DNA of 64,000 bases. It comes from a virus (taxonomy: Duplodnaviria > Caudoviricetes). Both the position numbers and the translations under genes were made by a program. Under the pieces are notes generated by a model, which worked only from the letters and a program-made list of their open reading frames with translations, did not search any database and had not been told where the DNA came from. The stretch lies in the IMG/VR virus record IMGVR_UViG_3300021400_000154, positions 1-64,000 of that record; one strand, written 5' to 3'. Within the stretch, counting starts at the first letter, position 1, and every line of letters begins with the position of its first letter. Of the stretch, positions 1 to 64,000 are shown piece by piece.

Positions 1-94
1 GGTCAATGATTCCGTGTTCCTTCATGGTGCCAAGCCGCCAGAGGTAATCATCTACGCTCTCGCCGGGTTGCATCATCATCAGGTCTTCGTTCAT
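1..94 (-). CDS. partial CDS running off the left edge (MNEDLMMMQPGESVDDYLWRLG...)
   Basis: ATG overlaps the TGA of 91..348; frame open to the window edge. Confidence 0.55.
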   Translation of the reverse strand, partial: MNEDLMMMQPGESVDDYLWRLGTMKEHGIID

Positions 95-348
95 TCAATT
101 CCTCCTTGTTCATCTCTGCCTGAAGAGACAGAGAGGAGTTCAGCGTGTGTAATGTCGGGCTTTTCATTCGTAAGTTCAGGCTTATCGAAATCCCAGCCGC
201 AGTAATTCTTCTCGAGACGGTAACAGATCTCCGCCGTGTTCTTCTCTGCCCAGTCGAGGAAGAGACGCCAGGCTTCTTCCGGCGTCTCTGCTTCCACGAC
301 AAAGTCAGTACAGGCTGTTTCCGTGATGCCAATCCTGTAGTTGTTCAA
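91..348 (-). CDS. hypothetical protein
   Basis: TTG start after GGAGG; tightly packed in operon. Confidence 0.7.
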   Translation of the reverse strand: MNNYRIGITETACTDFVVEAETPEEAWRLFLDWAEKNTAEICYRLEKNYCGWDFDKPELTNEKPDITHAELLSVSSGRDEQGGIE

Positions 349-359
349 TCTATTACCTC

Positions 360-2198
360 CTAGAAAGGCATTTCCTCAGACCCGTCCTGCACAGCGAAGG
401 CAGGAAGATCTGCCGCCCGATCCTCAGGCTCCTGCAGACCGGCGTGATCCCAGCCATAGACTGTGCGATCGCCATAGGAAGTCTGGAAGATCCTGCGGGT
501 GGACGGATCGAAAGAGCAGTGGATGTAGGGCGTGTCACCGAACTCACGGTTCTTGGTCACCCGAACGTTCGGCTTCTCGATGCACATCACGATGTCCGCC
601 AGATTGGTGATCGCGGCAGAGCCCGCCACATCCTCAGAGTTGAACGTCTGGTTTGCGGGTGTCTTTCTCGGATGCGCAACCAGGATCACATGCGCCTTGA
701 ACCGCACGGCGAACTGCTTCAGCGCGGCGGTAATCTTCGCCTGCTGCTTCAGCTCCTCCTCAATGCCACTGGTGAGCATCATCAGGTTATCCACCAGGAA
801 CAGCTTGCAACCATAACGGCGGGCGCACAGGGTGAACCGCTTGATCACGGACTCCACCATGGTTCCCTGGTCCACAAAGGAGTTGTCGAACAGGAAGAAC
901 TTCTCGTCCAGCCAGTCCTTGATGCGCTCCTGAACCTCGTAGGGCACCATCGCATAGTTCTTGCCGTTGCGGATGTCCTGCTTGTAGGTCATGAACTTGC
1001 GCTCACAGGCCTGGGCCATGATCCAGTCGCGGAACTGTATGGCAGAGAGTTCGCCGGAGTAGGCAGCAACCTTGTAGCCCTGCTCCACACCGTTGAGAAG
1101 GAAGGTGCCAGAGATAGTGCTCTTGCCCTCACCGCGCTTGCCGGAGATAACTGTCAGACAGCCTTCGCCGAAACCGCCAATGGCCTGATCCAGCTCAGGA
1201 ATCCGGGTATAAATGCGCGGAATGGAGGACGGATCCACATAGGGAACCGCAGACAGGTTCAGCACACCCTCCACAGGAGCAGGCTCGCAATGGTCAGCCA
1301 CGTCCTTCAGGCCTGCGCGGCCATAGGAGAACAGGATCTCATTGGCATCCTTGCAGATACGGCCCTGTCCCTCATCGTTCATGATGAACTCAGGATACAT
1401 GGGCGCGATCATGCAGCGGTCTTCGCCAAGGCGCTTAACCAGAGTCTGCATCATGACCATGCCGGGCTCATCAGAGTCGCCAAAGAGCACGATCATACGG
1501 AAGTTCTCCAGCCAATCCCAGCAGAGATTGACCCAGTCCAGGTTATTGCAGCCGCAAGGCACAGAGACCACGTTCGTCACGCCAGCCTCATACAGGGACA
1601 TGGCATCGAACTCGCCTTCGGTAATGAACAGGGGCTCGTTGAAGGAGACACCATCCATGTTGAACAGGATGGGCTCCGTATTCTTCTCCTGCCACTCCTT
1701 GGGCATGTCGTCCTCTTTGCGGTTGTAGGCCTTGGGCTTGCGGTACTTCACGTACACCAGCTGGCCGTCTCGGTAGAAAGGAAAGACGATGTTGCCCCAA
1801 CTGTCGGACATGATATGGAAAGCAGCCATGGTCTCCTCGCTGATGCAGCGGGAGGCGAAGTAGGCGCGGATCGCGTCCGTCGTGGGGCGATACTGGGTTT
1901 CATCCGGGCGATCCCAGACTTTGACCTTCTTGTTGCCGAAGATGGTCTTTGCATCCTCGTCAACCTCGTAGAAGTCGTCAAAGTTCTCCATCAGCGCCTT
2001 GAAGGTGCCGGATCTGCTGCAGCTTCCGCGCTTGCAGGACCAGACACCGTTATACAGACTGATGCCGAAGGTGTTCTTGTCGTGGTTTTCACCGCCATGA
2101 CAGAAAGGGCATTCCTTGGCAACGAGTTCTCCGTTGCGAACGGAGTATTCCACAATGTGTTTGTCGGCAAACGCCATCACAGCGTCTTTAACGTTCAT
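360..2198 (-). CDS. bifunctional DNA primase-helicase (T7 gp4/Twinkle-like)
   Basis: Zn finger CPFC...CKRGSC, TOPRIM ITEGEFD and DSDEPG, Walker A GKRGEGKS, DnaB-type LVDNL and LVAHPRK; ends ...EEMPF-TAG. Confidence 0.92.
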   Translation of the reverse strand: MNVKDAVMAFADKHIVEYSVRNGELVAKECPFCHGGENHDKNTFGISLYNGVWSCKRGSCSRSGTFKALMENFDDFYEVDEDAKTIFGNKKVKVWDRPDETQYRPTTDAIRAYFASRCISEETMAAFHIMSDSWGNIVFPFYRDGQLVYVKYRKPKAYNRKEDDMPKEWQEKNTEPILFNMDGVSFNEPLFITEGEFDAMSLYEAGVTNVVSVPCGCNNLDWVNLCWDWLENFRMIVLFGDSDEPGMVMMQTLVKRLGEDRCMIAPMYPEFIMNDEGQGRICKDANEILFSYGRAGLKDVADHCEPAPVEGVLNLSAVPYVDPSSIPRIYTRIPELDQAIGGFGEGCLTVISGKRGEGKSTISGTFLLNGVEQGYKVAAYSGELSAIQFRDWIMAQACERKFMTYKQDIRNGKNYAMVPYEVQERIKDWLDEKFFLFDNSFVDQGTMVESVIKRFTLCARRYGCKLFLVDNLMMLTSGIEEELKQQAKITAALKQFAVRFKAHVILVAHPRKTPANQTFNSEDVAGSAAITNLADIVMCIEKPNVRVTKNREFGDTPYIHCSFDPSTRRIFQTSYGDRTVYGWDHAGLQEPEDRAADLPAFAVQDGSEEMPF

Positions 2199-2243
2199 TT
2201 GGCACTCTTCTTTCTTCTTTTATTGGTGAGGAGCCGGATGGTG

Positions 2244-2624
2244 TTACTCGGTAGGATCGTCAGTCTCGGTCACATCGACAGGCTTGGCATCCGTATCGGT
2301 ACCCTTCTGGCCACGGCGCGGACGGAACTCGGAGACGCGAACCCGCATGTGCGGATGCGAAACACCGTTGGCGTCGGGCCGCTCCACCATCTCCATGCCA
2401 CCACGGATGGTGATCTCGGTACCCTTCTGCAGTTTGGTAAAGGCGAACTCGCCCTCCTTGCCCCAGATAGAGCACTCGTAGAAATTGGTGCGGTACTCGC
2501 CGTTCTCGTCCTTGGAGTTGGTGTTGACGGCAACGTCAAAGTTGCAAACAGTGCTGGTGCCAACGGCGCGCAGCACAGGATCCTTGGTCAGGTTACCCTC
2601 GATGGTGATGAAAGCGTTGTTCAT
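2244..2624 (-). CDS. ssb: single-stranded DNA-binding protein
   Basis: IEGNLTKDP...FDVAVN...FYECSIWG OB-fold pattern, acidic tail. Confidence 0.88.
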   Translation of the reverse strand: MNNAFITIEGNLTKDPVLRAVGTSTVCNFDVAVNTNSKDENGEYRTNFYECSIWGKEGEFAFTKLQKGTEITIRGGMEMVERPDANGVSHPHMRVRVSEFRPRRGQKGTDTDAKPVDVTETDDPTE

Positions 2625-2675
2625 GAGTCATCCCTCTTTCTTTTGTCGTTTAGAAGCTGCCTGGCAACTTCTTTC

Positions 2676-2702
2676 CATTACGTTTGTTTTCGAGGTTGCG
2701 GA
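2676..2702 (-). promoter_or_regulatory. 27-bp repeated motif copy 1 (candidate phage promoter)
   Basis: TCCGCAACCTCGAAAACAAACGTAATG on minus strand, intergenic, upstream of ssb. Confidence 0.7.
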
Positions 2703-2715
2703 AACGAAGGGGCGA

Positions 2716-3351
2716 TCAAGCCGCCCCTTTCGTCTCCTTCAGGAATGCCAGCAGCTCGGAAACGCGGCCGAGATCGGTGCATGCCTTGTAGTTGTAGCTG
2801 CCAATGATGGGCTTGATAGCCTTCTCGGCAAAGGCCTTCTTGGCAGCGGTGTCCATGTCCTTGGTGCGCTCCTTGATCAGATCATCAATTTCCTTGACGA
2901 TCTTGGCGATCACCACCGCCTCTTCAGCCTTGCGCTTCTTGTCCTCCTCAGACTCCTCAGGCAGATCTTCGCCTGCATAAATATACAGTCCCAGACCATG
3001 CCGCGCAGCAGCCTTCGTCAGACTCCGCTGAATCGCCTTGTTCACATCCATACTGGTCACCTGTTCCAGAGGAATGGAACGATTCTTGAAATCCATGACA
3101 GGCAGCATCTCGATGTACTCCAGACCCTGCACCGTAACGCCGGTCTTCACCCAGCAAGTCTTGCCATCGGTGAAGTAGTTGCAGGGACCGTACTCGGTCT
3201 CGCGCTCATAGACAGTGAACGTGGTGCCGGGAAACTGTTCGTTGATCTGATCCCAAGCCCAGGCCCAACTCAGGTAAGTCAAGCCATTCTTCTTTTCGGT
3301 GTGCTCGTTCACGTCGATGGTGCGGAGTTTCCTGAAAGCCGTGTACTCCAT
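2716..3351 (-). CDS. Sak3/DUF1071 (Rad52-like) single-strand annealing protein
   Basis: KKNGLTYLSWAWAW and LPVMDFKN...NKAIQRSLTKAAARHGLGLYIYAGED motifs; next to ssb. Confidence 0.85.
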   Translation of the reverse strand: MEYTAFRKLRTIDVNEHTEKKNGLTYLSWAWAWDQINEQFPGTTFTVYERETEYGPCNYFTDGKTCWVKTGVTVQGLEYIEMLPVMDFKNRSIPLEQVTSMDVNKAIQRSLTKAAARHGLGLYIYAGEDLPEESEEDKKRKAEEAVVIAKIVKEIDDLIKERTKDMDTAAKKAFAEKAIKPIIGSYNYKACTDLGRVSELLAFLKETKGAA

Positions 3352-3354
3352 TTG

Positions 3355-3870
3355 TCACTTCTCCTTTTTCTTGGTCGTGTACTTGTGACAGTCATATCCA
3401 AGAGGAAGTACATCCTCTTTAGACATCAGGTATGGCATGCGCTTCCGTTCCTCATTGGCCTTTTCCAGGCGGTTCTTTCCCTGGTCCTGGTTGGTCCTGA
3501 CCTTGGGATCCGGGAGGCGCTTGATGAAGATGGGAGGCCTGCTCAGGCGGTCCCCGTGAATGTCACATGGGAACCACATGAGCGCTCCCTTTGGGTAGTA
3601 TTTCTTGGTCTCGTCGTGGGAGTATGCCTTGTCGCCATGCATATGATCCCGAGTTCTGTAGCCAGAGAGAAAGTCCACAAGCTCCGGATGGTTCGCAGGA
3701 TCATTCACCAGTACCTTTGGCATGGCTCTGTATGTATCCAGATCCTCTCTGGTTACGCGGTAGCCCGAACGGTTTTCGCTCTCTCCTGCGCTCTTGCGAA
3801 GAATGTAGGACGGGTCGGTACGGCCCTTGGCGAAGTCCTCTTCCGCGACGATCCCGAGGAAGTAGAGCAT
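3355..3870 (-). CDS. hypothetical protein
   Basis: ORF with RBS in operon. Confidence 0.65.
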   Translation of the reverse strand: MLYFLGIVAEEDFAKGRTDPSYILRKSAGESENRSGYRVTREDLDTYRAMPKVLVNDPANHPELVDFLSGYRTRDHMHGDKAYSHDETKKYYPKGALMWFPCDIHGDRLSRPPIFIKRLPDPKVRTNQDQGKNRLEKANEERKRMPYLMSKEDVLPLGYDCHKYTTKKKEK

Positions 3871-3874
3871 CGCA

Positions 3875-4231
3875 TCACTCCTCGTGAATGTTGAGATGCA
3901 GCATCTGATACTGCATCTCTCCGGCGAGCTTGCCGAGATCCTGATAGGCTTCCTTGGAAGTCTGCAACGTCTTCACGACGCCAACGCAAGATCTTGTGGT
4001 CTCGTCGAAGCCACAACGATACATGTAGACTTCGATGTACGCACCTTCACAAACTCCGGGAGATACGACAACCTCGAACCAGTCGTCCAGCTGCACCGGA
4101 TCCTCGAAGCCGCTTCCGACAAGACGGAAGTTGGCATATTCCAGCGCGGTATTGCCATAGGAACAGAAGTAGGAATTCTTGACGGTCTCACAGCGGGAGA
4201 AAGCTTTCTCCAGGAAAGTTCCAAGCGTCAT
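3875..4231 (-). CDS. hypothetical protein
   Basis: ATGA overlap with upstream gene, GGAGG RBS. Confidence 0.7.
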   Translation of the reverse strand: MTLGTFLEKAFSRCETVKNSYFCSYGNTALEYANFRLVGSGFEDPVQLDDWFEVVVSPGVCEGAYIEVYMYRCGFDETTRSCVGVVKTLQTSKEAYQDLGKLAGEMQYQMLHLNIHEE

Positions 4232-4755
4232 TTCACATCCTCCTCACTCCACTTGAGTCCACGGGCCTTGTACAGCGGCACCCAATGCGCTTCGTAGAAG
4301 TCGTATCCGGCACCGTCGATACCAAAGATGTAGCCGTAGTCCTCCTGCTCGTAAATGCGGAAGCCGCAGTCAGCCATCTCATGCATGTGATTGCCGAGAT
4401 AACCGTCCAGCCACTCCACATCCGTGGGATCGGAGAAGGCCCACATGGTGCCCCACATGGGCAGCAGATCGTTCCGATCCAAGCAGAACTCGTCCCAGGC
4501 CAGTTCCACCTTGTCGCCATTGTCCAGGCGAACCGTATACATCCTGTCGTGACCATCGCTTCGATGGGACAGAATCTCACCATATTTGCCATTGGTATCG
4601 AACACGTACACCGTGTCTCCAATGGCAGGAGGCGTGACTTCGCGGATCTCATCCGCGTCCGCCCGCACAAGCTTCTCCACCACACCCAGAGGAATGGCGT
4701 TGAACTCGCGGACCCAGGCATGAGTTGCTTCCAGTGTCGTCTTGTACTGTTTCAT
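4228..4755 (-). CDS. hypothetical phage protein
   Basis: AAAGGAG RBS; FGIDGAGYDFYEAHWVPLY C-terminal motif. Confidence 0.75.
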   Translation of the reverse strand: MKQYKTTLEATHAWVREFNAIPLGVVEKLVRADADEIREVTPPAIGDTVYVFDTNGKYGEILSHRSDGHDRMYTVRLDNGDKVELAWDEFCLDRNDLLPMWGTMWAFSDPTDVEWLDGYLGNHMHEMADCGFRIYEQEDYGYIFGIDGAGYDFYEAHWVPLYKARGLKWSEEDVK

Positions 4756-4789
4756 CTGAAATCTCCTTTCGTTCTACGCCGCGCCGCTG

Positions 4790-7627
4790 TTACTCGGCGC
4801 GACGTTTCAGTAACTTGTTTGCTTGTGTGATTTCCCGGCGCTTCTGGTTGTAGGCCTCGAAGTACTCCTTGTTGCGCTGCTCCGCGCACTCCTGACACCT
4901 GACCTGGCGCGAGTTGGTCCTCGGCGCCAGCTTGCCACAGTCCATGCAGCGGATGAAGCCGCGAGGAAGGCCTGTGCAGTCATGAGGCGAGGACCAGAGC
5001 GGAATGGACATGCCACACTCAGGACAGATCCTGCAGGCCACCAGGTTCTCCTCCAGCGTCTTGATGGCGATGTCGCCGAAGACGCGCCAGAACATCTGCT
5101 TATGGCTGGACTTGGCCACATTGCGCTCGGAGAACAGGGCATAGACCACCGCCGGGTAAACCTTCTCCAGGCTCCCATACTTCCCGATCAGGGTGCGCTT
5201 GATCTGGTCTGCGACAAAGTCGTAGCCAGCTCCGGCAACACGAACCGCAGAGTCGGACTGCTCGGACGTGTCGATAATGTTCGAGAAGTTGGTGTTGTCC
5301 ATGTCGAAGAACAGCTTGACCGCGTCCTCCATCTTGTCCTCCACCTCACCGGAGAGCATCATGCGGTAGTTAAACGGGGCCACACCAGCATAGTTCATGT
5401 TGATGTTCCCGATCCCGCTGAAGTAGTTGGCGAGGCGGTTCATGATGGAGTCATTGGGCTTCTTGCAGCGACGTTTCTTCTTGTTCTTCGTGTCCTGGTT
5501 GTGGCGACCGTTCCTGCTGTACTGGAAGAAGTACGGCATACGCCCGTTCTTTCCACCCACAGCGGCATTGATGCGCTTTGCTACCTCCGGGTACTTGTCG
5601 TACCCGTTGATGACAGGTAGCTTGGCTCCATCGATCACCTGATTGTTGTAGTAGCACAGCAGCTTGCCGGAATGGTAGTCAGGCTCGTCGGAGTTCCACA
5701 GCTTGCACAGGTTGTTGGACACCTGGCCGATGCCGGAAGAGTCGTGCGCACGAACCAGTCCGATGAAGATGTTCTCGCGGCTGATCGTCTCAGGCGGAAC
5801 CTCGTTCGCGTCATAGAACAGCGGCACGATGTCGTGCTCCCGGACATTGCGTTCTGCGACCGCTACAAAGACAGCGTTCACCACCACATTCAGCTGATCG
5901 CCGTCGCAGTCGAACTGCAAGATCCGACTGATCAGGTCATGAATGCTGGTATAGATACCGTTGGTGATAAACCAGCTGTAGACCTCGGAGGAGTGGCTGA
6001 TGTTGCGGACGGCATGCTCCATGAACAGGTGCGGAGAGCGAAGGCAATCGCACTTGTCATAGTTGCGGTAGACCTTGCAGGCAACCCAGCCATTCTCGAG
6101 CAGGCCTTTCGGATTCTTCTCGCCCAGAAACAGGTACTCGCAGAAGGCGTACAGGTCAGGAATTACGAAGAGCCGCTTGTTCTCGCAGATCAGGCGACCG
6201 GACTGTGCATCCTGGGTCCAGCGGCGCTTGATGGCCTTTAAGGTATCCTTGGAGAAGCCATCCCGCAGCAGCGGATCGTAGAGACACAGCGCCCGCTTGT
6301 AGGGCTGGTCCGAGAACTCGTCTGCCCGGAGCGTCCGAAGCATGGACGCCTTGTCGGTGGCGATGTTCTTGATCTTGTCCCAGGTGCGCTGGGCGAACTG
6401 CGCCATCTCTTCGTTGGTAAAGTCGGTCAGGGACTCAATGAACTGGTAGTTGACCGTTGTGTCCGGGACGAAGGCCTCCTCATAGTTGGTAAAAGAGATG
6501 CCCCAGCCGCACATCTTGGCGATGGTCTTGTACTCCTCCCAGGAAGCGTAGAACTTCCAGAGCTTGAACTGGGAAGCAGTCAGGATCATGGTGATATGCT
6601 CCTTAACCAGGTCATGCTTCTGACCCCAAGCATCCACCACCTCAGGCTTCACACCGTGAACCCTGCAGAACCGAAGGAAATCAAACGGGGACACGAGCCC
6701 CTTGATCCAGGCAGACCGGATCATCCGGTTGTCCTTGAACTCGGAAGGCAGGACCATGCCACAGCCGTCCGTGTGCTTGATCTCCACGGTCGCAACCTTG
6801 CGCTCCACCGTGTAGTCAGGGTTGATGTAGTCCAGCAGGTCGGTCACCAGCCCGGAGAAGTCCTTGACGACAACGATCTTGTCGAAAGAGAAGTCGGAAG
6901 GATCAGTAGCGCTGAAGTCCAGGGCGGTATAGGCCAGGTACTTGGACACGTTCAGTCCGCCCTTGGCGTTGATGGTGTCCCAGTCCAGTCCGCACTGGAT
7001 GTGTACGCGTAGCTGCTCCCATGCCGCATCCGAGAAGCAGCAGACCTTGTCGGTCCGAAGCTGGCCTGCGGATGCGGTTACCATGTCGTAGTGCCGCAGA
7101 TCAATGCTCCCGTCCTCCAGTTCAATGGGGATGTAGAATCCGTCCAGGACCACCTGATGGAGGACCTCCACGGACTTCCACTTCAGGATGACCTTGTCCA
7201 GGAACACCTGATCTTTCTGGATCCCCAGGAATCTGGATGCGTCAGAGCAGAACTCTGCAATCTTTCTGGATGCGCGAAGAGTGTTCCACGTGATACCAAG
7301 CTGCTGGATCGGCTCGCCGTTACAATCCTTCGGCAGCAGTCTGCTGTCTGTCACTCCGGCGACACGTACTGTCCTCGGCACTCCACGATGCTTCAGGATC
7401 AGTTCATCCAGCTGCACCTGAACGGATTTCTTCTCAGCCAGCAGTTCCGCTTTCCGTTCGGTGTTCTTCTTGGTGTTGTTCTTCTTCGCTTCGCTGTCCA
7501 ACCTGTCCATCTCAGCAATATACGCCATGATCTTCTCGTAGAGCGCATATTCATCGTCTGTGAACAGGTCGGTGGTTGTCAGCGTGATGAGCCGGTACTG
7601 CTGGCTCAAATAGCTCTTTTTAGACAT
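4790..7627 (-). CDS. single-subunit two-barrel RNA polymerase, YonO-like (RNAP-1)
   Basis: HTDGCG, IRSAWIKG, LRSPH, catalytic QFDCDGD (5897-5911), IDGAK; C-terminal CxxC Zn ribbons. Confidence 0.88.
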   Translation of the reverse strand: MSKKSYLSQQYRLITLTTTDLFTDDEYALYEKIMAYIAEMDRLDSEAKKNNTKKNTERKAELLAEKKSVQVQLDELILKHRGVPRTVRVAGVTDSRLLPKDCNGEPIQQLGITWNTLRASRKIAEFCSDASRFLGIQKDQVFLDKVILKWKSVEVLHQVVLDGFYIPIELEDGSIDLRHYDMVTASAGQLRTDKVCCFSDAAWEQLRVHIQCGLDWDTINAKGGLNVSKYLAYTALDFSATDPSDFSFDKIVVVKDFSGLVTDLLDYINPDYTVERKVATVEIKHTDGCGMVLPSEFKDNRMIRSAWIKGLVSPFDFLRFCRVHGVKPEVVDAWGQKHDLVKEHITMILTASQFKLWKFYASWEEYKTIAKMCGWGISFTNYEEAFVPDTTVNYQFIESLTDFTNEEMAQFAQRTWDKIKNIATDKASMLRTLRADEFSDQPYKRALCLYDPLLRDGFSKDTLKAIKRRWTQDAQSGRLICENKRLFVIPDLYAFCEYLFLGEKNPKGLLENGWVACKVYRNYDKCDCLRSPHLFMEHAVRNISHSSEVYSWFITNGIYTSIHDLISRILQFDCDGDQLNVVVNAVFVAVAERNVREHDIVPLFYDANEVPPETISRENIFIGLVRAHDSSGIGQVSNNLCKLWNSDEPDYHSGKLLCYYNNQVIDGAKLPVINGYDKYPEVAKRINAAVGGKNGRMPYFFQYSRNGRHNQDTKNKKKRRCKKPNDSIMNRLANYFSGIGNINMNYAGVAPFNYRMMLSGEVEDKMEDAVKLFFDMDNTNFSNIIDTSEQSDSAVRVAGAGYDFVADQIKRTLIGKYGSLEKVYPAVVYALFSERNVAKSSHKQMFWRVFGDIAIKTLEENLVACRICPECGMSIPLWSSPHDCTGLPRGFIRCMDCGKLAPRTNSRQVRCQECAEQRNKEYFEAYNQKRREITQANKLLKRRAE

Positions 7628-7811
7628 TTGCTTCTCTCCTTTTCTTCTCGGTAGCCGACGTGGTTCAGTTACCGGGAGGTCCGCGTAACAGGTTTTTCAC
7701 TCAATCTCCTCCTTTAGCGAACACTTGTTCGTGTTGCAGCTGAAACATACAGCATGTGTCTACCCTTTGACAAGGAAATTTTTCGCAACTTTCGCAATGA
7801 GTTTTTCTTCT

Positions 7812-7838
7812 CATTACGTTCATTTTCGAGGTTGCGGA
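7812..7838 (-). promoter_or_regulatory. 27-bp repeated motif copy 2 (candidate phage promoter)
   Basis: TCCGCAACCTCGAAAATGAACGTAATG upstream of RNAP-1. Confidence 0.7.
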
Positions 7839-7841
7839 TTT

Positions 7842-8045
7842 TCACTTGATCCGGACAAGGTAGTTCTCGCCGCAGTCGTAGACTGTTCGTTCAAGCTCCT
7901 GCGCGTCGGAGAGAAACACGAAGAGCGAACTGTTTTCCTCAGCTGCCTCAAAGATCAGGAGATCGATGGTGAAGAACCGCATCAGGAACTTCAATCGTTC
8001 CTGGTGCTTTACGTTGTCGTCCAGGTCGCCGAAGTACTCGCTCAA
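7842..8045 (-). CDS. hypothetical protein
   Basis: TTG start after GGAGGTGG. Confidence 0.55.
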   Translation of the reverse strand: MSEYFGDLDDNVKHQERLKFLMRFFTIDLLIFEAAEENSSLFVFLSDAQELERTVYDCGENYLVRIK

Positions 8046-8099
8046 TGAACCACCTCCGAAAAAATAAGGGGCTGCTGCACAAGGCAACAACCCCTAAGA

Positions 8100-8384
8100 T
8101 TACGATGCTTCACCGGTGGCTTCGTCCGGATCAGTGAGCCGGGCATCCAGCTCGTGCATGTCCAGCGGCCAGTTGTCACCCGTGTCGTAGGCATGCATGC
8201 TCAGCACAGGCCGGATGAGGTTTGTCGCCTTGATCAGGTCGATCTTGTGCTGAATGAAGGCCTCTCCTTCCGGCGTATGCATGTACTTAGCGAAGAACTG
8301 CACCGCCTGGTCGCCATTGTCGGCAAGGACGTAGACAGAGGGGCGGCCCTCAAGCCGCAGATCGATGGAGTAAACCTTAGCCAT
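8100..8384 (-). CDS. hypothetical protein (MAKVYSIDL...)
   Basis: AAGGAGG RBS; overlaps upstream stop. Confidence 0.65.
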   Translation of the reverse strand: MAKVYSIDLRLEGRPSVYVLADNGDQAVQFFAKYMHTPEGEAFIQHKIDLIKATNLIRPVLSMHAYDTGDNWPLDMHELDARLTDPDEATGEAS

Positions 8385-9357
8385 TCTGATTTTCCTCCTT
8401 TTCGTCGTCGGGTTCCACCAAGTCGAGAATGGACATGTAGTAGTTGTAGTTGCAGGCGACGCGGTAAGCCTTCTCCGGATTGAACTGCAAGATATGCATG
8501 TCCCTGTCGTAGACCCTGGCATCTTCTACAAGCGGCGCAATGATGAAGTCACCGCAGTCGTTGTCCGGAAGCACGTAGGGGATGCCCCACTCATCCATGA
8601 AGATTCCGTTGTCGCCCACCTCCAGGAACGTGTTGGTCTCCTCATCGTAGAGGCACGCGTCGGCAGGGAGCAGCATGACATTCAGAAACTCCATGTCGTC
8701 ATCGTACGGGTCCCAGAAGAAGGAACCGTCACCATTGCCGATGCAGCTGTAACGGGCATAGCGATTCTGGATCGTCCACTCGTGATGCAGGTTGGAGTAG
8801 AGAATACCATTGCGCTCATAGAACTCGCCGATGGTAACCACATCACCTTCGCCGTTCATGATGGCCCACTTGGAGTGGGTGGCTTTGCTGATCAGGTCCA
8901 GGATGTCCTTGCTGCGGTAAAACTCGTGGTCATAGCGATACAGGGGCGTCATCTGGGCTGCGATATATTCCATGGTGTCGGAGATGTCCGGGCGGCTGGT
9001 ATCGATCGGAATGATGCCATTGTGAGCCACGCCGATGGGCGTCTTCACAGACAGTTTCTGCAGCAGCGGCACAGAGTCCGTCACCGGGAAGGGATGGGTG
9101 TTCTCCGGCGTGTTGCCACCCGCAGTCCCGATACGGAAATGCAGTACCATGGGCAGCTCGAACAGGCTATGTTTCTCTTCCATGGTTTTCAGGGCTTTCA
9201 GCAGGGACTCCACAGTCATGAAGCCCTTCTGGATGTGGACCATCTTGCCGTCGGCCCACATAAATCCGGCACCATGAGGATTCATGTCCCACATGGCACG
9301 AATGGTATCTTCGTCAGGCATGCTGACATTCTTCGGCTTTACCGCAATCACACACAT
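8377..9357 (-). CDS. class II (Ntn) glutamine amidotransferase
   Basis: N-terminal MC, NPHGAG, HFRIGT, NTHPF, AHNG, SDT motifs. Confidence 0.88.
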   Translation of the reverse strand: MCVIAVKPKNVSMPDEDTIRAMWDMNPHGAGFMWADGKMVHIQKGFMTVESLLKALKTMEEKHSLFELPMVLHFRIGTAGGNTPENTHPFPVTDSVPLLQKLSVKTPIGVAHNGIIPIDTSRPDISDTMEYIAAQMTPLYRYDHEFYRSKDILDLISKATHSKWAIMNGEGDVVTIGEFYERNGILYSNLHHEWTIQNRYARYSCIGNGDGSFFWDPYDDDMEFLNVMLLPADACLYDEETNTFLEVGDNGIFMDEWGIPYVLPDNDCGDFIIAPLVEDARVYDRDMHILQFNPEKAYRVACNYNYYMSILDLVEPDDEKEENQNG

Positions 9358-9371
9358 CTTTTGATCTCTCC

Positions 9372-10961
9372 TTACTCATCTGCTCCTGGCATGTTTCTTT
9401 CGGTCAGGTATTGTACCAATTCGGGGTATCGATTGACGTTGATGATGTCTTCCCAGGTCACCTCATGGATCTCTTCGGACGTTTTGCTCTTCGCCAGCGA
9501 TACCACATTGGACACCATCTCCAGTGACGCCATCAGCGTGTTGTACTTTAAGGTGCCACGGAAGATTCTGAACTCCACCGTATCCCGATTACTCAGGTTA
9601 ACGGCGCAGTAATGATCCGTGCAGGCATCCTTTGACTTGCGGATGGCGTTTGTCTTGGAGTCCGCTGCGGTAATGCTGGCGTTCGGCGCATAAGCATAGT
9701 TTTCCAGCGATCTCCTTTTCCTGCGGGAGAAACGCACGAACAGATCCCAGAAGCGGTCGAACAGAATAATGATCTTGGCAGCCGTATCGTCCTGTTCTTC
9801 CACGCTGTCTCCCAGCGCTGTCCTGTTGACATGGACATGCAGTCCGCAGGTGCCGAGCTTGTGGGAAGTGAAATGATAGAACAACGCCTCATTAATGATC
9901 TGCTTCCACGGAAAGCTCTGCTGATGGTACTCCAGCGTACAGGGATGCGTGACGATCTCGAATCCGCCATTGACCAGGGATCCGTCATACTTCATGTAGA
10001 ACAGATCAGTCTTGTTGTGCTCGATGGCCAGCATATCCTTGGCACACGTTTCTCTGTCGTCTCCGCCGTCCACCTCCAGTTCTACGCCCATGAACAGGCT
10101 TCGTGGATCTGCGTTCAGCTCATGCCCATGGAAGATAGGGACAGGCTTGTAGCTGTATTGATGGATGGGATTGGAATTGACACTGTACCCAAAGCTTTCC
10201 GCGCAGGCAGGGCAGAGAACCCGATCATCATCATCGGTTACGGTGTCTTCATAGCGGACAGTGCGACCGCACTCGTCGCACTCCGTAAAGTGCTGACAGT
10301 AGCACGGATAGCAGACCCGTTCGCCGCATGCGGTCATCATCTTGCTGTTAAGGAATACTTCTCCGCAGCACTCGCAGATGCCGAAGTAGTTCGTGTTGCA
10401 CAGTGTTTCGGAACTGATCCAGCCAAGCTGCGTTCTGGACGTGCCAAACAGCTTGATCGTTGTCATATCCTCCGGGATCGGCGCACCGGTGAGGAATTCT
10501 TCCGGCTGGCTGTCCGGGCGGTGGAGAAGTGTCATCCAGTCCCAGCGGATGGATGAAAAGGTGCCGATTCTATCCTCTGGCCCGTCTACCCGGATCGCTC
10601 TGACAAGACATTGCTCCACGCCCCAGGAGCCGATGTAAGCTTTCTCCACCCTGGCTTTGTAGGATTCTCCAGAAGGCAGATCCACCTGAACCAGATCTCC
10701 TGTTTGGAAATGCTCGTCTGCCCGCTGATAGATCGGCTGATCCCGCAGGTTCATACCTTCCGGCAAATCAACGACGAGCTCCAGATCATCGATGGTGTCC
10801 AAGGTAATATGGTTTCCGTGCTCAGAGCCACGGTCAAACTCGTTGACAACCAGGTATTTGTCGAAATATCGAGAGTCAAGCTTCTCGATCACCTGGAATA
10901 TGCAGCCGTAGTAGTACGTCTCCGTACGACGCACACGAACATAGGAACCTGGCTGAATCAT
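9372..10961 (-). CDS. amidoligase (COOH-NH2 ligase family) with Zn ribbons
   Basis: GVELEVD, KYDGSL, FEIVTHP, CGLHVHV, VEFRIF; several CxxC pairs. Confidence 0.85.
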   Translation of the reverse strand: MIQPGSYVRVRRTETYYYGCIFQVIEKLDSRYFDKYLVVNEFDRGSEHGNHITLDTIDDLELVVDLPEGMNLRDQPIYQRADEHFQTGDLVQVDLPSGESYKARVEKAYIGSWGVEQCLVRAIRVDGPEDRIGTFSSIRWDWMTLLHRPDSQPEEFLTGAPIPEDMTTIKLFGTSRTQLGWISSETLCNTNYFGICECCGEVFLNSKMMTACGERVCYPCYCQHFTECDECGRTVRYEDTVTDDDDRVLCPACAESFGYSVNSNPIHQYSYKPVPIFHGHELNADPRSLFMGVELEVDGGDDRETCAKDMLAIEHNKTDLFYMKYDGSLVNGGFEIVTHPCTLEYHQQSFPWKQIINEALFYHFTSHKLGTCGLHVHVNRTALGDSVEEQDDTAAKIIILFDRFWDLFVRFSRRKRRSLENYAYAPNASITAADSKTNAIRKSKDACTDHYCAVNLSNRDTVEFRIFRGTLKYNTLMASLEMVSNVVSLAKSKTSEEIHEVTWEDIINVNRYPELVQYLTERNMPGADE

Positions 10962-10990
10962 GGCTCCTCCCTCCTGATAAGTTAATAGAA

Positions 10991-11019
10991 AATACGGGGC
11001 GGATTGCCCGCCCCGTATT
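10991..11019. terminator. intergenic hairpin, probable terminator
   Basis: AATACGGGGCGG...CCGCCCCGTATT inverted repeat, T-rich on minus-strand 3' side. Confidence 0.6.
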
Positions 11020-12814
11020 AAGAGTTGAGTTGCAGTTCATCCGCGAAGGCAATGTGGTAATCGTCGTCCGCTGCGTTATTACGGACCACGAACACGCCGG
11101 GCTGGATGATCTCCGTCACCTCGGCAGGGAACGGGTTATCCCGGTCGATGTTGCACAGGACGGTGTCGCCCGTTTCAATGTCATTGGCCTCCTTGACCTC
11201 GCCCAGAGGCTCATCGGAGAAGTTGTCAAGGCCCTTCTTCGCCAGATAGGCGTTGAGCTCCGGGTACTCCTGGATCTTCACCAGATCCTCCCACGTGGCG
11301 TCCTGCACACCCAGCAGATCCCGCTCCATGGCGAGACGCACGATGTTGGACACCAGCTGGAGGTTCGCCTTGATGGTCTCCGGGTTCAGCGTGCCACGGA
11401 AAAGCCGGAACTCCACAGTGTTGGTATTGGTGATGTTCAGGGCGAAATACCGGCGCTCGTGTCCACCGTCACAAGCCTTCTTGGCCTTGCGCACAGCACT
11501 GTTGGCGTTGTCCCGGCGACTGATGCCTGCGTTGGGCTTCTTCGCCCACTCGTTCAGCTTCTCAACCTCCCGGCGGGAAAAGACCACCAGCTTCTTCCAG
11601 AACTTGTCCATCAGAAGCATCATCTTCGCCACCGTCAGATCCTGCTGGCTGCTGTCACTGCCCAGCGCACTCCGGCTCACATGCACATGCATGCCGCAGG
11701 TCGTGGTGTCATGGGAGCGGTAGCCATTAGACTTGGCGATGTTGGAAATCTCATCCCAAGGGAACTGAGTAAGGTGATACTCCAGCGTGCAGGGATGGGT
11801 CACGATCTCGATGCCGGAACCGTTCTCGTTCAGGGAGCCATCCTCCTTGCAGTAGAACAGTTCCTCATCATCGCTCTCGTCGTACAGCTCAGCCAGGCAA
11901 TCACTACGGCTGCGGCCACCGTCAATCTCCAGTTCCACACCCATGAAGAGCTTGTCTTCCGGCACGTTGTAGTACTGCCAGATGGCATTGTTCACGTCCC
12001 TGAACACAGGGCTGGGCTTGTAGGAATAGTAGTGGAGGCTGTCCGACCTCGCATTCGCCCGACGATCCCGCGCACAGCTCTCGCAGTACCAGCCGTCGTC
12101 AACCTCCTCCAGATAGTCGCTACGAACGATATCGCCGCAGCCATCGCAACGAGCGTAGGAATCGTCGTAGCAGGAGGAGCACACACAGGTGTACTCGTCC
12201 TCCTCGAAGCTCAGCACAGCACGGCCGCAGCCTTCGCAGATGCGCCAGCAATCATTGCTGGTGTCATTCAACACCAGGCCGATAGCACTCTCGTTGCGCC
12301 GCTCACCATTGTAGAGCTCGCTATAATCGTCATAGCTGTAGATCGGCGCGTAGGAGAAGAAGTCGAAGCCCACAGGAAGCTCGCCATCCTCGTCAGGATA
12401 GTGTTCCGGGTTCTCTTCGATCACTTCCAGCTGGTCCATACGAAGTACGGTATCCCTCGCGCAATAGTGAGTTTTGAAAACGACAGTCACCATGCTCCTG
12501 GCATCATAGGTCCAGTAAGAACCACCGCCGAAATGAGTGATCCGGCCTTCAAACGTGGTGCCATCGATTTGGAACCGCACACGCTGACCCATCTTCAGCA
12601 CATCGCCAGCCTTTTTGTAACAGATCTGGTTTGCCAGGTCGATCGTGCTGGCTTCCTCATCGGAGATTTCCACGCAATTGTTTTTCGAAACGTAGAAGGT
12701 ATTGCCGTCCACACCCCTCAGCTTGCGGGTACTGCTCAATGCAATTACCTCGTCAACTGCTTCGAACACGCAGTTGTGAAGGGGACTGATGATGTTTTCA
12801 ACACGAACAAACAT
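11018..12814 (-). CDS. amidoligase paralog 2
   Basis: GVELEID, KEDGSL, IEIVTHP, CGMHVHV, VEFRLF; aligns with 9372..10961. Confidence 0.85.
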   Translation of the reverse strand: MFVRVENIISPLHNCVFEAVDEVIALSSTRKLRGVDGNTFYVSKNNCVEISDEEASTIDLANQICYKKAGDVLKMGQRVRFQIDGTTFEGRITHFGGGSYWTYDARSMVTVVFKTHYCARDTVLRMDQLEVIEENPEHYPDEDGELPVGFDFFSYAPIYSYDDYSELYNGERRNESAIGLVLNDTSNDCWRICEGCGRAVLSFEEDEYTCVCSSCYDDSYARCDGCGDIVRSDYLEEVDDGWYCESCARDRRANARSDSLHYYSYKPSPVFRDVNNAIWQYYNVPEDKLFMGVELEIDGGRSRSDCLAELYDESDDEELFYCKEDGSLNENGSGIEIVTHPCTLEYHLTQFPWDEISNIAKSNGYRSHDTTTCGMHVHVSRSALGSDSSQQDLTVAKMMLLMDKFWKKLVVFSRREVEKLNEWAKKPNAGISRRDNANSAVRKAKKACDGGHERRYFALNITNTNTVEFRLFRGTLNPETIKANLQLVSNIVRLAMERDLLGVQDATWEDLVKIQEYPELNAYLAKKGLDNFSDEPLGEVKEANDIETGDTVLCNIDRDNPFPAEVTEIIQPGVFVVRNNAADDDYHIAFADELQLNS

Positions 12815-12959
12815 GGCTGTTTTCCTCCTCAGGTTTTGTCGTTTTCATCCTCTTGGTCATCACGGTAGAAAAACAAATACGAGCCGTTGTTGTCCAGCGG
12901 CTCGTTGTAGTCGAACTCGTTCTTCATGCTCCCGTCCGGGAAGTAGTCATAGGCGTCGC

Positions 12960-13529
12960 TCATGCGGCGATCACCGCCTTCTTCGTCTTCTTGGCCACAT
13001 TCGCCCGCTCTACGCTCTGAACACGCATCGCCCGGATCTCCGCACGCCGAGCGCTGATCAGTGCCCGCGCCTGCGGGTTATTGACCTGCGGAATATCGTT
13101 GGGGCCATAACCCATCAGCCACGCCACCGGCACGTTCAGAGCATTCGCGATCATCGTGGCGCGATCGATCTTCGGGCTAAACTTCTGATGCAGATAGCAC
13201 TGGATCGTGTGATAAGCGAAGGAATATCCCCAGCGCGCCGCATAGGCATTGATATAGCCATGCAGCCTGGCGACATCCACATACAGCTTATCGCCGGAAC
13301 CCTTCGTGCAGTTGTTCTCGATGCACCAACGTACCAGGCGCTGGCCCAGCGTCTCCTTACGGGCGCCAAAGCCATCCATGCGCTTGTGCGTGTAGGGATA
13401 GGTCCAGATGGGCGCGCCATTGCGCCGCTCTTCGGGCAGGTATTCAGGCTTGCCGGTGAAATCAGACTTGATCAGGTTGTTGCTGAGGTCGTAGAGATCG
13501 CAGTTGTGAGAGTCGGTGAAGTTGATCAT
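12960..13529 (-). CDS. XRE-like HTH DNA-binding protein
   Basis: IQCYL...SPKIDRATMIANALNVPVAWLMG, typical XRE C-terminus. Confidence 0.65.
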   Translation of the reverse strand: MINFTDSHNCDLYDLSNNLIKSDFTGKPEYLPEERRNGAPIWTYPYTHKRMDGFGARKETLGQRLVRWCIENNCTKGSGDKLYVDVARLHGYINAYAARWGYSFAYHTIQCYLHQKFSPKIDRATMIANALNVPVAWLMGYGPNDIPQVNNPQARALISARRAEIRAMRVQSVERANVAKKTKKAVIAA

Positions 13530-13651
13530 GGTATCTTCTCCTTTATTCTTTATTCCACTTTGAATCTGTATTGTTGGAAAGAAATGGATGAAGTGGGAGG
13601 TCTTATGCTGTGTTATAAGACATCCCACTTCACCCACTTATAGTTTCTGGA

Positions 13652-14140
13652 TCAGGCCGCAAGCTGCTTGCGCATCTTACGGGTACGCGCCTGCTTGTTC
13701 ACCTTGGTCTTGGCAATGATCGCGTTCAGGATACCCATGTCAGCTGCGAAGTCAGCCGTCCGGGGACCATAGCCTTCCAGCCATGCCACGGAGACACCCA
13801 TCGCCATAGCCAGCATATGGGTACGGTCGCTCTTGGGGCTGTACCTGTCGTGCAAATAGCCGTGCAGGCAGCTGTAGGAGAAGGTGATGCCGGTGCGACG
13901 CGCGAAAGCGTTTACATACTGCATGAACATCGTCACAGGCATGGGCTTGCCACCCACCTGGTGCTTGTTCAGCCAGAACCGGATGCGGTCGCTCAGAAGA
14001 TCCCGACGTGCACCATAGTTGTTGTCCCAGGCCTCGTAAGAGTAGGGATAGGTGCGGCGAGCGCTGGTCTTCTGGATCTTCGCGGTGGCAATGAAGGCGT
14101 TGGCGTTGTAGGCGGTGTTGGTGATCTTGGTCTTCTTCAT
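13652..14140 (-). CDS. XRE-like HTH DNA-binding protein (paralog)
   Basis: YSPKSDRTHMLAMAMGVSVAWLEGYGP; shares TYPY and WLxGYGP with neighbour. Confidence 0.65.
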   Translation of the reverse strand: MKKTKITNTAYNANAFIATAKIQKTSARRTYPYSYEAWDNNYGARRDLLSDRIRFWLNKHQVGGKPMPVTMFMQYVNAFARRTGITFSYSCLHGYLHDRYSPKSDRTHMLAMAMGVSVAWLEGYGPRTADFAADMGILNAIIAKTKVNKQARTRKMRKQLAA

Positions 14141-14376
14141 GATTCATGTCTCCTTTTTTTCTGTTCTGAATGCTCGATTATAGACGAAAGATCAATCCTC
14201 ATTGTCTCTGGGCTGATTCTTTCGACTGTATTGCTTCTTCGATTCTTTGCGCCTGGATACAGGAGAGAAACCCCAGACCTGGCGACGCTGTTTATTCATT
14301 TCTTTCTGAGCCTTCTTGCTCAGCTTCTCTTTCGGCACCATGCTGGTCATGGGGTCTTCCTCCTTTCATTTTCAGT

Positions 14377-14419
14377 AAAAAGGGGAGGTCTTATACTCTG
14401 TTCTAAGACCTCCCCATTT
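14377..14419 (-). terminator. intrinsic terminator; related hairpin at about 13590-13631
   Basis: GGGGAGGTCTTA...TAAGACCTCCCC followed by T-tract on minus strand. Confidence 0.65.
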
Positions 14420-14430
14420 TGGCTCCCTTA

Positions 14431-14823
14431 TCAGAAGGGAACTTCCTCGTCCACGGGCACGGGCTGCTCCGGCTTCGCGCTGTAGTTGGGCGCCGCAGGA
14501 GCCGCAGTCTTCGTCGGAGAGGACAGGAACTCGTGGGTCTGCACCTGGAGCTCCAGACCGGCCTGAGGCTTGCCATCCTTGGTCAGGTAGGGCGCGGGCT
14601 TCAGCGGACCGGCCACGAAGATCTTGCTGCCCTTGGTCATGTACTTGGCGATGTTCTCGCCAGCCTTGCCCCAGGCGGAGCACTTCACGTAGAAAGTGTC
14701 TTCGGGATTCCGGCCATTGACGGCAATGGAGAAGTCGGTGACGGTGGTCGCGCCAGTGGAGGCGTTGACGGTCCGGGTCTGAGGGTCACGAGTGAGGTTG
14801 CCGATGAAGGAAGCGTTGTTCAT
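14431..14823 (-). CDS. ssb: single-stranded DNA-binding protein 2
   Basis: FIGNLTRDP...FSIAVN...KCSAWG...TKGS; C-terminal DEEVPF. Confidence 0.9.
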   Translation of the reverse strand: MNNASFIGNLTRDPQTRTVNASTGATTVTDFSIAVNGRNPEDTFYVKCSAWGKAGENIAKYMTKGSKIFVAGPLKPAPYLTKDGKPQAGLELQVQTHEFLSSPTKTAAPAAPNYSAKPEQPVPVDEEVPF

Positions 14824-14959
14824 GTGATTTTCCCCTTTCTTGGGTCGTTTTATTTTCTTCATGCAAGACGCATGGAGATTCAGAGAAAGAAAAAGTCTGA
14901 GCTAACGCCCAGACCCACCAATGACGCGCCGGATGGCGCAACGTGATGATTGTGATTGT

Positions 14960-15376
14960 TCAGGAATCCCTGAGGAGCGCGTCGCGATCCTTGCGCAGCA
15001 GTTCGCGGTACGACACAATGGTATTGTGATCCTGATACTCTACATATCCGAACTCTGTCCTCATGCCGAAAAAGGTCGTGATGGACAGGAAACCATTAGG
15101 TCGCCCGTTGATCAACTCAGACGGGATCTCCCAGTAGGAACAGAAATAGCCAGAAGGCGGCTCGTTCTCCGCAGCATAGCGGTTCCGCTCCACGAGAAAC
15201 CTATAGTTTTCCCTGGAATTATACACCGCGATAATTACCTCGAAGTCGCCACAGTTCCCAAGCCTGTGTCGATACAGACAGTCCATCATAAAATCCCGAA
15301 GAGATTTCGTGATGCTCAGGTCTCTGGCATTGAGTCCCATGAGGAGCCATTGCATGTCTAAAGTGCAGATGTTCAT
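14960..15376 (-). CDS. hypothetical protein, SxWEIP paralog family
   Basis: HRLGNCG...SYWEIP...FLSITT shared with neighbours. Confidence 0.7.
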   Translation of the reverse strand: MNICTLDMQWLLMGLNARDLSITKSLRDFMMDCLYRHRLGNCGDFEVIIAVYNSRENYRFLVERNRYAAENEPPSGYFCSYWEIPSELINGRPNGFLSITTFFGMRTEFGYVEYQDHNTIVSYRELLRKDRDALLRDS

Positions 15377-15765
15377 GCGTTTCCTCCCTTCTTGGCCAGT
15401 ACTTCGCGGTATCTCTCGTACTCTTCGTTGGTCATTTCTAGAATGCCGAACTCTGTTTGCAGGCCCATATAGGTGGTGAAGGACAAGAATATATATGGCC
15501 GATTATCGATCAACTCGGGCGGGATTTCCCAGTAGGAGCGGAAGTATGAACGCGGCAGTTCGAGCTCCGCAACGAGCCGATTGTGTTCGATAGCACTGTC
15601 ATGCCATTGCCATAACTCGGCAATGGTCTCGAAGATGCCGCTGTCGCCCAGCCTATGGCGTTTCAGACGTTCCATAATGAAATCACGGAACGGTTTTGAA
15701 AGACTCAAGTGTTTGTCTTCCAATCGTCTGGTGAACCATTGGACATCGAAAGCTCCTGTGTTCAT
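15373..15765 (-). CDS. hypothetical protein, SxWEIP paralog family
   Basis: HRLGDSG...SYWEIP...FLSFTT. Confidence 0.7.
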   Translation of the reverse strand: MNTGAFDVQWFTRRLEDKHLSLSKPFRDFIMERLKRHRLGDSGIFETIAELWQWHDSAIEHNRLVAELELPRSYFRSYWEIPPELIDNRPYIFLSFTTYMGLQTEFGILEMTNEEYERYREVLAKKGGNA

Positions 15766-16169
15766 GCATCTCCTTCTTTCTTGGACAGTTCTTTACGGTA
15801 TCTATCGTACTCGGCGGAGAACATGGTCCTGAATTCGACCTCTGTTCTGTCCCTAAATGTGCAGATCTCAACGAACAGACTCTCAAGACCGGAATCGAAG
15901 TATGCCGTCGGGATCTCCCATACAGATGAGAACTTCAGGGTATAGTCCCGGTTCTGCAAACTGGTGTTGTTTTCGCCGTGGAGGAGTTTATACCACTCCA
16001 TGGCTCCCTTCCCGGTGTAGTACTCTTTCATGACTCCTTCTGAACCGGAACAGTGCGCAGCCAGAACCACTTCGAAGATCGTCCTGAAGCTTTTGTCCAG
16101 CTGGATGCCATTGTTTTTCAGGAACCCGCTGTAGAAACTAATCGCGCCTGCCTGAAACAGCTTCGGCAT
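15762..16169 (-). CDS. hypothetical protein, SxWEIP paralog family
   Basis: HCSGSEG...FSSVWEIP. Confidence 0.7.
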   Translation of the reverse strand: MPKLFQAGAISFYSGFLKNNGIQLDKSFRTIFEVVLAAHCSGSEGVMKEYYTGKGAMEWYKLLHGENNTSLQNRDYTLKFSSVWEIPTAYFDSGLESLFVEICTFRDRTEVEFRTMFSAEYDRYRKELSKKEGDA

Positions 16170-16593
16170 GCATCTCTTCCTCCACTTCTTTTAGGTACAA
16201 TTGGTAGGTGGATTTGTCAAAGACATACATGTTATAGATGGTCCCAACATCAATGTATGTAGTGATCAGCAGGAACATGTGATGTCCTGTCGCAGTGATT
16301 GCTTCTGTGGTAACGTCCCAGACAGAAGAGAAACCCTCATTGGGAACTCCATTTGGATTATCCTTGATCTGGCGCATGAACTTTGTGTTCCTGCCATGGA
16401 TCCTGTCGGCCTGATCTTTTGATGAAGCCGTCCTGTAGAAAGTGGTCAGGCAACCTTCGTTGCCGGTCGCATGGAGATCTGTCGCCAGGGAGATGTAGTC
16501 GCGAAGATCCTTGTCGATTGTGAGGTCCAGCCTCTTCAACGCGTACTTGCAGTAACTGAAGTCAAGCCTGCCAGTTTTGAAACGTTTGGCCAT
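16138..16593 (-). CDS. hypothetical protein, SxWEIP paralog family
   Basis: HATGNEG...FSSVWDV; ends in TAG. Confidence 0.7.
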   Translation of the reverse strand: MAKRFKTGRLDFSYCKYALKRLDLTIDKDLRDYISLATDLHATGNEGCLTTFYRTASSKDQADRIHGRNTKFMRQIKDNPNGVPNEGFSSVWDVTTEAITATGHHMFLLITTYIDVGTIYNMYVFDKSTYQLYLKEVEEEMHAEAVSGRRD

Positions 16594-16718
16594 GCCGCTC
16601 CCCTCACTTCATATTGTTCCTGATGCTCAGTTCCCGCATCAGTTCAGTGATGCAGTCCAGTTTCGTCTTGATCTTCTGGTTGTAGTTCTCGTAGATCGGT
16701 TTCATTTTTTATTCTCCT

Positions 16719-17345
16719 TTATTCGTCATAATGCATGAAGCTGACGCCGCTCTCTGACACAGTATAGTTCTGAATGTTGCCACCAGCCCAACCATACCCG
16801 CAGTCATAGGTTGATCCGATGTAGACAGGAAGATTAGGATCGAGATCTTTCAGAGCAGTCAACACCTCGAGCACAGTATGGAGAGGCTTTCTCGCGGAGA
16901 CCTCACGCTCATGTTCTTCCTGCTTCTTGCGATCTGCTTCCTCGATCATGGCATTGATTCCATCAGGAAGCCAACGAGCGGTAGAAGCATCAATGTAGAA
17001 AGTCCTTACCAGTTTCATCTCCCTGGTCATATCCATCATGAACCGGAGATGCCACTTGATGTCCGGCATACTCCAGAAGCTGTGGAAGCTGTAGAGATCC
17101 TCGGGACGTTCTCCACGCATTATGGTTGTATAGGTATCTTTGTTGAGCTTTCCCATGCACCATGCCTTTTCATCGCCCTCTGCTCCCTTCAGGAACAGTT
17201 CATATTTCGCATGAATGAAAGTCTTGAGCCGAGCGGCAAAGTCATCAGGAAGCACAGCGCAGAGTTCTTCAAAGGAGAAATCGTAGTGCGCAGTATGGAA
17301 ACCTTCAAGGCGAAGTCCTTCCGGGATCAGTTCTTCCGCTTTCAT
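16719..17345 (-). CDS. hypothetical protein
   Basis: GAGGAGG RBS; GAEG...FHSFWSMP resembles the family above; C-terminal TVLEVLTALKDLD module. Confidence 0.65.
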   Translation of the reverse strand: MKAEELIPEGLRLEGFHTAHYDFSFEELCAVLPDDFAARLKTFIHAKYELFLKGAEGDEKAWCMGKLNKDTYTTIMRGERPEDLYSFHSFWSMPDIKWHLRFMMDMTREMKLVRTFYIDASTARWLPDGINAMIEEADRKKQEEHEREVSARKPLHTVLEVLTALKDLDPNLPVYIGSTYDCGYGWAGGNIQNYTVSESGVSFMHYDE

Positions 17346-17676
17346 TTTCATCCTCCTCTTCGGCAAAGAATTGTTCACTGATCTGGTCATATGCTTCATC
17401 GTAACTTGAAGCAACTACCATGAATTCTTCGCCTGCGAAGTACACGCTGTACTCTCTCTGTTCTGGCCTTTTTGCTTCAATGAGAAGCATGGCACTGTTT
17501 TCTTCTTTTTCTTTGCCTACTGCGAAATTGATGCCATCGAAGAAGTCTCCGCAGTCCTCACCTTCTCCTGTATTTGTCCGAATATGCAGAGGAAGATTCT
17601 GATCCAGGGCCTTCAGAGCCTTTACAAGCTCGCCCACTGTGGTAATCTTTTTGTACGCGACACAGTATTCAAGCAT
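17305..17676 (-). CDS. hypothetical protein
   Basis: AAAGGAG RBS; TTVGELVKALKALD motif. Confidence 0.65.
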   Translation of the reverse strand: MLEYCVAYKKITTVGELVKALKALDQNLPLHIRTNTGEGEDCGDFFDGINFAVGKEKEENSAMLLIEAKRPEQREYSVYFAGEEFMVVASSYDEAYDQISEQFFAEEEDENESGRTDPGRTSP

Positions 17677-17690
17677 GCAGTATTCTCCTT

Positions 17691-17909
17691 TCAGATAACA
17701 CCGTTTTCCACCAGCCAGCTGTTGTTCTTCATGACTTCAATGAGATCATGCTGCGTTTTCAACACAGCGATGATTTCTTTCAGATCCTTGACTTCCATTA
17801 CAACTTTGTCTTTGCGGTCAGAATCGAAAAAGCTGTCCAGAAAAATTTTGATAATGAGTTCCATGACTTCTTCGTAAGTCATTGTTGTTGTCTCTCTTCT
17901 TGGTTTCAT
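17691..17909 (-). CDS. hypothetical protein
   Basis: RBS, operon packing. Confidence 0.55.
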   Translation of the reverse strand: MKPRRETTTMTYEEVMELIIKIFLDSFFDSDRKDKVVMEVKDLKEIIAVLKTQHDLIEVMKNNSWLVENGVI

Positions 17910-17921
17910 TGTTGTCTCCTT

Positions 17922-18215
17922 TCAGTCGATCCAGTCGATTCTTCGTCCGCAGTTAGGACAGAAGGTGTAGGAGCGGAAAAGGATCTCGTCGCACTTGCCA
18001 CAGTGTTCCCATGTGCGACTGTCAATCTTCGGTCTTGGCATCTCCAGTTGGGGCTTCAGGAAGCGAACCACGTCCTGCCCCAACAGGTATGTGCAGTTGT
18101 CCATTTCGCGGTAGGGACACGTCTTGCACTTGTAGGCTGCCGCCTGGGTGCAGCACTCCACACCGCGAAGAACAACGTCCAAACTCTTGCGAACGGCATT
18201 GGTTATGGTTGACAT
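17922..18215 (-). CDS. Cys-rich Zn-ribbon protein
   Basis: CKTCPY, CGKC, FCPNCGRRIDW. Confidence 0.7.
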   Translation of the reverse strand: MSTITNAVRKSLDVVLRGVECCTQAAAYKCKTCPYREMDNCTYLLGQDVVRFLKPQLEMPRPKIDSRTWEHCGKCDEILFRSYTFCPNCGRRIDWID

Positions 18216-18228
18216 GTTTGCCTCCTGA

Positions 18229-18453
18229 TTATTCGCCAAGGTATTTGTCGTCGATGACGATCGTCGCCTGACCATCGTACTCGAACTCCGGTTCGGGCTT
18301 CGAGATGCGGATGTAGGAGATGGGACCACCGATGGAACCAGCGCCCCATTCGTCGTTATTGAAGACGTATGTCACGGAAATGTAGGCGTTGTCGCGAAGG
18401 GGAGCCAGAGCCTCGATCAGCTCCTTCTTCGTCGTTGCGGTAATGCGGGACAA
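18229..18453 (-). CDS. hypothetical protein
   Basis: TTG start after AAGGAGG. Confidence 0.55.
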   Translation of the reverse strand: MSRITATTKKELIEALAPLRDNAYISVTYVFNNDEWGAGSIGGPISYIRISKPEPEFEYDGQATIVIDDKYLGE

Positions 18454-18642
18454 GCCGATACCTCCTTGTTTTGCATACAAAAAACCGGGAGGATCGCCCG
18501 GCTTTATAATGGTGGTATTGAAGTTCTGTTGACTTTGATTTTGTGTGATATTTGACTTGTTTCTGTGCTGGAAGTGGTAGTGAAGGGAGGAAAGAGAGGG
18601 AAAAGGGAGGAGAAAGTGGGAAATTGTCCCTATTTTACCATC

Positions 18643-19026
18643 TCAAATCTCTGAAAACCCTTGATTCCCCTGTATTTCCGCCTTGATCAAGAGCGCTAAG
18701 TCCCATGGAGTATGGGTTTGCACGTCTCCATCATCGAAATCGAAGCCCATCGTCTCGAGTTTGCCATATTCCTTGTCATAGGAGAACTTATGGATGATGG
18801 CATCACCTTTTGCGTCCCTGAAGAAGAACTGGTATCCTCCGAAGATGACGCGGACTTCGGAGATCTTCACATCAACGGCGTCGCAGAAAACAATGAAGGT
18901 TGCGGCGTTAACTGTAAAGAGCTCCGGGATATCTTTATTGAGTTCTTTGTCAAAGTCCGAGAGACCTTCGACATTGTCGTTGAACTTGATGTGGTAGGCT
19001 TCACAGAACTCCTTGACGAGGTTCAA
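18643..19026 (-). CDS. hypothetical protein
   Basis: TTG start after AAAGGAG. Confidence 0.6.
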   Translation of the reverse strand: MNLVKEFCEAYHIKFNDNVEGLSDFDKELNKDIPELFTVNAATFIVFCDAVDVKISEVRVIFGGYQFFFRDAKGDAIIHKFSYDKEYGKLETMGFDFDDGDVQTHTPWDLALLIKAEIQGNQGFSEI

Positions 19027-19059
19027 TCCATCATCTCCTTTATGTCCAATAGAGAAAGC

Positions 19060-19440
19060 ATCAACCTTAAGGAACTTGTAGAACTTGAATGCTGTATTTA
19101 AAATACTTAGTATTATTAGAATACCGAGTACTTAAAGACAGTACTTAAGATTCTACAAGGAACTTAAGTTTGATACTTAAGATACACTCAGAACTTAAGA
19201 TTAGTACTTAAGATTCTCCGAGTAACTTAAGTAGTTTATCTAAATACGGTTTCTTTTATATCCCTTATTTTGAAATCCTTATTTAAGGGAACCGTATTAT
19301 GATAAGTACTACCGAGTTATCTAAGAGAATCTAATCATAGATTCTGAGTATTGTAGAGATATTGAGTACTTTGTTTTTATTTTAGTTACTATTGACTTAA
19401 GTTGTATTTTATATTATTTTATTTAATATAATACAACGTA
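19060..19440. repeat. AT-rich non-coding region with repeated ACTTAAG (candidate replication origin)
   Basis: seven ACTTAAG copies counted by hand (19143-19402), no ORF, far more AT-rich than flanks. Confidence 0.6.
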
Positions 19441-19485
19441 AGTCTCCGATCTCCTCCTTTCTGTTGTTGTTTTTTGCGAAAGATT

Positions 19486-19815
19486 TTACTCCGCCGCGCA
19501 GACGAGTGAGATATCAAGGATCTGGTCGTCGGTAATGTCGCTTGTTCCCATGCTGTCCATGGTGATGGCGACAATATCGTTGACCTGCCACCACTTGGCA
19601 GAACCCCAGATGTAGATCTCGCCTGCAGTATTCTCGATGGCGATCTGATCGAGTGACTCGTCCACTTCCACCACATAGCCTGCCATAGCGTATGTGGATG
19701 ATTGTTTCATGGCTGCACCGTGGCCGTATCCATTGCTGTATGCGACCATCATGCAGAGTGCGAGGACCATCAGTGCGAAACTGATGATCATAGGTTTGCG
19801 GTAGCAGTTCATCAT
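19486..19815 (-). CDS. hypothetical membrane-anchored/secreted protein
   Basis: hydrophobic N-terminus IISFALMVLALCMMVA. Confidence 0.65.
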   Translation of the reverse strand: MMNCYRKPMIISFALMVLALCMMVAYSNGYGHGAAMKQSSTYAMAGYVVEVDESLDQIAIENTAGEIYIWGSAKWWQVNDIVAITMDSMGTSDITDDQILDISLVCAAE

Positions 19816-20207
19816 GCTGCACCTCCAGATGTGTTTCTTTCCATTACGTTTATTTTCGAGGTTGCGGATTTTCGGAGTGCCTCCGCAAAGCGTACAGCAT
19901 CACGGACAGCAGCCCGGAACTTGCGCACGTTATCCTCAAGAACTTCTTGCTTGTTGCCGTAATTTACGGTGTCATTGTCAATCGGCAGTCCAGCCTGACG
20001 AAGCATGTTGTATGCGACAACCACTGTTCCGCCGAGCGGATGGTAATGACTGTCCAGGAGACAGATCTGCTTGTCACGAAAGCATATGTCCTGGACGGTA
20101 TGGGTGAGCACGGTCTCAAGCTTTTCGTCGTACTCTACCCATACGGAAAATGTCAGGTACTCACTGGTCTGAAAATCGACCAGCGAATGCATGAATGTCC
20201 TGATCAT
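19812..20207 (-). CDS. hypothetical protein
   Basis: ATGA overlaps at both ends. Confidence 0.6.
   Translation of the reverse strand: MIRTFMHSLVDFQTSEYLTFSVWVEYDEKLETVLTHTVQDICFRDKQICLLDSHYHPLGGTVVVAYNMLRQAGLPIDNDTVNYGNKQEVLEDNVRKFRAAVRDAVRFAEALRKSATSKINVMERNTSGGAA
19842..19868 (-). promoter_or_regulatory. 27-bp repeated motif copy 3 (candidate phage promoter)
   Basis: TCCGCAACCTCGAAAATAAACGTAATG within the 3' end of 19812..20207. Confidence 0.65.
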
Positions 20208-20353
20208 TTGATCACCCCAAACAAGTAGGCGATCATCAGGAACATGCAGAGGCTGAAAAGGAGCATTTGCAGGAACCAGTGCGGACGCTCAGACCACGGG
20301 ACTTCATCCTCCCGCTCGTAGTAGCGACCGCTGAAATCGTTCTTCGAAACCAT
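20204..20353 (-). CDS. small membrane protein (49 aa)
   Basis: AAAGGAGG RBS; MVSKNDF...LLFSLCMFLMIAYLFGVIK. Confidence 0.55.
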   Translation of the reverse strand: MVSKNDFSGRYYEREDEVPWSERPHWFLQMLLFSLCMFLMIAYLFGVIK

Positions 20354-20368
20354 CTGTGGTAACCTCCT

Positions 20369-20698
20369 TTAGAAGACGTCATCGTCCTCCTCTACCGGTT
20401 CATGCAGCTCGATGCCGAACTGCTCGTCGATGTCGGCTGAGAGCGAGCCATAGAGCTCAGGCTCCTCGAAAGTGGTCTCGTCCGTGAAACCCGCGCCGCG
20501 CAGGTAGCCCAGGGCGTAGCCCAGGTCAGTCGAGATGCAGTTGTGGCCTTCCCACACCTCCACCTGGGTGTCGTCGGGCGTGGTGCAGTAGAGGACGCCA
20601 CGGATCGTTTTGTTGTCGTCGACCCACACGACTCCGCACGTTTTGCGGATACTATTGCGCTCGACGGTCATGACGCTGGCGTTCAAACGGATCTCCAT
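20369..20698 (-). CDS. hypothetical acidic protein
   Basis: AAGGAGG RBS. Confidence 0.65.
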   Translation of the reverse strand: MEIRLNASVMTVERNSIRKTCGVVWVDDNKTIRGVLYCTTPDDTQVEVWEGHNCISTDLGYALGYLRGAGFTDETTFEEPELYGSLSADIDEQFGIELHEPVEEDDDVF

Positions 20699-20767
20699 GC
20701 AGTAACCTCCTTTTCACGCGAAAGAAAAAGGGCGGTCCCTGTTACGGAACCGCCCTATGCAGTAGTG

Positions 20768-21259
20768 TCAGATGGCGTTAACGAACGGGAACACGTCCTC
20801 GGCAGCGTTGAAGCCCTGGGTCTTGCCCTTGGCCAGGACGCGGAACTTGGGCCGATTGCCCATGTGGATCTCCAGCTTCCGGATGCCAGCCCTGGTCTTG
20901 TAAACCCGAACCTTCAGGTCGCCATACATGCTGATGAAGGTGCCCTTCTGCAGTTCGTCCTGAGCGCGCTTGGAATCCTCGTTCCAGGCACCGAACGTGA
21001 CAGGCAGATAGTGCTCGAACTTGGGAGCGGTAATGCCGTAGAACTCGCAGACCTCGCGGACGGCATCGATGATGGAGCCGAAGAGAATGGAGTCGGTGTT
21101 GGTGTTGAAGTTCGCGGCGACCGTGAAGTTGGTCACCGTGCTGCCATTGCGCTCGACGGCGGGCATCGGATCGGCGAAGAGATTGCCCTTCAGCGGGACA
21201 TTGGACAGAACAATTTCGAGGGTGTCGTTGGTCTGATTGCGAGTGATGATGTTGGTCAT
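20768..21259 (-). CDS. divergent SSB-like OB-fold protein
   Basis: KGNLFADP...VTNFTVAAN...AWNE...LQKGT...GDLKVRVY. Confidence 0.6.
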   Translation of the reverse strand: MTNIITRNQTNDTLEIVLSNVPLKGNLFADPMPAVERNGSTVTNFTVAANFNTNTDSILFGSIIDAVREVCEFYGITAPKFEHYLPVTFGAWNEDSKRAQDELQKGTFISMYGDLKVRVYKTRAGIRKLEIHMGNRPKFRVLAKGKTQGFNAAEDVFPFVNAI

Positions 21260-21367
21260 TGTAGTTCCTCCTCATTCATTGGCTCATGGCCTTTTTCTTT
21301 GCGGTAAACGTTGTTGTGCGAGTGGGTCCTGTGCCGTGCTCGCAACCATAGATGGCTCCGCTGTTGG

Positions 21368-21808
21368 TTAGGCCTTAGACCTGGCCGCTCTGGCAAGGCG
21401 ATCAGCCCGTTCGTTCATGGGATTGCCAGAGTGTCCTTCGACTTTCTTGACTACCATGAACAGGTTCTTCTTCCGCAGTTCCTGGATCAGTTCCAGCCAG
21501 AGATCCTGGTTCTTGACAGGAGTTCCACCTGCGGTGTGCATGTTTCGATCGAGCCAATCCCTGAAGTTCTCGATCCCGGTCTGCACGTACCGGCTGTCTG
21601 TCACGACAGTAACAGACTTGCGAACCTGCTGCGGCTTGATATGGCGAATGGCCATGATTACCGCAGTGAGCTCCATTCGGTTGTTGGTTGTGTCGGGCAC
21701 AGGGCCGCTGCCTTCGGTAATCAGAGTACCGTCATCCTTGGTGATGACGACTCCCCAACCACCTTTGTGGGTCAAGTGCTGACAAGACCCGTCTGCGTAG
21801 ATAACCAA
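21368..21808 (-). CDS. rnhA: ribonuclease HI
   Basis: IYADGS, GGWG, TTNNRMELTA, TDSRYV, VKNQDLW, VEGHSG, NERADRLA. Confidence 0.93.
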   Translation of the reverse strand: MVIYADGSCQHLTHKGGWGVVITKDDGTLITEGSGPVPDTTNNRMELTAVIMAIRHIKPQQVRKSVTVVTDSRYVQTGIENFRDWLDRNMHTAGGTPVKNQDLWLELIQELRKKNLFMVVKKVEGHSGNPMNERADRLARAARSKA

Positions 21809-21821
21809 TTGACTTCCTCCT

Positions 21822-22307
21822 TTACAAAGTTCTCGTTATGTTTATTGTGTTGATTGTTTTGCTGCGGGTTATGCGCATTTCATACATACGCCCACTTGGC
21901 GCCTTTATGCGATAATGCCCGCCGAATTCTTGGTCTGCATTCCAACCAGAATGCTCGTACATTCTGGTTGCAGCATATTGTGCTGTCCAACCAGTCAACG
22001 GCGCGTAACCGTTGAAATAGTTGACGATGAAGTCGATATTCGCGACATCTTCTTCGTCGCCATATGTGGCCAGTCTGGCAGCTTCCTTGGCTGCAATTTC
22101 AGCTCTTTGTTCAATGAGCTTTTCGCGGGTTTCCTCGTAATCATCTACAAGGATTCCGTCGACCATAAGCTCGCAACCGAGTTCATCTTCGATTGTTGGA
22201 GAATCGCAGTCGGCAGCGATTTCCAAGGCTTCTTCTTTTGTTTCCGCCTCGAATTCTTGTGGGTAAACGTCGTCTTCGTCTGCCCAGTAAGTGAAAACGG
22301 TAAACAT
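21822..22307 (-). CDS. hypothetical protein
   Basis: AAAGGAG RBS. Confidence 0.65.
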   Translation of the reverse strand: MFTVFTYWADEDDVYPQEFEAETKEEALEIAADCDSPTIEDELGCELMVDGILVDDYEETREKLIEQRAEIAAKEAARLATYGDEEDVANIDFIVNYFNGYAPLTGWTAQYAATRMYEHSGWNADQEFGGHYRIKAPSGRMYEMRITRSKTINTINITRTL

Positions 22308-22651
22308 TCGATTTCTCCTTTCTGCCAGTTCATCTTTTGGTGGCTGGCGGTCGAACGGTTAACAGTAGACTGCACGGCATAAGCCTTGTTGATCCATGGG
22401 CAGTCAGCCATCATAATGCGACAACCTCCGCGGTTATCGGGATCGGGTTGGAAGAGGGCTGATTATGGCTCAACCCTCTAGAAGCCAAGATAACAAAAAT
22501 GCCCTGAGGTTTCCCAGGCCTCAGGGCGTGAAAGGAGGGGCGGCTGTACCGCCATAGTGGGACCGGGCTGAAGATGACCCGGTCACCGGCACTGGATGCT
22601 GCCCACGCACGTCTGCACGGAATCATGCACGTGGGCAGGGACGAGTGTCGG

Positions 22652-22864
22652 TTACGCTTCTTCGCTGGCGTAGCATGCCAGCTGGTCGAGGGATACTTCT
22701 TTGTTGCCACGGAATACAACCACGTCTTCCTTGCGGGACATGGCTATCAACGTAGCGTTGTACGCTGCGACGGCAGAACGGTATTTGGCGACATACCGCT
22801 GGTCGTCGCCGTACCCGCCATCAACTGTGTACATGGGACGGTGTTCCAGGAAGTCTGTGAGCAT
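22652..22864 (-). CDS. hypothetical protein
   Basis: AAAGGAGG RBS. Confidence 0.6.
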   Translation of the reverse strand: MLTDFLEHRPMYTVDGGYGDDQRYVAKYRSAVAAYNATLIAMSRKEDVVVFRGNKEVSLDQLACYASEEA

Positions 22865-22884
22865 GCGACACCTCCTTTATTGGC

Positions 22885-23570
22885 CCAGGGCTTTGGACGA
22901 GACGTTGCCGTCTCCTTGACTTTCGTCAAGTGGGCCTGCCGCATTAATCCGGGCGATTGCAGTCACCCGGACCCATCTGCAAATAGGAACAATCGCTGTG
23001 CACCGCGACTGCCTGGTTTGGTAAGGCGGTTTTCCTTCCGCCTAAATGAAACAAGAGCGCAGTTAAATGACCCATCCGCGCAAGATGGGGGTCGAACGAA
23101 ATGCCGGTCAGACTGACCAGGTCACCGGGATCTCGATGCCGTCGGTTAAGGGCCGGATCGCGCCAATGGTTGACCTTCCGGTCAAAGTCTGGCTACTGCG
23201 GTACCGGCCATTGCCTGTACCTTTCGCACTTCCACGTGGTCTTCAGCCGCGAGGCAAAAGTCTTGGAGGGTATTCACGTACCCCTACGGCCCTCATTGGG
23301 CCGACGCGGCAGGCTATCGCATTGTCGGATCGGGCCACCTTACCGATGCCTTTCGTCCCGATCTTAGCCGGTAATAAGAACTCCTTCCGTCTGTCAGCCA
23401 CGCCTCCTGGTTTGCCACACCAGGAAACGCCCGTGCAGACCAGAGCCCGTTGCAAATCACGCTCCGGCTACGGCTTTCTGGCTACTGAGTCTCCTTTGGA
23501 CTCTCCTCCTTTCTGCCAGTTCAACAGTATTCTGGTGGAAGTTTTCCCGGTGATCGGCCGGGAAAGCAGC
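22885..23570 (-). ncRNA. candidate large structured non-coding RNA
   Basis: about 690 nt with no RBS-led ORF, dense hairpins, GNRA loops on the minus strand (CTTGAC-GAAA-GTCAAG, TTGACC-GGAA-GGTCAA); starts just 3' of a hammerhead. Confidence 0.5.
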
Positions 23571-23572
23571 TT

Positions 23573-23637
23573 CCTGTGAGGCCTGTCTCACGACAGTCCT
23601 TTCGACCGGGTGCTGCACCCGGTTCTCATCAGACAGG
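23573..23637 (-). ncRNA. hammerhead ribozyme, type I
   Basis: CCUGU-CUGAUGA-stem II-GAAA-GGACUGUC GUGA GACAGGCC-UC-ACAGG; predicted cut between 23578 and 23577. Confidence 0.85.
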
Positions 23638-23639
23638 TT

Positions 23640-23750
23640 TCAGATGCGATGCCACTCCGCGCCCACAGCCAGAAGCCATGGCTTGTTGGCGATCAACTGC
23701 TCGGTGGTCATGGTGGTGGTGATGCCGCTGCGGAAAGTGATGGTATACAT
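23640..23750 (-). CDS. small protein (36 aa, MYTITFRSG...)
   Basis: GAAAGGAG RBS; stop lies just before the hammerhead. Confidence 0.6.
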   Translation of the reverse strand: MYTITFRSGITTTMTTEQLIANKPWLLAVGAEWHRI

Positions 23751-23764
23751 TGGGGCTCCTTTCG

Positions 23765-24147
23765 TTTGGCACACTTTTGGCAGTGCCCGCCAATTTTACA
23801 AAGTATCTGCCTCCCGCCGGTTGCGCGACTGACGGTTGTTCAGGCAGAAGTACCACCGATGTTAGCCGCATGCCATTGCGACTTTTAACGTTGCGGTGGG
23901 CAACGAGCTGCGGTTCGCATACTGCATGTTGCCGTGCATGCGATGCGGGTTGGGCTTGCCTGCTTCGCTTTTGTGTCGCCGGTGGCTCTCGCGAGACGGC
24001 ACCCAGAGTTGACCTCCTGAACTGGGCCTGGCAGACTGTCCAGACGTGTTTGCCCCATAACTGCCATCGGGCACGCCAGCTCGTGTCGTGAGCCAACGGC
24101 CTCTACTTTGAGAGGCTGAGTCAGGAGGCAGGCTTGCGCCAACATCT
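23765..24147 (-). ncRNA. candidate structured non-coding RNA
   Basis: nested complementary blocks CCTCCTGA/TCAGGAGG, GCCTGC/GCAGGC, GCCTCT/AGAGGC, TCTGCCT/AGGCAGA; no credible ORF. Confidence 0.45.
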
Positions 24148-24391
24148 ACCACCGATTCCTTAAGGCGCTTGCGCCGATTTGGAAAACGGTTGGGATAAAG
24201 GCACGCCGCACAAAAACTCCGCCCCCGAAAAAGTTCCAGCGGTAAAATCCCAGTCGCCCTTTTGGCGGGAAAGGGAAGTTTGGATGCTGGAACCGCCAGG
24301 TTTGGAGCCTACGCGGTTTGGCCCTGTCTGTGGATCGGCCCTCTGCCGGGATCCACACCACCGATTCCTTAAGGCGCCTGCGCCGATTTGG
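24148..24391. repeat. 35-bp direct repeat, 2 copies (24148-24182, 24357-24391)
   Basis: ACCACCGATTCCTTAAGGCGC(T/C)TGCGCCGATTTGG, one mismatch. Confidence 0.9.
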
Positions 24392-24665
24392 CTAAGCAAA
24401 CCAGCAGCACAGCAACTCTAAGAAATCAAGTTTGGAAACAGGAAGACTGTCCTGTTTGGCAGGTCTGTTGTTTGGGGAGAAAGGCACGTTTGGGGAGCGA
24501 AGCGAAGCGAAAAAATCCCCGCCCCCAAAAATATGGCGCTACTCGCCACAGTTGGAGTTCCGGGAAGCACAGCTGATCAGGCCGTGCTTTTCCTGGAACT
24601 GACATCAACATTTCAGTTAGGATATGAAATGCTGATGTCAGCTCCCGGAGGAGCTGATAGTAGTA

Positions 24666-25232
24666 TTACCAGGAAGCTATAACGCCAACTGGGAAACCAA
24701 CCATATCGCGGAAAACATCGAAATGAATTTTTGATCCCTTGCTTTCTGCCCATTTCTGCAAGTCAACAGCATGTTCCTTCGCATACTTGTTCATGTCTGG
24801 GCCGACAATTACGACACTGTTTTTGCTAGGTTTCCAAGCGGTACGAACCGTCAAAAAGCAGCCATAGAGATGTTTTTCCACAGCGTTCACAATCGCAATA
24901 TCATCAAGTGTGAAAGCTTCGCCTGCGAACTGCATTATGTCACTTTTGATTTCAGTAATTTCATCCAGTTCCTTTTGCAATTCAGCACAAGCCAGCTCAT
25001 CTTTCATTACGGTGGACACAATCCCATCGATGGCTCTTACTACTGTGACAAAATCACATTCGCACCATTCTCCGAAGTTGCCGTCAAAGATTTTGTAATC
25101 GCCGGTATGAATCGCGAGATTACCGTCGAAGAATATAACAGTTCTTCCTTCTGCATTATCGATGCAGATAGCTACTTCGCTTGTTGCGTTCCAGAAGTAA
25201 AACTTCGCGTTTTCCCAGATTTCTTTAATCAT
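24666..25232 (-). CDS. hypothetical protein
   Basis: AAAGGAGG RBS. Confidence 0.7.
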   Translation of the reverse strand: MIKEIWENAKFYFWNATSEVAICIDNAEGRTVIFFDGNLAIHTGDYKIFDGNFGEWCECDFVTVVRAIDGIVSTVMKDELACAELQKELDEITEIKSDIMQFAGEAFTLDDIAIVNAVEKHLYGCFLTVRTAWKPSKNSVVIVGPDMNKYAKEHAVDLQKWAESKGSKIHFDVFRDMVGFPVGVIASW

Positions 25233-25246
25233 TGTTTTGTCCTCCT

Positions 25247-25558
25247 TTATTCGTCAATGAAGTACTCTTCGTCGTGCACGATGTGGGTGGGCTCTTCCTT
25301 AACCAGCTTTTCGCCGTCCCAGAAGATGTACGGTTTGAGCTCTCCACGAGCAGCAGCCTCATGAGAGAGGCGAGTGTGTGCATCACCTGCGATAGCACAG
25401 ACTTCGATGAACATGTCAGGCATTTCGCTCAGCGATTTGTTGAAGATGTAGTCGCCGGTCACAATGGCGACATGCAGGTCGTGAGCCTGTTTCCTGGAGA
25501 CAGGGATGATGGAGACAAACTGGTCATTTTTCTTGACATACAGGTTGTAATGGAACAT
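25247..25558 (-). CDS. hypothetical protein
   Basis: AAAGGAGG RBS before MFHYNLY. Confidence 0.65.
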   Translation of the reverse strand: MFHYNLYVKKNDQFVSIIPVSRKQAHDLHVAIVTGDYIFNKSLSEMPDMFIEVCAIAGDAHTRLSHEAAARGELKPYIFWDGEKLVKEEPTHIVHDEEYFIDE

Positions 25559-25804
25559 GTTGTTCCTCCTTTCTGCCCATTTATGAGCCGGGCCAGCTTG
25601 ATTCTCCTCTGAACCGCTGAGGTTCTTCGGAGCATGTTGGGGCAGGTAGAACCGTGCCCCATTTGGATATCCAATCAAAAAGGAAGTGTGAAGCGTTCCC
25701 ACTGGTCAGGAAACATTTCGAAGACCTCCTTTCTCCAGCATTTGCTGGCCATTAGGCTGTACACGAATGTACAGCCCAAGGCGCCAACAAATGGCGATTG
25801 TTTA

Positions 25805-26152
25805 TTACTGGACGACCTTGGCCGCATGGCCGCTGGCCTTCAGCGTGGCGATGGTGGTCTCCACATCCTCGGGCCAGACTTCCAGCCGATGCTCAGTCTT
25901 TTTGGCGATCCAGGAAATCACGATCTTCGCCTGAGTGGTCGCAGGCTTCGGCTGGATGGGGGCGGGGCTCTTCTTGGCCAGAACCACCAGGTCGCCCTTC
26001 ACCCGCTCCACATCCTCCGGAGCGCAGTACAGGGCCTTGATGCCCTTCTTGCCAGCCCGCTTCATGGCCTCAAAAGCCGCATGGGAAGTCGCCATCGCCT
26101 TGGCGACAGGCTGAGAGGTGGTGGGGTCGATGTAGACGATCACATTTTTCAT
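25805..26152 (-). CDS. hypothetical protein
   Basis: AAAGGAGG RBS before MKNVIV. Confidence 0.7.
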   Translation of the reverse strand: MKNVIVYIDPTTSQPVAKAMATSHAAFEAMKRAGKKGIKALYCAPEDVERVKGDLVVLAKKSPAPIQPKPATTQAKIVISWIAKKTEHRLEVWPEDVETTIATLKASGHAAKVVQ

Positions 26153-26194
26153 TGGGATTCCTCCTTTTATTTTGTGGTTCAGATGAGAAATCAC

Positions 26195-26223
26195 TTGCGG
26201 ATGTGGAGTCCGTATGATATAAT
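26195..26223 (+). promoter_or_regulatory. sigma70/sigmaA-type promoter
   Basis: TTGCGG-17 bp-TATAAT with extended -10 TG. Confidence 0.7.
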
Positions 26224-26239
26224 GGAGAGGGGTGATACG

Positions 26240-26440
26240 ATGACCTGTAAGGAACTCCTCGACAAGATGTGGAATGGTGAGTCGCTTACTGAAGCGCAGC
26301 TTGCGCAGCTTGAACGGGCAGGCTTTGCTCTGGAAGTGGCCAACTATTGCAGTGAGGAGTATGCAAGAACTCAGTCACATGCCGATCTCATCAACGAGAT
26401 TGGTGGAGACGATGGCGACGGAGAGCATCAGGACAGCTAA
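26240..26440 (+). CDS. small acidic protein (66 aa), opposite to the surrounding genes
   Basis: own promoter, GAGGGG RBS, MTCKELLDKMW... Confidence 0.6.
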   Translation: MTCKELLDKMWNGESLTEAQLAQLERAGFALEVANYCSEEYARTQSHADLINEIGGDDGDGEHQDS

Positions 26441-26460
26441 CCCCAGAAGAGAGAGGCTGC

Positions 26461-29400
26461 TTACTCAGCAGCCTCTTCTTCTTTCTCGAAACGCATCGCG
26501 GCCTTTTCTGCCAAGCCGCCGAAGATCATCCAGTAAGCTCTCCAGAGCTGATCACGCAGGAACTGGACTTTGGGATCGGCGTATTCGATATCGCACTTCG
26601 TGAACATGTAACATGTAATCACGTCATACGCATTGATCAGCGTCAGCCCAAACGATTCTGCGAACTCACTGATCTCGGACAGTGCCGCGACTCTCCAGTC
26701 GTCTTCAAAGGATGTGTCTTCCTGGTCCTTCCGGGTCTCATCTCTGGTCCAAAGCTGGCGATCCGTTTCGATCCTGCGGGCCAGGGCATTGAACAAACCT
26801 TCATCCGGACGGCACCAGGCACCATCAAGCATGATGGGGTTATTGCCCTTTCTGATCAGTCCCCACATACCACGCCGTCCCTCTTCGGGGTCGAACATCA
26901 GCATGTGGTAATCAAACTTACCCTCAGGCAGGTCGTAAATCTCGGTGGATCTGTCCAGCTTGTCGCTGTACAGCATGAACAACCGGTTAAGAGTAGACAC
27001 CATCAAGGTGCGATCTACTCCGTCCATGGAAGCGAGCTTTTCCAGCTCGTTTCTGGTCGCATGGCGAGCAACCGCATCTTTGTACAGTTTCGCCAAAGGC
27101 TGCACCATATTAGTAGCAGCTTGGCTTTCCCGAGGCTCGTTGAAGTCGGCTCCACCATGTTTGCTGGCATCCACCAGCACATTCGCGGCAAATACCTTGA
27201 AGTTGACGCCGCGCTCGCTGATTTCAACCAGTTCATAGTGGTATTCTCCAGTAACAGGGTCTTTAACTCTGTTGACCCTGTTCAGAAGGCCGTTCTCGTT
27301 GAACACGGTCAGTCCGAGCTGGTTCTTATGGGTCAGACCTCCAGCATAGACGAGCTCGTCTTCGCGGGAAACGATCTGTTTGTCAGTCTCTGGCGCTTCC
27401 CAAATGATGAGCCTGTTCCACCTGGCCAGCGTCTCTTTCGTCGCCTGGATCATACCTTTCTCGAAGGAGAACTTGACACCATCGCCGTCGAAATCCATGG
27501 CAAAGGCGCGGGAGGTGTCATCGTAGCAGTTGAAGTAGACGCAGTACGCCTGCGTCTTGAAGTATTTCTTGAACGCCGCTTTCGGAGCGACGTTCCGGAG
27601 GACCCTGTCGCTGTTGGGATGCACAACAGGGGACCTGGAGCAGGCGAATTCGCCGTACTGGAATCCAGGGATCCATGCTTCGCCGACTTCCAGACTGCCG
27701 GTCCGCTCCAGGCCGAACCATGCCTGGAAGACGTATACCGGATCGGGGAGCGCCTTCGCGTAGTAAGAGTTACGAAGAATCTTACCAGAGAAGGCGAGGT
27801 CGATGTCTTTCGTGAGTGATGTCACGAATCGTTCATTGATGGCCCGGACATTGAGGAACGTCGGAAGAATGCGGGCAATATGCCCGAGCTCACGCCCGAG
27901 CATTTTGCTGGCACCATCAACGGTGTGGGCACCGTTGATTCGCTTGATGGTCGGTTCAGCCATCAGCGCCAAAGACTCGTCTGATGCTTCCGTGAGTGTC
28001 TGGACAACCTGGTAAGAGGTGTCCTTCTTTTCCGGGGCATGGGCGCGTACGCATACACCAAGGTCGAACTCAGAGCGAACTGCGTCGCACCAAGCCTCAA
28101 ACGTGGTATACGCTCTGGTTGCGTTGCCGATGTTCGTCTTCAGGACGGTCTCGTCCATAAAGACGGAAATCTGGTCGATGGGACGACCATCGGGCATCGT
28201 ATGGATACCGTTTTCGTGAAGGAACCGATGAGCGGCGAAGTTCCGGTCGCAGCAGCTCTTAATCGCTGCGCCATTAGCCCGAATTGTGACCACCGAGTGA
28301 TCGGCCATAAAGGCTTCGATTCTTTCGGCCGCTTCTTCGGGATCAACGCCCTGCTGAATCAGCCGGTTCACGAACACAGGAACCATTTGTTCCGGAATTT
28401 CGATGCAGGAGTATCCGTCAGAGCGGATCTCGCTCTCTCGGTTGTTGTCCATCTGCTCCTCATGCCCGTCGAGGAACTCCTTCGTATGGTTGCCGACGAT
28501 CTCGGACCACACGGAAGGCATGATTGCACAATCCTCCGGAATGAAGGGGATCCCAAAGGACTTCCTGGGAACGGCCTGAAGGCCAACAAGGTAAGCAACT
28601 TTCTTCGCGACGGTCGTCAGCCATCCAGTGTTTGTATCTTTCAGAATCCATGTCCGCATTTCTGCGTAAATGGACTCTTTGACCCAGAGAGTTTTGCATT
28701 CCTTGGCGTTGTTGGTGCCATGGCCAAGGAACACGTACTTTGTTCCATTGATAACAAGACCGTTCATAACGGTCTGGCGCCACAGGTGTGCGGCGTCTTC
28801 CGCCATCTCCAGGCTCTCTATGTCTGTGGCTTTGGCATCCGGAATGATTGATGTGACGTGAACGATGGCGTTGTCCCCGCCGATGGCGATGGCTTTTGCC
28901 TCAACTGGAGACACGCCCTTGTTGATGCTATCAAAGTCGAACCCGTTTTTCTTCGGGTTCAAGGTCGCACGAATGAACGTGCGTGTACCATAAGCCCGAA
29001 TAGTGGGTTCAGCCTTGCAGATCGGCTCCAAGGCGTCGAGGATTTTGTAAGCTGTCTTTTCGCCAATACCCGGGATTTCCATCAAACGTTCAGTGTTCCG
29101 GCCAACAATGACCTTCTTCAGGTCGCTGACTCGGATCGCCAGAACGGCGGCGATCACAGCTTTCTTGAGGCCCTTGCAAGCCTCGAGCCTCGTCCTGGCA
29201 TTGTCTTTCCATTGCTCGGCGTTTTCGCGACGAACAAGGGTGTTCGTCCAGCCATGGTTCGCCAAGACGATACTTGGCGTACCTGCCGTTTTGATTTGTC
29301 TCGGCAGGTTGGGCTGCTTAGTGGCAATCTGCCGATAGGCCGAAAATCCTTCTTCAGCAGACTGGAAGACTTTGGATTTAATGGCCCCGTTCAGCTCATA

Positions 29401-29685
29401 CTGAACCATAACCGGAGTCTTTCTTGTGGCACTGCCACCGCTACCAATAGCGAGCAACATCGGGAGTGCCAGGATCCGCCCGGCACGGCGGGCCAGCATC
29501 CTGACCCTGTTGGTCTTGTTGATCTTCTTGACAGTGGGCTTGCCATAATAGGCATTGGCCCACTCGGCGATCTTGGTCTCGGTGGTCTGGGTGGCCACCT
29601 CGGTGGTGACGGTGGTGGTGTCCTTGGTCCAGCCAGCGCAGAACGCCAGCACAAGGGCCAGGATCAGGGCAAACAGCTTCTTCAT
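26461..29685 (-). CDS. second two-barrel RNA polymerase-like protein (RNAP-2) with hydrophobic N-terminus and HhH motif
   Basis: RSDGYS, IRANGAAIKS, SRSPVVHP, AMDFDGD (27481-27495), VDASKHG; HhH LMEIPGIGEKTA. Confidence 0.78.
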   Translation of the reverse strand: MKKLFALILALVLAFCAGWTKDTTTVTTEVATQTTETKIAEWANAYYGKPTVKKINKTNRVRMLARRAGRILALPMLLAIGSGGSATRKTPVMVQYELNGAIKSKVFQSAEEGFSAYRQIATKQPNLPRQIKTAGTPSIVLANHGWTNTLVRRENAEQWKDNARTRLEACKGLKKAVIAAVLAIRVSDLKKVIVGRNTERLMEIPGIGEKTAYKILDALEPICKAEPTIRAYGTRTFIRATLNPKKNGFDFDSINKGVSPVEAKAIAIGGDNAIVHVTSIIPDAKATDIESLEMAEDAAHLWRQTVMNGLVINGTKYVFLGHGTNNAKECKTLWVKESIYAEMRTWILKDTNTGWLTTVAKKVAYLVGLQAVPRKSFGIPFIPEDCAIMPSVWSEIVGNHTKEFLDGHEEQMDNNRESEIRSDGYSCIEIPEQMVPVFVNRLIQQGVDPEEAAERIEAFMADHSVVTIRANGAAIKSCCDRNFAAHRFLHENGIHTMPDGRPIDQISVFMDETVLKTNIGNATRAYTTFEAWCDAVRSEFDLGVCVRAHAPEKKDTSYQVVQTLTEASDESLALMAEPTIKRINGAHTVDGASKMLGRELGHIARILPTFLNVRAINERFVTSLTKDIDLAFSGKILRNSYYAKALPDPVYVFQAWFGLERTGSLEVGEAWIPGFQYGEFACSRSPVVHPNSDRVLRNVAPKAAFKKYFKTQAYCVYFNCYDDTSRAFAMDFDGDGVKFSFEKGMIQATKETLARWNRLIIWEAPETDKQIVSREDELVYAGGLTHKNQLGLTVFNENGLLNRVNRVKDPVTGEYHYELVEISERGVNFKVFAANVLVDASKHGGADFNEPRESQAATNMVQPLAKLYKDAVARHATRNELEKLASMDGVDRTLMVSTLNRLFMLYSDKLDRSTEIYDLPEGKFDYHMLMFDPEEGRRGMWGLIRKGNNPIMLDGAWCRPDEGLFNALARRIETDRQLWTRDETRKDQEDTSFEDDWRVAALSEISEFAESFGLTLINAYDVITCYMFTKCDIEYADPKVQFLRDQLWRAYWMIFGGLAEKAAMRFEKEEEAAE

Positions 29686-29817
29686 GGGGATTCCTCCTTT
29701 TTTGTCGCTTTGGTCAACAAAATGCCGCTTGCCACGGCGAGGCCCATGCTTGAGCGCTGCATGGTGGCGCTTGCATTCCGTCAGCGTCTATGATAGAATG
29801 CACTTGAGGATTTGGGG

Positions 29818-29961
29818 CTATTCGCCCTCAGGCTCCTCGTCGGCGGCTTCTTCAGCCTCCCTAACGGCCTCAAGCGCTTCCGCGTCAGAAGCGTACTCGC
29901 GCATGGTGCCGTCAGGCAGCTTCATCAGCCAACCGTAGCCGGTGAGAGTGGGGTTTGCCAT
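29818..29961 (-). CDS. small acidic protein
   Basis: AAAGGAGG RBS; ends in TAG. Confidence 0.6.
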   Translation of the reverse strand: MANPTLTGYGWLMKLPDGTMREYASDAEALEAVREAEEAADEEPEGE

Positions 29962-30132
29962 GGGTGATTCCTCCTTTCCTCTTGGCCTCTGCTGCAACAG
30001 AGGCCTTTTGATCGGCAAGACGCATGCCGGGATTGCTTTGCCTGGGCTACCAACCAGTCCACGTCTCACGACGTTGAGCGCATTTCACCAGACAGCATGT
30101 CTCACGACGTTCTGCCTGGTGTGGCCTGCAGA

Positions 30133-30483
30133 TTAGAAACGGATCTTGTCCGCTTCTTTCCAATCTACGGCTGCCAAACCGCAGATCGACATACAGCAGA
30201 GATCTGCCTTGGCAACGGTATATGCTCTGCGAATGTCTTTGTATCGGGCATAAGCCGATACAAAGATATCAAAATCATTCCAGCCATTCAGCGGCATGTT
30301 GAGCTGCCGCATGAGATCAAACACCAAACTCTGCGCCCAGCGCATGGTCTGGTCCGCCTTCTCCGGGTCCCAGATCCCTCCGATCCAGCAGGGGCCATAG
30401 GACTCCTGCTCGGGGTTATAGTCGAACCCATTGATGAGGGTCAGGATGGCGTTGATGGCGGCGATGATAATTTTTTCGATCAT
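30133..30483 (-). CDS. hypothetical protein
   Basis: AAGGAGG RBS. Confidence 0.65.
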   Translation of the reverse strand: MIEKIIIAAINAILTLINGFDYNPEQESYGPCWIGGIWDPEKADQTMRWAQSLVFDLMRQLNMPLNGWNDFDIFVSAYARYKDIRRAYTVAKADLCCMSICGLAAVDWKEADKIRF

Positions 30484-30651
30484 GGTTATCCTCCTTCTCC
30501 AGCCCTTCGGCTAGAATCGAACATTTCTGGGTTGGGCTTTTAACCCTTATCCACACTGGCTTGGTCCCCAGCAGACCTTCCACATCCTTTACAGCGATGC
30601 AGCTTCTGGCTGTGTTTATTTAATAGTCCTACACAGCTCTGGACCACTTCA

Positions 30652-30747
30652 TCAGCCGATGATCTCGTTGCTCAGCGCAACGAAATCGATGTTGGCATTT
30701 CTGAATGCTTTCTGCAAAGCCTTCAGAAAAGCAATGAGCTTCTTCAT
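30652..30747 (-). CDS. small protein (31 aa, MKKLIAFLKALQKAF...)
   Basis: AAAGGAG RBS; amphipathic helix pattern. Confidence 0.5.
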   Translation of the reverse strand: MKKLIAFLKALQKAFRNANIDFVALSNEIIG

Positions 30748-30781
30748 CGAGATTTCTCCTTTCTTTTCTTTTTTGTGGCTT

Positions 30782-30845
30782 CCCACGACGTCTGTCTCAC
30801 GACAGTCGTTTCGGCCATGCGCCATCTGGCCCTCATCAGGTGGGG
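30782..30845 (-). ncRNA. hammerhead ribozyme, type I
   Basis: CCCAC-CUGAUGA-G GGCCA...UGGCC-GAAA-CGACUGUC GUGA GACAGACG-UC-GUGGG; predicted cut between 30787 and 30786. Confidence 0.85.
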
Positions 30846-31141
30846 TTGATCAGAGCATTGAACGCCCTGAGCGCAACGACGGTGTCACGATCCAGGGCGC
30901 AGGAGCGGGTGGCGCAGATGCCATCATATGGGCACCCATCACAACCAGTGTTCTCGACGCACTGCTTGTGCGCCTTGATGATCGAGACAATATCGGGGAT
31001 CACCTCATAAGAGAAGTTGGCATTGTACTTATTGGAATAATCCAACTCGTCCGCCTTCTCCCAGGCGGCCTCCTCGGTGGCGAAGCCGGGGATGACCTCG
31101 ACTTCGTCGATGGGGTTAGTGACAATCAGGATGTACTTCAT
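30836..31141 (-). CDS. hypothetical Cys-rich protein
   Basis: AAGGAGG RBS; CDGCPY; its TGA stop lies inside the hammerhead core. Confidence 0.7.
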   Translation of the reverse strand: MKYILIVTNPIDEVEVIPGFATEEAAWEKADELDYSNKYNANFSYEVIPDIVSIIKAHKQCVENTGCDGCPYDGICATRSCALDRDTVVALRAFNALINPT

Positions 31142-31201
31142 TGTTTGTTCCTCCTTCTCTTTGTGTTGACAACGCTCCGTGAAGCGTGTACAATAACGAT
31201 A

Positions 31202-31434
31202 CCCGGCAGAGCCCCTTTCGGGGCCTGGACGACTCAGTCGCCTGTTTCGTAGTCACTGGCATGTGCTACGTATACAGTCTCTTCTGCTTCGTCGGTGACG
31301 TATATGTCGCAGCTCAGATCTTTGGCAAAAAGATCCGCATTGACAACCGCGTCATCCTTCTCATCGCAGGAGAACAAGACTGAACCGCCAGAAGTGGATA
31401 CCTTGTACACGGCAAGGCCCTCCTTTCTGCCGGG
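31202..31434 (-). ncRNA. candidate multibranch structured RNA
   Basis: closing stem CCCGGCAGA/TCTGCCGGG encloses several hairpins (GCCCC-GAAA-GGGGC, GATCTTT/AAAGATC, CCTTG/CAAGG). Confidence 0.5.
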
Positions 31435-31475
31435 ATTTTTACTGCTCAGACGGACGCAGCGATCCGGTTGTTTTC

Positions 31476-31565
31476 GCTCTTCCCGTTTCGGCTAATGCCA
31501 CAGCTTTCGCTGTCCTCCGAAGAGGTCATCAGGGGACGGACTCGCACCGCCCGACGGGGAGGAGC
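31476..31565 (-). ncRNA. variant type III hammerhead ribozyme with two extra hairpins
   Basis: CCCGU-C-GGGCGG UGCGAGU CCGUCCC-CUGAUGA-[CCUC UUCG GAGG][ACAGC GAAA GCUGU]-GGC AUUA GCC-GAAA-CGGG. Confidence 0.65.
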
Positions 31566-31829
31566 TCAAGCGAGCTCCTCGTTGCGGGGAAACCAATACT
31601 TGTTGAAATGATAATCGTTGAAGGACGCCCGAGTGGCCATCTTCCAGGTGAGGGGACGGCGATGGCAGTCAAAGAAGTATTTGTTGAATTTGTAGTTGCG
31701 CTGAAGAGCGCAAGTGTCGGAATGGGTGCCATACAGGCGCACGTGCGCCTTGTTGGTCAGCTTATCCAGGTCATTCTTGTTACCGGCGCCGATTTCGTAC
31801 ATGTTGGTAATGTTGATAATCTCCTTCAT
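31566..31829 (-). CDS. hypothetical protein, first gene of the leftward arm
   Basis: AAGGAGG RBS before MKEIINI. Confidence 0.65.
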   Translation of the reverse strand: MKEIINITNMYEIGAGNKNDLDKLTNKAHVRLYGTHSDTCALQRNYKFNKYFFDCHRRPLTWKMATRASFNDYHFNKYWFPRNEELA

Positions 31830-32001
31830 GGTGGTTCCTCCTTCTCCTGCATTTTGCAGGTCTCGATCCACTTGGGGCGTGCCGTTGTCGCCGTACCGGT
31901 TCCCACGAGTATCCGGCATAAGCGTGTGAGTTTACGCTCAAAAGCTGAGCAATCTCGCGTAAACTCATCATTAGTTCTTCTCCAAGTTCTCTCCCCAAAA
32001 A

Positions 32002-32028
32002 TCCGCAACCTCGAAAATGAACGTATTG
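32002..32028 (+). promoter_or_regulatory. 27-bp repeated motif copy 4 (candidate promoter of virion operon)
   Basis: TCCGCAACCTCGAAAATGAACGTATTG on plus strand at the strand switch. Confidence 0.7.
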
Positions 32029-32093
32029 GAAAGAAACGCAAAAAATGCGTCTCTTTTTCGCATTATATTTTCATAACAATCAGAGGTGATCTC

Positions 32094-32993
32094 ATGCCAG
32101 AACCCATTGAATCCAAGTCAAAGAAATCAAGTGTGCCGACCAAAACAAAAACCTGCCAGAGGTGTGGCAAGAATCACCCATTGACAGATTACTACTCAAA
32201 CAAAGACTGGACAGAGCAAGGCGGCAGGGACGCATGGTGCAAAGACTGCTTCTCCCGCTGCACAACAAAGGACGAAATCCGCGAGTACTTCTGGTACAAC
32301 AATCGTGAGTTCAGCGAAAAGATGTGGCAGAATGCGAGCGCCAAAGCCGAGGCGGCGGCGAGCAACAATGCGACATTCCTGAAACTGCGGGACGACCAGA
32401 AGATCAAGGTTCTGGAGAAGATGACATGTCAGCAGCTGCCATCTCTTCTGGTCCAGTACTACAGCTTTGTCGACAACACGATGGGCGGCAAGCTTCACTC
32501 CTACGAGGAAGCGAAAGCCGAGGGCTACATCGTGGAGGAAGCGATCGACGACGATGTAAAGTACCACTCCTCGAAGTTCAACGGCGACTTCAAGAAAAAG
32601 GAGCTGGAATACCTTGAGGACTACTACTCCGGTCTGGAGCAGGACTTCGACCTGACAGACGTGAACCTGAGAGACATTGCGAAGAAGCTAGCGAAAGCCT
32701 CGCTTCAGTACGATAAGGTTCAGGCAGACTTCGCCAATGGCAGATGCGACATCAGCGTGGTGAAGGATGCGATGGCGCAGTTCGACATGCTCTCCAAGTC
32801 CGGCAACTTCGCTGCATGCAAAAGGCGACCGGGAGACACCAGCGGCTTAAGCTCGTGGTCCGAGATCGCCTTAAGGCTGGAAGAGTCTGGTCACCCATGC
32901 ACTCGCAAGATCGAGTGGGAGGAAGACGATGTCGACAAGACGATTAACGACTTCCGATACATTGTGGAGTCTTTGTCTCTGGATTCCTTGTAA
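32094..32993 (+). CDS. Zn-finger protein, possible terminase small subunit
   Basis: GAGGTG RBS, CQRC...WCKDC; directly upstream of large terminase. Confidence 0.6.
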   Translation: MPEPIESKSKKSSVPTKTKTCQRCGKNHPLTDYYSNKDWTEQGGRDAWCKDCFSRCTTKDEIREYFWYNNREFSEKMWQNASAKAEAAASNNATFLKLRDDQKIKVLEKMTCQQLPSLLVQYYSFVDNTMGGKLHSYEEAKAEGYIVEEAIDDDVKYHSSKFNGDFKKKELEYLEDYYSGLEQDFDLTDVNLRDIAKKLAKASLQYDKVQADFANGRCDISVVKDAMAQFDMLSKSGNFAACKRRPGDTSGLSSWSEIALRLEESGHPCTRKIEWEEDDVDKTINDFRYIVESLSLDSL

Positions 32994-33042
32994 GATCTTT
33001 TCTATGAACAAAATCGCGCTGCGATAACAAGCAGCGCTTTGA

Positions 33043-33113
33043 CGCGCTGTGGTGCAAAGGCAGCATGTTAGGGTCATAACCTAGAGCTTCGGGTTCGAGT
33101 CCCGACGGCGCAA
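33043..33113 (+). tRNA. tRNA-Met (CAT), initiator-like, CCA not encoded
   Basis: acceptor CGCGCTG/CGGCGCA with C1:A72 mismatch, anticodon arm TTAGG-GTCATAA-CCTAG, T arm TCGGG-TTCGAGT-CCCGA. Confidence 0.85.
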
Positions 33114-33137
33114 CTTCTTATTTAGCGAGGTGTTATC

Positions 33138-34784
33138 ATGTAGAAAGCAAAGCTTGGTGTAATCACAAACTGGGATGTAATGGAAGAGCAAATCATTTTC
33201 TACAGGACGCACCTTGATGTCTTCATTGAAGATGCTTTTCCACCGATTAAACTCAGCAGGGACCAGCATGTGATCGCAAGACAGATTGGCAACTGCAGAG
33301 ACTCAGATGTTGTACAGAACCGTGGTGCTGGTAAGACATGGCTGATCGCACTCTGCTGCCATGCATTGTGTGTCCTGTACCCGCAGACATTTGTCGCGGT
33401 GTGTTCCAAGACAGCGAAACAGGCGAAGCTGGTTCTGGAAAAGCTGAAGTTCCTTGCTGAGCGCAACCCGAACATCGCGAACGAGCTCACGTCGAACAAC
33501 GCCAGGAGTCTTGTGCAGATCTCGACAGACAAGGGCAGAGCCGTATACAAGAACGGATCCAAGTTTGAATCCTTTGCGATGGAGAGTGCCCGTGGCCAGC
33601 GCGCAAAGATTATTGTGGTTGACGAGGCGCGGGACGTGGACCCTGAGATTGTGGATGCCGTTGTTTCTCCTTTAAAGAACTACCGTCGGGAGATCTCGTT
33701 CGAGAACAAGTTCCCGGATTTTGCTTCAAAGACGATTCGCATCACATCCGCATGCGAGAAAGCCCTCCCATATTATCAGGAGTTTGTGAAGACCCTGAAG
33801 AACATGGCCGCAGGGGATCAGCAGAGCTTTGCTTGCGCCTTGGATTGGAGGGCTGCTGTGGAGAACGGTGTCAACCAGGAGGAGTACTTCATCCACGAGC
33901 GCGAGAACAAACCCGATGTTGTCTTCGCCATGGAGTACGAGTCAAAGTTCGTAGGCTCCACCAATAACTCAGCCTTCCCGTATGATCTGACGCAGAAATG
34001 CCGGACGCTTCAGAAGGTTGAGCTGGAACAGCCGAAGAACTCCAAAAGCCGATATGTGATATCCCTGGACATCGCGACCAGCGATGCGGACACGGCTGAC
34101 AACTCCATTCTGAGTGTATTGAAGTTCATGGAGAAGTCAGACGGCACGTTCAACAGAAAGCTGGTCTACATGCGATCCTTCCATGGAGAATCGCTGGACG
34201 TGCTGGCAGAGGAAGTTCGTAAGCTGTATCACCTGCACTTCCCGAACGCGGAAAAGATCATATACGACGCCAGAGGTCTGGGTGACAGCCTGGACAGGTT
34301 CTTCGACAAGGAATGGGTGGACTATGCCAGCGAGAAGGAATACCCACCGCTGGTGGTTGATGACGAGCCGAACATGAATGCGGCTGCTCAGCCGATGCTG
34401 CATCCATTCCGGGCGATCCAGGCGCTGAACCAGCGGTTATACACAAACATGCGTGTGGCGCTGGAGAAACAAAGGATTGAACTTCCGATCCCCAGCAGGC
34501 TGCTTCAGTCGAAGGAGCTTGAGCGGGACGAGAAGCAAAAGATGTCCATGTATGAAAAGGCCATATATGCAGAGGCTGACGCCCTGCAGTTTGAGATGGG
34601 CAACATTGTCGCAAAGGTGTCTGCCAGCGGCAATGTATTGTACGATACTACAAACATTCGCCTGCACAAGGACCGGTACTCATCCCTGGCGATGGCGAAT
34701 GACTACATCAGCGAACTGGAGAAGGTCAACATCAAGCGTTTCAATCGTGGTGCGCAGTGTGTAGGCCTTGCCAGTGCGTTTTAA
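33138..34784 (+). CDS. terL: terminase large subunit (TAG at codon 2 if the RBS-led ATG is used)
   Basis: RGAGKT Walker A, IVVDE Walker B, SLDIA, YDARG, HKDRYSS nuclease motifs; GAGGTG RBS before ATG-TAG-AAA at 33138. Confidence 0.9.
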
Positions 34785-34835
34785 ACATGTGATTAATAAT
34801 CAGGGTACCTTAGTTTCGAAGAGGAGGTGAGGAGC

Positions 34836-35054
34836 ATGGCGCACGCTCTTGTGAGAAAAGACGACGAACCTATCAGCCCGAGTATATGCGAATGGCTGGT
34901 CGACGACGAAAACGATGTGTCGGAGCTCCCCACCATTATTTCAAAAGGCGCGCATGGGGAACCGACGTGTTACCCTGGCTCTGTCGCGTATGTGGCGGAC
35001 CTGTAGAAGATCTGGATGCTTGGCGTTGACAGCGTCTGGCACCAGACCGTATAA
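34836..35054 (+). CDS. small virion-region protein (1 in-frame TAG)
   Basis: GGAGG RBS; PGSVAYVADL*KIWMLG; TAG 35004-35006; TAA stop. Confidence 0.65.
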
Positions 35055-35068
35055 AGGGGTTGGTGCGT

Positions 35069-35323
35069 ATGGATGTCGTGACGTATGCAGCAGCAGTCGG
35101 GAAAGCGAAAAGCCTGATCGACGAACACATTCACGATCTCCCCATAGCGTCCAAGAGCAAGCTTGGGGCCGTCATGATTGGGGACAGTCTGGACATCTCC
35201 GGTACAGGCAAACTGTCAGTCCTGACAGCCAGCGACGCCGAAAGCGACAACACGCTTCCGATCACATCGGCAGCGGTTTATACGGAGATCGGAAACATTA
35301 ACGCACTGTTGGCAACGATATAA
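35069..35323 (+). CDS. small fibre-like protein
   Basis: LPIASKSKLGAVMIGDSLDISGTGKLSV, LPITSAAVY. Confidence 0.65.
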   Translation: MDVVTYAAAVGKAKSLIDEHIHDLPIASKSKLGAVMIGDSLDISGTGKLSVLTASDAESDNTLPITSAAVYTEIGNINALLATI

Positions 35324-35365
35324 TGCTGGTGCTTATGCACAGCGATTACGAGAGGTGATGGAAGC

Positions 35366-37183
35366 ATGAGCACCGCAACAGAGATTGCGCGACTTCAAAC
35401 GGCGCGCAATACCATCCGCAACAAAATGATCGAGATTGGCGTAGGCCAATAGACAGACCATCTGGACGATCTTGCTCAAGAGATCGATAACATACAGAAC
35501 AGGGGATCTGTCAACGCAACGGTTCGCGAAGGCGAATCCTACACGATCCCTGCGGGATACCACAGTGGTTCCGGTACGGTTACCGGTATTGCAGGTGGTG
35601 GCAACTATTCGCTGCAGGCGAAGTCTGCCACACCCACAAAGCAGCAGCAGAGCGTCACGCCAGACAACGGATACTATGGCCTGTCCAGCGTGACCGTTGC
35701 TCCGATCCCTGCTGCGTACCAGGACGTTACTTCTGTGACGGCAACAGCGGCTGACGTTCTGGCGAACAAAGTGATTGTGACGTCAACAGGCGCTGTTACG
35801 GCAGGCACCATGGCGAACAACGGCGCAATCACGAGAACGCTGGACACTACAACGACCAGCACAACGATTCCTGCCGGATACCATAATGGATCCGGTACGG
35901 TCAGTATCACAACGGAAACCAAGACTGCCACGCCGACCGAGGAAACACAGGTTGTGGCTCCTACGCCGGGGAGTGTGCTGTCGTCAGTAACGGTTAATCC
36001 GATTCCGGCTAACTATATTGACACGACCGATGCAACAGCTTCATCGCTGGAGATCCTGGAAGGGTATTCCGCATATGTGAACGGTGAACTGGTGGAAGGC
36101 GAGCTTCCGATTAATCCAGCGCCAGCTGTTACTTTGACTGTCAGCAATCAGGAGTATTCGCAGGAAGAAGGATACTACGAAGGTGAAGGAATCATCAATG
36201 TGGCATCTGATTCTTCATATGAACAGAACGCCGTTGTTCCGACAACATCTCAACAGCTGATCCAGGGTGAGAACAACGCTTTCCTTACGGCTGTGTTAGT
36301 TGATGCCATCCCGAGCGAATACCAGGATGTTTCCGGCGTTACCGCTACGGCTGGCGATGTACTGGATAGCGCGTCATTTGTAGACGCGAACGGTGATACA
36401 ATAACCGGTACAATTCCTGCGAATGCGGCTGTCACCGAAACGCTGGACACGTCGAACTCGACCTATACGATTGATCAGGCGTACTACAGCGAGGGCGGGA
36501 CTGTGACCGTCAACTACGAGACGATCGACGCTTCGGACCCTGTTGTTCCGACAACGGAACCGCAAATCATCACAGGAACCAATAACGCATTTCTTGATTC
36601 TGTGTGTGTTGACGCCATACCGTCAAACTTTGTAGATACGACTGACACTACGGCTACGGCTGCGAACATTCTCGAAGGCCAAACAGCCGCTATTAGCAGT
36701 GGCGTTGTGACTGGCACAATGCCAGATTGCAGTGGAACAGATGATGAGTTCCTGTTTCCAAATGATTTTGTTCTCGAAGGGCATACCATTCCTGCTCATA
36801 CCAGCTGCACTATAGCGCAAGGTTATCATGATGGTACTGGCACTGTGCAGATATTTGTTGAAACTGCTACGGCTACTCCCACAAAGCAAGCACAGACAAT
36901 TTATCCGTCCGATGCACACACTTTGTCTTACGTAACCGTCAACCCAATTCCAGACAACTACATCGACACTACGGACGCGACGGCGACAGCAGCTCAGATT
37001 CTGACAGGAGCCTCGGCATACGTGAATGGGGTGAAGGTCACCGGCGCAATGGCGAACAACGGGAGCGTGACAACCACGATTGACGGACTGACTTCTATGA
37101 GCGCAACTATACCTGCCGGGTATACGACGGGAGGTACAGTGACCCTCACGAACGATATTGAACAGGCTCTTGCCGCAATTTAA
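35366..37183 (+). CDS. Thr-rich repeat fibre/decoration protein (1 in-frame TAG)
   Basis: repeated IPxGYHxGxG...VTVxPIPxxYxDxTxxTAT units; TAG 35450-35452. Confidence 0.75.
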
Positions 37184-37195
37184 GGCGGTGAGTCT

Positions 37196-37708
37196 ATGAG
37201 CATACAGAGTGAGATCAATAGAATCGCTGACAATGTCGCTCGTGCCAAGGTTATGATCAGCAGCAAGGGCGTAACGGTTCCAAGCGGCGCGACATCTGAC
37301 GATCTCGCTCCGCTGATCCAGCAGATCAAGTCTGTCGAGGACGACGTCCTGATCGTGCACATCACATGGAACGGAAGCTCCGGGACTTCGGATCTCTAGT
37401 ATCGGGAGATCGCATTGGCCTTCGCAGGAGACTCGGAGGCACTAAGTGAGTTCATCGCAGGGTCTTCTGTTTTGGATGGCTACGGAACGCCGAGAAAGAT
37501 CTTCGCTATCGCCCAAATCACAGGACAGACAAGCGTCTACGGAACCTCCACTTTTTCCGGGACGTTGGTGGAAATGGACACGACGAATCAGAGGGCTGTC
37601 TTCGCTTTGTCCCGTTCTCTCCTGGTCTGGGTGGATGCCAACTATAGCGCGGGCATTATTCAGACGGTGACGCAGGACAGCACAACCAACGCCCTCAATA
37701 TTTCTTAA
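37196..37708 (+). CDS. hypothetical structural protein (1 in-frame TAG)
   Basis: 37196..37399 and 37415..37708 share a frame; N-terminus paralogous to the 35366 gene. Confidence 0.7.
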
Positions 37709-37719
37709 GGAGTGATAGC

Positions 37720-38592
37720 ATGGCACAGGACATCTCCCTGTTCGGATCAACCTATCAGTCTGTGCCGTCTGTCTCCTTACCAAAGGTCGGAGGCGGGACA
37801 GCGACGTTTACGGACGTTACCGGGACAACGGCTGTCGCTTCCGATGTGGCTCCCGGCAAGACGTTCTACCTTGCCAATGGTCAGGCCGCGACAGGCACGG
37901 CCACTGTTCAGCTTGTCCCGTATGCGATCCGCCCGGACGCAGAACTGGTGAAGACGGTGTACTGGGATCAGATGCTGGTGGCAGATCTTGGCATAACGAT
38001 CCCGGCCTACTCAACCAGCGCAAAAACTCTTAAGGCAAGCGCTGTGCTGGACACCTACGCCGGTGACAAGTCGAACTACAATTACTGGCTTGTGCTGCGG
38101 ACGCTGACGATTCCGCAGTACTCCATTGAGACCAAGGCCAAGGGCAGAGAGGAATACATGCTGACGAGCTACGTCTATGAGATGTGCGACTTGCCAGCCA
38201 ACAGTTTCCCGGCGGTCATTGACCCGACCAAGAAAGTGACGGCTGCGTCCGCCCCAGCCCCAGCCTTGGGTGTTGCCAGACACATCTACTGGTCAAGCGC
38301 CTCCGCTTTGGCTGTCAACACAGCTGTGACATACGGCCTTGGCGTGACTGTAGCTGCTCCAACATGGTCTGGGAACACGTTGAACATCAACAGCGGGTCG
38401 ATCACAATCCGTGGACATACGACCTATTTTGTCAACACATTTTATAATGCGCTGACGGATGCAAGGATTCAGGTGAAAGTGGACGTATACCGTGCGCCAA
38501 AGAATCATTTGAACGTTGACGGATGGAGTGCCCAACAGAATCTCAACCGTCTGATCGAAACCGTCAACAGCGCAACAATGAATTTATTGTAA
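37720..38592 (+). CDS. putative structural/fibre protein
   Basis: AAGGAG RBS; TTAVASDVAPGKTFY resembles the neighbouring repeat unit. Confidence 0.65.
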   Translation: MAQDISLFGSTYQSVPSVSLPKVGGGTATFTDVTGTTAVASDVAPGKTFYLANGQAATGTATVQLVPYAIRPDAELVKTVYWDQMLVADLGITIPAYSTSAKTLKASAVLDTYAGDKSNYNYWLVLRTLTIPQYSIETKAKGREEYMLTSYVYEMCDLPANSFPAVIDPTKKVTAASAPAPALGVARHIYWSSASALAVNTAVTYGLGVTVAAPTWSGNTLNINSGSITIRGHTTYFVNTFYNALTDARIQVKVDVYRAPKNHLNVDGWSAQQNLNRLIETVNSATMNLL

Positions 38593-38607
38593 CAGGAGGT
38601 GAGGCCC

Positions 38608-40266
38608 ATGGGCTTTTGGGATTTCATTGGTTCATTCAGGAGACAGCCCTCGCAGCAGGCGGAGCCTCCAGTAAAGAGAGAGAGGCCGGGAAAGGTCGCG
38701 GTCGGAGCGAAGGATGATGAGGAAAGGAAAGACATCCAGTCTTACAATAACTCAAACATCACGTTCTCCGGCGAACTTTACGGCTACGATTATGATTCGA
38801 TTCTTCGGAACAAGCAGCAGCACATATACGATCTGTATAAGCTGTAGGATTACTACACAGACGCAGATCCGCTGATTCACGGCATTGTGAAGCACGTTTA
38901 TGTGCCGTACAGCCTTGGCTCCTCCTGGACGCTTCATGGCGCTGCGGAGAAGACGATCAAGATCTATGAAGAATTCTATAAAAAGATTCGTCTCCGGGAA
39001 AAGCTCAGTTCGATTATGTTGGAATACTGGAAGTACGCGAACGTGTTTGTTTATGTGTACCACGGTGTTCCAATTACCCTGCCTCCGACAAAATGCAGGA
39101 TTGGTAACGTATCCTTCAACGGAGAGCCCGTGGTGGACTTCGACTGCCAGTCGATTTACAACGAATGGCGGCAGAAGAACTACGTCATCAAAGAGAACTG
39201 GGTGAAGGACAACGACCTGGAGACATACTTCGATGGCTTCCCGGAGGAAGTGCAGGAGGCCATCAATCGCGGAGAAATGTACGCGCAGCTGAACCCGAAG
39301 TACTGCAAGGTACTCCAGGCAGACAAGGAAACCTGGCAGCGCTATGCCATTCCGTTTATCTCCGCTTGTCTGCCAGCTCTGGCCAAGAAGGAACTCATTA
39401 ATAAGTACGAGGTAAAAATGCTGGATCTTGGCATCCATTCTTTCGTACATATCAACTATGGTGACGAGAAGAAGGGCGCCGATATGCTTCCTGAAATCAA
39501 TCAGTTAAGAGAGACCAGGAACATATTCTCCAGGGCCATGAGCAACTTCCCGCTGGCCGTCACAAACCAGCTGGCCCATGCGCATGTGGTCCAGCCAGAT
39601 CTGGATAACCTCTTCCAGTTCGACAAGTACAGAGACTGTAACAACGACATCCTGTCTGCCGGTGGCATCAGCGGTCTGCTGGTAGCCGGTCTCAGCACGG
39701 ACGGTTCAACGTTTGCTTCTGCCCAGGTGTCCATGCAGACAGCTGCGGCCAGGATCGAGTCCTGCCGGGATGAGGTCTGCGAACTGATGAATAAGATCAA
39801 TGTCTGCATCCAGGAAGAGCTGGCGAACACCCATGCCTATAACGTGAGCAAGGTTCCAGAGTTCAGCTTTATGCCGCTGGACATGGCCGGAAAGAAAGCG
39901 CTGCGCGAAGCCTGTGAGAAGCTCTGGAAGGAAGGCGTTGTCTCCACAGAGACATATATGACAGCCTTCGGATATTCCATGGAGCGCGAGACTTCCCGTC
40001 GCAAGAGCGAGGCCGGGAACGGCACCGATGAAGTGCTGGTTCCGAGGGATATTGTGAACGAGCTGAACAAGATCAAGCTCCAGCAGGAGACCTCTCCGCC
40101 TGAAGAGCCTGTTCAGCAACCTGAAGAGCCTGATCAACAGGAGACAGAAGAAACGCACATCGGCAGGCCAGAGCTTGACGACAGCGAACGGACTTCTGAC
40201 CCAGAGAACGCGATACGTTCCAAACAGCCCAAACCTTCCAACCCGGAAGGCAGTATGGGTGAGTAA
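38608..40266 (+). CDS. portal protein (1 in-frame TAG)
   Basis: position before protease and capsid, about 550 aa; TAG 38845-38847 joins two in-frame ORFs. Confidence 0.72.
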
Positions 40267-40512
40267 GCAAGTTTACGGTGATCGGCTTTCCTGATTCAGG
40301 AGGGGCATTTCCTCAAACCGTATTATTCCACGAATATAGCACTGAACAGTGGCTGGTGCGTAAACTGCCACCCTTATGTCTGCCTATAACTGTGCGTGGC
40401 AGGAAAAGGCAGATTTTCTTATTTGATTAAAACGGCTACGCCGTTTTAATAGATTAGCTCGCTTCGCTTGCTTTGCCCCCTACCATTGTGAGCAGAGAGA
40501 GCAATAAAGGGG

Positions 40513-41835
40513 ATGAGACCCATGAACAGGATGAAAACCTGTTTTGCCTCTGTCATCTCCGAAATCCAGCAGTCGGATATTTATCTGACCGTCAAAGCTC
40601 GGCTGTTCGAAACACCGGGAGCTAATCTTAATGGTGTTCGAGTTACTCCTGCGTTCCTTGACGAAATTGTGGAGCACCAGGAGAAGTATGTCGGGCTCCC
40701 ACTGTGCGCGGATGTAAAAAATCTCGCGAGCGGTGATTACCAGCACCTTGGTCATCTGTATGATGCGCGCACGGGAGAGTTTCACTCTGCCCAGATTGGC
40801 TCCTTCTATCGCTATGAGAAAGAGGAGACTGCGGATGGCGCTGCGCTTATCGGTTACGCGAGGATCATGAAAAGGAACAAAGCCGTCTGTAGGGCAATTT
40901 CCGAATTGTTCGCGGATGGGAAGCTGAAGTTCTCCTTTGAGATCTCCTGCGGAAGCTACCGAGAGCTTGAGGATGGGACCATTGAGATCGACGCTTCTGA
41001 GGATAACTTCCTCGAAGGCGCTGCCGTGGTGACGTTCCCGGCTTGCGAGAGCGCTGTTGCTTTGGATCTGGTGGCCGAGTGCAACAGTATAGCGGATGGC
41101 CGCAGAGAGGGTGAACAAGAGATGACAGATGTGAACGACACCGAAGTGATGGCTGAGGCCGTCGCGGAGGAGCAGGAGAGCCAGGAGGCTCTTGCTGCGA
41201 AGGTCGTGGTGGAGGATCATGTAGCGGTTGATACCGTGAAGGTGGTCGACACCGAGACCGGAAACGTTGTGGAGGACCATAACGTGCATGAGACTCACAC
41301 GGAAACGGTTGTCCAGGATCCAGCGCCGCTTGGCGACAACAGTGTGGCCGTGGTTGAGTTTGCCCAGACCGACGATGAAGCCTGCGCTGCTTGCTCCGAT
41401 GATAAGGAGAAGAAGTGCGGCGAAGAGGATGAGCCTGAAGAGGAGACTGCCTCTGTTGAGACTGCCAAGGAAGAGTCGATTGCTTCCGAGGAGCCTACCG
41501 AAGAAGTGGCTAACGCCACGGAGGAAGTGGCCATTGCCACTGAGGAGGCTACCGCTGAAGAGACCGGGTCTACCGAGGAGACAGCAGAGGTCGGCACGGA
41601 TTCCATGTCCGAGCTTGTCGCCTCGCTGCAGGAATCCGTCAATACGCTTCGTCGGGAGCTGGCCGAACTGAGGAATCAGCTGAATGACGCGCCTGCGAAG
41701 ATGATCGCTGAAGCGGCCACTTCCGGCGCCAATAAGGCGAATCCTTTTATGGCGAACATCCAGGAAGGCGAAGACCATCCAAAGTATTCGCTGCTGGAGA
41801 GTGAAGAGCCTGTCTCTTCCTATACTCTGCTGTGA
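40513..41835 (+). CDS. prohead protease/scaffold protein
   Basis: NLNG, FSFEI, AVVTFPA followed by long acidic and coiled-coil tail. Confidence 0.7.
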   Translation: MRPMNRMKTCFASVISEIQQSDIYLTVKARLFETPGANLNGVRVTPAFLDEIVEHQEKYVGLPLCADVKNLASGDYQHLGHLYDARTGEFHSAQIGSFYRYEKEETADGAALIGYARIMKRNKAVCRAISELFADGKLKFSFEISCGSYRELEDGTIEIDASEDNFLEGAAVVTFPACESAVALDLVAECNSIADGRREGEQEMTDVNDTEVMAEAVAEEQESQEALAAKVVVEDHVAVDTVKVVDTETGNVVEDHNVHETHTETVVQDPAPLGDNSVAVVEFAQTDDEACAACSDDKEKKCGEEDEPEEETASVETAKEESIASEEPTEEVANATEEVAIATEEATAEETGSTEETAEVGTDSMSELVASLQESVNTLRRELAELRNQLNDAPAKMIAEAATSGANKANPFMANIQEGEDHPKYSLLESEEPVSSYTLL

Positions 41836-41868
41836 CAGAGCAAATAAATTACGAGAGGAATGATAGCT

Positions 41869-42297
41869 ATGGCTGGATACATGACCGCCCTTCAGGGCTA
41901 CGTGTACGAAGGCGAGCTGGTGAACGGCGAGACCACCGCTATCGAGAACGGCATGTTTGTCGCTCCTACGATGGATAATGGCAAGCTGGTCATGAAGCTG
42001 CCCGCTGCCGACACCGATACTAAGCTGCTGTGCAAGGAAGTTACCACCATTTACGATGGCATTCCTGCCTACCGCTTTATCGTGAACGCTGTTGGCAAGA
42101 ACAACTATTTTGTCGAGAACGGTTTTGAGGTGAACAGCGCTGCTGTGTATGACACCACGCTGTACTCCACCGCTTCCGGCAAGTTTCTGCGTGCCCATCC
42201 GATTCAGGTGGGCGAAGAGTTTGTGACGGACAAGGTCAGCGGAACGCCTGTGGTTGGTACCGAGTATGGCGTTCTGGCGACTGGTCTCGTCGGTTAA
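41869..42297 (+). CDS. putative head decoration/stabilising protein
   Basis: between scaffold and capsid; IENGMFV motif. Confidence 0.55.
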   Translation: MAGYMTALQGYVYEGELVNGETTAIENGMFVAPTMDNGKLVMKLPAADTDTKLLCKEVTTIYDGIPAYRFIVNAVGKNNYFVENGFEVNSAAVYDTTLYSTASGKFLRAHPIQVGEEFVTDKVSGTPVVGTEYGVLATGLVG

Positions 42298-42311
42298 GGA
42301 GGTGCAAGACA

Positions 42312-43325
42312 ATGAGTGATATTATCGTGAATCGCGACAGCAAGCTCATTAAGGTGCTTGCGTCTCAGGCTCGCGGCGAGCGGGTCGACTAGGCCAACGT
42401 GGACGAGGCCGCTTCCATCATTGCCGAGCTGTAGAAGGACCTGAATCCCCAGAATCGGCATCAGATCGCGTAGGTCATCGCGTTTACCGTGGATGAGCTG
42501 CAGAAGCGCGAGCTGGATTTCCTGAACCAGGTGGCTGACCAGAAGTCTGTCGGCTATCAGGACAAGGCCGTGTTTAACATGCGCACTGGCGGCATCAAGG
42601 CCTACATCCAGGCCAAGGGTTCCACCACCAAGCGCAGCTATGTGGCAGATCGTCAGGTGACGGTTGAGACCGATGAGATCTCCGCCCGTCCCGCCATCAA
42701 CATCGTGGACCTGCGCGCTGGCCGTGTGAACATGGCCGACCTGATCCGCGAGGCGAACCGTGAGATCACCAACAAGAAGCTGGCTCTGGTGGAGAATGTG
42801 CTGCATACTGCCATGCAGACTTACTCCAGCCCATTCTATGCTGCCGGTACCGGCATCGTGAAGGCGACCCTGGACGCTCAGCTGGCGTACTTCCGTCGGC
42901 TGGGTCCTGTCACCATCCTGGGCGACCAGGCTGCTGTTGCTCAGCTGGCTGGCCTGACCGGCATGGAGATGAACCCCGGCGCGACCGGTGGCAACCTGTT
43001 CACCGAGCGCAGCCATGGCATGATCGATGAGATGAACGACAATGGCTACATCGGCCGTTACAATGGCGCTGCAGTGGTGTCCCTGGCGAACACCTACTTC
43101 GACGGCACCACCACCCCGGTGCTGGCCACTGACTGGCTCTACATCATCCCTGGTGGCATGAGCGGTGATGCCCGCAACCTGAAGATCGTCAACGAGGGCG
43201 GCGTGAATGCGTTCGAGTCCCAGAACATCGATGATCTGGTGTACGAGGTCCGCCTTGACACCTGGTTCGGCGCTGGCTTTATCTCCGGCAACCTGCCCAC
43301 CATCGGCGCTTACAAGATCAACTGA
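42312..43325 (+). CDS. major capsid protein (3 in-frame TAG)
   Basis: AAGGAGG RBS at ATG 42312; TAG at 42390, 42432, 42471; strong codon bias; followed by hairpin. Confidence 0.78.
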
Positions 43326-43333
43326 TCTCTTGA

Positions 43334-43380
43334 AGGGCAAAAGGGGCACCCTTATGGTGCCCCTCGCCCTGATTTATTTT
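43334..43380 (+). terminator. hairpin after capsid gene
   Basis: AGGGGCACC-CTTAT-GGTGCCCCT with T-rich tail. Confidence 0.6.
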
Positions 43381-43401
43381 ACAAGGAAGAAGGTATAAGG
43401 C

Positions 43402-43872
43402 ATGGATATGACACCCGCTGGATACACTGAGGCCCGTTATCGGGTTTACAACCGTTGCAAGTATGATATCGGTGTGACCGTTGCTGACGGTCGCCAGTAC
43501 AATATCAGGCCTGGCAGTTTTGCACTGATGACTGCTGCTGATATCGAGTATGTTGACAGCATTTGCCGAACAAAGAAGTTCTTCGGTTCCGGAATGCTTG
43601 TCGCTGTAGATGGAACCAACAAGGAGATTCCGCTGGATAAACTGAACATTGTAGAGGTTGATGAGAGCGAGAAGCACCTTACTGACGAGGAAATCACCGC
43701 TGCGCTCAAGAAGTCTGCAAAGGCTATGGAGGCATGGCTGAACGCCATTGACGATCCGGTTGAGCTGCATGCTATTTATACAGTCGCGTCTGAGATGGAC
43801 TTGCCGACGAGCAAGCTGAAGATTCTCAACGCGAAGATGCCAGACAAGGATTGGCTGGATCAGTTTAATTGA
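43402..43872 (+). CDS. hypothetical virion-region protein
   Basis: ORF in late operon. Confidence 0.7.
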   Translation: MDMTPAGYTEARYRVYNRCKYDIGVTVADGRQYNIRPGSFALMTAADIEYVDSICRTKKFFGSGMLVAVDGTNKEIPLDKLNIVEVDESEKHLTDEEITAALKKSAKAMEAWLNAIDDPVELHAIYTVASEMDLPTSKLKILNAKMPDKDWLDQFN

Positions 43873-43889
43873 TAAAGGAGGCGCTGCCC

Positions 43890-44339
43890 ATGACGAACGT
43901 AACAGAGCTTGCGATGGAGCTTAAGGACATCGTTTCCTGGCAGAGAACGCCAGAAGAAATGGAAGATGCGGACTTTATCAAGATGATCCTGAATGGCATC
44001 AAAACCCTGTACATTGACACGGGCAGAGCGTCTCAATACTCCAAAGACATGATCGTATACCCTGAAGAAACAGAAGAGGAACCTGTGGATGACACAATCT
44101 GGTTCACGGTGGATCTTCCGATCGACGAGGAAAAGTATGTGCTGATTGTAGCGCAGATTGCGTTCTTTAAGAAGGTGCAGAGCGATGTGAACAACATTGT
44201 GTCCTACACCACGGACGCGCTGAGTGTTGCGAACGCAGACAAGCCTTACGCTCATCTTCAGGACACGATCGCGAATCTTGAGAACGAGCGCCGGATCATC
44301 TTTTACAAGATGGTCTCCTACTCGTTCTACTCTGTTTGA
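43890..44339 (+). CDS. putative head-tail adaptor
   Basis: AAAGGAGG RBS; synteny only. Confidence 0.5.
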   Translation: MTNVTELAMELKDIVSWQRTPEEMEDADFIKMILNGIKTLYIDTGRASQYSKDMIVYPEETEEEPVDDTIWFTVDLPIDEEKYVLIVAQIAFFKKVQSDVNNIVSYTTDALSVANADKPYAHLQDTIANLENERRIIFYKMVSYSFYSV

Positions 44340-44348
44340 GGTGAGAGC

Positions 44349-44687
44349 ATGAACGAAGACTTTACTGTCCGTACTGAATACTATAACAAGGCGATGGACG
44401 CACGGGAGATCAGGACGTATCCGTTCGAGTCTTATACGGATCATATATACAACGAACTGAAATCCCTCGTGCGGGATGTCGAGTCTGTGTTATCTTATCT
44501 TCAGAACTACAAAGATAAAGATAACTGGGATCCGGAAGCTCTGGAAGACTTCCAGACGATTCGGAAGAAGCTGCTGAACAATGCGAACAACATTGGCCGC
44601 CTCCCACAGACCCTGTGTTACAAAGGGGTTCCATGCGCCAATGTCAGCATGAGCGAAATCATTGCAAAAATCATTAACGACCAGTGA
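44349..44687 (+). CDS. hypothetical protein
   Basis: GAGGTG RBS. Confidence 0.65.
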   Translation: MNEDFTVRTEYYNKAMDAREIRTYPFESYTDHIYNELKSLVRDVESVLSYLQNYKDKDNWDPEALEDFQTIRKKLLNNANNIGRLPQTLCYKGVPCANVSMSEIIAKIINDQ

Positions 44688-44705
44688 TGAAAGGAGCTGG
44701 CGCAA

Positions 44706-45440
44706 ATGTCAAAACCATATGTGCCAGCAGGCACGAAGACAAGGTTTTTCCGTCCGCCGACACTGGCGTAGGATTTTACGGAGTTTCTTGATGGGGACAT
44801 CCCGAACATGGTCATGGACTTTACGCTGTTGACCAACTGGTATGACCAGTTCAAGGAAGGCTACGAGCCGAAGATCATTCGCGGGGAGTTCTACACAGAG
44901 ACTGCCAAAAGTCGTTACACTAACACGGATAACAACGTAAACATCCGCTGTGATGTGGCCAGCGGCATCAAAAAAGGCGACATGGTGATCGCCAGTAACA
45001 ACAATGATGTGTATATCCTGGACTGGGAGATTACGCTGCAGAGCAATAACGCGCCTTCCCGAGCGCTCAGGTGCAACTTCGACCTGACGGTCAAAAGGCA
45101 TCATCCGGAGATTACGGATGACAGAGGCTATCTGCTCAAGGAGGAAGGCGACGATATCATTGTGGACGCGCTTCCTGCGAACGGATACTTCTACGACGGC
45201 AGAAACGCGAGATATCTTGCGTCCAACGGAACGCCTGGTGTTGCGCCCGAGGTGAACGCTCTGGTAACCGTGCAGTACAACGAGCAGACCAAGAACCTTC
45301 GAGTGGACGATGTGTTCAAATGGGGCGGCGACATCTACCAGATCACAGATATCTCTGTGGCAGGTTTGAACAGGGCTGGTACCAGCGGCTGTCTGAACCT
45401 ACAGACCATACAGAAACCGGGTGGCATCTATGACAAATAA
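44706..45440 (+). CDS. putative head-closure protein (1 in-frame TAG)
   Basis: AAAGGAG RBS at ATG 44706; TAG 44769-44771; synteny. Confidence 0.6.
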
Positions 45441-45741
45441 CATGAACGGCCTGGTTGAGACAGTGAAGCGTTCTGTAAAAGACGCTGTATTCAAGAGAGT
45501 CAACGAGATGGCGAGATCTCTTCAAAGTAACCTTTTGTATGAGTTCCAGAACGATCTGGTTTTTGCAGGGCACTCAAAAGAGTTTGAACCGCTGTCCAGC
45601 ATTACGGTTTCTGTAGAAGAAAACGGAGATAACCAATATAAGCTTGTGATGGATATGAGCAACCTGAACGACAAACAGAAGGAACTGTTTGAGTTTTATT
45701 TCAAGAACGCAAAGTCACGCGTGTTAGGAGGTGATGCTTGA
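45430..45741 (+). CDS. hypothetical neck-region protein
   Basis: overlap-coupled ORF. Confidence 0.6.
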   Translation: MTNNMNGLVETVKRSVKDAVFKRVNEMARSLQSNLLYEFQNDLVFAGHSKEFEPLSSITVSVEENGDNQYKLVMDMSNLNDKQKELFEFYFKNAKSRVLGGDA

Positions 45742-46214
45742 TGCCGGCTACATGGATCCATGATTGGAACGAGATTATTCGTGATGTGATATATCCCGAC
45801 ACCGAGCTTCGCCGCCTGATGCGGCTGCCGAAGGGTACCGGCATTATCGAGTTCATCGATAAGTATTTTATGAGATCCGGTTATTCCAACCAGACGCTTG
45901 AGCATGAGGACGTTCGAATCGTCTATGGAGATACCGGCGCGCATGAAACAGAAGTCCCCAACGTGACGAAGAACGAAATGAGTTTCGATATCTATGTCAA
46001 GCAGGAGCACCTGCATAACGTCGGAAACGACAGGCTGCAATACAGGACACACCTGATTGCAGCGAGACTGATTGAGCTTTTGACCAAGCATGGTACAAGC
46101 GGCAAGTATTTAGGCGGGTATCGGTTCTGGGTCAAGAACGAGATGGATCTTGGCACACGAACGACAGGTTATGCACGGTACTGCGTCACGTTCTACTACA
46201 TGCGAGTATATTAA
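45738..46214 (+). CDS. putative tail terminator
   Basis: GGAGG RBS; immediately before tail-tube genes. Confidence 0.5.
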   Translation: MMPATWIHDWNEIIRDVIYPDTELRRLMRLPKGTGIIEFIDKYFMRSGYSNQTLEHEDVRIVYGDTGAHETEVPNVTKNEMSFDIYVKQEHLHNVGNDRLQYRTHLIAARLIELLTKHGTSGKYLGGYRFWVKNEMDLGTRTTGYARYCVTFYYMRVY

Positions 46215-46228
46215 GGAGGCGACGTTTC

Positions 46229-47143
46229 ATGAGCACTTATGTTCCAGCCTGGAAAGGCTACATCGCAGACGTTCCGCAACTCTGGTTCAAGAGATGCGAT
46301 GGCAACGTCTATCACTTTGACGAGCTGACCCAGGCCAGCGTTCAGCCGGACACGAACACGATCGACATCAACGCCGGTCAGAGTCTTTATCCGGTGGCCT
46401 ATCTTCCCGGCCAGTCCACTATGACGATTGATGTCACCAGCGGACAGTTTGATGCTGATATGTTTGCGATGGCGAACAACGCGTAGTTTGAGGATGGGTC
46501 AATCGAGATCCCCGGCTCTGCTTCGGAAGCCATCGAAATGTATACGCAAGAGATTGCGCAAGGCATGACTGTTATGCACATCAAGCTGCACAACTTCCTG
46601 GCCTACAAGACGGCAAGCGTTCAATTTTCTCTTGATGGGGAGGACGTCGGTGACCCTATTGTTTGTTCTGACACACAGGACGCGGACAGCAAAACGAGCT
46701 TCAAAAATGCTGTCGCTCAGTTTTTCCCGCATGATCCAGGCCAGCAGATGGGAGTTATTATGCCTGAAACCGGTGATGATGTTGACATACAGATTAACTT
46801 CAACTCTGCTCCTTCTCTTCCGGAGATGCCAGCTGACGGTGGCACAATGGAGTAGGAAGGTCGTGTTTCCAGCGGCAAGGTCGCGAAGTTTGACAACAAG
46901 TCCGCTGCCGTCGGCGAGGCTGTTCTGAAGTGGCCTGTATATGCCAGCGGAGACGACTGTTCCGACTCTGCGATCAAGGGCTACCTGATCATGCACATGT
47001 ATCGTGCGCGGATTACGAGAATGCCTGGGTTTGACGATTCATACAAGAGCGCCTCCACGTTCCAGTTCCAGCTCTCTGCCATGGATGCGAAGCGCGATGA
47101 CGGGAAGATTTACGAGCTGGCGTATAAGGAAAACGATCTGTAA
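46229..47143 (+). CDS. tail tube-like protein, paralog 1 (2 in-frame TAG)
   Basis: aligns at both ends with the 47225 gene only when TAG 46484 and 46853 are read through. Confidence 0.72.
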
Positions 47144-47224
47144 CAATATGATTGACTACACGAAGTCTGTAGGGGGACAGCGTGTTTTCAATATATACAA
47201 AAATAAACCAAAGGAGTGTTGCAT

Positions 47225-47992
47225 ATGCCTAATACATATGTGCCCGCCTACAAGGGCTACATTGCGGACGTGCCGCAGGTCTGGTTCAAGCGTTGCGATG
47301 GCGAAGTGTTCCACTATGACGAGATCACTCAGGCTTCCGTGAACCCACAGACTAACTTCACTGAAATCAACGCCGGTTGGTAGCTGTATCCCGTGGCTTA
47401 TCTGCCCGGTCAGTCCACCATGGAGATCTCCATGACATCTGGTCAGTTCAACGCCGATCTGTTCGCGATGGCGAACAAGACCAAGTTTAAGACGATTGGT
47501 CAGGATCCTCAGGACACCGAGAAGTATAGCACCTTCAAGACCGAGTCTCTGACTCCTGACGCCACCACTCACAAGGTGACCCTGGCCGAGACTCCTGTTG
47601 AAGGCACCGTTGCCATTCGTGGCCTGGAGCTGACCACTGACTTCACCGTGTCCGGCAAGGAAGTCACCTTCACCGATGATAAGATTGCCGGTCCCGTCGA
47701 GATCTCTTATGAGTATGAGGTGAATGGCGCCAACGTGATCAAGATTGACAACAAGTCTGCTGCTACCGGCGAGGCCGTCATGAAGTGGCCTGTGTACGGT
47801 GCTGGAGACGACTGCACCGACAGCGCTGTGAAGGGCTATGTGATTCTGCGGATGTACCGTTGCCGGGTCACCCAGATGCCTGGGTTCGACACCAGCTATA
47901 AGAGCGCGGCCACCAATGCCGTGACCTTCTCCGCTATGGACGCGAAGCGCGACGACGAGAAGATCTACGAGATCGCCTACATCGACGCCTAA
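47225..47992 (+). CDS. major tail tube protein, paralog 2 (1 in-frame TAG)
   Basis: AAGGAG RBS; TAG 47381-47383; highly biased codons; precedes chaperone. Confidence 0.75.
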
Positions 47993-48049
47993 TCAACCAA
48001 ACATCGTTTCTTGTATTAAGGATAAATTATAAGGTTATGCAAGGAACTC

Positions 48050-48084
48050 AAGGGGTTGCTGCATAACGCAGCAGCCCCTTTTTT
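48050..48084 (+). terminator. intrinsic terminator
   Basis: AAGGGGTTGCTGC...GCAGCAGCCCCTTTTTT. Confidence 0.75.
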
Positions 48085-48111
48085 ATTACGTATAAGGAAA
48101 GAAGGATTTAT

Positions 48112-48648
48112 ATGCCAGTTATGAACAAAGATCTCCCGGAAGCGAAGGAGAATAATAAAAAGCTTCCTACGAAACGTGCTCTGAAGAAGGACATCCCTGA
48201 CGAGGCTGAACTGGACAAAGAAATACCGGAAGCCTCGGAGCTCGACAAAGAAATGCCGGAAGCTTCTCCGCTTGATAAGCCTCAGCCTCCGCTTGTAGAC
48301 CCGGAGAACATTATCCGGGTTGGCGACCAGGACATTGAAATCAAGCCGACGAAGCTGTTGTACCAGCGGAACAAGACCGCTGCAGCTTACCGGATTCTTG
48401 ATGTGTACCCTCTGCCTGACATCCTTGCGATGGATAAAGGCATCCTCGACCCGGAACGTGATGGCGATGCGATCGTATTTGACTTCCTGACCGCCGTGTT
48501 CGACGACGGCAAGTTGGTGGCCAAGTATTACGACACGATGGACTCTGAAACCATTTATCGTGCGGTTCAGATCTTCAAGCGGCTGAACCATATAGACGAT
48601 AAGGAAGAGGCCTCAAAAAACCGGGCAGCCAAGGGGACGAGCAAATAA
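48112..48648 (+). CDS. tail assembly chaperone (gpG-like)
   Basis: between tube and tape measure; slippery A AAA AAC at 48615-48621. Confidence 0.7.
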   Translation: MPVMNKDLPEAKENNKKLPTKRALKKDIPDEAELDKEIPEASELDKEMPEASPLDKPQPPLVDPENIIRVGDQDIEIKPTKLLYQRNKTAAAYRILDVYPLPDILAMDKGILDPERDGDAIVFDFLTAVFDDGKLVAKYYDTMDSETIYRAVQIFKRLNHIDDKEEASKNRAAKGTSK

Positions 48649-48959
48649 GCCTTGACGAGGCTGTAGCGCTGGTTGCTGTCTACCTTGGCGAAGCTGATGA
48701 ATCGAAAATAAACGGAATGTCGATTCCGTTCTTCAATAATGTATTGGCGGCATTAGGCAAGCGCGTTAACTACGATGCCGTCGTGAACTATGCCGGTAAC
48801 TCTTTCGCGAAGGATTCATGGAAACTGATTCAAGAGGCGAACCCGTTGGTAAAGCCGAGGAAGATCAGTTCCGGTTTTATGGATCTGTTGAACAAGGCTG
48901 CGCCGAAGTCTGATGCTAAGACACAGCAGATGCTGAAAGAGATTGACTGGGCGAAATAA
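48615..48959 (+). CDS. -1 frameshift extension of chaperone (gpGT-like)
   Basis: -1 frame open from the slippery site into MSIPFFNNVL... Confidence 0.68.
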   Translation, partial: KKPGSQGDEQISLDEAVALVAVYLGEADESKINGMSIPFFNNVLAALGKRVNYDAVVNYAGNSFAKDSWKLIQEANPLVKPRKISSGFMDLLNKAAPKSDAKTQQMLKEIDWAK

Positions 48960-48971
48960 GAGGTGATTCAT

Positions 48972-49199
48972 ATGAACCGTGCTTGTTTCTATTATGAGGC
49001 AATGATGCGCTCCTATGATAAGTTTGTGAATGGCGAGTGCAGCCAGGAGTCTTTTATCCTGGCTGCCAAAGCCTTTGCTGCTTTACGGGAGCCTAACCCA
49101 TTCAAACAGTGCGAGGACGAAAAGTTGTTCTCTCAGAATGCAGCGATCCGTCCTTAGGCTGATGCCAAACTTGTTACTGCCGTGAAGGAGGAGTATTGA
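48972..49199 (+). CDS. hypothetical protein (1 in-frame TAG)
   Basis: readthrough of TAG 49155 ends at a TGA overlapping the next ATG (TGATG). Confidence 0.55.
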
Positions 49200-49594
49200 T
49201 GAGTTATTTTGACGTGTTAAATAAAGCTTACGAGCTTGTGGTTGTTACTGATGAACTTACTGGTATTTCTTATCTACAGCCTTCGTACAAGATGCTGCTT
49301 CGTGATAATGAAGTGCATCTGCCAGATTATGATTCAATCGTGAACAATAATGATCCAGAACTTTGGGAGGCTGTGAAGCTTGAGGTTGAGAAGCGCAACG
49401 CCATGCTGAACTTCGTGAACCCTGTGGCTGAGTGGGTGTATTCTGCGATTGCTAACACGGTTGAGCCTGCGATGACGCAGGAGGAGAATGAGCTGCTAAA
49501 GAACGTGATGGAGTATCTGCAAGCGAAGAACGGGAAGAAGACGAGGACGAGGAAGAAGAAAGGCGCTCAAAGCGAGAGTACTCTGTCGCAGTGA
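49199..49594 (+). CDS. hypothetical protein
   Basis: AAGGAGGAG RBS; basic C-terminus. Confidence 0.65.
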   Translation: MSYFDVLNKAYELVVVTDELTGISYLQPSYKMLLRDNEVHLPDYDSIVNNNDPELWEAVKLEVEKRNAMLNFVNPVAEWVYSAIANTVEPAMTQEENELLKNVMEYLQAKNGKKTRTRKKKGAQSESTLSQ

Positions 49595-49627
49595 TTTTTT
49601 GTCGTAAGGCCAATACTGATAACGGCT

Positions 49628-50455
49628 TTAATGCAAATACATGTAAAACAATATATCTGGGCCGAACGCATATTTATCTATGGCTATGTTTTGCGAAGGA
49701 ACGAATACTTTTTTTACTGGACTTTTGTAGAAACAAAATTTAGCAATCGATGTTATGCTCGGTGGCAAGATTACAGTATGTAAATTTTCAAAACCGCAAA
49801 ACGCCTCCTCTTCGATTGTAAGGATTCCATTTCCAATGATCAAACAGGACAATTGTTCTGCATGCCCGTTTGGATACCAGGAAGGAACTTTATCGTCTAT
49901 CAGCTCATAAAAATTAAAAGATCTTCTCCCTATCGTTGTAATGTCCGTGCCGTTAATCGTACTAGGGACACAGAGAATCTCTTCGCCTGATAAATCTCCG
50001 TAGGTCAACTTATTTCCTGTTACTTTCCAAAACGTAGTTATTGTGTTTCCGTTCAGCAACGTACCGTTTGCTTTATAAGCGAAATGTAAAAGCAAATCAG
50101 AATATGACATAGAAATCCTTTTAGCGTCATATATTAGCCTATCTGACAACTTGAAGTATAAGCGTATTCTATGAATGCCATTTACACAATTATGAGATAT
50201 TAAATGCGCAGTTTGCTCAGTTCGCCCATTGGAAAAACGAGACGCTGCATCTGCAGAAATGGTATGAAAAGCATTCATATCTATATCCCTTTGTTTGGTG
50301 ATCATGTATTCACCAAACAACATATGCTGATATTGGTTGTTGCTTTTACTCGTCGAAACAGTATATTGTAATAAAGCTATTTGTTTGTATTCGGCATCGC
50401 TTATTTCGACTTCTGCAACAACACATCCGTCAATCATGAAACAGTTAATCTTCAT
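49628..50455 (-). CDS. BspA/LRR_5-like repeat protein, moron-like
   Basis: ITTIGRRSF, ILTIEEEAFCGFENLHTVILPPSITSIAKFCF; AT-rich, antisense to virion operon. Confidence 0.7.
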   Translation of the reverse strand: MKINCFMIDGCVVAEVEISDAEYKQIALLQYTVSTSKSNNQYQHMLFGEYMITKQRDIDMNAFHTISADAASRFSNGRTEQTAHLISHNCVNGIHRIRLYFKLSDRLIYDAKRISMSYSDLLLHFAYKANGTLLNGNTITTFWKVTGNKLTYGDLSGEEILCVPSTINGTDITTIGRRSFNFYELIDDKVPSWYPNGHAEQLSCLIIGNGILTIEEEAFCGFENLHTVILPPSITSIAKFCFYKSPVKKVFVPSQNIAIDKYAFGPDILFYMYLH

Positions 50456-50477
50456 GATAACACCCCCCTTATGTGGT

Positions 50478-50506
50478 TATATAACATAAGTTTGCCTTAC
50501 TGTCAA
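50478..50506 (-). promoter_or_regulatory. sigma70/sigmaA-type promoter of the LRR gene
   Basis: TTGACA-17 bp-TATATA with TG extension on minus strand. Confidence 0.65.
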
Positions 50507-50529
50507 CACTTCGAAAAGGAGGTAATAAT

Positions 50530-53500
50530 ATGCCGAATGATCAAGTAGTACTTGATGTCGTTTTTCAGCCTCAAGTAGAAAGCCTGATTCAATAGTTGCA
50601 TCAGGCATCACAAATTGCGTCAGATGACGTTCAAACAATGCTTACCGAATCAATAACTCAAGCTGGATTATTGGCGAAAGAATCTGAAGGCTTTTAGTCT
50701 CAAAGTATGCCTCAGGAATATGTTCAAATGGCACAATCTTTAATGAATGCCATGAATAAACAAGTTCAAGACATCATCGCACAGCTTAATAAGGCATCGC
50801 AAGATGCAACTTCTTCTGGGTTTGAGGATGGTATTATCCAAAGAATAAAGACTACAATAGGTTCGCTTACTGCGAACATTATAGATCAAACTTTTTCAGT
50901 TGGCGCTATGAAAAATATTGTTGGTCAGATAGCACCTGATATGGCACAGTCTTTTGCCCAAAACTACAGAGATTACTATTTGCAAGCAAGTAGACTTATG
51001 GCAAGGCAAGCCAAAAACCCAGCAACAAACGGCGAATGGATGAAGTACCTTGATTTAGATTCTGGCTTTGCCGCTGGTCAAAGAGCTATGATGCAACATT
51101 TTGGGTTGTCAGAAGCTCAAATGAGACTGATGCAAGAATCAGTAGTGCGCAGCCAGCCAAATCAAATACGTATCGATTACGCCAGAAATGCTGTTCGATA
51201 TTCAGGTGGGGCCATGAAGAAAGTTGGCGTGATCCCACAATATATGACATATCAAGAACGGCTACCTGCTTTTTATCAGGGCTTAAGCAACCAACCACAA
51301 ACAACAACGTTGTCCCCTGATGAAAGGCAGGCTTTACAAGCAGAAGTAAGTGATGAGCAATGGAAAACAATCAGAAGTATAGCCGCTAGCAACCCTTCTT
51401 TTGAAAAAGCTCTTATTATGGCTGGATTAGCCCAAAGAACAGTCCATAACAAAGCGGCAGGTTAGTTAGTTATGCCACAAAAGCCAGTAAGTACTGAATT
51501 GGTTGCAAGAGCGATTGGCCATTTACATAGAGATATAATGATTCCTTAGCTCGAGGGAGCGCCATCTAATTACAGAAAAATCACATAGACATCTGGTGAG
51601 GATCAGATGGCAATGGCAAATGCAGATTAGAAAACAGTGTTAGATATTATCGATGCGTTTCATAAACTTGCTCCATTGGGTATTTCTCCCGTATATGGTG
51701 ATGCTGTTACACGCCCATATAATCCACAGACTGGCGTTTCGCGTGTACGAGGTGCGAAATCTACTGCAGCTCCAGAAAGATATCAGATTATGAGTTTAAC
51801 ATGGGATGATTTCCAAAAAGGAGTTATGCTTGATCCACATGGCCCTGTTCAAAGCGAATATGAAGAAGGCGCAAGGGGCACATCGACAAACAAGATGATT
51901 CTTGAATCGGGTTTCACAAGAATGCTCGGCATGCATGGTAACAACACGTTCGGTAATGGAAGCAAAACAGATAATAGTTCGCCTTCTATAATACAAATTG
52001 ACTTGTAGGATCGATTATTAAAGAAACGTAAAGACGGAGAGTTAGAATGGGAAAATGGACACGTTGTTCAAGATGAAGATACTGCGAAGCTAATCGAGCG
52101 TATATTTACTATTCCGCAAGGCCATTCTCACCCGAGAGTTCAGTTTGGCCAAACTGGTATTCATTATGTTCCTACTAATGTGAAGAATGGCGTGATTACT
52201 CTTGGACGGGAAGATGCTGTTGAAAGTGCAATCAGCGATTCTATAAGACTGACAGGGCATAATGTGCTCGCTAATATGGTTGACCCGAATACTGTGTTCT
52301 AGACATATACTGATTTGAATAAACAAATCGAGGCATACAACAGAGACTTAACTCCGTCTGTGCCTATTGAAAGAATGGGCGGAAAGCTTCCTGATAAAAA
52401 TAGAATCGCATTTGTTGATCTGTCTTCGTTTACAGGGAAAAAAGATAGTAAGACTGGCCGTAATGACTATCACGATGGTTCATCCTTTTTTATGCCTGGC
52501 TTTATTCCAGGTGGCAATGCAACATACAGAATCGCCGGACAAAAGGGCACAGCTCAAACAGTTGATTTCCGTGCAATGATTAGAGATTTATACGGCGATG
52601 TTGATCATTTTTATTTGCCTGCATTGAATGCTCCGAAAGAATACAAAGATGCATTTAACCAGCATGGTATTGAAAAAGTTAGAGAAATGATGCAACAACG
52701 AGGAGAGTTGTAGAAATTCGAAGAATATTTCCTTGATGCGTTACAGTTTGATGCGCTTATATAGGACTCAGTCATTAAATCGCCTGCGTACAAAGGCTTG
52801 ACGAACGCACAGGCGCAAGATCTTTTTTATAAAACAAAAGAAACCCCTATGGGTATGGGCATTGTACAAACAGCAAGCCAGTTTTTGACAAAAGGGAAAC
52901 TTTCTCTTGGCAGACAGTTATCTCAGCATTTAGACTTAACACCAGAGCAGATAGCAGAAAACAGAGAGTTGTGGGAGAACTATATAAATATGCTCAGATA
53001 TAGGCCAGAAGAGACTGCAAAGAGGTTGTTTTCAAATCCTAACAATTCTTTGGATTCTAAGATAATGGCTAACCCTGGATTAATGTGGGATGACCCAGAA
53101 GCAAGGTAGATTGTGCTAAACGAAATATCTAAAGCTATGATTTCTATGGCGAACGGAGAATTGTTTTAGGATGGATTATCGCCTTCTGCTCTGGCCGCAG
53201 CGAACCCAGCAAAGATATTAATGGATGCAGCCAGCAGAAATGGCCTTAAGATACAGAATCCATTACTTGCGCGAAGGCTTACACTTGGAACTGGTAAACT
53301 TGCTGCAGGATTCTTGGATGATGACGAGATAGCAGTTGGAAGATGGCCAATGACACCTGGAGAACAATATAGTGCCCAACTATAGAAAGATTACTTGGAG
53401 GCTGGAAGAAAGTACGGGCTCGCAGATGACGTTTTTTATACTGATGCCGGATTTATCGGAGCAATGGGAGGCGGAGATGTCGACGGCGACACGATCCAGG

Positions 53501-56500
53501 CATTAAGAGGAAGACTTCGTGATTATGTAAAAAACACAATAACTGCAAGAGCTGGTAAAACCGGGCAACGTGATGCGTCTTTAATACCAGAACCTTTGCC
53601 AGCAAATCAAAAAATAGGGCCAAGAGTTTTTGCAGATCAAATGTTCAGAGCTGCTCAGCAGCAGATCGAATTAGGAATGGTCTCTAGAGCTCAAGACGCT
53701 TTATCCCAACTTCCTTGGATTGACCCAGAAATAGTTAGACAATATGGGCAAGCGAATGCAGACTTAGCCATGCAATATGACGTAGATTCGACTTTTTTGA
53801 AGACAGGCGTATTGGCGAACTGGACTCAGGCCTCAAAAAATGCAAGGTATTTAGGCAGACCTTTCAGTCATGTATATAAAGACCTTGTTGGAGCTATCCA
53901 AGAAGGAGATTATTCGAAAATAAGAAAAATGTAGGAGTTGAACTTTCCAAGTCGGTATCATGCTTTGACGGCTTAGATGATGGAAAGTTTATACCAGAAT
54001 CCAATAAGTAACACAGCTATTGACAAAATGATTGCTGCTCAAGAAGATTTAGAAGGAATACCTCAGCTTGAACAAGGAGAGCTATATCAACGAAGTCAAG
54101 CCGCGTTCTTAAGAGAAAACATACGAGTGATGTAGCAATTACTCTCTTCAAGAGCTGGTTTTGTTTCAACCGAAGATTTTGAAAACCTTGGAGCAAAAGC
54201 AAAAAAGTGGCAAGCTGACGTCCAAACAGAGCTTGCTCGACCTGGCATAGACGAAAAAAGAAAGAAAGTTCTTTTGGAGAATTTGGGACTTGCACAACAG
54301 CAACAATACCGTTTAGATCGCTTAAGACAGTTCGGTGTTATTGAAGGAGCTACAGACGGTTATGTTAGCTTGTTTAAAAACACTAGAGGCACTTCTGGAT
54401 AGTCTGTTTTTAGTGTTGCGCAACAGCAAGCCACGGATGCAGAAGCAGCTGAGGTTGCGGCAAGAGTTGGCGCCAATCCAACAATGATAGCAGCGATGAG
54501 AACTGCTGCGGAGAATGCGCAAATCGCTGACGCTAAACGAAAAGCCGAGAGCGCGAGATATAGTTTCTCTCAGTTGGCTCTGTTGGATAAAAGCCCTGAA
54601 GAATGGTTTAATCGGTACATAGCTAAATCAAGCGAAACAGAAATGACGCCAGCAATACATATTGGCAACGTTGTTGATAAACTTACGACAGAATGGGGTT
54701 ACAGGAGACTAGCTGAACAAAAAGGGCAAGGAAAAATGCTTACTCCTGATGAGTTTGAAAAAATGTTTGTTGCCTTGTTTACAGGAAACTTTGATCCATC
54801 TTCTTTTATAAGCGGTTTTGACGAGCGCGAACGCAATAAGTTTACAGATGCGGCGAAAAGGCTTGGTTTTCAAAATGGAATGGAACATCCATCTGACAGA
54901 TATAGAAATGCTTTAGCATATGTTAGAGCGATGCCTTTCATGTTGCCAGATGAGGAAATATTGGAATGGGATGATAATGGAGAGAAAAAACCATCTGTTC
55001 AAGTACGCGTTCGCCCTGATTTCGGAACAACTCCTTCGGGAAGCAGGGTAAATAGTATTGGTTTTGTAGACTTGATCACGAGAAATAAACATACAGGTCA
55101 GATTACAGAATGGGACACAAAAGCAAATAGCGACCAAGAAGGACGTACTGGAGGCATCAATCAAGTATATTCTTATAGTACAGATCCTGCCTTCCAGCCT
55201 TCTCATATTGGAATCTTAGCGTACAATGATCCTGAACACACGGTAACACAGCTTCCTTTTTCTAAAGAAAGACAAGATGAAGTCCGAGCTATGACTAGGG
55301 ATATTCTTGCTCAACGTTTTTTAATCGCTGAGCATGGAGACAGTTGGGATTTTATTCGGAATCAGTTCTATCCAGGAATGAACGAAGCAGCAGAACGCAC
55401 GCAAACTGAAGCCGAACATCAACAAAGTAGATCTTTTATGGAACAAGGAACTGGAATGGCAATGGCCAAAGCAATGACGTTGCAAAATGATATCACAGAA
55501 TATGAACAACGCATGCAACAAATAACACAACAACTACAAAATGGATTAAGGCGTAGAAGCGGGGATCAAACAGATAATCCTTGGGAGTCTTTTGATGCGC
55601 AGTTGAATGCTTCATTTGATGCAAGAAGACGACAGTTGGTAAAAAGGGGAGCCAACAAAGAAGATTTGGTAGGTTTAGACGAAGAGAGAAGAAAAGCTGC
55701 GGAAATGTTCGACAAAGCTTTAATGGAAGCGGCCGGTGGAGAAAAATCCGATATCGTTCAAACAATAAACGCGCTAAATGATTAGTTCGCTAAGCGACGG
55801 TCTGATTCCGGTTTGACAACTTACATTCAGGAATTTGAGGGCATTGAAAAGGCAGTTAAATAGGCTACTATGGCGTTTGACGTGTTTGAACAAAAGATGG
55901 CAAAAAAGAAGAACTTGTCGCAGAAAGATCAAGAAGCTCTCGACCGTGGAAGACAGCAAAGAGAAGAGCTTACTGGTTTGGCAGACATACAAAGGCGCGC
56001 TATATAGGAAGAGGCAAAACGGAAAGCATTGTCGCAAATAGAAGATTTTGCAATAGATCAAGGTACCATGGAAATGACTCCAGAAATAAGAATGCAGCGT
56101 ATCAAACAAAAAAGGGCAGAAGAACTGATGCGTACTCAGTTAGCCATAGGAGAGTTAAAAGATAAAGGCCTTTTATCGGAAAAAGATTTCGAATCAATGT
56201 CTAGCAGTATTACTGATATGCTTGGCGATCAATAGCTGGGTGCTTTTGCTGCGCGCGCTGAACGAATCCGACTTGGATTAGAAACAAAAACGCCTGAACA
56301 AATGAGTCAGGAGCGTTTGAGAGATATTCGAGCAGCGATTGCAGCATAGGTTGAATCTGGAGGAGACAGTCCTGAAGTTGCCGCAGCAAGAGAAAGAAAA
56401 CGTGCAGCTGATAAAGCTTTGGAACAAGCACAACAACAAGCTGCGGAAGCGCAACAGGCAGCGGGTGGTAAAACAGTTACAGCTGAAGATGTAGCGGCGG

Positions 56501-59500
56501 CAAATGCTACAGTAGTATCAGCAAAGTCCAGACTTAAACAGTTGCAATAGGAAAGAGATCGAATAAGTACAGATATACAAACCCGCACATCTGCTCTTAC
56601 AGGAACTCAGGCTGAACAAAAAGCTCGTCGAGATGCTCTTCAGTAGGCATATGGCGAAGCGAAATCAGCCTATGAGCAAGTTGTAGCTGCCCGCCCTGCA
56701 GACGGAAGTAAGGCTCTCGAGGAGAAAAAGGCAGCTTTGCAGGCAGATTTAGAAAAGCGAAAGAAGATTGGTACTCCGGAGCAAGCGGAAGAAGCTTTAG
56801 CGCGAGAAAAAGCAGAATTAGAGAGACTTACTGCAGCAAGCGGAACTGCATAGCAATCTCTGAAACAAGCCCGCGCAAGCCAAACAATAATGGATCAAAG
56901 AAAGGAACAGCAGGATATTATTACAGCTGCGACAAAGGATTTAGAAAAACTCAAGCCAGATCAGGAAAGAATAACAGAGGCACACACTAAAGCTAAGGCA
57001 GCCAGAGCTGCTGAAAAAATACATAAATTACAACCCCAACTTGGTGGGAAAACCCCGGAAGAAATCTTGCAAGAAGAAGAAGACGCCAAAAAGGAACTTG
57101 AACAGGCTCAGAAAGAAAAACAAAGAGCAGAGCATGATGCAACTGCTTATTGGGGTAGCCGAAAGAGGAAGGGTTTGAGTCAACAAGGCGACTTTAAGGC
57201 AATACGTGGAGAGCTTTTAGATCACCTTAGTAAACTCAGTCCCACAGAGCTGAAAGACCTTGGGTTTATATAGCTTGCACCTGATAAAATGGACGAGGAT
57301 GCATTGGCCTCTACCCTCAAATACAACGCTGGTGCTTTTTCTAGATCTCGCGACACATCCCTTTCAGGACTTGCAGCTTAGTTTGTTGAAGCCTGGAAAG
57401 CGGAGAAAGATTTCCGACCGATTTCAGGAAGAGTAGAGGAAGCACAAGGGAGAGCCGCAACAGCTCAAGCAGCAGTAAAAGGACTTGAACAAAAGGCCGA
57501 AGCAGCAAGGAAAATACAAGATCTTTTGCGTGATACTCCTGGAGCTAAAGAAATGCTGTCAAAAACAGACGAAGAACTCGCCGGCTTTAAAGAAGCGGAA
57601 GATGCTCAGAGCGTATCCGAGAAATAGCAAGCAGCACAACAAAAGATAAGCGCAGCTTTGCAAGAGTTAGCTAAACTTCCTGAACCTAAAGAAGTTGATG
57701 TCAAAGGGAAACAACAAGAAGCTGCCGAAGCGGCTGGAGCAGTGGATGCTCAAAAATTGAAGGTTGAAGCAGCAGAACAAAGATTAAAAGACGCTAGAGA
57801 ACTGGACACACGAATCAGAAGTTTTCCCACTCTGACAGAGCTAGAGGAACAAATCGAAGCCGAAGGGCAAAAGCAGACCGATGCTGCCGAAGCAGAACGC
57901 AAAGCAAAAGAAAGAATGGATCAAGCACAAGAAGCGTTAACTGCAGCTACGCCACAAGACACTACAACAGCTCAATCAGAGATCGCAAGCTTGAAACAAC
58001 AGCAAGCCCAAAACCAAACGCAGATAGAAGCTCAACAGGCAGTAGTAGCACAGGCGGAAGCAAACCTTGCGGCAACAAATGCTGCTGCTCAAAACCCTGA
58101 TGAACGGATAGCCAATGCGAATGCAGCTGTTGAGAATGCGCAAAATGAAGCAAACCAAGCAGCCCAGGATCTGGAAGACGCAATAAAGAAACAGGATTCC
58201 ACTGCGAATCAAAGTATTGACGAGCAAATGAAACCCCATGTTGAAAGAGAAAACCAAAAGCTTGAAAGAATCCGTCGGAAAAGCGAGCGCGCCAGAGAAG
58301 ATTTCAGGCGTATGCTTACCGGCGAAACATTGACTCCAGAGGAAAGAGCTGCCAGGTCTGAAGAAGACATTAAATTCGCGCTTCAGGAAGCAAGAGACAA
58401 AATGTATGAAGATGGCAATCAAGATTGGCAAAAGCTTGATGAGATCCTTGGCAATGATAGTATGTGGGCATAGTTCAGGCAGCGTACTTAGCAACAGGAA
58501 AAGACCATGGACCAGCTTGCTCAGAACGATCTCGAGCGTACTGCTCAAGACCTGCAGAACAGAATAACCGGACACATGGAAACGAAGGAAGAAATGGAGA
58601 ACAGAGCGATCCAGACGTTCAGGGATCAAATCATTCAGAAGCGTGATGCAGCGAAGAAGAAAGGATTGGATACTTAGGCTTATGACAGGATGCTTGAGAA
58701 GGATGAGAATGGACAAGAACAGCTCAGAGGCGATTTACAGGGTGCCATCAAGGAGCAAACGGATTTACAGAGACAACAACAGATCGCTCAGCGGAGAATG
58801 CAGAATCTCGGTATTCTCAGGCGCGTATCTGGTTTCACAAGCACGACAGATGCCGCTGCTCAATATGAAGCTCAGAAGCAACAGGACCGTATTGCTTTTA
58901 AGAATGCAAGAGACAAAGCTGAAAATACAGCGGAAGCAGAACGCACAGAGCAAGATCGTGCTCTCCTGGCGATGACCGAAAAGGATTGGGAACGGCAATA
59001 CGACGAGCAGAATCTTGGAATGCAAGGGCTTGGTACAAGGGACGCTGCGAGAAAAAAAGCACAAGACGATTACCGCAATAATAAGGGTTATATTCAAGAA
59101 ATCCAAAACAGCGCCTTGTAGGATACAGAAAAGGCAGCAAGACTTGCAAGATTTTCCAGGTATCTGGGACAAGACAGACAGCTTATTTCCGAGGAAGATT
59201 ATGTCAATCAGGAACTGTAGTTATTTGATGAAAGAGCTGATATAGCAAGAAGAAATGCTTTGCAAGGTATAGATCAAGCGGCTGATGCTTCTATGCAATA
59301 CAGGTTAGGAAAGCTTTCTAGTGGGCGGCGTGCGTTAACTAGCTTTGGTATGACGTCGCAAATGGAGCTTTCAAGGCGTTTATCAGCTTTCAATCAATCT
59401 GCTGCCGCGCGCAGGAGTAGCGTCTCTTTATCTTCAAAAATCAAAGAAACAGAGACAGAGCTCGCCTCGCTCACAGATGCAGACAAAGAAAAAAGAGCTA

Positions 59501-62500
59501 CTCTTGAAGCCAGGCTACAAGCTTTGCGCGATCAACAATCATTAGCTGATACGCAGTCTGAAGAAGCAGAGCAGAGAGCTCTCGGAAAAAACAAAAAGTA
59601 TCAAGCCGCAAGAGGAAAATACGATCTCGCAAGACAAGCTTACGATGCCGCGTTGAAAAACAATGATTCTGATTAGATGGCAAACGCAGCACAAGGTATG
59701 CGCGACGCCGAATAGGAAATGCAAAGAATCGCGGCAACATCTATAAGCGCGCGAGCTTCCCTCTCTGCTCTTGGGCAAACGTTTGCTAGGGTTGGCATGC
59801 AGTTCGGAAGGCGCATATTCCAGGCAGCCATTCGTGAAGCGACTCAGTTTGTCAAAGTATATGATCAAACCATGCATCAGATTCAAGCCATAACCATGAA
59901 ATCCAACCAGGAGATGGCTACAGTCAGATCTTCTACGATAACTCAAGCTATAGGTTTAAAAACCTCTGCGACAAACGTTGCACAGGTCAAATCAGAGTTA
60001 TATCGGCAAGGGTTATCTGATTCGCAAGTTAATGACAGAACTGATTCGATTATAAAGTTTTCTGCTGTCACAGGGATGAAGGCAACGCAAGCAACAAAAG
60101 CTCTCACTACGGCGTTGCAAAGCGGACTTGTTAATAATATTCATGAGGCAATGGACGCGATGGTCGCTCTGGGCGATAGCGCAGCAACGACAGCTGAAGA
60201 AATAGCAAAAGGTATGCAAAAATCTGCTGCGGCTGCAAAAGTTGCAGGCGTGTCTTACGGTGAACTGACATCCATGTTAACAGTTATCACCAGCAAAACT
60301 CAGCTTGGCGGCAATCAAGCAGGCACAGCGCTTCAAACGATATTCAGCCGGATGCGCAGAGTAACAAACGAAGGTATAACCAGTGATGAAGGCGGAGAAA
60401 TCACAAGCGTCAATGATGTCGAAGAATCTCTTCAACGTGTTGGCATTTCTATGAGAACAGACGCTAACAGTTTCAGAGATACGTTGGATATCCTTCGCGA
60501 TCTTGCAAAAGTTTGGAATGATTTGAATGACATACAGAAGAACAATATCATGTATAATATGGCTGGCGCAAGACAGAGCAATATGTTCTCTGCTTTAATG
60601 GAAGGATTGGCTGATGATAATGGTAAGACATTTGATAAATATCTTGGGCTTACTGAGGATAGTGATGGGATAACTCAGAGCAAATACGAAATCGTAATAT
60701 CAAACATCAATGCAGAACTCGACGAACTGAAAACCACATTCGACGGGCTTGTAGAAGCAGTCACAAACAATGGATTGTTAACGTTCTTCATCGACCTCGC
60801 AACAACCATTACTGGTTTTGTCGCAGGAGTTTCCGATGGATTAGGAGCTATCCCTTAGCTTCTCTGGGCTATTGCTGCTGTGTTAGACGTGGTGAAGATT
60901 AAAAGCGCTGCAGTGGCCGTATTCAAAGGATTGGCGAATCCTGCTACGTTAATAGGGCCGATTTTAGGCCTTCTGGCTGTTGCAGGAGTAGGCGCTTTGG
61001 GATCACACATAAGTGGATCAAGAAAAGCAACAGAACAAAATACTGAACTGAAACGACAAGCCGATTCTGACTTTCTAGAACATGCATCCAGTGTTCGTAC
61101 GGATAGCATAGAAAAAGTGGAAAAAGCACTTGACAAAGTAAAGCAAATGCAAAAGATAGATGTCGATATGGAAACAGAAGAAGCCCAAAAAGCGCTGGAA
61201 GATCTCAAAAGAAGCACAAAGGCGATAGGTGGCAATATCTCTGATTGGCCAAATGCCGTAAGAGAGGCTACAAAAGCTATAAATGAAGCGAGAAAAGAAA
61301 GTGCACTATTTTTACTCGGACTTGGGGATACTGGGGCAAAGGATCTCCAGACAAAATATAATAATAATGTTTAGACATATAATGGTGCCATCTAGTAGTC
61401 TGATTTTGAAGACGGCGGTATATTATATGGCAGATCAATTTTCCAGGGTATATCTCAAAAGGACTTAAAACCTTACTCAACACAAGACGGTAAAGGCGGC
61501 TATACTTACGAAAGCTTGATAAATGATCATTAGAAACTTGACATGAAAGCGCCTCGTAAATCTATGACTTATAGAGATGCGATGAAACAAGATTTAGAAA
61601 ACATTGGTATAAAGACAGAGGGGCTGTAGGACACAGACTTGATCGATTTGCACGGTGTATACTATTACAGTGGCCTTTCCCAAAACTTTAGGCGCGTTAA
61701 ATACAACAAGAATGCAGGCAATCAAAATCGTGATAACCAGGAATATGCTTACGAATTTTTTAAACAGCTTTCTGACAACACAAATCAGCAAAATATAACC
61801 ACTTCATCATTGAAACGTGTAGAATCATGGTTTGATCTGTGGACTAAAACAGCAGGATATGAAAACTTTATGAATGCTCATGGTGGACATATAGGTTCAT
61901 ATACAGCAGGTGGTTCCTTTGAAGACTTTGCATCTGTTATGGCAAAACAACAATACGAAGGAGTTAGAAATGAAGTTATTGGGTTATGGGATTAGGACGA
62001 AACAAGAAACGAAATCGCAACAAGAGCTGCTGAAGAAAATGAAATTCTGTCTAATATGGACAGCTTGTTCGTTCAGTCGCTTATGACTAACGATGATGCA
62101 TATGGGCCAGCTGTAAAACTTTGGACTTAGGGTAACGAAAAGTTTAAGGATCGCATTGTTTCCGAATTTCTTGATTACGCAAAGGACCAAGGTATTACGC
62201 CGAATTATACAAATGTTAAAGAGTGGCTAATGAAACAAATTGAAACTTATACTTCTGATGAATTCCTGCGGATGTATGGGTCTCCCGAAGACTTTGAGTA
62301 TTATTATTCAGATTCAGAAGGCAATCCATTGTTTGGTGCGCATGATTTATAGCGAGAAGCAATCCTTGAGGCGTACAACGAAGAAGTTGCGCTTGCCGAG
62401 AAAAACGGTAACACCAAACGGGTTGAGGTACTTAAAGCGCTGCAAGAAGAAGTAAGTAAGTATAATCCTTTGAAGACAAACAAAATATATACGTCATCAG

Positions 62501-64000
62501 GGGCGCAAGTTGGCGGTACTATTGGAAGTATTTTCGGAAGCACGAATCTTTCTTCTAAAGACTTGGGATACAGAACTGAATACGCACAACTGCTTGCGAT
62601 GGCTAACGGAGTAACAGACTATGACGCATTTAAAAATACAGAAGGATACACGACATTGACGGCTCTCGCGCAAAACGATACTGCTCTGACGACTTTAATG
62701 CAAGATGCTAATACCGGACGAGCTGGCCTTGCTGATATTATTGACTATCTTGAGAAAAAAGTCTATGGCGAAAACTATATACAAACAACAGCGTCTTCAG
62801 GTAGGGCCATATCTGAAAATAGACTTGATATTGCAGCGCTTAAAGATGAAACTAGTCCTTTGCCTGCTTCTGTTGCCAAGCGCGTCGCAAGCGCGATTAA
62901 TCAAAACGAATCGTATGTTTATCAAAATAGACAGGCCGCTGCAGCTATGCTTGAGTAGACTACCGATCAAAACCAACGTGGTCTTGAGACAAAAGCTCGT
63001 GGATGGATAAGCGATCTATATCGGTTTGCGTAGAGAGAAGATATGCTTAAGGACTTAAGAAAGAACTATTAGAAAATGTCTGACGAAGAAATAGCAACGA
63101 TGTATGGGAGCTGGGGCATTACAAACAGATCGATGGCTGCGGCTGTTTCCAATAACAGTAAAGTCCTTAGTTCTGATTAGGAAGCAATGAATTATATCCA
63201 AGCTCTTGCTGCCCAGCTTCCTGGATTTGAATATGATAAGCAAACTGGCGGAATCAAGTTTACAGGTATGGATGTAAAAGGTTATGAAGATGTTTTGTCT
63301 TTTGCTCCCGTTATAACAAATCATGATGTAAGAGACCTTGCTGAGACAATGTTGAATGGTGCGGAAGGGAAAACGTGGAACGATTTTGTTAATAAAGCCA
63401 ATCAAGATATAGCAAGACAGTTAATGCAGCAAAATCCTGAACTGTTCACGTATATGACGATGACTGATGCTCAACGAAGAACAGAGGAAGGACAAGCCGC
63501 ATATTATACTGCAAGACAGCAACTTCTTACGTCTGAACTCCAAACGCTTGAAAAAATCGGGCAAATCCTTCCAGAGGCCACTCAAGTTGCACAACAACTT
63601 TCGAGCGGATCTTATGGAGATCAGATTGCAGGCATTAGTGGTTTTGGGTCTATGGTGCAAAGCTATGGTTAGATAGTTGCTCTTAGGCAGAAAATATCTT
63701 AGATGACAAACTTAAGCGATGAAGAATGGAAATAGCAAGGCGGAGAAGCCTACGTCAACAAGCTAGCCACGATGTTAGGATTGGATCCTTAGCTTTTTGA
63801 CAAGAGTAATGTTGACGAACTGCTTGAGCAGGGCAAAAAGAAAGCAGACAAAATATCTAACGGTTTGCAACAAATTATTGAATCTGTATTCGACATAGAT
63901 TTATCCAACTACGACAATCTGGAAGGCGTTATCGCTAAGCTCGAAGAAAGCGGAGACGCGTTATCAAGCTTTTTTGCCATACTATTAAGATCCCTTTCTG
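50530..64000 (+). CDS. giant protein (>4400 aa, truncated by window): two-barrel RNAP domain + PD-(D/E)xK nuclease domain + coiled coil + tape-measure domain; about 50 in-frame TAG
   Basis: AAAGGAGG RBS; all long ORF fragments from 50707 to 63672 share one frame and are separated only by TAG; GGGDVDGD at 53467-53490; TP901-like TMP block at 59719-60858. Confidence 0.85.

What the first reader, a model, noticed from the sequence alone, without database searches (positions are those of the whole stretch)
360..33143. Two genetic codes split by strand and gene class: TAG as a timing switch
Seen: I found no in-frame TAG inside minus-strand genes, and three end in TAG (primase-helicase ...EEMPF at 360-362, 16138, 29818). 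Plus-strand virion genes contain TAG, often near the start (terminase codon 2, capsid codons 27/41/54, head closure codon 22). Established: recoded phages concentrate reassigned stops in late genes. Inference: virion proteins cannot be made until a suppressor tRNA or RF1 inhibition is switched on. No such tRNA is visible in this window.
Basis: partly seen in the sequence, partly recalled or inferred. Interest (0 to 1): 0.72.

Follow-up and report, generated by a model that had tools for sequence, protein, structure and literature searches.

The report
Phage late genes locked by TAG
A complete 110-kb gut/rumen phage writes its early genes in the normal genetic code but puts the stop codon TAG inside its virion and lysis genes. 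These genes can only be finished once the phage's own serine tRNA that reads TAG is present; this layout is already described for other phages.

Summary
In the window, 42 leftward genes (8,561 codons) have no in-frame TAG and three end in TAG.

The missing suppressor exists outside the window, at genome 91,018-91,102 on the minus strand. It is a tRNA(CUA) with a serine-type body beside tRNA-Ser(UGA). Alignments with relatives support TAG = Ser, not Gln. The genome has no release-factor or class-II aaRS gene.

The split follows gene modules, not strands. Three leftward genes just upstream of the tRNA array (RuvC, PhoH, a PLD-like gene) also contain TAG.

Relatives add variety:
- Several use the standard code.
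- One lineage reads TAG as Leu, through a tRNA-Leu(CUA), and has recoded its replication genes too; its suppressor lies upstream of them.
- One Ser-type relative carries the suppressor inside the virion operon.

TAGs sit toward gene starts in all three recoded lineages.

The timing-switch idea is plausible but is already published (Borges et al.; Yutin et al.) and was not tested here. TAG and TCG interchange at about the synonymous rate, so the pattern could be a by-product rather than a device. Earlier reports of this scan on this genome had already found TAG = Ser and the Leu sister.

The parts
91..31410 (-). Leftward early/replication block written in the standard code: 42 called genes, 8,561 codons, no in-frame TAG, 3 TAG stops
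   Evidence: Gene calls and counts. Coding density and score are the same or better under code 11 than with TAG as sense.
360..2198 (-). Primase-helicase (Toprim + DnaB_C) ending in a genuine TAG stop at 360-362. Readthrough would add 5 residues after the conserved C-terminal ...PF.
   Evidence: Pfam. The C-terminus aligns with more than 20 homologues that end at ...PF followed by TAA or TGA. The next stop is 5 codons downstream.
16138..16593 (-). 151-aa ORFan ending in TAG at 16138-16140. Readthrough would add 50 codons that overlap the next gene.
   Evidence: No family hit. Only one 32%-identical relative, of similar length.
29818..30069 (-). Small acidic ORF (SD-led ATG at 29961 gives 47 aa) ending in TAG at 29818-29820. 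The frame stays open through a second TAG into the 1,074-aa gene downstream.
   Evidence: No homologue in relatives.
4790..7627 (-). YonO/RdRP-like single-chain RNA polymerase with no TAG. A candidate transcriber of later genes.
   Evidence: Pfam PF05183, E = 2e-5. 48 relatives. Its G003 orthologue carries 6 TAG.
26461..29685 (-). Second, divergent RNA-polymerase-like protein (1,074 aa) with no TAG
   Evidence: BLASTP against 4790-7627 gives E = 5e-7 across the DxDGD motif.
33043..33114 (+). tRNA-Met(CAU) with a C1-A72 mismatch (initiator-like), 23 nt upstream of the TerL start
   Evidence: ARAGORN. Its 3' half is also present upstream of TerL in L005 and L018.
33138..34784 (+). Large terminase, with TAG as codon 2 (33141-33143)
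   Evidence: PHROG phrog_2. Start established by the SD and a conserved N-terminus.
38599..40266 (+). Portal protein, TAG at codon 83
   Evidence: phrog_2739. The site aligns to Ala/Ser/Val in relatives.
42312..43325 (+). Major capsid protein, TAG at codons 27, 41 and 54
   Evidence: phrog_4088 / phrog_2522. The sites align to Ser, Ala/Val/Thr, and an invariant Gln.
44706..45440 (+). Head/neck-region gene of unassigned family, TAG at codon 22
   Evidence: The site aligns to Ser/Ala.
46229..47992 (+). Two paralogous virion structural (tail tube-like) genes, 46229-47143 (TAG at 86 and 209) and 47216-47992 (TAG at 56)
   Evidence: phrog_2729. Site 56 aligns to Ser in all relatives.
50530..64000 (+). 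Giant tape measure gene. It runs on to genome 66,969 and encodes 5,479 aa with 57 in-frame TAG, 52 of them in the window, and no TAA or TGA.
   Evidence: PhageMin_Tail domain. Standard-code relatives have uninterrupted ORFs of 5,460-6,372 aa.

Best explanation
The window is 58% of a complete, circular, 110.5-kb temperate siphophage (it has an integrase) of gut or rumen Clostridia. The phage uses two coding regimes.

Standard code: the immediate-early, transcription, replication and lysogeny genes.

TAG read as an amino acid: 15 of the 33 rightward virion and lysis genes, plus three leftward genes next to the tRNA array (RuvC, PhoH, a PLD-like gene).

The decoder is the phage's own tRNA(CUA) at genome 91,018-91,102, minus strand, outside the window. 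It has a serine-tRNA body: long variable arm, G73 discriminator, and 76% identity to the adjacent tRNA-Ser(UGA). Host SerRS ignores the anticodon, so it should charge this tRNA with serine.

In a cell without this tRNA, host RF1 stops the ribosome at TerL codon 2, at capsid codon 27, at tape-measure codon 22, and so on. Virion assembly and holin production therefore depend on the phage tRNA array being expressed. That dependence imposes an early-then-late order and keeps lytic genes untranslatable in a lysogen.

Shown here: the codon distribution, the tRNA and its serine identity, the true TAG stop of the primase-helicase, and the lack of phage release-factor or aaRS genes.

Inferred: that the tRNA is expressed after the early genes, that suppression is efficient, and that selection favours the arrangement as a switch rather than merely tolerating it.

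The confidence given is for the dependence on the phage's own tRNA-Ser(CUA). For the narrower claim that the arrangement is a selected timing switch, I would give about 0.4.
For: - Codon distribution and its statistics.
- The suppressor: ARAGORN and Rfam tRNA hits, with alignment to Ser and Leu tRNAs.
- TAG = Ser: 8 of 15 TAG sites in the Ser clade fall on Ser-majority columns (p = 4e-7). All four TAG/sense differences between this phage and its close relative L005 are TAG/TCG. Ser is the commonest partner at tape-measure sites (9 of 56, p = 0.013).
- The host-type code applies to early genes: the primase-helicase TAG stop sits exactly where more than 20 homologues stop with TAA or TGA.
- The meaning of TAG is set by the phage: relatives use the standard code, Ser or Leu, each matching the tRNA(CUA) they carry or lack.
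- An independent replicate: the Leu-type relative G003 has a TAG-free early block (39 genes, 2 doubtful TAG) upstream of and around its suppressor. Downstream lie its TAG-bearing replication block (39 TAG) and late block (40 TAG).
- TAGs are skewed toward gene starts in three lineages.
- The integrase is TAG-free.
- No RF-1/RF-2 or class-II aaRS domain in the genome.
Against: - No expression data. The sigma-70 promoter scan around the tRNA array found fewer sites than shuffles.
- 18 of the 33 rightward genes, including the endolysin, have no TAG.
- TAG and TCG interchange at roughly the synonymous rate between this phage and L005: 5 TAG kept and 4 swapped, against 11 TCG kept of 18. Individual TAGs therefore look no more constrained than ordinary codons.
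- In relative G002 the suppressor sits inside the virion operon. In G003 the replication genes are recoded. A late-only lock is therefore not a fixed feature of the family.
- One capsid TAG (codon 54) aligns to an invariant Gln, and 3 of 15 sites are Gln-majority (p = 0.01).
- The base after TAG shows no bias that would favour suppression.
- TAG stops are rare across the whole family, 2-7%, so the three TAG-ended early genes carry no special signal.
Confidence: 0.7

Rival explanations
1. By-product, not a device. Once a suppressor arose by mutation of a spare Ser (or Leu) tRNA, TAG became a near-synonymous codon. It then drifted into any gene translated while the tRNA is present. Genes translated before that, or in lysogens, are simply purged of TAG. 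On this reading the early/late split records when the tRNA is expressed and regulates nothing.
For: - TAG/TCG turnover runs at about the synonymous rate.
- More than half of the late genes have no TAG.
- TAG stops were already rare in standard-code relatives, which makes capture cheap.
- The recoded set differs between lineages and follows the position of the suppressor gene.
- Standard-code relatives with the same gene order do well without recoding.
Against: - The N-terminal skew of TAG in three lineages suggests selection on where TAGs sit. Selection to reduce the cost of failed suppression would give the same skew, though.
- Two independent captures occurred within one family.
Confidence: 0.35
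2. Lysogeny safety lock. The main benefit falls in the prophage state. Stray transcripts of terminase, holin and tail genes cannot be translated by the standard-code host, while the integrase and maintenance genes can be.
For: - A tyrosine integrase at genome 82,522-83,547 and the small leftward genes beside it are TAG-free.
- The holin carries a TAG.
- The same proposal was made for the Garnet and Topaz prophages (Borges et al.).
Against: - No integrated copy or attachment site was examined.
- The endolysin has no TAG.
- This reading is not exclusive of the timing reading.
Confidence: 0.3
3. Weapon against the host or rival phages. The suppressor makes host ribosomes read through host TAG stops, or those of a competing phage, and damages their proteins. 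The phage's own late genes are adapted to it (idea from Yutin et al. 2021).
For: - The phage ends none of its 33 rightward genes in TAG, and only 4 of its 84 leftward genes.
- The anticodon loop is CUCUAAA, which from my own knowledge is the loop typical of efficient amber suppressors.
Against: - TAG stops are equally rare in standard-code relatives.
- The idea does not explain why TAG is placed inside the phage's own essential genes.
- Nothing here tests damage to the host.
Confidence: 0.1
4. The host itself reads TAG as sense, or TAG means Gln (code 15) as in crAss-like and Lak phages.
For: Capsid codon 54 aligns to an invariant Gln, and 3 of 15 sites are Gln-majority.
Against: - The conserved C-terminus of the primase-helicase ends at TAG.
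- The phage carries its own suppressor, with a Ser-type body and a G73 discriminator.
- Ser enrichment is far stronger than Gln enrichment, and the swaps with L005 are only to TCG.
- A sister lineage reads the same codon as Leu.
- The closest genome-database relatives are Clostridia MAGs.
Confidence: 0.04

Closest known systems
[quoted passage not shown] 2021, PMC7886860)
   Same: - In-frame stop codons are concentrated in structural and lysis genes.
- Early and integrase genes use the standard code.
- The phage encodes its own suppressor tRNA.
- Standard-code relatives are close by.
- Those authors propose the same timing / lysogeny-switch idea.
   Different: - Those phages are reported as TAG = Gln or TGA = Trp; here TAG = Ser, and a sister lineage uses TAG = Leu.
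- This phage belongs to a different group: distant TerL similarity to Clostridium phage c-st and other large Firmicutes phages, YonO-like RNA polymerases, and a YomG-like tail domain.
- It has no RF2 or aaRS 'code-change module'.
- The N-terminal skew of recoded codons is not mentioned in that preprint.
Amber-to-Ser phages of Ivanova et al. 2014 (Science 344:909), known to me only through the review PMC4695839
   Same: UAG reassigned to Ser through a phage Ser-tRNA(CUA).
   Different: - The review says those phages also encode RF2; this genome has no RF domain.
- I could not read the original paper, so relatedness is unknown.
Phassvirus phAss-1 group (Babkin et al. 2023, PMC10607447)
   Same: - A large siphophage of gut Clostridia.
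- TAG in TerL, portal and a very long tape measure.
- tRNA(CUA) genes, and no dedicated aaRS.
   Different: - phAss-1 is reported as TAG = Gln, with three suppressor genes and a 3,149-aa tape measure.
- No close similarity turned up in the phage-record search with TerL: every hit was under 60% identity and none of the 15 rows listed was phAss-1.
Laboratory serine- and leucine-inserting amber suppressors (E. coli supD and supP, T4 psu1+); from my own knowledge, not checked in papers here
   Same: A Ser or Leu tRNA body with the anticodon changed to CUA. This works because SerRS and LeuRS do not read the anticodon.
   Different: Those are mutants selected in the laboratory. Here the suppressor is a fixed natural gene, and about 84 sense positions depend on it.

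Membership tests
Late-gene-biased stop-codon-recoded phages (Borges 2021/2022; Yutin 2021) | In-frame stop codons in conserved hallmark genes; reading them through restores full-length proteins | tested here: met
   TerL, portal, capsid and the tape measure are restored under TAG-sense. The TAG sites lie inside alignments with relatives. Standard-code relatives have uninterrupted tape-measure ORFs of 5,460-6,372 aa.
Late-gene-biased stop-codon-recoded phages (Borges 2021/2022; Yutin 2021) | Recoded codons enriched in structural/lysis genes relative to early/replication genes | tested here: met
   80 TAG in 15,987 late codons against 0 in 8,561 early codons in the window, p = 2e-15. The coding-density comparison agrees. 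Three exceptions lie beside the tRNA array.
Late-gene-biased stop-codon-recoded phages (Borges 2021/2022; Yutin 2021) | Phage-encoded suppressor tRNA matching the recoded stop | tested here: met
   A single tRNA(CUA) at genome 91,018-91,102, Rfam tRNA score 58.4 bits.
Late-gene-biased stop-codon-recoded phages (Borges 2021/2022; Yutin 2021) | The host uses the standard code | tested here: inconclusive
   The host is not identified. Indirect support only: a true TAG stop in the primase-helicase; relatives that use the standard code or TAG = Leu; and nearest genome hits in Clostridia MAGs.
Late-gene-biased stop-codon-recoded phages (Borges 2021/2022; Yutin 2021) | The suppressor becomes active after the early genes and before the late genes | not testable with these tools
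   Only positional hints are available. The tRNA array lies at the far end of the leftward arm, and TAG-bearing leftward genes cluster within 9.6 kb of it. The promoter scan was uninformative.
Genetic code 15 (TAG = Gln) | TAG positions align with Gln, and the suppressor has a tRNA-Gln body | tested here: not met
   The suppressor is type II, with a long variable arm and G73. Ser-majority columns at 8 of 15 sites against Gln-majority at 3 of 15. The swaps with L005 are only to TCG.
Amber-to-Ser phages (Ivanova 2014, via PMC4695839) | Ser-tRNA(CUA) encoded by the phage | tested here: met
Amber-to-Ser phages (Ivanova 2014, via PMC4695839) | Phage-encoded RF2, as stated in the review | tested here: not met
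   No PF00472 match in the complete genome at E <= 0.1.
Serine amber-suppressor tRNA (supD-like) | Charged with serine by SerRS | not testable with these tools
   Only sequence features match: G73, the long variable arm, and a C11-G24 pair. Charging needs biochemistry or proteomics.

The most novel reading that the evidence does not exclude
Within one phage family the same stop codon was captured at least twice, once by a Ser tRNA and once by a Leu tRNA. The synthetases for both ignore the anticodon. Each time, the set of TAG-bearing genes follows the place of the suppressor gene along the early transcription arm:
- This phage: suppressor at the far end of the arm, replication genes TAG-free.
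- G003: suppressor upstream, replication genes recoded.
- G002: suppressor inside the virion operon.

In all three lineages TAGs sit preferentially near gene starts.

If these regularities hold across the family, the recoding is a movable, selected translational gate whose timing is set by where the tRNA gene sits. The family would then be a natural experiment for testing why phages recode at all.

A further, more speculative corollary: the switch also extends TAG-terminated early proteins. An example is the primase-helicase, whose conserved C-terminal Phe would be buried, which could help shut replication down late in infection.
Probability: 0.25. Interest if true: 0.8.

Novelty: new variant of a known kind. 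Interest (0 to 1): 0.55.

Why it matters
Annotation: pipelines that know only code 11, 15 or 4 will either shatter this phage's virion genes or translate about 84 positions as Gln instead of Ser. For the sister lineage the correct residue would be Leu.

Biology: the family offers standard-code, TAG = Ser and TAG = Leu members with the same gene order. That is an unusually clean setting for asking whether phage recoding is a regulatory device or a tolerated drift. The location of the suppressor gene gives a concrete, testable predictor of which genes may be recoded.

Tried and rejected
- Sigma-70 promoter and terminator scan around the tRNA array and the TAG-bearing leftward genes: fewer promoter-like sites than in shuffles, so uninformative. 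The phage has its own RNA polymerases.
- Base after TAG: A 27, G 27, C 17, T 13, no different from the first-base usage of codons (p = 0.81). No sign of contexts tuned for suppression.
- Depletion of TAG stops in early genes: 3 of 42 is within the family baseline of 2-7% seen in standard-code relatives. No signal.
- Homologues for the two other TAG-ended early genes: none usable.
- Relatives of the 1,802-aa tail protein in the viral collection: none found.
- Public runs: only the probable source sample holds the stretch in full. The contigs laid from four other runs show 90-99% relatives in animal-gut samples. One bovine metatranscriptome run has contigs on late genes 40449-43194. The variant table did not list the TAG sites, and contigs cannot show expression or timing.
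- In-frame readthrough from the small ORF at 29818 into the 1,074-aa gene: the open frame is expected by chance at roughly 8% (my estimate), so it is not treated as a finding.
- Pseudogenisation as the cause of the TAGs: rejected, because a 16.4-kb frame has no TAA or TGA and TAG sites are shared with L005.
- Literature: four full-text searches found no paper reporting TAG = Leu in a phage. Absence from this library is not proof.

Full report
WHAT THE SEQUENCE IS

The window is the first 64 kb of a single 110,614-bp contig with a 107-bp terminal overlap, so the genome is complete and circular.

A codon-usage gene caller that allowed both codes gave 117 genes in two arms.
- The leftward arm runs from about 31.4 kb down through position 1 and on from 110.6 kb to 82.5 kb.
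- The rightward arm runs from 31.6 kb to 82.2 kb.

The leftward arm encodes:
- two YonO/RdRP-like RNA polymerases (4790-7627 and 26461-29685);
- a Sak annealing protein and a primase-helicase;
- outside the window, DNA polymerase III alpha, anaerobic ribonucleotide reductase, PhoH, a RuvC-type resolvase, a tRNA array with a ROOL RNA, and a tyrosine integrase.

The rightward arm encodes an HNH protein, terminase, portal, capsid, tail tube-like proteins, a 5,479-aa tape measure, Dit, Tal, a baseplate protein, an NlpC/P60 endolysin and a holin.

TerL is only 25-31% identical to that of Clostridium phage c-st and other large Firmicutes phages. The nearest hits in bacterial genome collections are Clostridia MAGs from ruminant and other animal guts.

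CHECK OF THE OBSERVATION

- The primase-helicase ends ...EEMPF-TAG at 360-362.
- The genes ending at 16138 and 29818 also stop at TAG.
- TerL begins at ATG 33138, behind GAGG, with TAG as codon 2. Relatives conserve the following residues (...GVITNWD...), and most have Ala where this phage has its next ATG. The upstream start is therefore the real one.
- Capsid TAGs are at codons 27, 41 and 54. Gene 44706-45440 has TAG at codon 22.

Counts:
- Leftward genes in the window: 42 genes, 8,561 codons, 0 in-frame TAG, 3 TAG stops.
- Rightward genes: 33 genes, 15 with TAG, 80 TAG in 15,987 codons, 0 TAG stops.
- Fisher p = 2e-15, or 1e-6 without the tape measure.

An ORF called under code 11 cannot contain TAG by definition.
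- With TAG as sense, the leftward block does not improve: coding density 0.82 under code 11 against 0.81, with a lower score.
- The rightward block in the window rises from 0.70 to 0.94, and 40 ORFs merge into 23.

The positional claim holds moderately.
- 11 of 23 TAGs outside the tape measure lie in the first quarter of their gene (p = 0.015).
- A permutation among Ser+TAG positions gives p = 0.014-0.05.
- TAGs in the tape measure are spread evenly.

THE MISSING SUPPRESSOR

ARAGORN and Rfam find seven tRNAs at 91-94 kb on the minus strand. The last is a tRNA(CUA) at 91,018-91,102.
- It sits 2-3 nt from a tRNA-Ser(UGA) and is 76% identical to it.
- It has a long variable arm, a G73 discriminator and a CUCUAAA anticodon loop.

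The genome has no release-factor domain and no class-II aaRS domain.

WHICH AMINO ACID

I collected 16 relatives around TerL (59-97% identity) and 48 around the RNA polymerase.

The Ser clade comprises this phage, L005/L018 and L006/L020. It is monophyletic on a quick TerL tree, with SH-aLRT support of 99.
- 8 of its 15 TAG sites fall on columns where relatives mostly have Ser (p = 4e-7).
- Between this phage and L005 (26% divergence at four-fold sites), all four TAG/sense differences are TAG/TCG.
- In the tape measure, Ser is the commonest partner (9 of 56, p = 0.013).
- A minority signal for Gln remains: capsid codon 54 aligns to an invariant Gln. I cannot explain it.

Lineage L007/L008 (record G003) differs.
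- 12 of its 17 TAG sites fall on conserved Leu (p = 5e-11).
- Its tRNA(CUA) has a tRNA-Leu body with an A73 discriminator.

Relatives L009-L015 have no TAG in this region. The complete genomes G004 and G005 have no tRNA(CUA).

The meaning of TAG is therefore set by the phage, and TAG was captured at least twice in this family.

A review attributes UAG-to-Ser phages with a Ser-tRNA(CUA) to Ivanova et al. 2014 (PMC4695839). I found no paper reporting TAG = Leu in a phage.

First test: do homologues extend past the TAG?
- For the primase-helicase they do not. More than 20 homologues end at the same ...PF, followed directly by TAA or TGA.
- The other two TAG-ended genes are ORFans, so the test cannot be applied.

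Second test: does the host read TAG as sense? The evidence against it is indirect:
- the true TAG stop in the primase-helicase;
- the phage's own suppressor;
- the three code states among close relatives.

STRAND OR MODULE?

Outside the window, three leftward genes carry in-frame TAG.
- RuvC (94260-94787): TAG at codon 23, inside the phrog_1770 match.
- PhoH (98489-99343): TAG at codons 7 and 66, in an N-terminal region conserved in relatives.
- A PLD-like gene (100222-100662): TAG at codon 16. This one is not verified by homologues.

All three lie within 9.6 kb upstream of the tRNA array. That is 3 of 12 genes there against 0 of the 72 other leftward genes, about p = 0.002 by my hand calculation.

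G003, the TAG = Leu relative, shows the same thing more clearly.
- Its early block (34.7-65.5 kb) has 39 genes and 2 doubtful TAG. It contains the suppressor, at 49.2 kb.
- Downstream on the same strand, the replication block has 39 TAG in 22 genes. These genes are the orthologues of this phage's TAG-free YonO-like polymerase, primase-helicase and Pol III alpha, plus a ribonucleotide-reductase-like gene only weakly similar to this phage's NrdD.
- Its late block has 40 TAG.

In G002 (Ser clade) the suppressor lies between the portal gene and the next head gene, inside the virion operon.

The code boundary therefore follows temporal modules and the position of the suppressor gene, not the strand.

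HOW IT MOST LIKELY WORKS

Early genes are translated under the host's standard code. TAG-bearing genes can be completed only when the phage tRNA-Ser(CUA) competes successfully with RF1. This makes production of terminase, portal, capsid, tail and holin depend on expression of the tRNA array. It should also keep those genes silent in a lysogen.

That dependence follows directly from the sequence. The order of expression, the efficiency of suppression, and whether the arrangement is selected as a switch are all inference.

Evidence against a purpose-built switch:
- TAG/TCG turnover runs at about the synonymous rate.
- 18 late genes have no TAG.
- The recoded set varies across lineages.
- TAG stops are rare in the whole family, 2-7%, which makes codon capture cheap.

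Evidence for selection:
- The N-terminal skew recurs in L005, L006 and the independent Leu lineage L008: 9 of 17 TAGs in the first quarter, p = 0.012.
- Two separate captures each left an immediate-early block TAG-free.

COMPARISON WITH WHAT IS KNOWN

The architecture and the timing / lysogeny-lock hypothesis are those of Borges et al. and Yutin et al.. Yutin et al. also propose an anti-host reading.

This case differs in five ways:
- the amino acid (Ser, with a Leu sister);
- the phage group;
- the lack of an RF or aaRS module;
- the module-level boundary tied to the suppressor's position;
- the N-terminal skew, which that preprint does not mention.

Earlier reports of this scan on the same genome had already reached TAG = Ser and the Leu sister. 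I re-derived both independently.

VERDICT

The added value is the located suppressor, the Ser/Leu/standard-code family, and the link between suppressor position and the recoded modules.

Noticed in passing
L003:10103-10668 (genome 92,103-92,668, minus strand; outside the window): A full-length ROOL RNA (Rfam RF03087, 277.9 bits, E = 1e-63) sits in the middle of the phage tRNA array, between tRNA-Gly and tRNA-Thr and about 1 kb upstream of the suppressor tRNA.
   Followed up: no
window 33043-33114 (+): A tRNA-Met(CAU) with a C1-A72 mismatch, the mark of bacterial initiator tRNAs, lies 23 nt upstream of the TerL start, whose first two codons are ATG-TAG. The same arrangement appears in the close relatives L005 and L018 but not in more distant relatives.
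   Followed up: partly
window 50530-64000 and on to genome 66,969 (+): The tape measure gene encodes 5,479 aa and has much lower GC (40-46%) than the rest of the genome (about 54%). It holds 57 of the 84 in-frame TAGs, at five times the density of the other late genes. Standard-code relatives have uninterrupted ORFs of 5,460-6,372 aa. Earlier scan notes say an RNA polymerase is fused into it; I did not test that.
   Followed up: partly
window 360-2198 (-): The primase-helicase family ends in an acidic tail with a conserved C-terminal Pro-Phe. From my own knowledge this recalls the C-terminal Phe of T7 gp4 that contacts the DNA polymerase. In several relatives (L052, L053, L059, L070, L087, L093) the gene is split into two ORFs about 2 kb apart, which suggests an inserted element.
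   Followed up: no
window 42471-42473 (capsid codon 54): This TAG, shared with L005, aligns to Gln (CAG) in all ten other relatives, unlike most TAG sites, which align to Ser or Ala. Either a conserved Gln was replaced by Ser, or some TAGs are read differently.
   Followed up: partly
window 29686-29817 (-): The spacer between the TAG-ended small ORF and the 1,074-aa polymerase-like gene contains a 77-nt stretch that is 77% identical to a non-coding stretch in the distant relative L012. It may be a conserved regulatory element.
   Followed up: no
window 9372-12814 (-): Two adjacent paralogous genes of 529 and 598 aa each carry an Amidoligase_2 domain in their C-terminal half. The function of this pair in a phage early block is unclear.
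   Followed up: no
window 40449-43194 (+): Contigs of a bovine gut metatranscriptome run (X20) match the scaffold/capsid region at about 97-99% identity. Contigs cannot prove transcription, and DNA carry-over is possible.
   Followed up: no

Follow-up and report, generated by a model that had tools for sequence, protein, structure and literature searches.

The phage genome described here encodes three single-chain, two-barrel RNA polymerases (RNAPs) of the YonO/QDE-1 clade, with activity predicted in each case. Two are free enzymes, RNAP-1 and RNAP-2, and the third is a domain of a giant tape measure protein (TMP). We favor, with a probability of roughly 0.6, a reading in which the three polymerases divide the transcription programme, with the TMP enzyme injected first and the free enzymes acting afterwards. 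Each part is known singly, but no cultured phage and no publication that combines all three polymerases was found. The window, a stretch of 64,000 nucleotides, is part of the complete 110.6-kb genome of an uncultured SPbeta-like siphovirus whose host is probably an anaerobe.

Gene positions and catalytic motifs

The open reading frames and DxDGD motifs were located exactly where the initial annotation had placed them:

4790–7627, minus strand: RNAP-1 ORF, 945 aa, 0 in-frame TAG
5897–5911, minus strand: RNAP-1 triad DCDGD, aa 573–577
26461–29685, minus strand: RNAP-2 ORF, 1074 aa, 0 in-frame TAG
27481–27495, minus strand: RNAP-2 triad DFDGD, aa 731–735
50530–66969 (window part 50530–64000), plus strand: giant TMP gene, 5,479 codons, 57 TAG, TGA stop
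53476–53490, plus strand: TMP polymerase triad DVDGD, aa 983–987

These motifs exceed chance, since D.DGD occurs only four times in the six frames of the whole 110.6-kb genome and three of the four lie inside the polymerase genes. The fourth (97315–97329), whose 178-codon frame runs antisense to a longer ORF, was taken as chance. The triad is invariant in the homologue alignment of each polymerase, including D573, D575, G576 and D577 of RNAP-1 (16 sequences), D731, D733, G734 and D735 of RNAP-2 (family alignment) and the triad of the TMP domain (giant homologues). The series of flanking motifs described by the initial annotation is also real, with profile–profile alignments revealing the same order in all three families: DG, R..KG, S..K, (N/S/G)(Y/R)Q, R(S/W)P, DxDGD, G(I/L/M)..S and D(G/A/S)..K(T/H)G. 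An [RK]xP motif 20–100 residues before the triad, which is the filter of Chaban et al. (Suppl. Data 4), was found as RSP in RNAP-1 (530–532), RSP in RNAP-2 (684–686) and RWP in the TMP (938–940), each invariant or nearly so in its family alignment. Conserved and mutually aligned residues, putatively the R..KG series and second Lys of the first barrel, further include R304, K309, G310 and K355 of RNAP-1, R469 and K516 of RNAP-2, and R667, K672, G673 and K750 of the TMP.

Two free enzymes of the YonO family

RNAP-1 had been called YonO-like, and it is indeed the orthologue of SPbeta yonO (33% identity over 86% of the query, E = 4e-107, tblastn). It matches nearly the full length of phrog_8308 (E = 1e-157, profile positions 80–846 of 847), reaches 23.9 bits against Pfam RdRP PF05183 (cut-off 23.8) and has homologues in at least 508 clusters. 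The two-barrel fold of RNAP-1 is assigned through this direct homology to YonO, and its C-terminal tail is Cys-rich and zinc-ribbon-like.

RNAP-2 is a diverged paralogue of the same family. Its match to phrog_8308 covers profile positions 331–596 (E = 8e-23), its alignment to the YonO-like family extends over 647 columns (hhalign probability 99.6%, E = 7e-24) and Pfam RdRP is matched by 9 of 16 RNAP-2 relatives. The claim that the three genes share little similarity outside the motifs therefore holds for the giant gene but not for RNAP-1 and RNAP-2, which are clear paralogues when profiles are compared.

Sequence searches of the PDB with the family profiles returned no polymerase, the sole match being RuvA for a helix-hairpin-helix (HhH) module, so a comparison of folds was needed. 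An AlphaFold2 model of RNAP-2 (pLDDT 81.7) retrieved RDR2 and QDE-1 with Foldseek (E = 7e-17 to 1e-14) and aligned to them over 614–652 residues with VIA (Z 20–21.6, with Z 21.6 over 622 residues). The next PDB matches were gp64/gp62 of the P23-45 group, gp96 and crAss gp66. Two further features lie toward the N terminus:

29017–29217, minus strand: (HhH)2 DNA-binding module of RNAP-2, RuvA domain II-like, aa 157–223
29425–29685, minus strand: N-terminal hydrophobic segment pair of RNAP-2, aa 1–22 and 71–87 (hydropathy scan)

The (HhH)2 module superimposes on RuvA (VIA Z 10.6, rmsd 1.8, 67 residues) and scores slightly under the cut-off against Pfam HHH/HHH_5. The hydrophobic pair was found in 11 of 16 family members by hydropathy scan, has low pLDDT in the model and is a possible membrane hairpin.

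A polymerase domain in the tape measure protein

The TMP gene is not an ORF under table 11 and opens only when TAG is read as sense, most likely as Ser. Read in this way, a single ORF in the TMP slot contains both an RNAP domain and a tape-measure core:

51790–54006, plus strand: two-barrel RNAP domain of TMP, approximately aa 421–1159
54559–55137, plus strand: tentative PD-(D/E)XK nuclease-like stretch downstream of the RNAP domain, aa ~1344–1536
59956–60567, plus strand: tape-measure core of TMP, aa 3143–3346 (Pfam PhageMin_Tail, E = 9e-26)
60775–61017, plus strand: hydrophobic transmembrane-like segments of TMP, aa ~3416–3496 (hydropathy scan)

The slot is bounded upstream by duplicated phrog_2729 virion structural genes, possibly encoding the tail tube, and downstream by Dit and a large minor tail protein. 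The tape-measure core also matches five TMP PHROGs (best E = 9e-33) and is common to the 10 giant homologues aligned. The nuclease-like stretch reached 18.2 bits against Pfam PDDEXK_1 (E = 0.0026), under the cut-off of 22. A giant TAG-recoded gene had suggested a crAss-like phage, which we dropped in view of the PhageMin_Tail core and the SPbeta-like genome. Homologues of the giant protein are found as 18 single proteins of 3,899–5,923 aa in standard-code gene calls, and GGGDxDGD is present in all 18 at aa 967–1059.

The domain was modeled with AlphaFold2 at high confidence (pLDDT 87.3, pTM 0.81), with Gln placed at its 11 TAG positions where Ser is likelier. Foldseek retrieved QDE-1 (E = 5e-11), and VIA gave RDR2 (Z 17.6), QDE-1 (16.7), P74 gp62 (14.0) and P23-45 gp96 (11.1), with 503–526 residues aligned to RDR2/QDE-1-type matches (Z 16–17.6) and Z ~8.8 to the beta'/Rpb1 barrel of cellular RNAPs. 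In BFVD, the best matches were phage proteins annotated as 'RdRP' (E = 3e-16). Lack of the two-barrel fold in one or more of the enzymes had been set beforehand as a result that would overturn the initial reading; the fold is supported in all of them, by homology for RNAP-1 and by models for the other two.

At the sequence level, the domain forms collinear profile alignments with both free families (E = 3e-5 and 1e-4) at probabilities of 58–73%, the value for the YonO family being 58% (hhalign). Single-sequence searches were negative: pairwise BLASTP of the TMP N terminus against RNAP-1 and RNAP-2 gave nothing significant, the domain's own sequence matched neither phrog_8308 nor Pfam PF05183, tblastn of aa 1–1500 found no match in 50,697 phage records and a scan of 185,579 species genomes found none for the domain. 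Homologues provide a bridge, with phrog_8308 matching the 5,898-aa giant ORF of one relative (G007) directly (E = 2.4e-8) and Pfam RdRP weakly touched by 3 of 17 TMP-domain relatives (E ≥ 0.002).

Conservation in related phages

Co-occurrence in related genomes had been proposed as a check, and the set is conserved: two YonO-family genes were present in 10 of 10 related IMG/VR records, which were retrieved through homologues of these same genes and are not an unbiased sample. Both free genes were also present in each of the five records found via the TMP domain. The four cultured SPbeta-like phages tested carry one YonO gene each and yielded no relative of the TMP domain.

A repeated promoter-like element and the control region

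A 36-nt promoter-like element, CCGCAACCT in this genome and TTCAACAGC in a relative, occurs in six copies and holds by far the most repeated 11-mers of the genome. It precedes RNAP-1, SSB, the tRNA array and the late virion operon, but not RNAP-2, and every copy is oriented in the direction of its downstream genes. Copies in the window, and the region containing the only one on the plus strand, are as follows:

2669–2704, minus strand: 36-nt element after a hairpin, with the SSB start 44 nt on
7805–7840, minus strand: 36-nt element ~178 nt upstream of the RNAP-1 start
19835–19870, minus strand: 36-nt element 9 nt before the RBS of a small hydrophobic protein gene
31830–32093: divergent control region, flanked by the leftward unit, in which small genes are followed by RNAP-2, and by the late operon running rightward
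32000–32035, plus strand: 36-nt element, sole plus-strand copy, 58 nt ahead of ATG 32094, where the rightward virion operon has its first gene

Codon-usage scoring places the strand switch at this plus-strand copy (~32.0 kb), near which the leftward unit containing RNAP-2 also starts. The element is found at the same place before RNAP-1 in a 91%-identical relative; at the same two syntenic sites in a close relative, its 5' ten bases are changed identically in both. It is absent from the more distant relatives G006–G010, among which G010 is flagged as a provirus, and a relaxed search of G006 revealed neither the element nor a comparably repeated 11-mer of that genome's own. The promoter reading is thus limited to this genome and its close relatives.

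A proposed transcription programme

The initial annotation had proposed a relay largely independent of host RNAP, passing from the virion enzyme to RNAP-2 and then to RNAP-1. A relay of this kind is plausible; its order and its independence from host RNAP are both conjectural. The TMP enzyme would be made late, because its 57 TAG codons need the phage's Ser-type suppressor tRNA, whose gene lies outside the window:

91017–91103: suppressor tRNA(CUA), in the tRNA array

It would then be packed into the tail, leave the virion together with the tape measure when the next cell is infected and transcribe the first genes, as shown for P23-45 gp96. RNAP-1 and RNAP-2, which are free of TAG, could then be translated by the unmodified host. 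One of these free enzymes would read the 36-nt element that heads RNAP-1, the SSB/replication genes, the tRNA array and the 47-kb virion operon. The order we prefer is the virion enzyme, RNAP-2 and finally RNAP-1 on the late genes, with this last step modeled on YonO in SPbeta. Were RNAP-1 itself the reader of the element, the result would be a feedback loop and not a linear relay, since the element also precedes RNAP-1.

Several observations fit the relay. TAG codons number 0 of 945 and 0 of 1074 in the free enzymes versus 57 of 5,479 in the TMP; the 36-nt element lies before RNAP-1 and the late operon and is absent before RNAP-2; and RNAP-2 belongs to a leftward unit beginning at the divergent control region. 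A caution comes from one relative in which RNAP-1 is preceded by a perfect sigma-A-type promoter (TTGACA-17-TATAAT), which implies that part of the clade, at the least, makes use of host RNAP.

Taken jointly, the features could also describe a three-stage programme that is free of host RNAP, run by three related polymerases and gated by a code switch, although we regard this fuller version as tentative and on the doubtful side. The tail-delivered enzyme would transcribe the leftward unit encoding a membrane-anchored RNAP-2. The hydrophobic hairpin and (HhH)2 module would keep RNAP-2 at the entry site, where it would read the 36-nt promoters and might also help to pull the genome in. These promoters would switch on RNAP-1, the replication genes and the Ser-type suppressor tRNA, and only afterwards would the TAG-laden virion operon become translatable, including the polymerase of the next generation.

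Alternative explanations

A rather unlikely alternative is that host RNAP starts the infection as in SPbeta, that the YonO paralogues split middle and late promoters between them, and that the TMP enzyme has another job at entry, for example transcription-driven pulling of the genome or passage of DNA through the tape-measure pore. For SPbeta and the other cultured relatives, a single YonO-family gene does suffice and no TMP enzyme is detectable, and transcription coupled to genome translocation has been proposed by Chaban et al. (PMC10770324). The consensus sigma-A promoter before RNAP-1 in a relative points the same way, as does a TATAAT box inside the divergent control region. However, no good -35/-10 pair faces the leftward unit in that region, and sigma-70-like sites are not enriched in the 14.0–33.5 kb interval (15 found versus 12.8 ± 3.7 in shuffles). 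Furthermore, the TMP enzyme of P23-45 does transcribe defined pre-early genes (PMC10770324).

It is more improbable still that either RNAP-2 or the TMP domain, in place of transcription, makes primers or copies RNA templates, and so serves replication priming or RNA-based interference with the host. This idea draws on the best PDB matches of both models, which are cellular, RNA-dependent RdRPs (RDR2 and QDE-1), and on the Pfam RdRP matches among RNAP-2 relatives; QDE-1 is itself described in PMC9508822 as active on both DNA and RNA templates. Yet YonO belongs to the same clade and is processive and DNA-dependent as an RNAP (PMC5467207), and gp96, gp64 and crAss gp66 are likewise DNA-dependent. 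RNAP-2 also bears a module that binds double-stranded DNA, and the genome already encodes a primase-helicase.

A relic without catalytic activity among the three, kept for a structural role such as filler inside the tail, is highly improbable: this reading has no direct support beyond the TMP domain being the most divergent, with its few weak Pfam RdRP matches. By contrast, the Asp triad and RxP, together with the R..KG and Lys residues that putatively belong to the other barrel, show little or no variation in all three families despite 30–50% overall identity, which argues for selection on catalysis.

Significance

TAG recoding sets the virion enzyme apart from RNAP-1 and RNAP-2, which under the favored division of labor among three polymerases would tie a code switch to the transcription relay. 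To our knowledge, tape-measure-fused virion RNAPs have been shown experimentally only in the P23-45 group of Thermus phages. The same design appears in a second, sequence-unrelated lineage comprising at least 18 giant-protein clusters at 50% identity, so the link between tail ruler and polymerase extends beyond a single phage group and may have more than one origin. The lineage sits within the SPbeta-like phages, with an unfused sister form encoded beside the tape measure. Three related or paralogous single-chain RNAPs in one genome also offer a natural system for the divergence of promoter choice and architecture, and the six-copy element lends itself to tests with cloned enzymes that need no cultured host.

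Comparison with known systems

The best matches of both models, QDE-1 of Neurospora and RDR2 of plants (Z 16–21.6 over 500–650 residues), span both barrels and the bridge region. Unlike the phage proteins, these are eukaryotic RNA-silencing enzymes acting on RNA or single-stranded DNA, and sequence identity is only 9–14%; the likeness concerns fold and clade and does not extend to role.

Coliphage N4 uses a virion RNAP, RNAP II and host RNAP in turn, and resembles the proposed programme in being staged and opened by an injected giant virion polymerase. Its enzymes differ in being T7-like right-hand polymerases, and its third stage is left to host RNAP. Two-barrel polymerases are carried in virions by crAss-like phage phi14:2 (gp66) and by the jumbo phages phiKZ and AR9, both of which have virion and non-virion RNAPs and are independent of host RNAP. 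Those of phiKZ/AR9 are multisubunit, in contrast to the single chains described here, and gp66 lies outside any tape measure and gives a weaker fold match (Foldseek E = 0.07 for the TMP domain; Z 8.2 for RNAP-2).

In SPbeta, YonO transcribes the late operon, one long operon from a single start (Forrest et al. 2017, PMC5467207), which matches the single element copy heading the virion operon here. The likeness extends to the orthology of RNAP-1 with YonO, the membership of RNAP-2 in the same family at the profile level, the SPbeta-type replication genes and overall size. SPbeta differs in having one YonO gene and no recoding, and no polymerase domain was detected within or beside its tape measure.

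The closest precedent is Thermus phage P23-45, in which gp96 is a tape-measure-fused virion RNAP that transcribes the pre-early genes and gp64 is a non-virion RNAP (Chaban et al. 2024, PMC10770324). Its PDB entries are 8H2M/8H2N, along with 8F72 and 8F5M for gp64/gp62 of related Thermus phages. Both systems place a two-barrel RNAP in the N-terminal part of a TMP of ~5,000 residues and encode at least one further, free phage RNAP, and the TMP domain matches the fold of gp96 (Z 11.1 over 365 residues) and of gp62/gp64 (Z 14). Judging from the models, the TMP enzyme may be without the C-terminal clamp element, as reported for gp96, because its structural alignment to QDE-1 ends near residue 1180, compared with 1343 for RNAP-2. 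Differences are nevertheless numerous. No sequence similarity links gp96 to the present TMP, whose N-terminal 1,500 aa had no match in 50,697 phage records. In structure, the polymerase domain resembles QDE-1/RDR2 and YonO-like phage proteins more than it does gp96, and its triad is at aa 983 as opposed to 779. The tape-measure core is of the PhageMin_Tail type, the TMP gene is TAG-recoded, and host lineage and lifestyle differ. The present phage also has two free RNAPs to the one of P23-45, in which late genes are left to host RNAP. By analogy, the TMP enzyme would be gp96-like in its working while lying outside the gp96 sequence family.

Three two-barrel RNA polymerases

The initial annotation claimed three polymerase genes with intact DxDGD motifs, and we confirmed the pentapeptides at nucleotides 5897-5911, 27481-27495 and 53476-53490; across all six frames of the genome, D.DGD has only one further occurrence. 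The frames of the YonO-like RNAP-1 (4790-7627, minus strand; 945 aa) and of RNAP-2 (26461-29685, minus strand; 1074 aa) are open under table 11. The giant tape measure protein (TMP) gene has no ORF under that table and, with TAG as sense, forms a single frame at 50530-66969 (5,479 codons, 57 TAGs). Profile and structure searches established all three as real two-barrel RNAPs, and the set is conserved in related phage genomes.

RNAP-1 matches phrog_8308 (E = 1e-157) and reaches the Pfam RdRP cut-off; across 80-86% of its sequence it is 32-34% identical to the yonO products of SPbeta and relatives (E about 1e-107 to 2e-124). Experiments have established YonO as the DNA-dependent RNAP that transcribes the late operon of SPbeta and have shown that it requires its Asp triad (PMC5467207). 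In two related records the YonO-like gene appears split or shortened, with two adjacent YonO-profile matches (positions 2-566 and 551-844) at G007:C1:133914-137355 and a 673-codon frame at G006:C1:63410-65062.

By BLASTP, RNAP-2 is just 23% identical to RNAP-1 (244 residues including the triad, E = 5e-7). Its kinship with the YonO family is clear at the profile level, where it matches phrog_8308 (E = 8e-23) and aligns with the YonO-like family over 647 columns (hhalign; 99.6% probability, E = 7e-24); Pfam RdRP matches 9 of 16 RNAP-2 relatives. An AlphaFold2 model (mean pLDDT 81.7 from 16 input sequences) retrieved RDR2 and QDE-1 by Foldseek (E = 7e-17 to 1e-14), followed by crAss phi14:2 gp66 (7e-5) and gp64/gp62 of P23-45-group phages (about 1e-4). 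VIA-align gave Z = 21.6 with maize RDR2 (rmsd 6.1, 622 aligned residues) and Z = 20.4 with QDE-1, these alignments spanning residues 227-1073. N-terminal to the polymerase body lie two hydrophobic segments (29425-29685, minus strand; seen in 11 of the 16 relatives) and then a RuvA-domain-II-like (HhH)2 module (29017-29217, minus strand; VIA-align Z = 10.6), and RNAP-2 may be a membrane-anchored RNA polymerase. Two homologous proteins, P0017 and P0018, have an N-terminus nearly identical to that of RNAP-2 but a polymerase body just 22-23% identical, which suggests that this N-terminal module is transferable between polymerase bodies.

The tape-measure enzyme

In the giant protein, residues 3143-3346 form a tape-measure core (PhageMin_Tail, E = 9e-26), and five tape-measure PHROGs also have hits. 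A search of 1.84 billion representative proteins with residues 421-1320 returned 52 relatives, 18 of them giant proteins (3,899-5,923 aa) with the domain at the same N-terminal position and 31-44% identity. GGGDxDGD occurs at residues 967-1059 in 18/18 giant homologues, and the ten in our alignment (A4) also share the tape-measure core. Because these homologues come from standard-code gene calls, polymerase and ruler really are, as judged from predicted proteins, one polypeptide.

The domain model (AlphaFold2; pLDDT 87.3, pTM 0.81) matched QDE-1 (Foldseek E = 5e-11), RDR2 (about 1e-8), gp64/gp62 (about 7e-4) and gp96 (2e-3); in a library of predicted viral structures, the top matches were phage proteins annotated as RdRP (E = 3e-16). 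VIA-align Z scores were 17.6 for RDR2 (rmsd 3.7, 503 residues), 16.7 for QDE-1, 14.0 for P74 gp62, 11.1 for P23-45 gp96 and about 8.8 for the catalytic barrel of cellular RNAP largest subunits. Profile-profile matches to the two free RNAP families were weak (E = 3e-5 and 1e-4) and collinear across all motifs, and in the relative G007 the YonO profile matches the giant ORF itself (E = 2.4e-8). Directly 3' of the polymerase domain we also observed a weak PD-(D/E)XK nuclease signal (54559-55137; Pfam E = 0.0026, under the cut-off).

Conservation across relatives

Two YonO-family genes were present in all five IMG/VR records retrieved via RNAP-2 relatives and in all five retrieved via the TMP domain. 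Three of the former records gave weak TMP-domain matches, two of which fall in frames of 4,416 and 5,176 codons. SPbeta, Clostridium phage D-1873, Psychrobacillus phage Perkons and Enterocloster phage PMBT24 have one YonO gene each and no TMP-domain match. The polymerase also occurs unfused: at L034:8001-14522, in an SPbeta-like ENA contig of 110 kb, P0057 (937 aa with ADFDGD) has a gene of its own immediately upstream of that for a 1,204-aa tape measure.

Genome layout and a promoter candidate

The window is the initial 64 kb of a 110,614-bp record that has direct terminal repeats and was judged complete. Among the products of the minus-strand genes at 0.3-31.8 kb are a primase-helicase, an annealing protein of the Sak type, an SSB and two amidoligase-like paralogues. 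Codon-usage scoring places a strand switch at 31.83-32.09 kb, with several small genes and then RNAP-2 to its left and the virion operon to its right. From 32.09 kb the plus strand encodes an HNH/zinc-finger protein, terminase, portal, two paralogous phrog_2729 virion structural genes (which may be tail tube), the giant gene, Dit and a 1,802-residue minor tail protein; DNA polymerase, NrdD (anaerobic ribonucleotide reductase) and exonucleases lie at the far end of the genome. The phage is an SPbeta-like siphovirus, and its host is probably an anaerobe.

Paralogous pairs and a repeat cluster in the window
46229-47143 and 47216-47992, plus strand: adjacent phrog_2729 genes, DNA identity 71-74%, in-frame TAG in both
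9372-10961 and 11018-12814, minus strand: adjacent amidoligase-like genes flanked by RNAP-1 and a repressor-like gene; both match phrog_16683 (E = 2e-71 and 5e-64)
19127-19232: low-GC patch with a cluster of ACTTAAG-containing repeats (two units of 43 nt, 63 nt apart); possible origin or operator array

A 36-nt element, TCCGCAACCTCGAAAAT(G/A)AACGTAATGGAAAGAA, contains the genome's most repeated 11-mers and occurs in six copies, every one co-oriented with the following genes and 2-100 nt before a ribosome-binding site.

Copies of the 36-nt element
2669-2704, minus strand: precedes SSB
7805-7840, minus strand: precedes RNAP-1
19835-19870, minus strand: precedes a small hydrophobic protein gene
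32000-32035, plus strand (sole copy on it): precedes the first virion operon gene
Genome 94303-94338, minus strand: precedes the tRNA array including the suppressor, about 230 nt upstream
Genome 99354-99389, minus strand: precedes the gene at 99.3 kb

None of the six precedes RNAP-2. The short contig of a relative with a 91%-identical RNAP-1 includes two of the syntenic sites and has the element at both. In these copies the 3' 24 bases are retained and the 5' block of ten bases changes alike from CCGCAACCT to TTCAACAGC, as would be expected if a recognition site were co-evolving with its reader. The element was not found in more distant relatives, and the early region of this genome had no enrichment of sigma-70-like sites. 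We regard the element as a testable promoter candidate. In a relative with a 64%-identical RNAP-1, a perfect sigma-A-type promoter, TTGACA-17-TATAAT, precedes that gene (L041:2750-3000), which is probably driven there by host RNAP.

TAG recoding and timing

In-frame TAGs number 57 in the TMP gene and none in either RNAP-1 or RNAP-2. Beyond the window, the genome encodes a suppressor tRNA.

91017-91103 (genome): tRNA(CUA), 87 nt, long-arm, one base from a tRNA-Ser(UGA) of the same type

TMP residues 421-1320 include 11 in-frame TAGs; at these sites Ser fills 35% of the alignment cells of non-recoded homologues, compared with 6.8% in the background, and Gln fills 2.8%. Given this enrichment and the tRNA's type and neighbour, the most likely reading of TAG is Ser rather than Gln. 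A cell that lacks the phage tRNA cannot produce the virion enzyme, which fits late synthesis and use at the next infection. Just upstream of RNAP-2, a 47-codon ORF (29820-29961, minus strand) with a strong ribosome-binding site scores as coding and ends in TAG, and TAG may still be a stop in early genes.

The proposed relay and its precedents

The proposed cascade, from virion RNAP (early) through RNAP-2 (middle) to RNAP-1 (late), holds as regards its three conserved enzymes and is the most economical reading; its order and independence from host RNAP are what we infer. Our full-text search, covering part of the literature, returned no YonO-type triple and no tape-measure fusion in SPbeta-like phages. 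In the keyword-matched parts of a survey of viruses with at least two two-barrel RNAPs, only four non-jumbo phage records appear, as adjacent protein pairs, with no three-enzyme sheet and no YonO-plus-tape-measure case (Chaban et al. 2024, PMC10770324). In P23-45, the tape-measure-fused virion RNAP gp96 transcribes pre-early genes, including that of the free RNAP gp64, and host RNAP performs the remaining transcription (Chaban et al. 2024, PMC10770324). Aligned structurally with QDE-1, the TMP domain stops near QDE-1 residue 1180 and RNAP-2 reaches 1343, so the modelled tail-borne enzyme may lack the C-terminal clamp element that is also missing from gp96.

Follow-up and report, generated by a model that had tools for sequence, protein, structure and literature searches.

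A block of late genes in a rumen-type phage of approximately 110 kb (Caudoviricetes; record IMGVR_UViG_3300021400_000154) carries TAG codons inside its reading frames, which raises the question of whether TAG is a sense codon in this phage and which amino acid it specifies. The stretch analyzed, hereafter the window, comprises positions 1–64,000 of this record. G000 denotes the genome studied here, whose GC content is approximately 50%, and the other G and L numbers denote related phage genomes and contigs. An earlier note on the window proposed that TAG is a sense codon in the virion operon and means serine rather than glutamine.

Distribution of in-frame TAG codons

From position 33138 onward, the late genes of the plus strand are open if only TAA and TGA are counted as stops, and no internal TAA or TGA was found in the listed late-gene frames from TerL to the giant tail gene (Table 1). 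The homology-supported open reading frames of this strand contain 84 TAGs in 14,876 codons. In TerL, the TAG at 33141 is codon 2, directly after the ATG, and a GAGGTG ribosome-binding site precedes this ATG, so the start makes sense only with read-through, as the earlier note had argued; the TerL proteins of the relatives begin with M-V-I/V-K/R-P-G at the matching place. Moreover, TAG 42390 is common to six contigs and TAG 47381 to five. Since several positions thus recur in relatives that were assembled independently from other samples, the TAGs are not assembly errors.

Table 1. Coordinates of the genes discussed (window positions unless marked as genome positions).
Feature	Position	Strand	Remarks
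Primase-helicase (Toprim + DnaB_C)	360..2198	−	Early gene; stop is TAG (360–362)
tRNA-Met(CAU)	33043..33114	+	Sole tRNA within the window
Terminase large subunit, TerL	33138..34784	+	phrog_2; tblastn to Clostridium phage c-st TerL
Late-module gene, unknown function	35366..37183	+	Single in-frame TAG, 35450
Small late-module gene	37196..37708	+	Single in-frame TAG, 37397
Portal protein	38599..40266	+	phrog_2739; TAG 38845
Capsid-like protein	42312..43325	+	phrog_4088 (function not annotated); TAGs 42390, 42432, 42471
Late gene	44706..45440	+	TAG 44769
Tail-tube-like paralogue A	46229..47143	+	phrog_2729; TAGs 46484, 46853
Tail-tube-like paralogue B	47216..47992	+	TAG 47381
Giant tail gene, PhageMin_Tail (tape-measure) domain	50530..64000 in the window, continues to genome 66969	+	5479 codons
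tRNA(CUA)	Genome 91018–91102 (locus L090:1018–1102), outside the window	−	Rfam tRNA model, 58 bits

The giant tail gene holds 57 in-frame TAGs, 52 of them within the window, close to the earlier count of about 50. Its reading frame has no TAA and only a terminal TGA, and each of the other two frames holds 100–234 TAA or TGA codons. The homologues of this gene in five relatives encode 5460–6648 aa, and those of the standard-code phages G003, G004, and G005 (5924, 5460, and 6372 aa) contain no TAG. Additionally, serine and TAG together make up 7.0% of the giant protein, compared with 6.7–7.5% for serine alone in the standard-code homologues.

Most minus-strand genes follow the standard code, including those for the primase-helicase, Pol III alpha, NrdD, and two YonO-like RNA polymerases, and the early genes are largely without internal TAG. 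The 93 open reading frames of the minus block end in TGA (52), TAA (36), or TAG (5). For the primase-helicase, the TAG stop coincides with the end of all homologues, and the next TAA or TGA lies four codons beyond. The exceptions on this strand comprise at least three internal TAGs, two in a PhoH-like gene and one in a RemA-like gene. The proposal of a sense TAG in the virion operon is therefore confirmed for the open late frames, but sense TAGs are not confined to that operon. Collectively, G000 has the features of an amber-recoded phage, with many in-frame TAGs, a phage tRNA(CUA), and early genes mostly free of TAG.

Residues opposite TAG in related phages

At individual positions, the relatives often have serine where G000 has TAG. 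The portal TAG 38845 faces Ser (15) or Ala (11), the capsid-like TAG 42390 faces Ser in 16 of 20 relatives, and TAG 47381 of tail-tube-like paralogue B faces Ser in 11 of 12. For TAG 44769, the relatives show Ser (8) and Ala (9), and G002 has TAG as well; the column of TAG 42432 is variable. Alignment of the two tail-tube paralogues, INAGQSLYPVAYLPG for A and INAGW[TAG]LYPVAYLPG for B, reproduces the earlier observation that A has serine where B has TAG. A second pair proposed in the earlier note, 35450 and 37286, exists, but its alignment is weak.

To score the candidate amino acids, the residues of each TAG column were taken from TAG-free relatives. The consensus residue in the 42 clade columns is most often Ser (14), followed by Asp (5), Gly (4), and Asn (4). 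Serine gave the best log-likelihood, with Asn at −16.6, Thr 17–21 below Ser, and Gln below −24. Of the 23 TAG columns with a conservation of 60% or more, 11 have Ser, and true Ser codons give 40%. For G000 alone, circular records were rotated, and a site was kept only if its local alignment was good and its gene was supported by homology; serine then ranked first against each of the four complete relatives, with Gln behind by 21.2 (G002), 4.4 (G003), 4.7 (G004), and 11.6 (G005). In global MAFFT alignments of the giant gene for G000 alone, where the G002 copy is cut by the record ends, Gln scored equal to or above Ser, and this advantage was gone after the restriction to locally well-aligned, homology-supported sites. 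The preference for serine over glutamine expressed in the earlier note is thus borne out by the residue tallies, both for the clade and for G000.

Closer relatives provide further comparisons. The closest, L008, is 90% identical across 5001 codons and has 11 TAGs in common with G000; the nine discordant TAG sites read TCG (four times), TCT, TCC, GCG, CCT, and CAA, that is, six serine codons and one glutamine codon. For the giant gene, identity to the homologues is only 26–43%, and a search of viral contigs for closer relatives found none. The single metagenome scan for this gene yielded one 48%-identical fragment, L095, whose 3000 codons include 32 TAGs. Where the alignment is good, the TAGs of L095 lie opposite the G000 residues S, T, S, A, and T, and a TAG-TAG pair of G000 at 61393–61398 lies opposite S-S in L095. 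Finally, an alignment-free classifier based on context only gave Thr 7.0, Ser 2.8, and Gln −12.4 for 124 TAG sites, and it never called Ser or Thr on held-out sets of true Gln.

Serine is very probably the main meaning, but a minority of TAGs stand at conserved Gln or Trp. The capsid-like TAG 42471 faces Gln (CAG) in 24 of 24 relatives; TAG 68128 and codons 875 and 4763 of the giant gene also fall on invariant or frequent Gln, and TAG 99148 of the PhoH-like gene faces Trp in three of four relatives. At all five, the residue of the relatives is one mutation away from TAG. TAG/CAG differences also occur between very close relatives (L002 and L004, at 98% identity; G000 and L008 against L022). 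The few TAGs at invariant Gln or Trp positions are left unexplained by the serine reading.

Structure and relationships of the tRNA with a CUA anticodon

The earlier note had suggested a whole-genome search for a CUA tRNA with a long variable arm and G73, and precisely one tRNA with this anticodon was found. It belongs to an array of seven tRNA genes on the minus strand (genome 91017–94076) and lies 3 nt from a tRNA-Ser(UGA). It is 72–77% identical to the Ser(UGA) tRNAs of G000 and G002 (74–84% without the variable arm) and 40–48% identical to the phage tRNA-Leu(UAA). The acceptor stem has 7 bp, the D stem 3 bp, and the D loop 11 nt, and the long variable arm consists of a 5-bp stem and a 4-nt loop, with pairing kept across three phages. 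The pair of CUA and Ser(UGA) tRNAs recurs in G002 and L094, and the variable-arm and T stems stay paired through compensatory changes among G000, G002, and L094. In the Rfam tRNA alignment, in which model position 71 corresponds to tRNA position 73, the tRNA(CUA) has G73, as do the phage Ser(UGA) tRNAs, and the phage Leu(UAA) tRNAs have A73. The discriminator is A73 in bacterial class II Leu and Tyr tRNAs, and seryl-tRNA synthetase (SerRS) recognizes the long variable arm and G73 and ignores the anticodon. The tRNA-Gln of the phage retains its UUG anticodon. The first acceptor pairs (G1-C72, C2-G71, and G3-C70) differ from the E. coli Ser set, whose rules may not be those of the host.

Other identities of this tRNA were also considered. 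ARAGORN labeled it 'Pyl' from the anticodon only and drew it with an 8-bp acceptor stem; tRNA-Pyl was rejected because of the long variable arm and 11-nt D loop, as opposed to a short variable loop and compact D loop. tRNA-Sec was rejected on the 7-bp acceptor stem, 3-bp D stem, and CUA anticodon, compared with 8/5 arms, a 6-bp D stem, and UCA. A hairpin mimicking a Gln anticodon was rejected as well, since the variable-arm loops (GCGA, GGGA, and GGAA) have 4 nt without CUG or UUG.

Collectively, these sequence comparisons make it highly probable that G000 reads TAG as serine by means of its own tRNA, which appears to be copied from a serine tRNA. Glutamine, for which TAG stands in the amber-recoded phages described so far (code 15), is rejected as its principal meaning in G000, and we regard this reading as very improbable. 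It can draw on the few TAGs in Gln columns, on the global alignments of G000 alone, and on the TAG/CAG swaps among very close relatives; however, the sole CUA tRNA is a class II molecule of the serine type, the tRNA-Gln of the phage keeps UUG, and Gln falls more than 24 log units under Ser at the clade level, loses to Ser against all four references with filtered sites, and accounts for one of the nine discordant L008 sites. Moreover, it lies 15–19 units under Ser and Thr in the context classifier, and the 4-nt variable-arm loops offer no mimicry of a Gln anticodon loop. To the view that the TAGs are real stops, reflecting disrupted genes, misassembly, or a series of many small genes, we assign virtually no probability: beyond the standard code itself nothing speaks for it, and it is contradicted by thousands of codons without TAA or TGA where the other frames hold hundreds, by homology to uninterrupted standard-code proteins running across the TAGs, by TAG positions common to contigs from different samples, and by the existence of a matching suppressor tRNA.

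A mixed decoding, in which the phage tRNA mostly gives serine while near-cognate host tRNAs (Gln, Trp, and Tyr) also read UAG usefully and some sites thereby retain a fraction of the ancestral residue, seems to us unlikely. Alignments to residues other than Ser are indeed enriched in amino acids whose codon a single change converts to TAG (Gln CAG, Trp TGG, Tyr TAY, and Lys AAG), and some of these positions are invariant across relatives; yet plain mutation through CAG to TAG and TGG to TAG transitions, with serine tolerated, predicts the same pattern, and the sequence evidence does not separate the two. Scarcely any credence is given to threonine or to a modified residue built on a Ser-charged tRNA by a Sec-like or Pyl-like route. 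Thr scored slightly above Ser in the context classifier, and the ARAGORN label and stem drawing can be cited for the modified residue, but Thr fell far behind Ser in the clade alignments, and a class II build with G73 fits no Thr, Pyl, or Sec architecture; in addition, threonyl-tRNA synthetase reads the anticodon.

Proposed decoding and relation to known codes

If TAG means serine, two readings of this codon would coexist in one phage, with the standard code for most minus-strand genes, a few of which end in TAG. The tRNA(CUA) probably originated by duplication of the adjoining tRNA-Ser(UGA). G000, G002, and G001 showed no match to the class II synthetase core (PF00587), which implies a host enzyme for charging, and we infer that this is the host SerRS, since the enzyme recognizes the long variable arm and G73 rather than the anticodon. 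Once the tRNA is made, ribosomes would decode UAG as serine, with host release factor 1 (RF1) competing for the codon. The terminase, portal, capsid-like, tail tube, 5479-codon tape-measure, tail, and baseplate genes could then be translated in full length, and full translation of the PhoH-like and RemA-like genes would likewise depend on UAG read-through. This order of expression is likewise inferred, as is a possible function of TAG in timing the late genes. Against this background, 57 suppression events per giant protein demand very efficient read-through against RF1, and a phage release factor was not found (domain PF00472; G000, G002, and G001).

To our knowledge, a natural TAG=Ser code is absent from every NCBI translation table, and the stop recodings so far described in phages are TAG=Gln, TGA=Trp, and TGA=Gly in phages of code-25 hosts; for this reason, the software that calls and annotates virome genes has no tables beyond these. 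In the literature searched, no description of natural TAG=Ser was found, in agreement with the earlier note, and none of TAG=Leu in phages. Recoded gut phages with suppressor tRNAs (crAss-like, Lak, Garnet, Amethyst, and others) were described by Borges et al. (bioRxiv 10.1101/2021.08.26.457843), and that survey states that TAG to Gln (code 15) and TGA to Trp (code 4) were the only changes seen where the phage code differs from that of the host. As in those phages, the ambers of G000 concentrate in late and structural genes, standard coding prevails in the early genes, the tRNA(CUA) comes without its own synthetase, and close relatives are standard-code. In contrast to them, G000 would insert Ser instead of Gln, and its GC content is not low. 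Because the parent of its suppressor is a tRNA that the cognate synthetase recognizes regardless of the anticodon, no side reaction of glutaminyl-tRNA synthetase is required.

A laboratory counterpart is E. coli supD (serU), a tRNA-Ser with a CUA anticodon that puts serine at UAG, since the anticodon plays no part in recognition by SerRS. PMC13092985 cites Capecchi and Gussin (1965) for an amber suppressor. Like supD, the G000 tRNA combines a serine body with a CUA anticodon; unlike supD, a laboratory mutant acting on rare nonsense mutations, it is a conserved phage gene beside its putative Ser(UGA) parent and would serve approximately 80 or more designed-in codons.

In a deep sister clade of the same phage family (L101, G001, and others), TAG stands at Leu columns and the tRNA(CUA) has A73, so this clade appears to read TAG as leucine, a second reassignment. 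TAG=Leu is known from chlorophycean and Scenedesmus mitochondria (NCBI tables 16 and 22); the sister clade resembles these, but they are organelle codes, and G000 itself very probably uses serine. It is likely that one family of rumen phages of approximately 100 kb reassigned amber at least twice, to Ser (G000, G002, L001, L002, L008, and L095) and to Leu (L101, L102, G001, L100, and L025/26), each time through a phage tRNA(CUA) on a body whose synthetase ignores the anticodon. If so, natural TAG=Ser and phage TAG=Leu would join the known codes, the meaning of a recoded stop would be evolutionarily labile among related phages, and the recruited tRNA body would decide the amino acid. Synthetases blind to the anticodon, such as SerRS and LeuRS, would then offer an easy natural path to code change, as laboratory suppressors had hinted, and even recoding-aware tools would still mistranslate such genomes. 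Moreover, the phage would provide a small suppressor tRNA of natural origin, and it would open to experiment the idea that a code switch gates the late genes, for example through the TAG at terminase codon 2 or the 57 TAGs of the tape-measure gene. As for the host, one 100-kb relative contig is contained in a metagenome-assembled genome of Acutalibacteraceae, which gives only a hint of the host assignment.

Stop and sense uses of TAG in the genome

The genome under study (G000) is a single contig of 110,614 bp, the window being its first 64 kb, and its genes are arranged in two minus-strand blocks and one plus-strand block (Table). Because several relatives share the length of its terminal overlap (107 nt), the record is either circular or circularly permuted. 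Against isolates, the terminase reaches an identity of at most 31%, with Clostridium phage c-st as the best match, followed by SPbeta-like phages. The portal search returned 30 relatives in IMG/VR (identity 43-85%). Additionally, an Acutalibacteraceae MAG includes the contig L092 (JAZQFG010000001.1, 100,103 bp; portal identity 57%), but as this contig probably represents the phage itself, the host hint from the bin is weak. On the minus strand of the window, three neighbouring ORFs (326, 529, and 598 aa; 8377-12814) have homologues, among the complete relatives, in G002 only, and the two larger ones (9372-10961 and 11018-12814) have hits to phrog_16683 and weaker ones to amidoligase families. 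A 945-aa gene at 4790-7627 matches the Pfam RdRP family.

Translation table 11 breaks the late block into fragments, whereas with TAG as a sense codon it becomes a tidy operon. The giant tape-measure gene has 5479 codons with 57 in-frame TAGs, no TAA, and TGA at its terminus only, while each of its other two frames contains 100-234 TAA or TGA codons. The earlier note had counted about 50 TAGs in this gene by hand, in agreement with the 52 that lie within the window. Its ribosome-binding-site argument also holds for the terminase large subunit (TerL), where GAGGTG precedes the ATG, TAG is the very next codon, and the relatives' TerL starts align at this position. The homologues of the giant gene split by genetic code: in the TAG-bearing G002, 36 of 6648 codons are TAG, and in G003, G004, and G005, which use the standard code, the 5924, 5460, and 6372 codons, respectively, include no TAG. 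Moreover, several TAG positions of G000 recur in contigs assembled from other samples, and this comparison of assemblies rules out assembly error. In the tape-measure gene, Pfam detects the PhageMin_Tail domain alone; the relatives' homologues span 5460-6648 aa.

The homology-supported plus-strand ORFs total 14,876 codons, of which 84 are TAG; in minus-strand ORFs, TAG accounts for 11 of 11,475 codons, and these lie mostly outside the coding part. The 93 ORFs of the minus-strand blocks stop at TGA (52), TAA (36), or TAG (5). The terminal TAG of the primase-helicase (360-362) coincides with the end of all homologues, with a back-up stop four codons on. The terminal TAGs of the other four ORFs lie at 16138 and 29818 of the window and at 92533 and 93137 of the genome. 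Three of the five have a TAA or TGA 1-4 codons downstream, which would act as a back-up stop if TAG were read through late. Readthrough at 29818 would join an 83-codon ORF to the gene of a 1074-aa RNA polymerase. Three minus-strand TAGs clearly lie inside genes, the PhoH-like gene having two and the RemA-like gene one, and these indicate that TAG is split by gene class and not strictly by strand.

Features of G000 (window positions unless marked genome; L096 is a locus handle)
Feature	Coordinates	Strand	Observation
Minus-strand blocks	1-31 kb, 82-110 kb	-	primase-helicase; two YonO/RdRP-like RNA polymerases; Pol III alpha; NrdD; ClpP; PD-(D/E)XK nuclease; seven-tRNA array
Plus-strand block	31-82 kb	+	terminase, portal, capsid-like gene, two tail-tube paralogues, giant tape-measure gene, SPbeta-like tail genes (YomG_N, Prophage_tail, Gp10_C)
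Smallest ORF of the trio	8377-9357	-	homologue in G002
TerL start	33138	+	ATG
Giant tape-measure gene	50530-66969 (genome)	+
PhoH-like gene	98492-99442 (genome; L096:3492-4442)	-	2 TAGs upstream of PhoH domain
RemA-like gene	103627-104139 (genome; L096:8627-9139)	-	1 TAG inside RemA-like domain; relatives have S, S, A there
tRNA(CUA)	91017-91103 (genome)	-	ARAGORN
TAG	42471		CAG Gln in 24/24 relatives; TAG in both G000 and L008
TAG	68128 (genome)		Gln in 3/5 relatives
TAGs	giant-gene codons 875, 4763		relatives Gln
TAG	99148 (genome)		PhoH-like gene; Trp (TGG) in 3/4 relatives

The residue at TAG positions

To assign the residue, five complete or near-complete relatives were translated with TAG as X, homologous ORFs were aligned, and columns were scored with substitution tables trained on sense codons in those alignments. 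For the TAG clade (G000, G002 (= L003), L001, L002, L004, L008, and L022), the consensus of TAG-free relatives was taken at each of 42 TAG columns. This consensus is Ser in 14, Asp in 5, Gly and Asn in 4 each, Val in 3, and other residues in 12. Ser has the highest column score, with Asn second at -16.6 in log-likelihood against Ser and Gln below -24. Ser also accounts for 11 of the 23 TAG columns conserved at 60% or more, and the clade's true Ser codons give 40%. When G000 is taken by itself, global alignments of the giant gene, which is poorly conserved, are misleading, and this test used locally well-aligned sites in homology-supported genes. Ser again ranks first against every reference, with Gln at -21.2 (G002), -4.4 (G003), -4.7 (G004), and -11.6 (G005) relative to Ser. 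The residues of G002 that face TAGs of G000 are Ser (9), Ala (6), Gln (3), Asn, Thr, and Lys (2 each), and Glu and Val (1 each). The preference for Ser over Gln in the earlier note is thereby borne out, both in the clade and in G000 alone.

The most direct indication of the residue comes from the closest relative, L008, which is 90% identical to G000 across 5001 aligned codons and has 11 TAGs in common with it. At the nine sites where only one of the two carries TAG, the opposite codon is TCG four times and TCT, TCC, GCG, CCT, and CAA once each. TCG and TAG are one mutation apart, a change that is synonymous if TAG encodes Ser. Furthermore, L095, a recoded metagenome relative with 32 TAGs in 3000 codons, has TAGs in a well-aligned tape-measure stretch that face S, T, S, A, and T in G000, while a TAG-TAG pair of G000 faces S-S in L095.

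Composition supports Ser without alignment, since Ser plus TAG makes up 7.0% of the giant protein, matching the Ser share of the standard-code homologues (6.7-7.5%); Gln plus TAG would give 7.9% against 5.0-6.7% Gln in the homologues. A neighbour-residue classifier trained on the same proteins scored the 124 TAG sites of G000, G002, and L095 at 7.0 for Thr, 2.8 for Ser, -8.0 for Asp, and -12.4 for Gln. Among 25 held-out true-Ser sets, it called 19 Ser and 2 Thr, and it called no held-out true-Gln set Ser or Thr. Collectively, these comparisons indicate that TAG very probably encodes Ser in G000 and its clade.

Putative suppressor tRNA and proposed late decoding

A CUA tRNA with a long variable arm and G73, the kind the earlier note had proposed as an easy suppressor, is present once among the eight tRNAs that ARAGORN detects in the whole genome, where its label 'Pyl' reflects only the anticodon. 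Positions 91018-91102 score 58 bits against the Rfam tRNA model, and the fit gives a 7-bp acceptor stem and a discriminator G. In the fold, the D stem has 3 bp, and the anticodon and variable-arm stems have 5 bp each; the variable-arm loop is 4 nt long (GCGA, GGGA, or GGAA among the copies), and the T arm is normal. This tRNA adjoins tRNA-Ser(UGA) at a distance of 3 nt, and the two are equal in length and both carry G73. When the CUA tRNAs of G000 and G002 are compared with the Ser(UGA) tRNAs, identity is 72-77%, or 74-84% with the variable arm left out; comparison with the tRNA-Leu(UAA) of the phages, which has A73, gives 40-48%. These values indicate that the whole body of the CUA tRNA is a Ser(UGA) copy. 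With this body and the loop sequences above, it is not a tRNA-Gln that bears a hairpin mimicking the Gln anticodon. The tandem also occurs in G002 and in L094, a contig of the sample that yielded the closest relative of G000. Compensatory changes between copies in the variable-arm and T stems are as expected for a working tRNA. The phage tRNA-Gln still has the anticodon UUG, and no CUA tRNA was found in G003, G004, or G005. Bacterial SerRS reads the long variable arm and G73 and ignores the anticodon, and it would be expected to charge this tRNA. No release factor or class II synthetase core was found in G000, G002, or G001, a sister-clade genome, so the phage must depend on the SerRS of its host and prevail in competition with host RF1.

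Late-gene TAGs outside the giant gene (window 33138-47992, genome 66970-75568) cluster toward the 5' end: of 20, 13 fall within the initial 30% of their gene (binomial p = 0.0013). Such a bias is consistent with a gate by which translation ends early as long as no suppressor is available; more permissive N-termini could give the same pattern. A timing model after Borges et al. would apply to G000, we infer. A minority of TAGs, listed in the Table, sit where all or most relatives hold a residue one mutation from TAG. CAG to TAG and TGG to TAG are single transitions, and TAG/CAG differences are found between very close relatives. Such sites may tolerate Ser once a transition has created the TAG; the alternative is that near-cognate tRNAs read UAG in part.

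Evolution of the probable amber meanings in the phage family

The genomes assigned TAG=Ser group together in the portal tree as a single clade (support 89/92), which is nested within a set of standard-code relatives. A natural TAG=Ser code was not found in a full-text literature search. Where phage and host codes differ, the main recoded-phage survey (bioRxiv 10.1101/2021.08.26.457843) states that no changes other than TAG=Gln and TGA=Trp were seen. A phage suppressor tRNA with late-gene stop-codon recoding is of a known kind; the residue (Ser), the origin of the tRNA as a tRNA-Ser copy, and the probable presence of two distinct amber meanings within a single phage family are new.

A separate deep clade (support 100/100) also carries in-frame TAGs, and unlike those of the TAG=Ser clade, they align with Leu. 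In its member L101 (IMGVR_UViG_3300028833_005988, 1-19823), 40 in-frame TAGs occur in 4490 aligned codons, and Leu occupies 25 of 34 conserved TAG columns, with Met second at -37. Leu also scores best for L102, G001 (= L028), L100, and L025/26. The only tRNA of the L101 record is a tRNA(CUA) with A73, an encoded CCA, and an enlarged variable region (L104:1501-1585); the tRNA(CUA) of G001 differs from it and has A73 too. LeuRS resembles SerRS in ignoring the anticodon. Judged by these alignments, the deep sister clade probably decodes TAG as leucine. In another contig, L027 (1-7866), in-frame TAGs lie at invariant Tyr columns (28/28 in one alignment; two of three conserved columns), and these few sites could reflect a third meaning, Tyr, or recent mutations. 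In the G001 tRNA cluster (L040:943-2772), the tRNAs encode CCA, and the 'Leu' anticodons CAA and UAA are on short-variable-loop bodies. One tRNA of the cluster has the anticodon AUA, and in another the anticodon loop is 8 nt long, for which ARAGORN gives the four-base anticodon 'caaa'.

Follow-up and report, generated by a model that had tools for sequence, protein, structure and literature searches.

The 64,000-nt window analysed here covers the first part of the 110.6-kb genome of an uncultured, SPbeta-like long-tailed phage of the animal gut whose late genes read TAG as serine. The DNA sequencing runs that contain this sequence come from metagenomes of animal or bovine gut, the best of them possibly being the source sample itself, and no RNA sequencing runs containing it are listed. 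Genes of SPbeta type in the phage include a YomG-like Tal and a DnaE-type polymerase, to which the relatives add YonB, YomW, and YomX. The window closes within a giant tail gene and also holds two stand-alone RNA polymerase genes (Table 1).

Read with TAG as a sense codon, the plus-strand frame that begins at 50530 stays open to the end of the window (4,490 codons, 52 of them TAG). The original prediction of an unbroken giant frame held, but the gene is not confined to the window: it extends a further 2,969 nt to a total of 5,479 codons, with 57 in-frame TAG, no TAA, and a single TGA, at its end. In the remaining two frames of the same strand there are 201 and 363 TAA or TGA codons, and the probability from base composition that the giant frame would lack both is about 1e-110. 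Neither a TAA or TGA codon nor a frameshift lies between the polymerase and tape-measure parts, as supposed for a single polyprotein. Under table 11 the frame falls into more than 50 pieces, and the expectation that code-11 annotation would break the gene up is borne out by database entry P0035, which covers a 433-aa stretch of the giant gene itself.

TAG stands for serine and not for glutamine, on the evidence of the tRNA type and the homologue columns. A Ser-type tRNA(CUA) is encoded at genome c[91017-91103], and across homologues the columns at TAG positions resemble serine columns (S 0.35 and A 0.12 in both). No relevant report of a TAG-to-Ser phage code was found in the literature. TAG codons are present in the head and tail genes and absent from DnaE, NrdD, and both stand-alone polymerase genes (in the second, counted from its probable start), which suggests that the giant is expressed late. 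A full-length giant would require near-complete suppression at 57 TAG codons.

The gene had been placed in the tape-measure slot following a frameshifting tail assembly chaperone. It does lie just before Dit and Tal, but the candidate chaperone is not directly adjacent, small open reading frames and a minus-strand LRR gene being found in between. This candidate consists of an open reading frame at 48112-48648 with a slippery heptamer (A_AAA_AAC) at 48615-48621, beyond which the -1 frame is open to 48956; a family match for the pair was looked for and none was found. Gene order around the tape measure is the same in relatives.

Table 1. Features of the giant gene, its neighbours, and the stand-alone polymerase genes (window positions; those marked genome refer to the full record).
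Feature	Position (nt)	Residues (aa)	Strand	Basis or remark
Stand-alone YonO orthologue, DCDGD	4790-7627	945	-	No TAG inside
Second stand-alone YonO-like RNAP paralogue, DFDGD	26461-30069, probable start 29685		-	phrog_8308 1.1e-22
Tube-like genes	46229-47992			Upstream of giant
Candidate tail assembly chaperone pair, -1 frameshift	48112..48956		+	Sequence only
Giant tape measure gene	50530..64000, on to genome 66969		+	PF10145, TMP PHROGs, Dit/Tal downstream
N-terminal region	50530..51774	1-415	+	33-35% identity to homologues from about aa 200
Predicted RNA polymerase domain, single-chain two-barrel, QDE-1/RDR/YonO type	51775..54009	~416-1160	+	AF2, Foldseek, VIA, hhalign
Beta-like barrel region	52405..52779		+	Near-invariant basic R667, K672 (YRIAGQKG), K750 (DSVIK)
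Beta-prime-like double-psi beta-barrel	53176..53541	883-1004	+	R938-x-P940, metal-binding DVDGD
PD-(D/E)XK nuclease domain, Cas4/RecB/AddB-like	54553..55389	~1342-1620	+	PF12705, AF2, Foldseek
Helical (coiled-coil-like) low-complexity spacer, ~1,250 aa	55777..59529	~1750-3000	+	Composition
Tape measure core, PF10145 (PhageMin_Tail)	59956..60567	3143-3346	+	E 9.1e-26
Three hydrophobic (membrane) segments	60775..61017	3416-3496	+	Kyte-Doolittle scan
Dit gene	genome 67030-68220			3' of giant
Tal gene (YomG-like)	genome 68233-73641			3' of Dit

Tape measure and nuclease regions

The block ALGDSAATTAEE...GNQAGTALQTIFSR, predicted to be a tape-measure segment in the same frame as the polymerase, corresponds to the PF10145 region, and five TMP PHROGs are matched by the giant. 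With this core, its gene position, and a helical ruler combined with hydrophobic segments, the giant is on sequence grounds a tape measure protein of the PF10145 type. If it sets tail length at 1.5 A per residue, the predicted tail would measure about 820 nm with all 5,479 residues contributing and about 550 nm with aa 1800-5479 alone. The spacer is composed to 48-56% of E, K, Q, R, and A and cannot be aligned with the spacers of homologues, and the C-terminal part that follows the membrane helices comprises about 2,000 residues. No metallopeptidase domain was detected in the giant by Pfam.

The nuclease domain bears the motifs YSFSQL, GFVDL, D-x-K, and Q-x-x-x-Y, and D185, D200, K202, and Y220 are invariant in the alignment of its family. 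PF12705 is matched by 8/9 family members (best E 4.6e-15), the giant's own score of 18.7 bits being under the 22-bit cutoff. An AF2 model (pLDDT 84) retrieved ACE1 (Cas4-family), AdnA, Dna2, and AddB in Foldseek at E 1.6e-4 to 7e-3. The four-cysteine iron-sulfur cluster of Cas4 proper is absent from the giant, and cysteine is absent or nearly so over the whole chain, so the domain does not strictly qualify as a Cas4.

The polymerase domain

All eight motifs on which the original prediction was built are found in one frame and in the order given there: HDGSS (aa 647-651, nt 52468), YRIAGQKG, LI(TAG)DSVIK, NGELF, VGRWP, GGGDVDGD (DVDGD at aa 983-987, nt 53476-53490), LGMVS, and DSTFLKTG (nt 53785-53808). 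Their proposed likeness to motifs of the stand-alone polymerases is recovered by profile comparison, which pairs all eight. The family of the giant's domain aligns by hhalign with that of the YonO orthologue, the first stand-alone polymerase, over 381 columns (Prob 92.6, E 4.4e-7), the basic residues of YRIAGQKG and DSVIK falling opposite IRSAWIKG and SQFK, and a relative's giant matches phrog_8308 directly (E 2.4e-8). BLASTP between aa 401-1400 and either stand-alone polymerase gave nothing below E 0.98, phmmer and the family profile found no match to the domain among PDB sequences, and no Pfam or PHROG polymerase family was matched by the giant itself. The kinship of the fused domain to the stand-alone enzymes is visible by profiles only.

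Among 25 homologues, the predicted catalytic residues DxDGD, R-x-P, R/K-x-KG, and K show a conservation of 90% or more. Columns R267, K272, G273, and K350 of the A1 alignment, in the beta-like barrel, are near-invariant, and R538, P540, G580-G582, D583, D585, G586, and D587 of the A2 alignment are either invariant or conserved to 90% or more. Along the chain the polymerase part, at 36-48% identity, is among the best conserved, and the spacer falls below 10%.

An AlphaFold (AF2) model of aa 401-1400 (pLDDT 83, pTM 0.76) contains an RNA polymerase fold with the two double-psi beta-barrels that had been predicted. Structural comparison by VIA aligned model residues 16-759 with RDR2 at Z 19.5 (511 aa, rmsd 3.7 A) and with QDE-1 at Z ~18; P74 gp62 and P32 gp64 followed at Z 14 and P23-45 gp96 at Z 11.3. 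Model residues 475-700 are matched at Z 8-9 by beta-prime subunits and by proteins that consist of an isolated DPBB, the isolated DPBBs lying on 483-604 at Z 8-8.7. In Foldseek, QDE-1 was retrieved at E 1.4e-10, and all matches below 1e-3 were QDE-1/RDR polymerases. On sequence profiles and the model, the domain is assigned, as a complete polymerase of the cellular type, to the two-barrel RNA polymerases, within their single-chain YonO/QDE-1 branch, and RNA synthesis is its predicted activity.

Of the two stand-alone enzymes, the 945-aa protein is 33% identical to SPbeta YonO over 86% (E 4e-107), matches phrog_8308 at 1e-157, and reaches the cutoff for Pfam RdRP PF05183. At least two phrog_8308 genes besides the giant occur in 5/5 relatives' records. 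Six copies of a 38-nt motif precede the YonO gene, the replication genes, the tRNA array, and the late block; those in the window lie at 2669-2706, 7805-7842, 19835-19872, and 31998-32035.

Distribution of the fusion

The same fusion occurs in about 22 clusters (50% identity), with giants of 3,899-5,923 aa and the domain at aa ~400-1450, and is carried by 8 IMG/VR contigs; independent samples show the same architecture. In three relatives (L001, L006, and L007) it is uninterrupted under table 11, so the fusion is no recoding artefact. No stand-alone close relative of the fused domain was found among 1.84 billion representatives. One candidate, P0046 (937 aa), was rejected because it is a piece, cut out by code-11 reading, of a frame of 4,528 codons whose only interruptions are five TAG. 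A tblastn search of 50,697 deposited phage records returned no match to the polymerase part or to the C-terminal 699 aa, and no relative was found in the GTDB genome contigs scanned.

Discussion

The union of a polymerase with a tape measure, put forward in the original prediction, is not new and has a proven precedent in gp96 of phage P23-45, a tape-measure-fused virion RNA polymerase (Chaban 2024, Nat Commun 15:317, PMC10770324). The gp96 polymerase is active, its full-length TMP is present in virions, and it transcribes pre-early genes, including that of the non-virion RNAP, from defined promoters (PMC10770324). Proteins of the gp96 type are also found in the Thermus phages P74-26, G20c, and TSP4. 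Like the giant, gp96 (a 5,002-aa TMP) carries, within the first fifth of its length, a two-barrel RNAP of the single-chain type, with DFDGD at 779-783, has membrane segments further along the chain, and is free or nearly free of cysteine. P23-45 also encodes a separate non-virion two-barrel RNAP, one such partner there as against two here.

The two proteins nevertheless differ in sequence and in setting. BLASTP finds no match between them, hhalign aligns only 21 columns around DxDGD (E 0.02), and the fused domain stands much nearer to RDR2, QDE-1, and YonO, with Z 18-19.5, than it does to gp96 (Z 11.3). Unlike gp96, the giant has an added PD-(D/E)XK nuclease, belongs to an SPbeta-type phage of a gut anaerobe, and is read with TAG as serine. 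As there is no detectable sequence relationship, the analogy is functional and not evolutionary: we infer that the giant works like gp96, of whose protein family it is not a member, and read the sequences as pointing to an independent fusion that drew on the YonO/QDE-1 branch and added a nuclease. To our knowledge, injection of a tape-measure-fused RNAP has so far been proven in an unrelated Thermus phage only.

Other relatives of the domain serve different roles. SPbeta YonO is of the same RNAP branch, in which the giant's domain is by profile a distant family member; it is a processive DNA-dependent RNAP that transcribes only the late genes of SPbeta (PMC5467207) and, unlike the fused domain, exists as a free enzyme outside the virion. 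Since SPbeta gets by with no polymerase in its virion, it is not obvious that a phage of this type would need to inject one. QDE-1 (2J7N) and the plant RDR2 (7ROZ, 7W82) superpose on the domain over about 500-530 residues, which take in the two barrels and the helices that follow the catalytic one, but at 9-14% identity, and they are cellular copiers of single-stranded templates in RNA silencing, neither of them a virion protein. Phages phi14:2 (gp66) and N4 carry virion polymerases within very large proteins that are ejected to start transcription (PMC10770324). The crAss-like gp66 (6VR4) is also of the two-barrel kind and matches the giant's domain weakly in Foldseek (E 0.07), but both of these phages have short tails and no tape measure. 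The N4 virion polymerase is T7-like and not two-barrel. A literature search on YonO together with tape measure proteins found no description of this fusion.

By analogy with gp96 and from the known behaviour of tape measure proteins, we hold with moderate confidence that the giant delivers its own RNA polymerase, as a tape measure protein with a YonO/QDE-1-branch polymerase and a nuclease that would be injected for first transcription. The giant would be made late, its 57 TAG codons needing the phage's own tRNA-Ser(CUA), and would be packed in the tail lumen in an extended, non-native state. At infection it would leave C-terminus first and form a membrane conduit, such that the N-terminal polymerase could then meet the DNA end that enters first and transcribe the first genes without host RNA polymerase. 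Among these may plausibly be the TAG-free genes of the two stand-alone polymerases, to which transcription would then pass; the nuclease would be delivered together with the polymerase. Proteolysis, envisaged in the original prediction, would not be required, because the gp96 polymerase stays within the full-length TMP in virions. A broader scheme is possible but tentative: a second, independent origin, in which the TMP of SPbeta-like gut phages captured a YonO-type enzyme and a Cas4/RecB-like nuclease to become an injected pilot with two enzymes, and in which a three-polymerase relay from the virion RNAP to the two stand-alone RNAPs would free the phage from host RNA polymerase, perhaps driven by the 38-nt motif.

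A folded polymerase-nuclease module of more than 100 kDa cannot fit a tail-tube lumen of a few nm, and some tape measure proteins undergo proteolytic processing. Together with the long, non-conserved spacer between the enzymes and the TMP core, this could mean that the module is cut off during tail assembly, or acts solely inside the cell that makes it (for example in late transcription or DNA processing), and is not delivered to the next host. We think this unlikely, given that P23-45 virions contain the RNAP within full-size gp96, that about 22 clusters have retained the fusion and no split form turned up, and that the near-absence of cysteine, as in gp96, suits a protein travelling unfolded; for a role in the producing cell, moreover, the genome already has two stand-alone polymerases. 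Delivery for a main job other than promoter-specific early transcription, such as pulling in the genome by transcription, making replication primers, or copying single-stranded templates as QDE-1 does, would accord with the closest structures, QDE-1 and RDR2, which use single-stranded templates, and with the coupling of transcription to DNA translocation proposed by Chaban et al. (PMC10770324). It is nonetheless an unlikely reading, as the nearest sequence family, YonO, is a processive DNA-dependent RNAP (PMC5467207) and gp96 works from defined promoters.

It is very improbable that the polymerase-like domain is a relic without catalytic activity, kept only as a structural element that plugs or spaces the tape measure, since conservation of the three aspartates, R-x-P, and the basic residues reaches at least 90% among homologues that are 30-55% identical overall, and the domain ranks with the most conserved parts of the chain. 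The break-up of the frame into more than 50 pieces under table 11 might be taken to mean that genes were joined across real TAG stops or that the assembly is chimeric, but that idea, to which we give practically no weight, is already refuted by the three relatives whose same fused gene has no stop under table 11; TAG columns that match serine columns, the encoded Ser-type tRNA(CUA), and the agreement of independent samples speak against it as well.

If the giant does deliver its polymerase, then the fusion of a tail ruler with a transcription enzyme would be recurrent, arising from a different polymerase lineage and not confined to a few Thermus phages, and it would be common among uncultured animal-gut phages, to judge from the clusters and contigs described above. 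A nuclease would join the injected cargo, and the physical question of how a tail tube can house and let through enzymes larger than 100 kDa would be sharpened. Such proteins are under-counted because standard-code annotation shreds the gene. The family may also supply compact DNA-dependent RNA polymerases that consist of a single chain and whose promoters are possibly simple.

The giant reading frame

Under translation table 11 the stretch 50530-64000 contains only scattered short ORFs of at most 433 aa; with TAG read as sense, a single open frame starts at the ATG of position 50530 and reaches the end of the window. The window covers the first 64 kb of the full record, which is 110,614 bp long and, with its terminal overlap of 107 bp, represents a complete genome assembled as a circle. 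In the full record the frame stops at 66969 after 5,479 codons, with 57 TAG, no TAA and one TGA, the stop itself. Base composition predicts 248 TAA or TGA codons in this frame (P of none ~1e-110), and the other two frames of the same strand hold 201 and 363. The polymerase motifs quoted in the original prediction all lie within this giant frame in the order it gave, and the tape-measure block follows in the same TAG-as-sense translation. In the early and head region G+C content is ~54%, and over the giant gene (window 50001-64000) it falls to 40-46%.

That RNA polymerase and tape measure form one gene is confirmed by three relatives in which the giant gene is free of stops under table 11 (L001, 4,991 aa; L006, 3,899 aa; L007, 4,807 aa). 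TAG codons in this gene number none in these three, five in L017, which keeps the same frame, and 57 here; L005 is recoded. Eight IMG/VR contigs carry the fusion, and no stand-alone or split form of the fused polymerase was found among the relatives recovered. Judged from these reading frames, the polymerase-tape measure fusion is real.

The polymerase domain

The giant's polymerase domain drew no match in pairwise BLASTP or in Pfam, PHROGs and PDB sequence searches. An exhaustive phmmer search of 1.84 billion representatives matched 54 proteins, ~22 of them giants of 3,899-5,923 aa in which the match always falls at residues ~400-1450, the remainder being fragments. Positions that are at least 90% conserved in homologue alignment A1 (giant numbering) are R667, K672, G673, K750, R938, P940, E945, G980, D983, D985, G986 and D987; in the smaller alignment A2, R-x-P and GGGDxDGD are invariant. 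Profile-profile comparison with the family of the 945-aa stand-alone polymerase (Prob 92.6, E 4.4e-7, 381 columns) pairs exactly the motifs originally listed as common to fused and stand-alone enzymes. The 945-aa protein is by sequence a YonO orthologue (33% identity to SPbeta YonO over 86% of length, E 4e-107; phrog_8308 at 1e-157; Pfam RdRP at cutoff), and one relative's giant matches phrog_8308 directly (2.4e-8).

An AlphaFold2 model of residues 401-1400 built with A1 has a pLDDT of 83 and a pTM of 0.76. In Foldseek, QDE-1 and RDR2 account for every match below E 1e-3 (best 1.4e-10), followed in rank by the Thermus-phage polymerases P74 gp62, P32 gp64 and P23-45 gp96, and then by crAss-like gp66. 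VIA-align gave Z scores of 19.5 for RDR2 (511 residues, 3.7 A), ~18 for QDE-1, ~14 for gp62 and gp64 and 11.3 for gp96; at Z 8-9 it also aligned model residues 475-700 with beta-prime subunits and isolated DPBB proteins. The original prediction was to be refuted by a model lacking a double-psi beta-barrel pair, and these structural matches leave it unrefuted.

TAG decoding

A reading of TAG as glutamine is contradicted by a serine-type tRNA with anticodon CUA and by the residues that homologues place opposite TAG. This tRNA, at genome c[91017-91103] outside the window, is 87 nt as called with a long variable arm, and is 1 nt away from a tRNA-Ser(UGA) of equal length and similar acceptor stem; the genome's tRNA-Gln retains its UUG anticodon. 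Across 26 aligned sequences, homologues place S at 0.35, A at 0.12 and T at 0.09 opposite the 11 TAG codons of residues 401-1400, the profile of true Ser columns (0.35, 0.12 and 0.07); true Gln columns differ (Q 0.24), and Q makes up 7 of the 245 residues facing TAG columns. On this evidence the phage reads TAG as serine rather than glutamine, and later translations use TAG=S. No account of a phage code that reassigns TAG to Ser turned up in literature searches.

TAG codons occur throughout window 30296-64000. They are present in the genes for portal, capsid, tube, Dit and Tal and absent from both stand-alone polymerase genes, DnaE and NrdD. One genome displays two codes, with minus-strand replication and polymerase genes free of TAG and plus-strand virion genes using it as sense. 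A TAG near 360 appears to terminate the primase-helicase ORF.

The rest of the chain and its gene context

The predicted nuclease that follows the polymerase is matched by PF12705 in eight of nine family members (best E 4.6e-15), the whole family keeps the catalytic D, D-x-K and Y unchanged, and its model (pLDDT 84) retrieves the Cas4-family protein ACE1, AdnA, Dna2 and AddB in Foldseek. Conservation resumes in the C-terminal 700 residues of the giant. The 5,479-aa chain contains no cysteine, so the nuclease lacks a Cas4-type iron-sulfur cluster; giant homologues have 0-2 cysteines and P23-45 gp96 (L016:8288-23296; 5,002 aa) has none. Such scarcity of cysteine may mark proteins that pass through the tail in an unfolded state.

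Features of the giant protein and its genome
Feature	Position	Strand	Evidence or context
PD-(D/E)XK nuclease	aa 1342-1620		PF12705, model, Foldseek
Helical spacer, E/K/Q/R/A-rich	aa ~1750-3000		homologues not alignable here
PF10145	aa 3143-3346		Pfam
Three hydrophobic segments	aa 3416-3496		
Candidate -1 frameshifting chaperone pair	48112-48956		
38-nt motif copy	window 2669-2706	-	primase operon
38-nt motif copy	window 7805-7842	-	YonO orthologue
38-nt motif copy	window 19835-19872	-	unit at 19.8 kb
38-nt motif copy	window 31998-32035	+	head of plus-strand late block
38-nt motif copy	genome 94303-94340	-	tRNA array, including suppressor tRNA
38-nt motif copy	genome 99354-99391	-	unit at 99.4 kb

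Portal, major head protein and two tube-like genes lie 5' of the giant gene, and Dit (Sipho_tail) and then Tal (Prophage_tail, YOMG_N) lie 3'. A candidate frameshifting chaperone pair is also found upstream, with small ORFs and a minus-strand leucine-rich-repeat (LRR) gene between it and the giant gene. This BspA-type gene (49628-50455(-)) is directly upstream on the opposite strand, an arrangement also seen in L005 (8977-9921). Relatives have identical gene order plus YonB, YomW, YomX and YomU-type genes, and these genes, the DnaE-type polymerase and the YonO orthologue jointly mark the phage as SPbeta-like; the metagenomes that contain its sequence are from animal or bovine gut.

Elsewhere, two adjacent amidoligase-like paralogues (9372-10961(-) and 11018-12814(-)) match phrog_16683 at E 1e-64 to 1e-71, and in L018 a similar Amidoligase_2 gene adjoins the YonO orthologue. 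The second stand-alone YonO-like polymerase (26461-30069(-)) has a probable start at 29685 followed by a lipoprotein-signal-like stretch, MKKLFALILALVLAFCAG, unusual for a polymerase; the long ORF contains an HhH motif at aa 324-347. Short direct repeats based on ACTTAAG (19127-19232; three to six copies, ~31-nt spacing) occupy low-GC intergenic sequence and may be an operator or origin.

A 38-nt non-palindromic motif, consensus AAAATCCGCAACCTCGAAAATGAACGTAATGGAAAGAA, has exactly six genome copies at up to 6 mismatches, each 10-180 nt upstream of a gene start in the same orientation; allowing as many as 11 mismatches adds no copy in the whole genome, and shuffled sequence has none. The closest relative, L019, has two syntenic copies in which the 3' half is retained, while the 5' half differs from that seen here but is common to both. 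The motif may serve as a promoter for one of the three phage polymerases.

A proposed delivery model and its precedent

The giant protein would be made late because its 57 TAG codons require the phage suppressor tRNA and, as a tape measure, would lie enclosed in the tail tube, extended and metastable. On infection its tip end (C-terminus) would be the first part ejected, its membrane segments would help to form a conduit, and the N-terminal polymerase and nuclease would exit last, beside the leading DNA end. The stand-alone polymerase genes, being TAG-free, would be translatable in a naive cell, and retention of the polymerase trio in all five relatives examined fits a polymerase relay. Against this, the tail must store a module of >100 kDa, full-length product needs near-perfect suppression at 57 sites, and SPbeta itself has no virion enzyme (PMC5467207).

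The principle of a tape-measure-fused virion RNA polymerase is already published, and the present case is not a first. Thermus phage P23-45 gp96 is an active two-barrel RNA polymerase that occurs in virions within the full-length protein and transcribes pre-early genes, including that of a second, non-virion polymerase; it has been proposed to act at the tape measure pore during DNA entry (Chaban et al. 2024, PMC10770324). The giant has no BLASTP match to gp96, and hhalign aligns only 21 columns around DxDGD (E 0.02). Its domain instead groups structurally with QDE-1, RDR2 and YonO, and whereas gp96 falls in a cluster with gp64, its own partner (PMC10770324), the giant's domain falls in that of the YonO family, from which its partners come. 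Within the reach of sequence and structure prediction the fusion interpretation is supported, and from the lack of sequence similarity and the different clustering, in structure and in partners, we infer that the giant's domain and gp96 represent two independent fusions.
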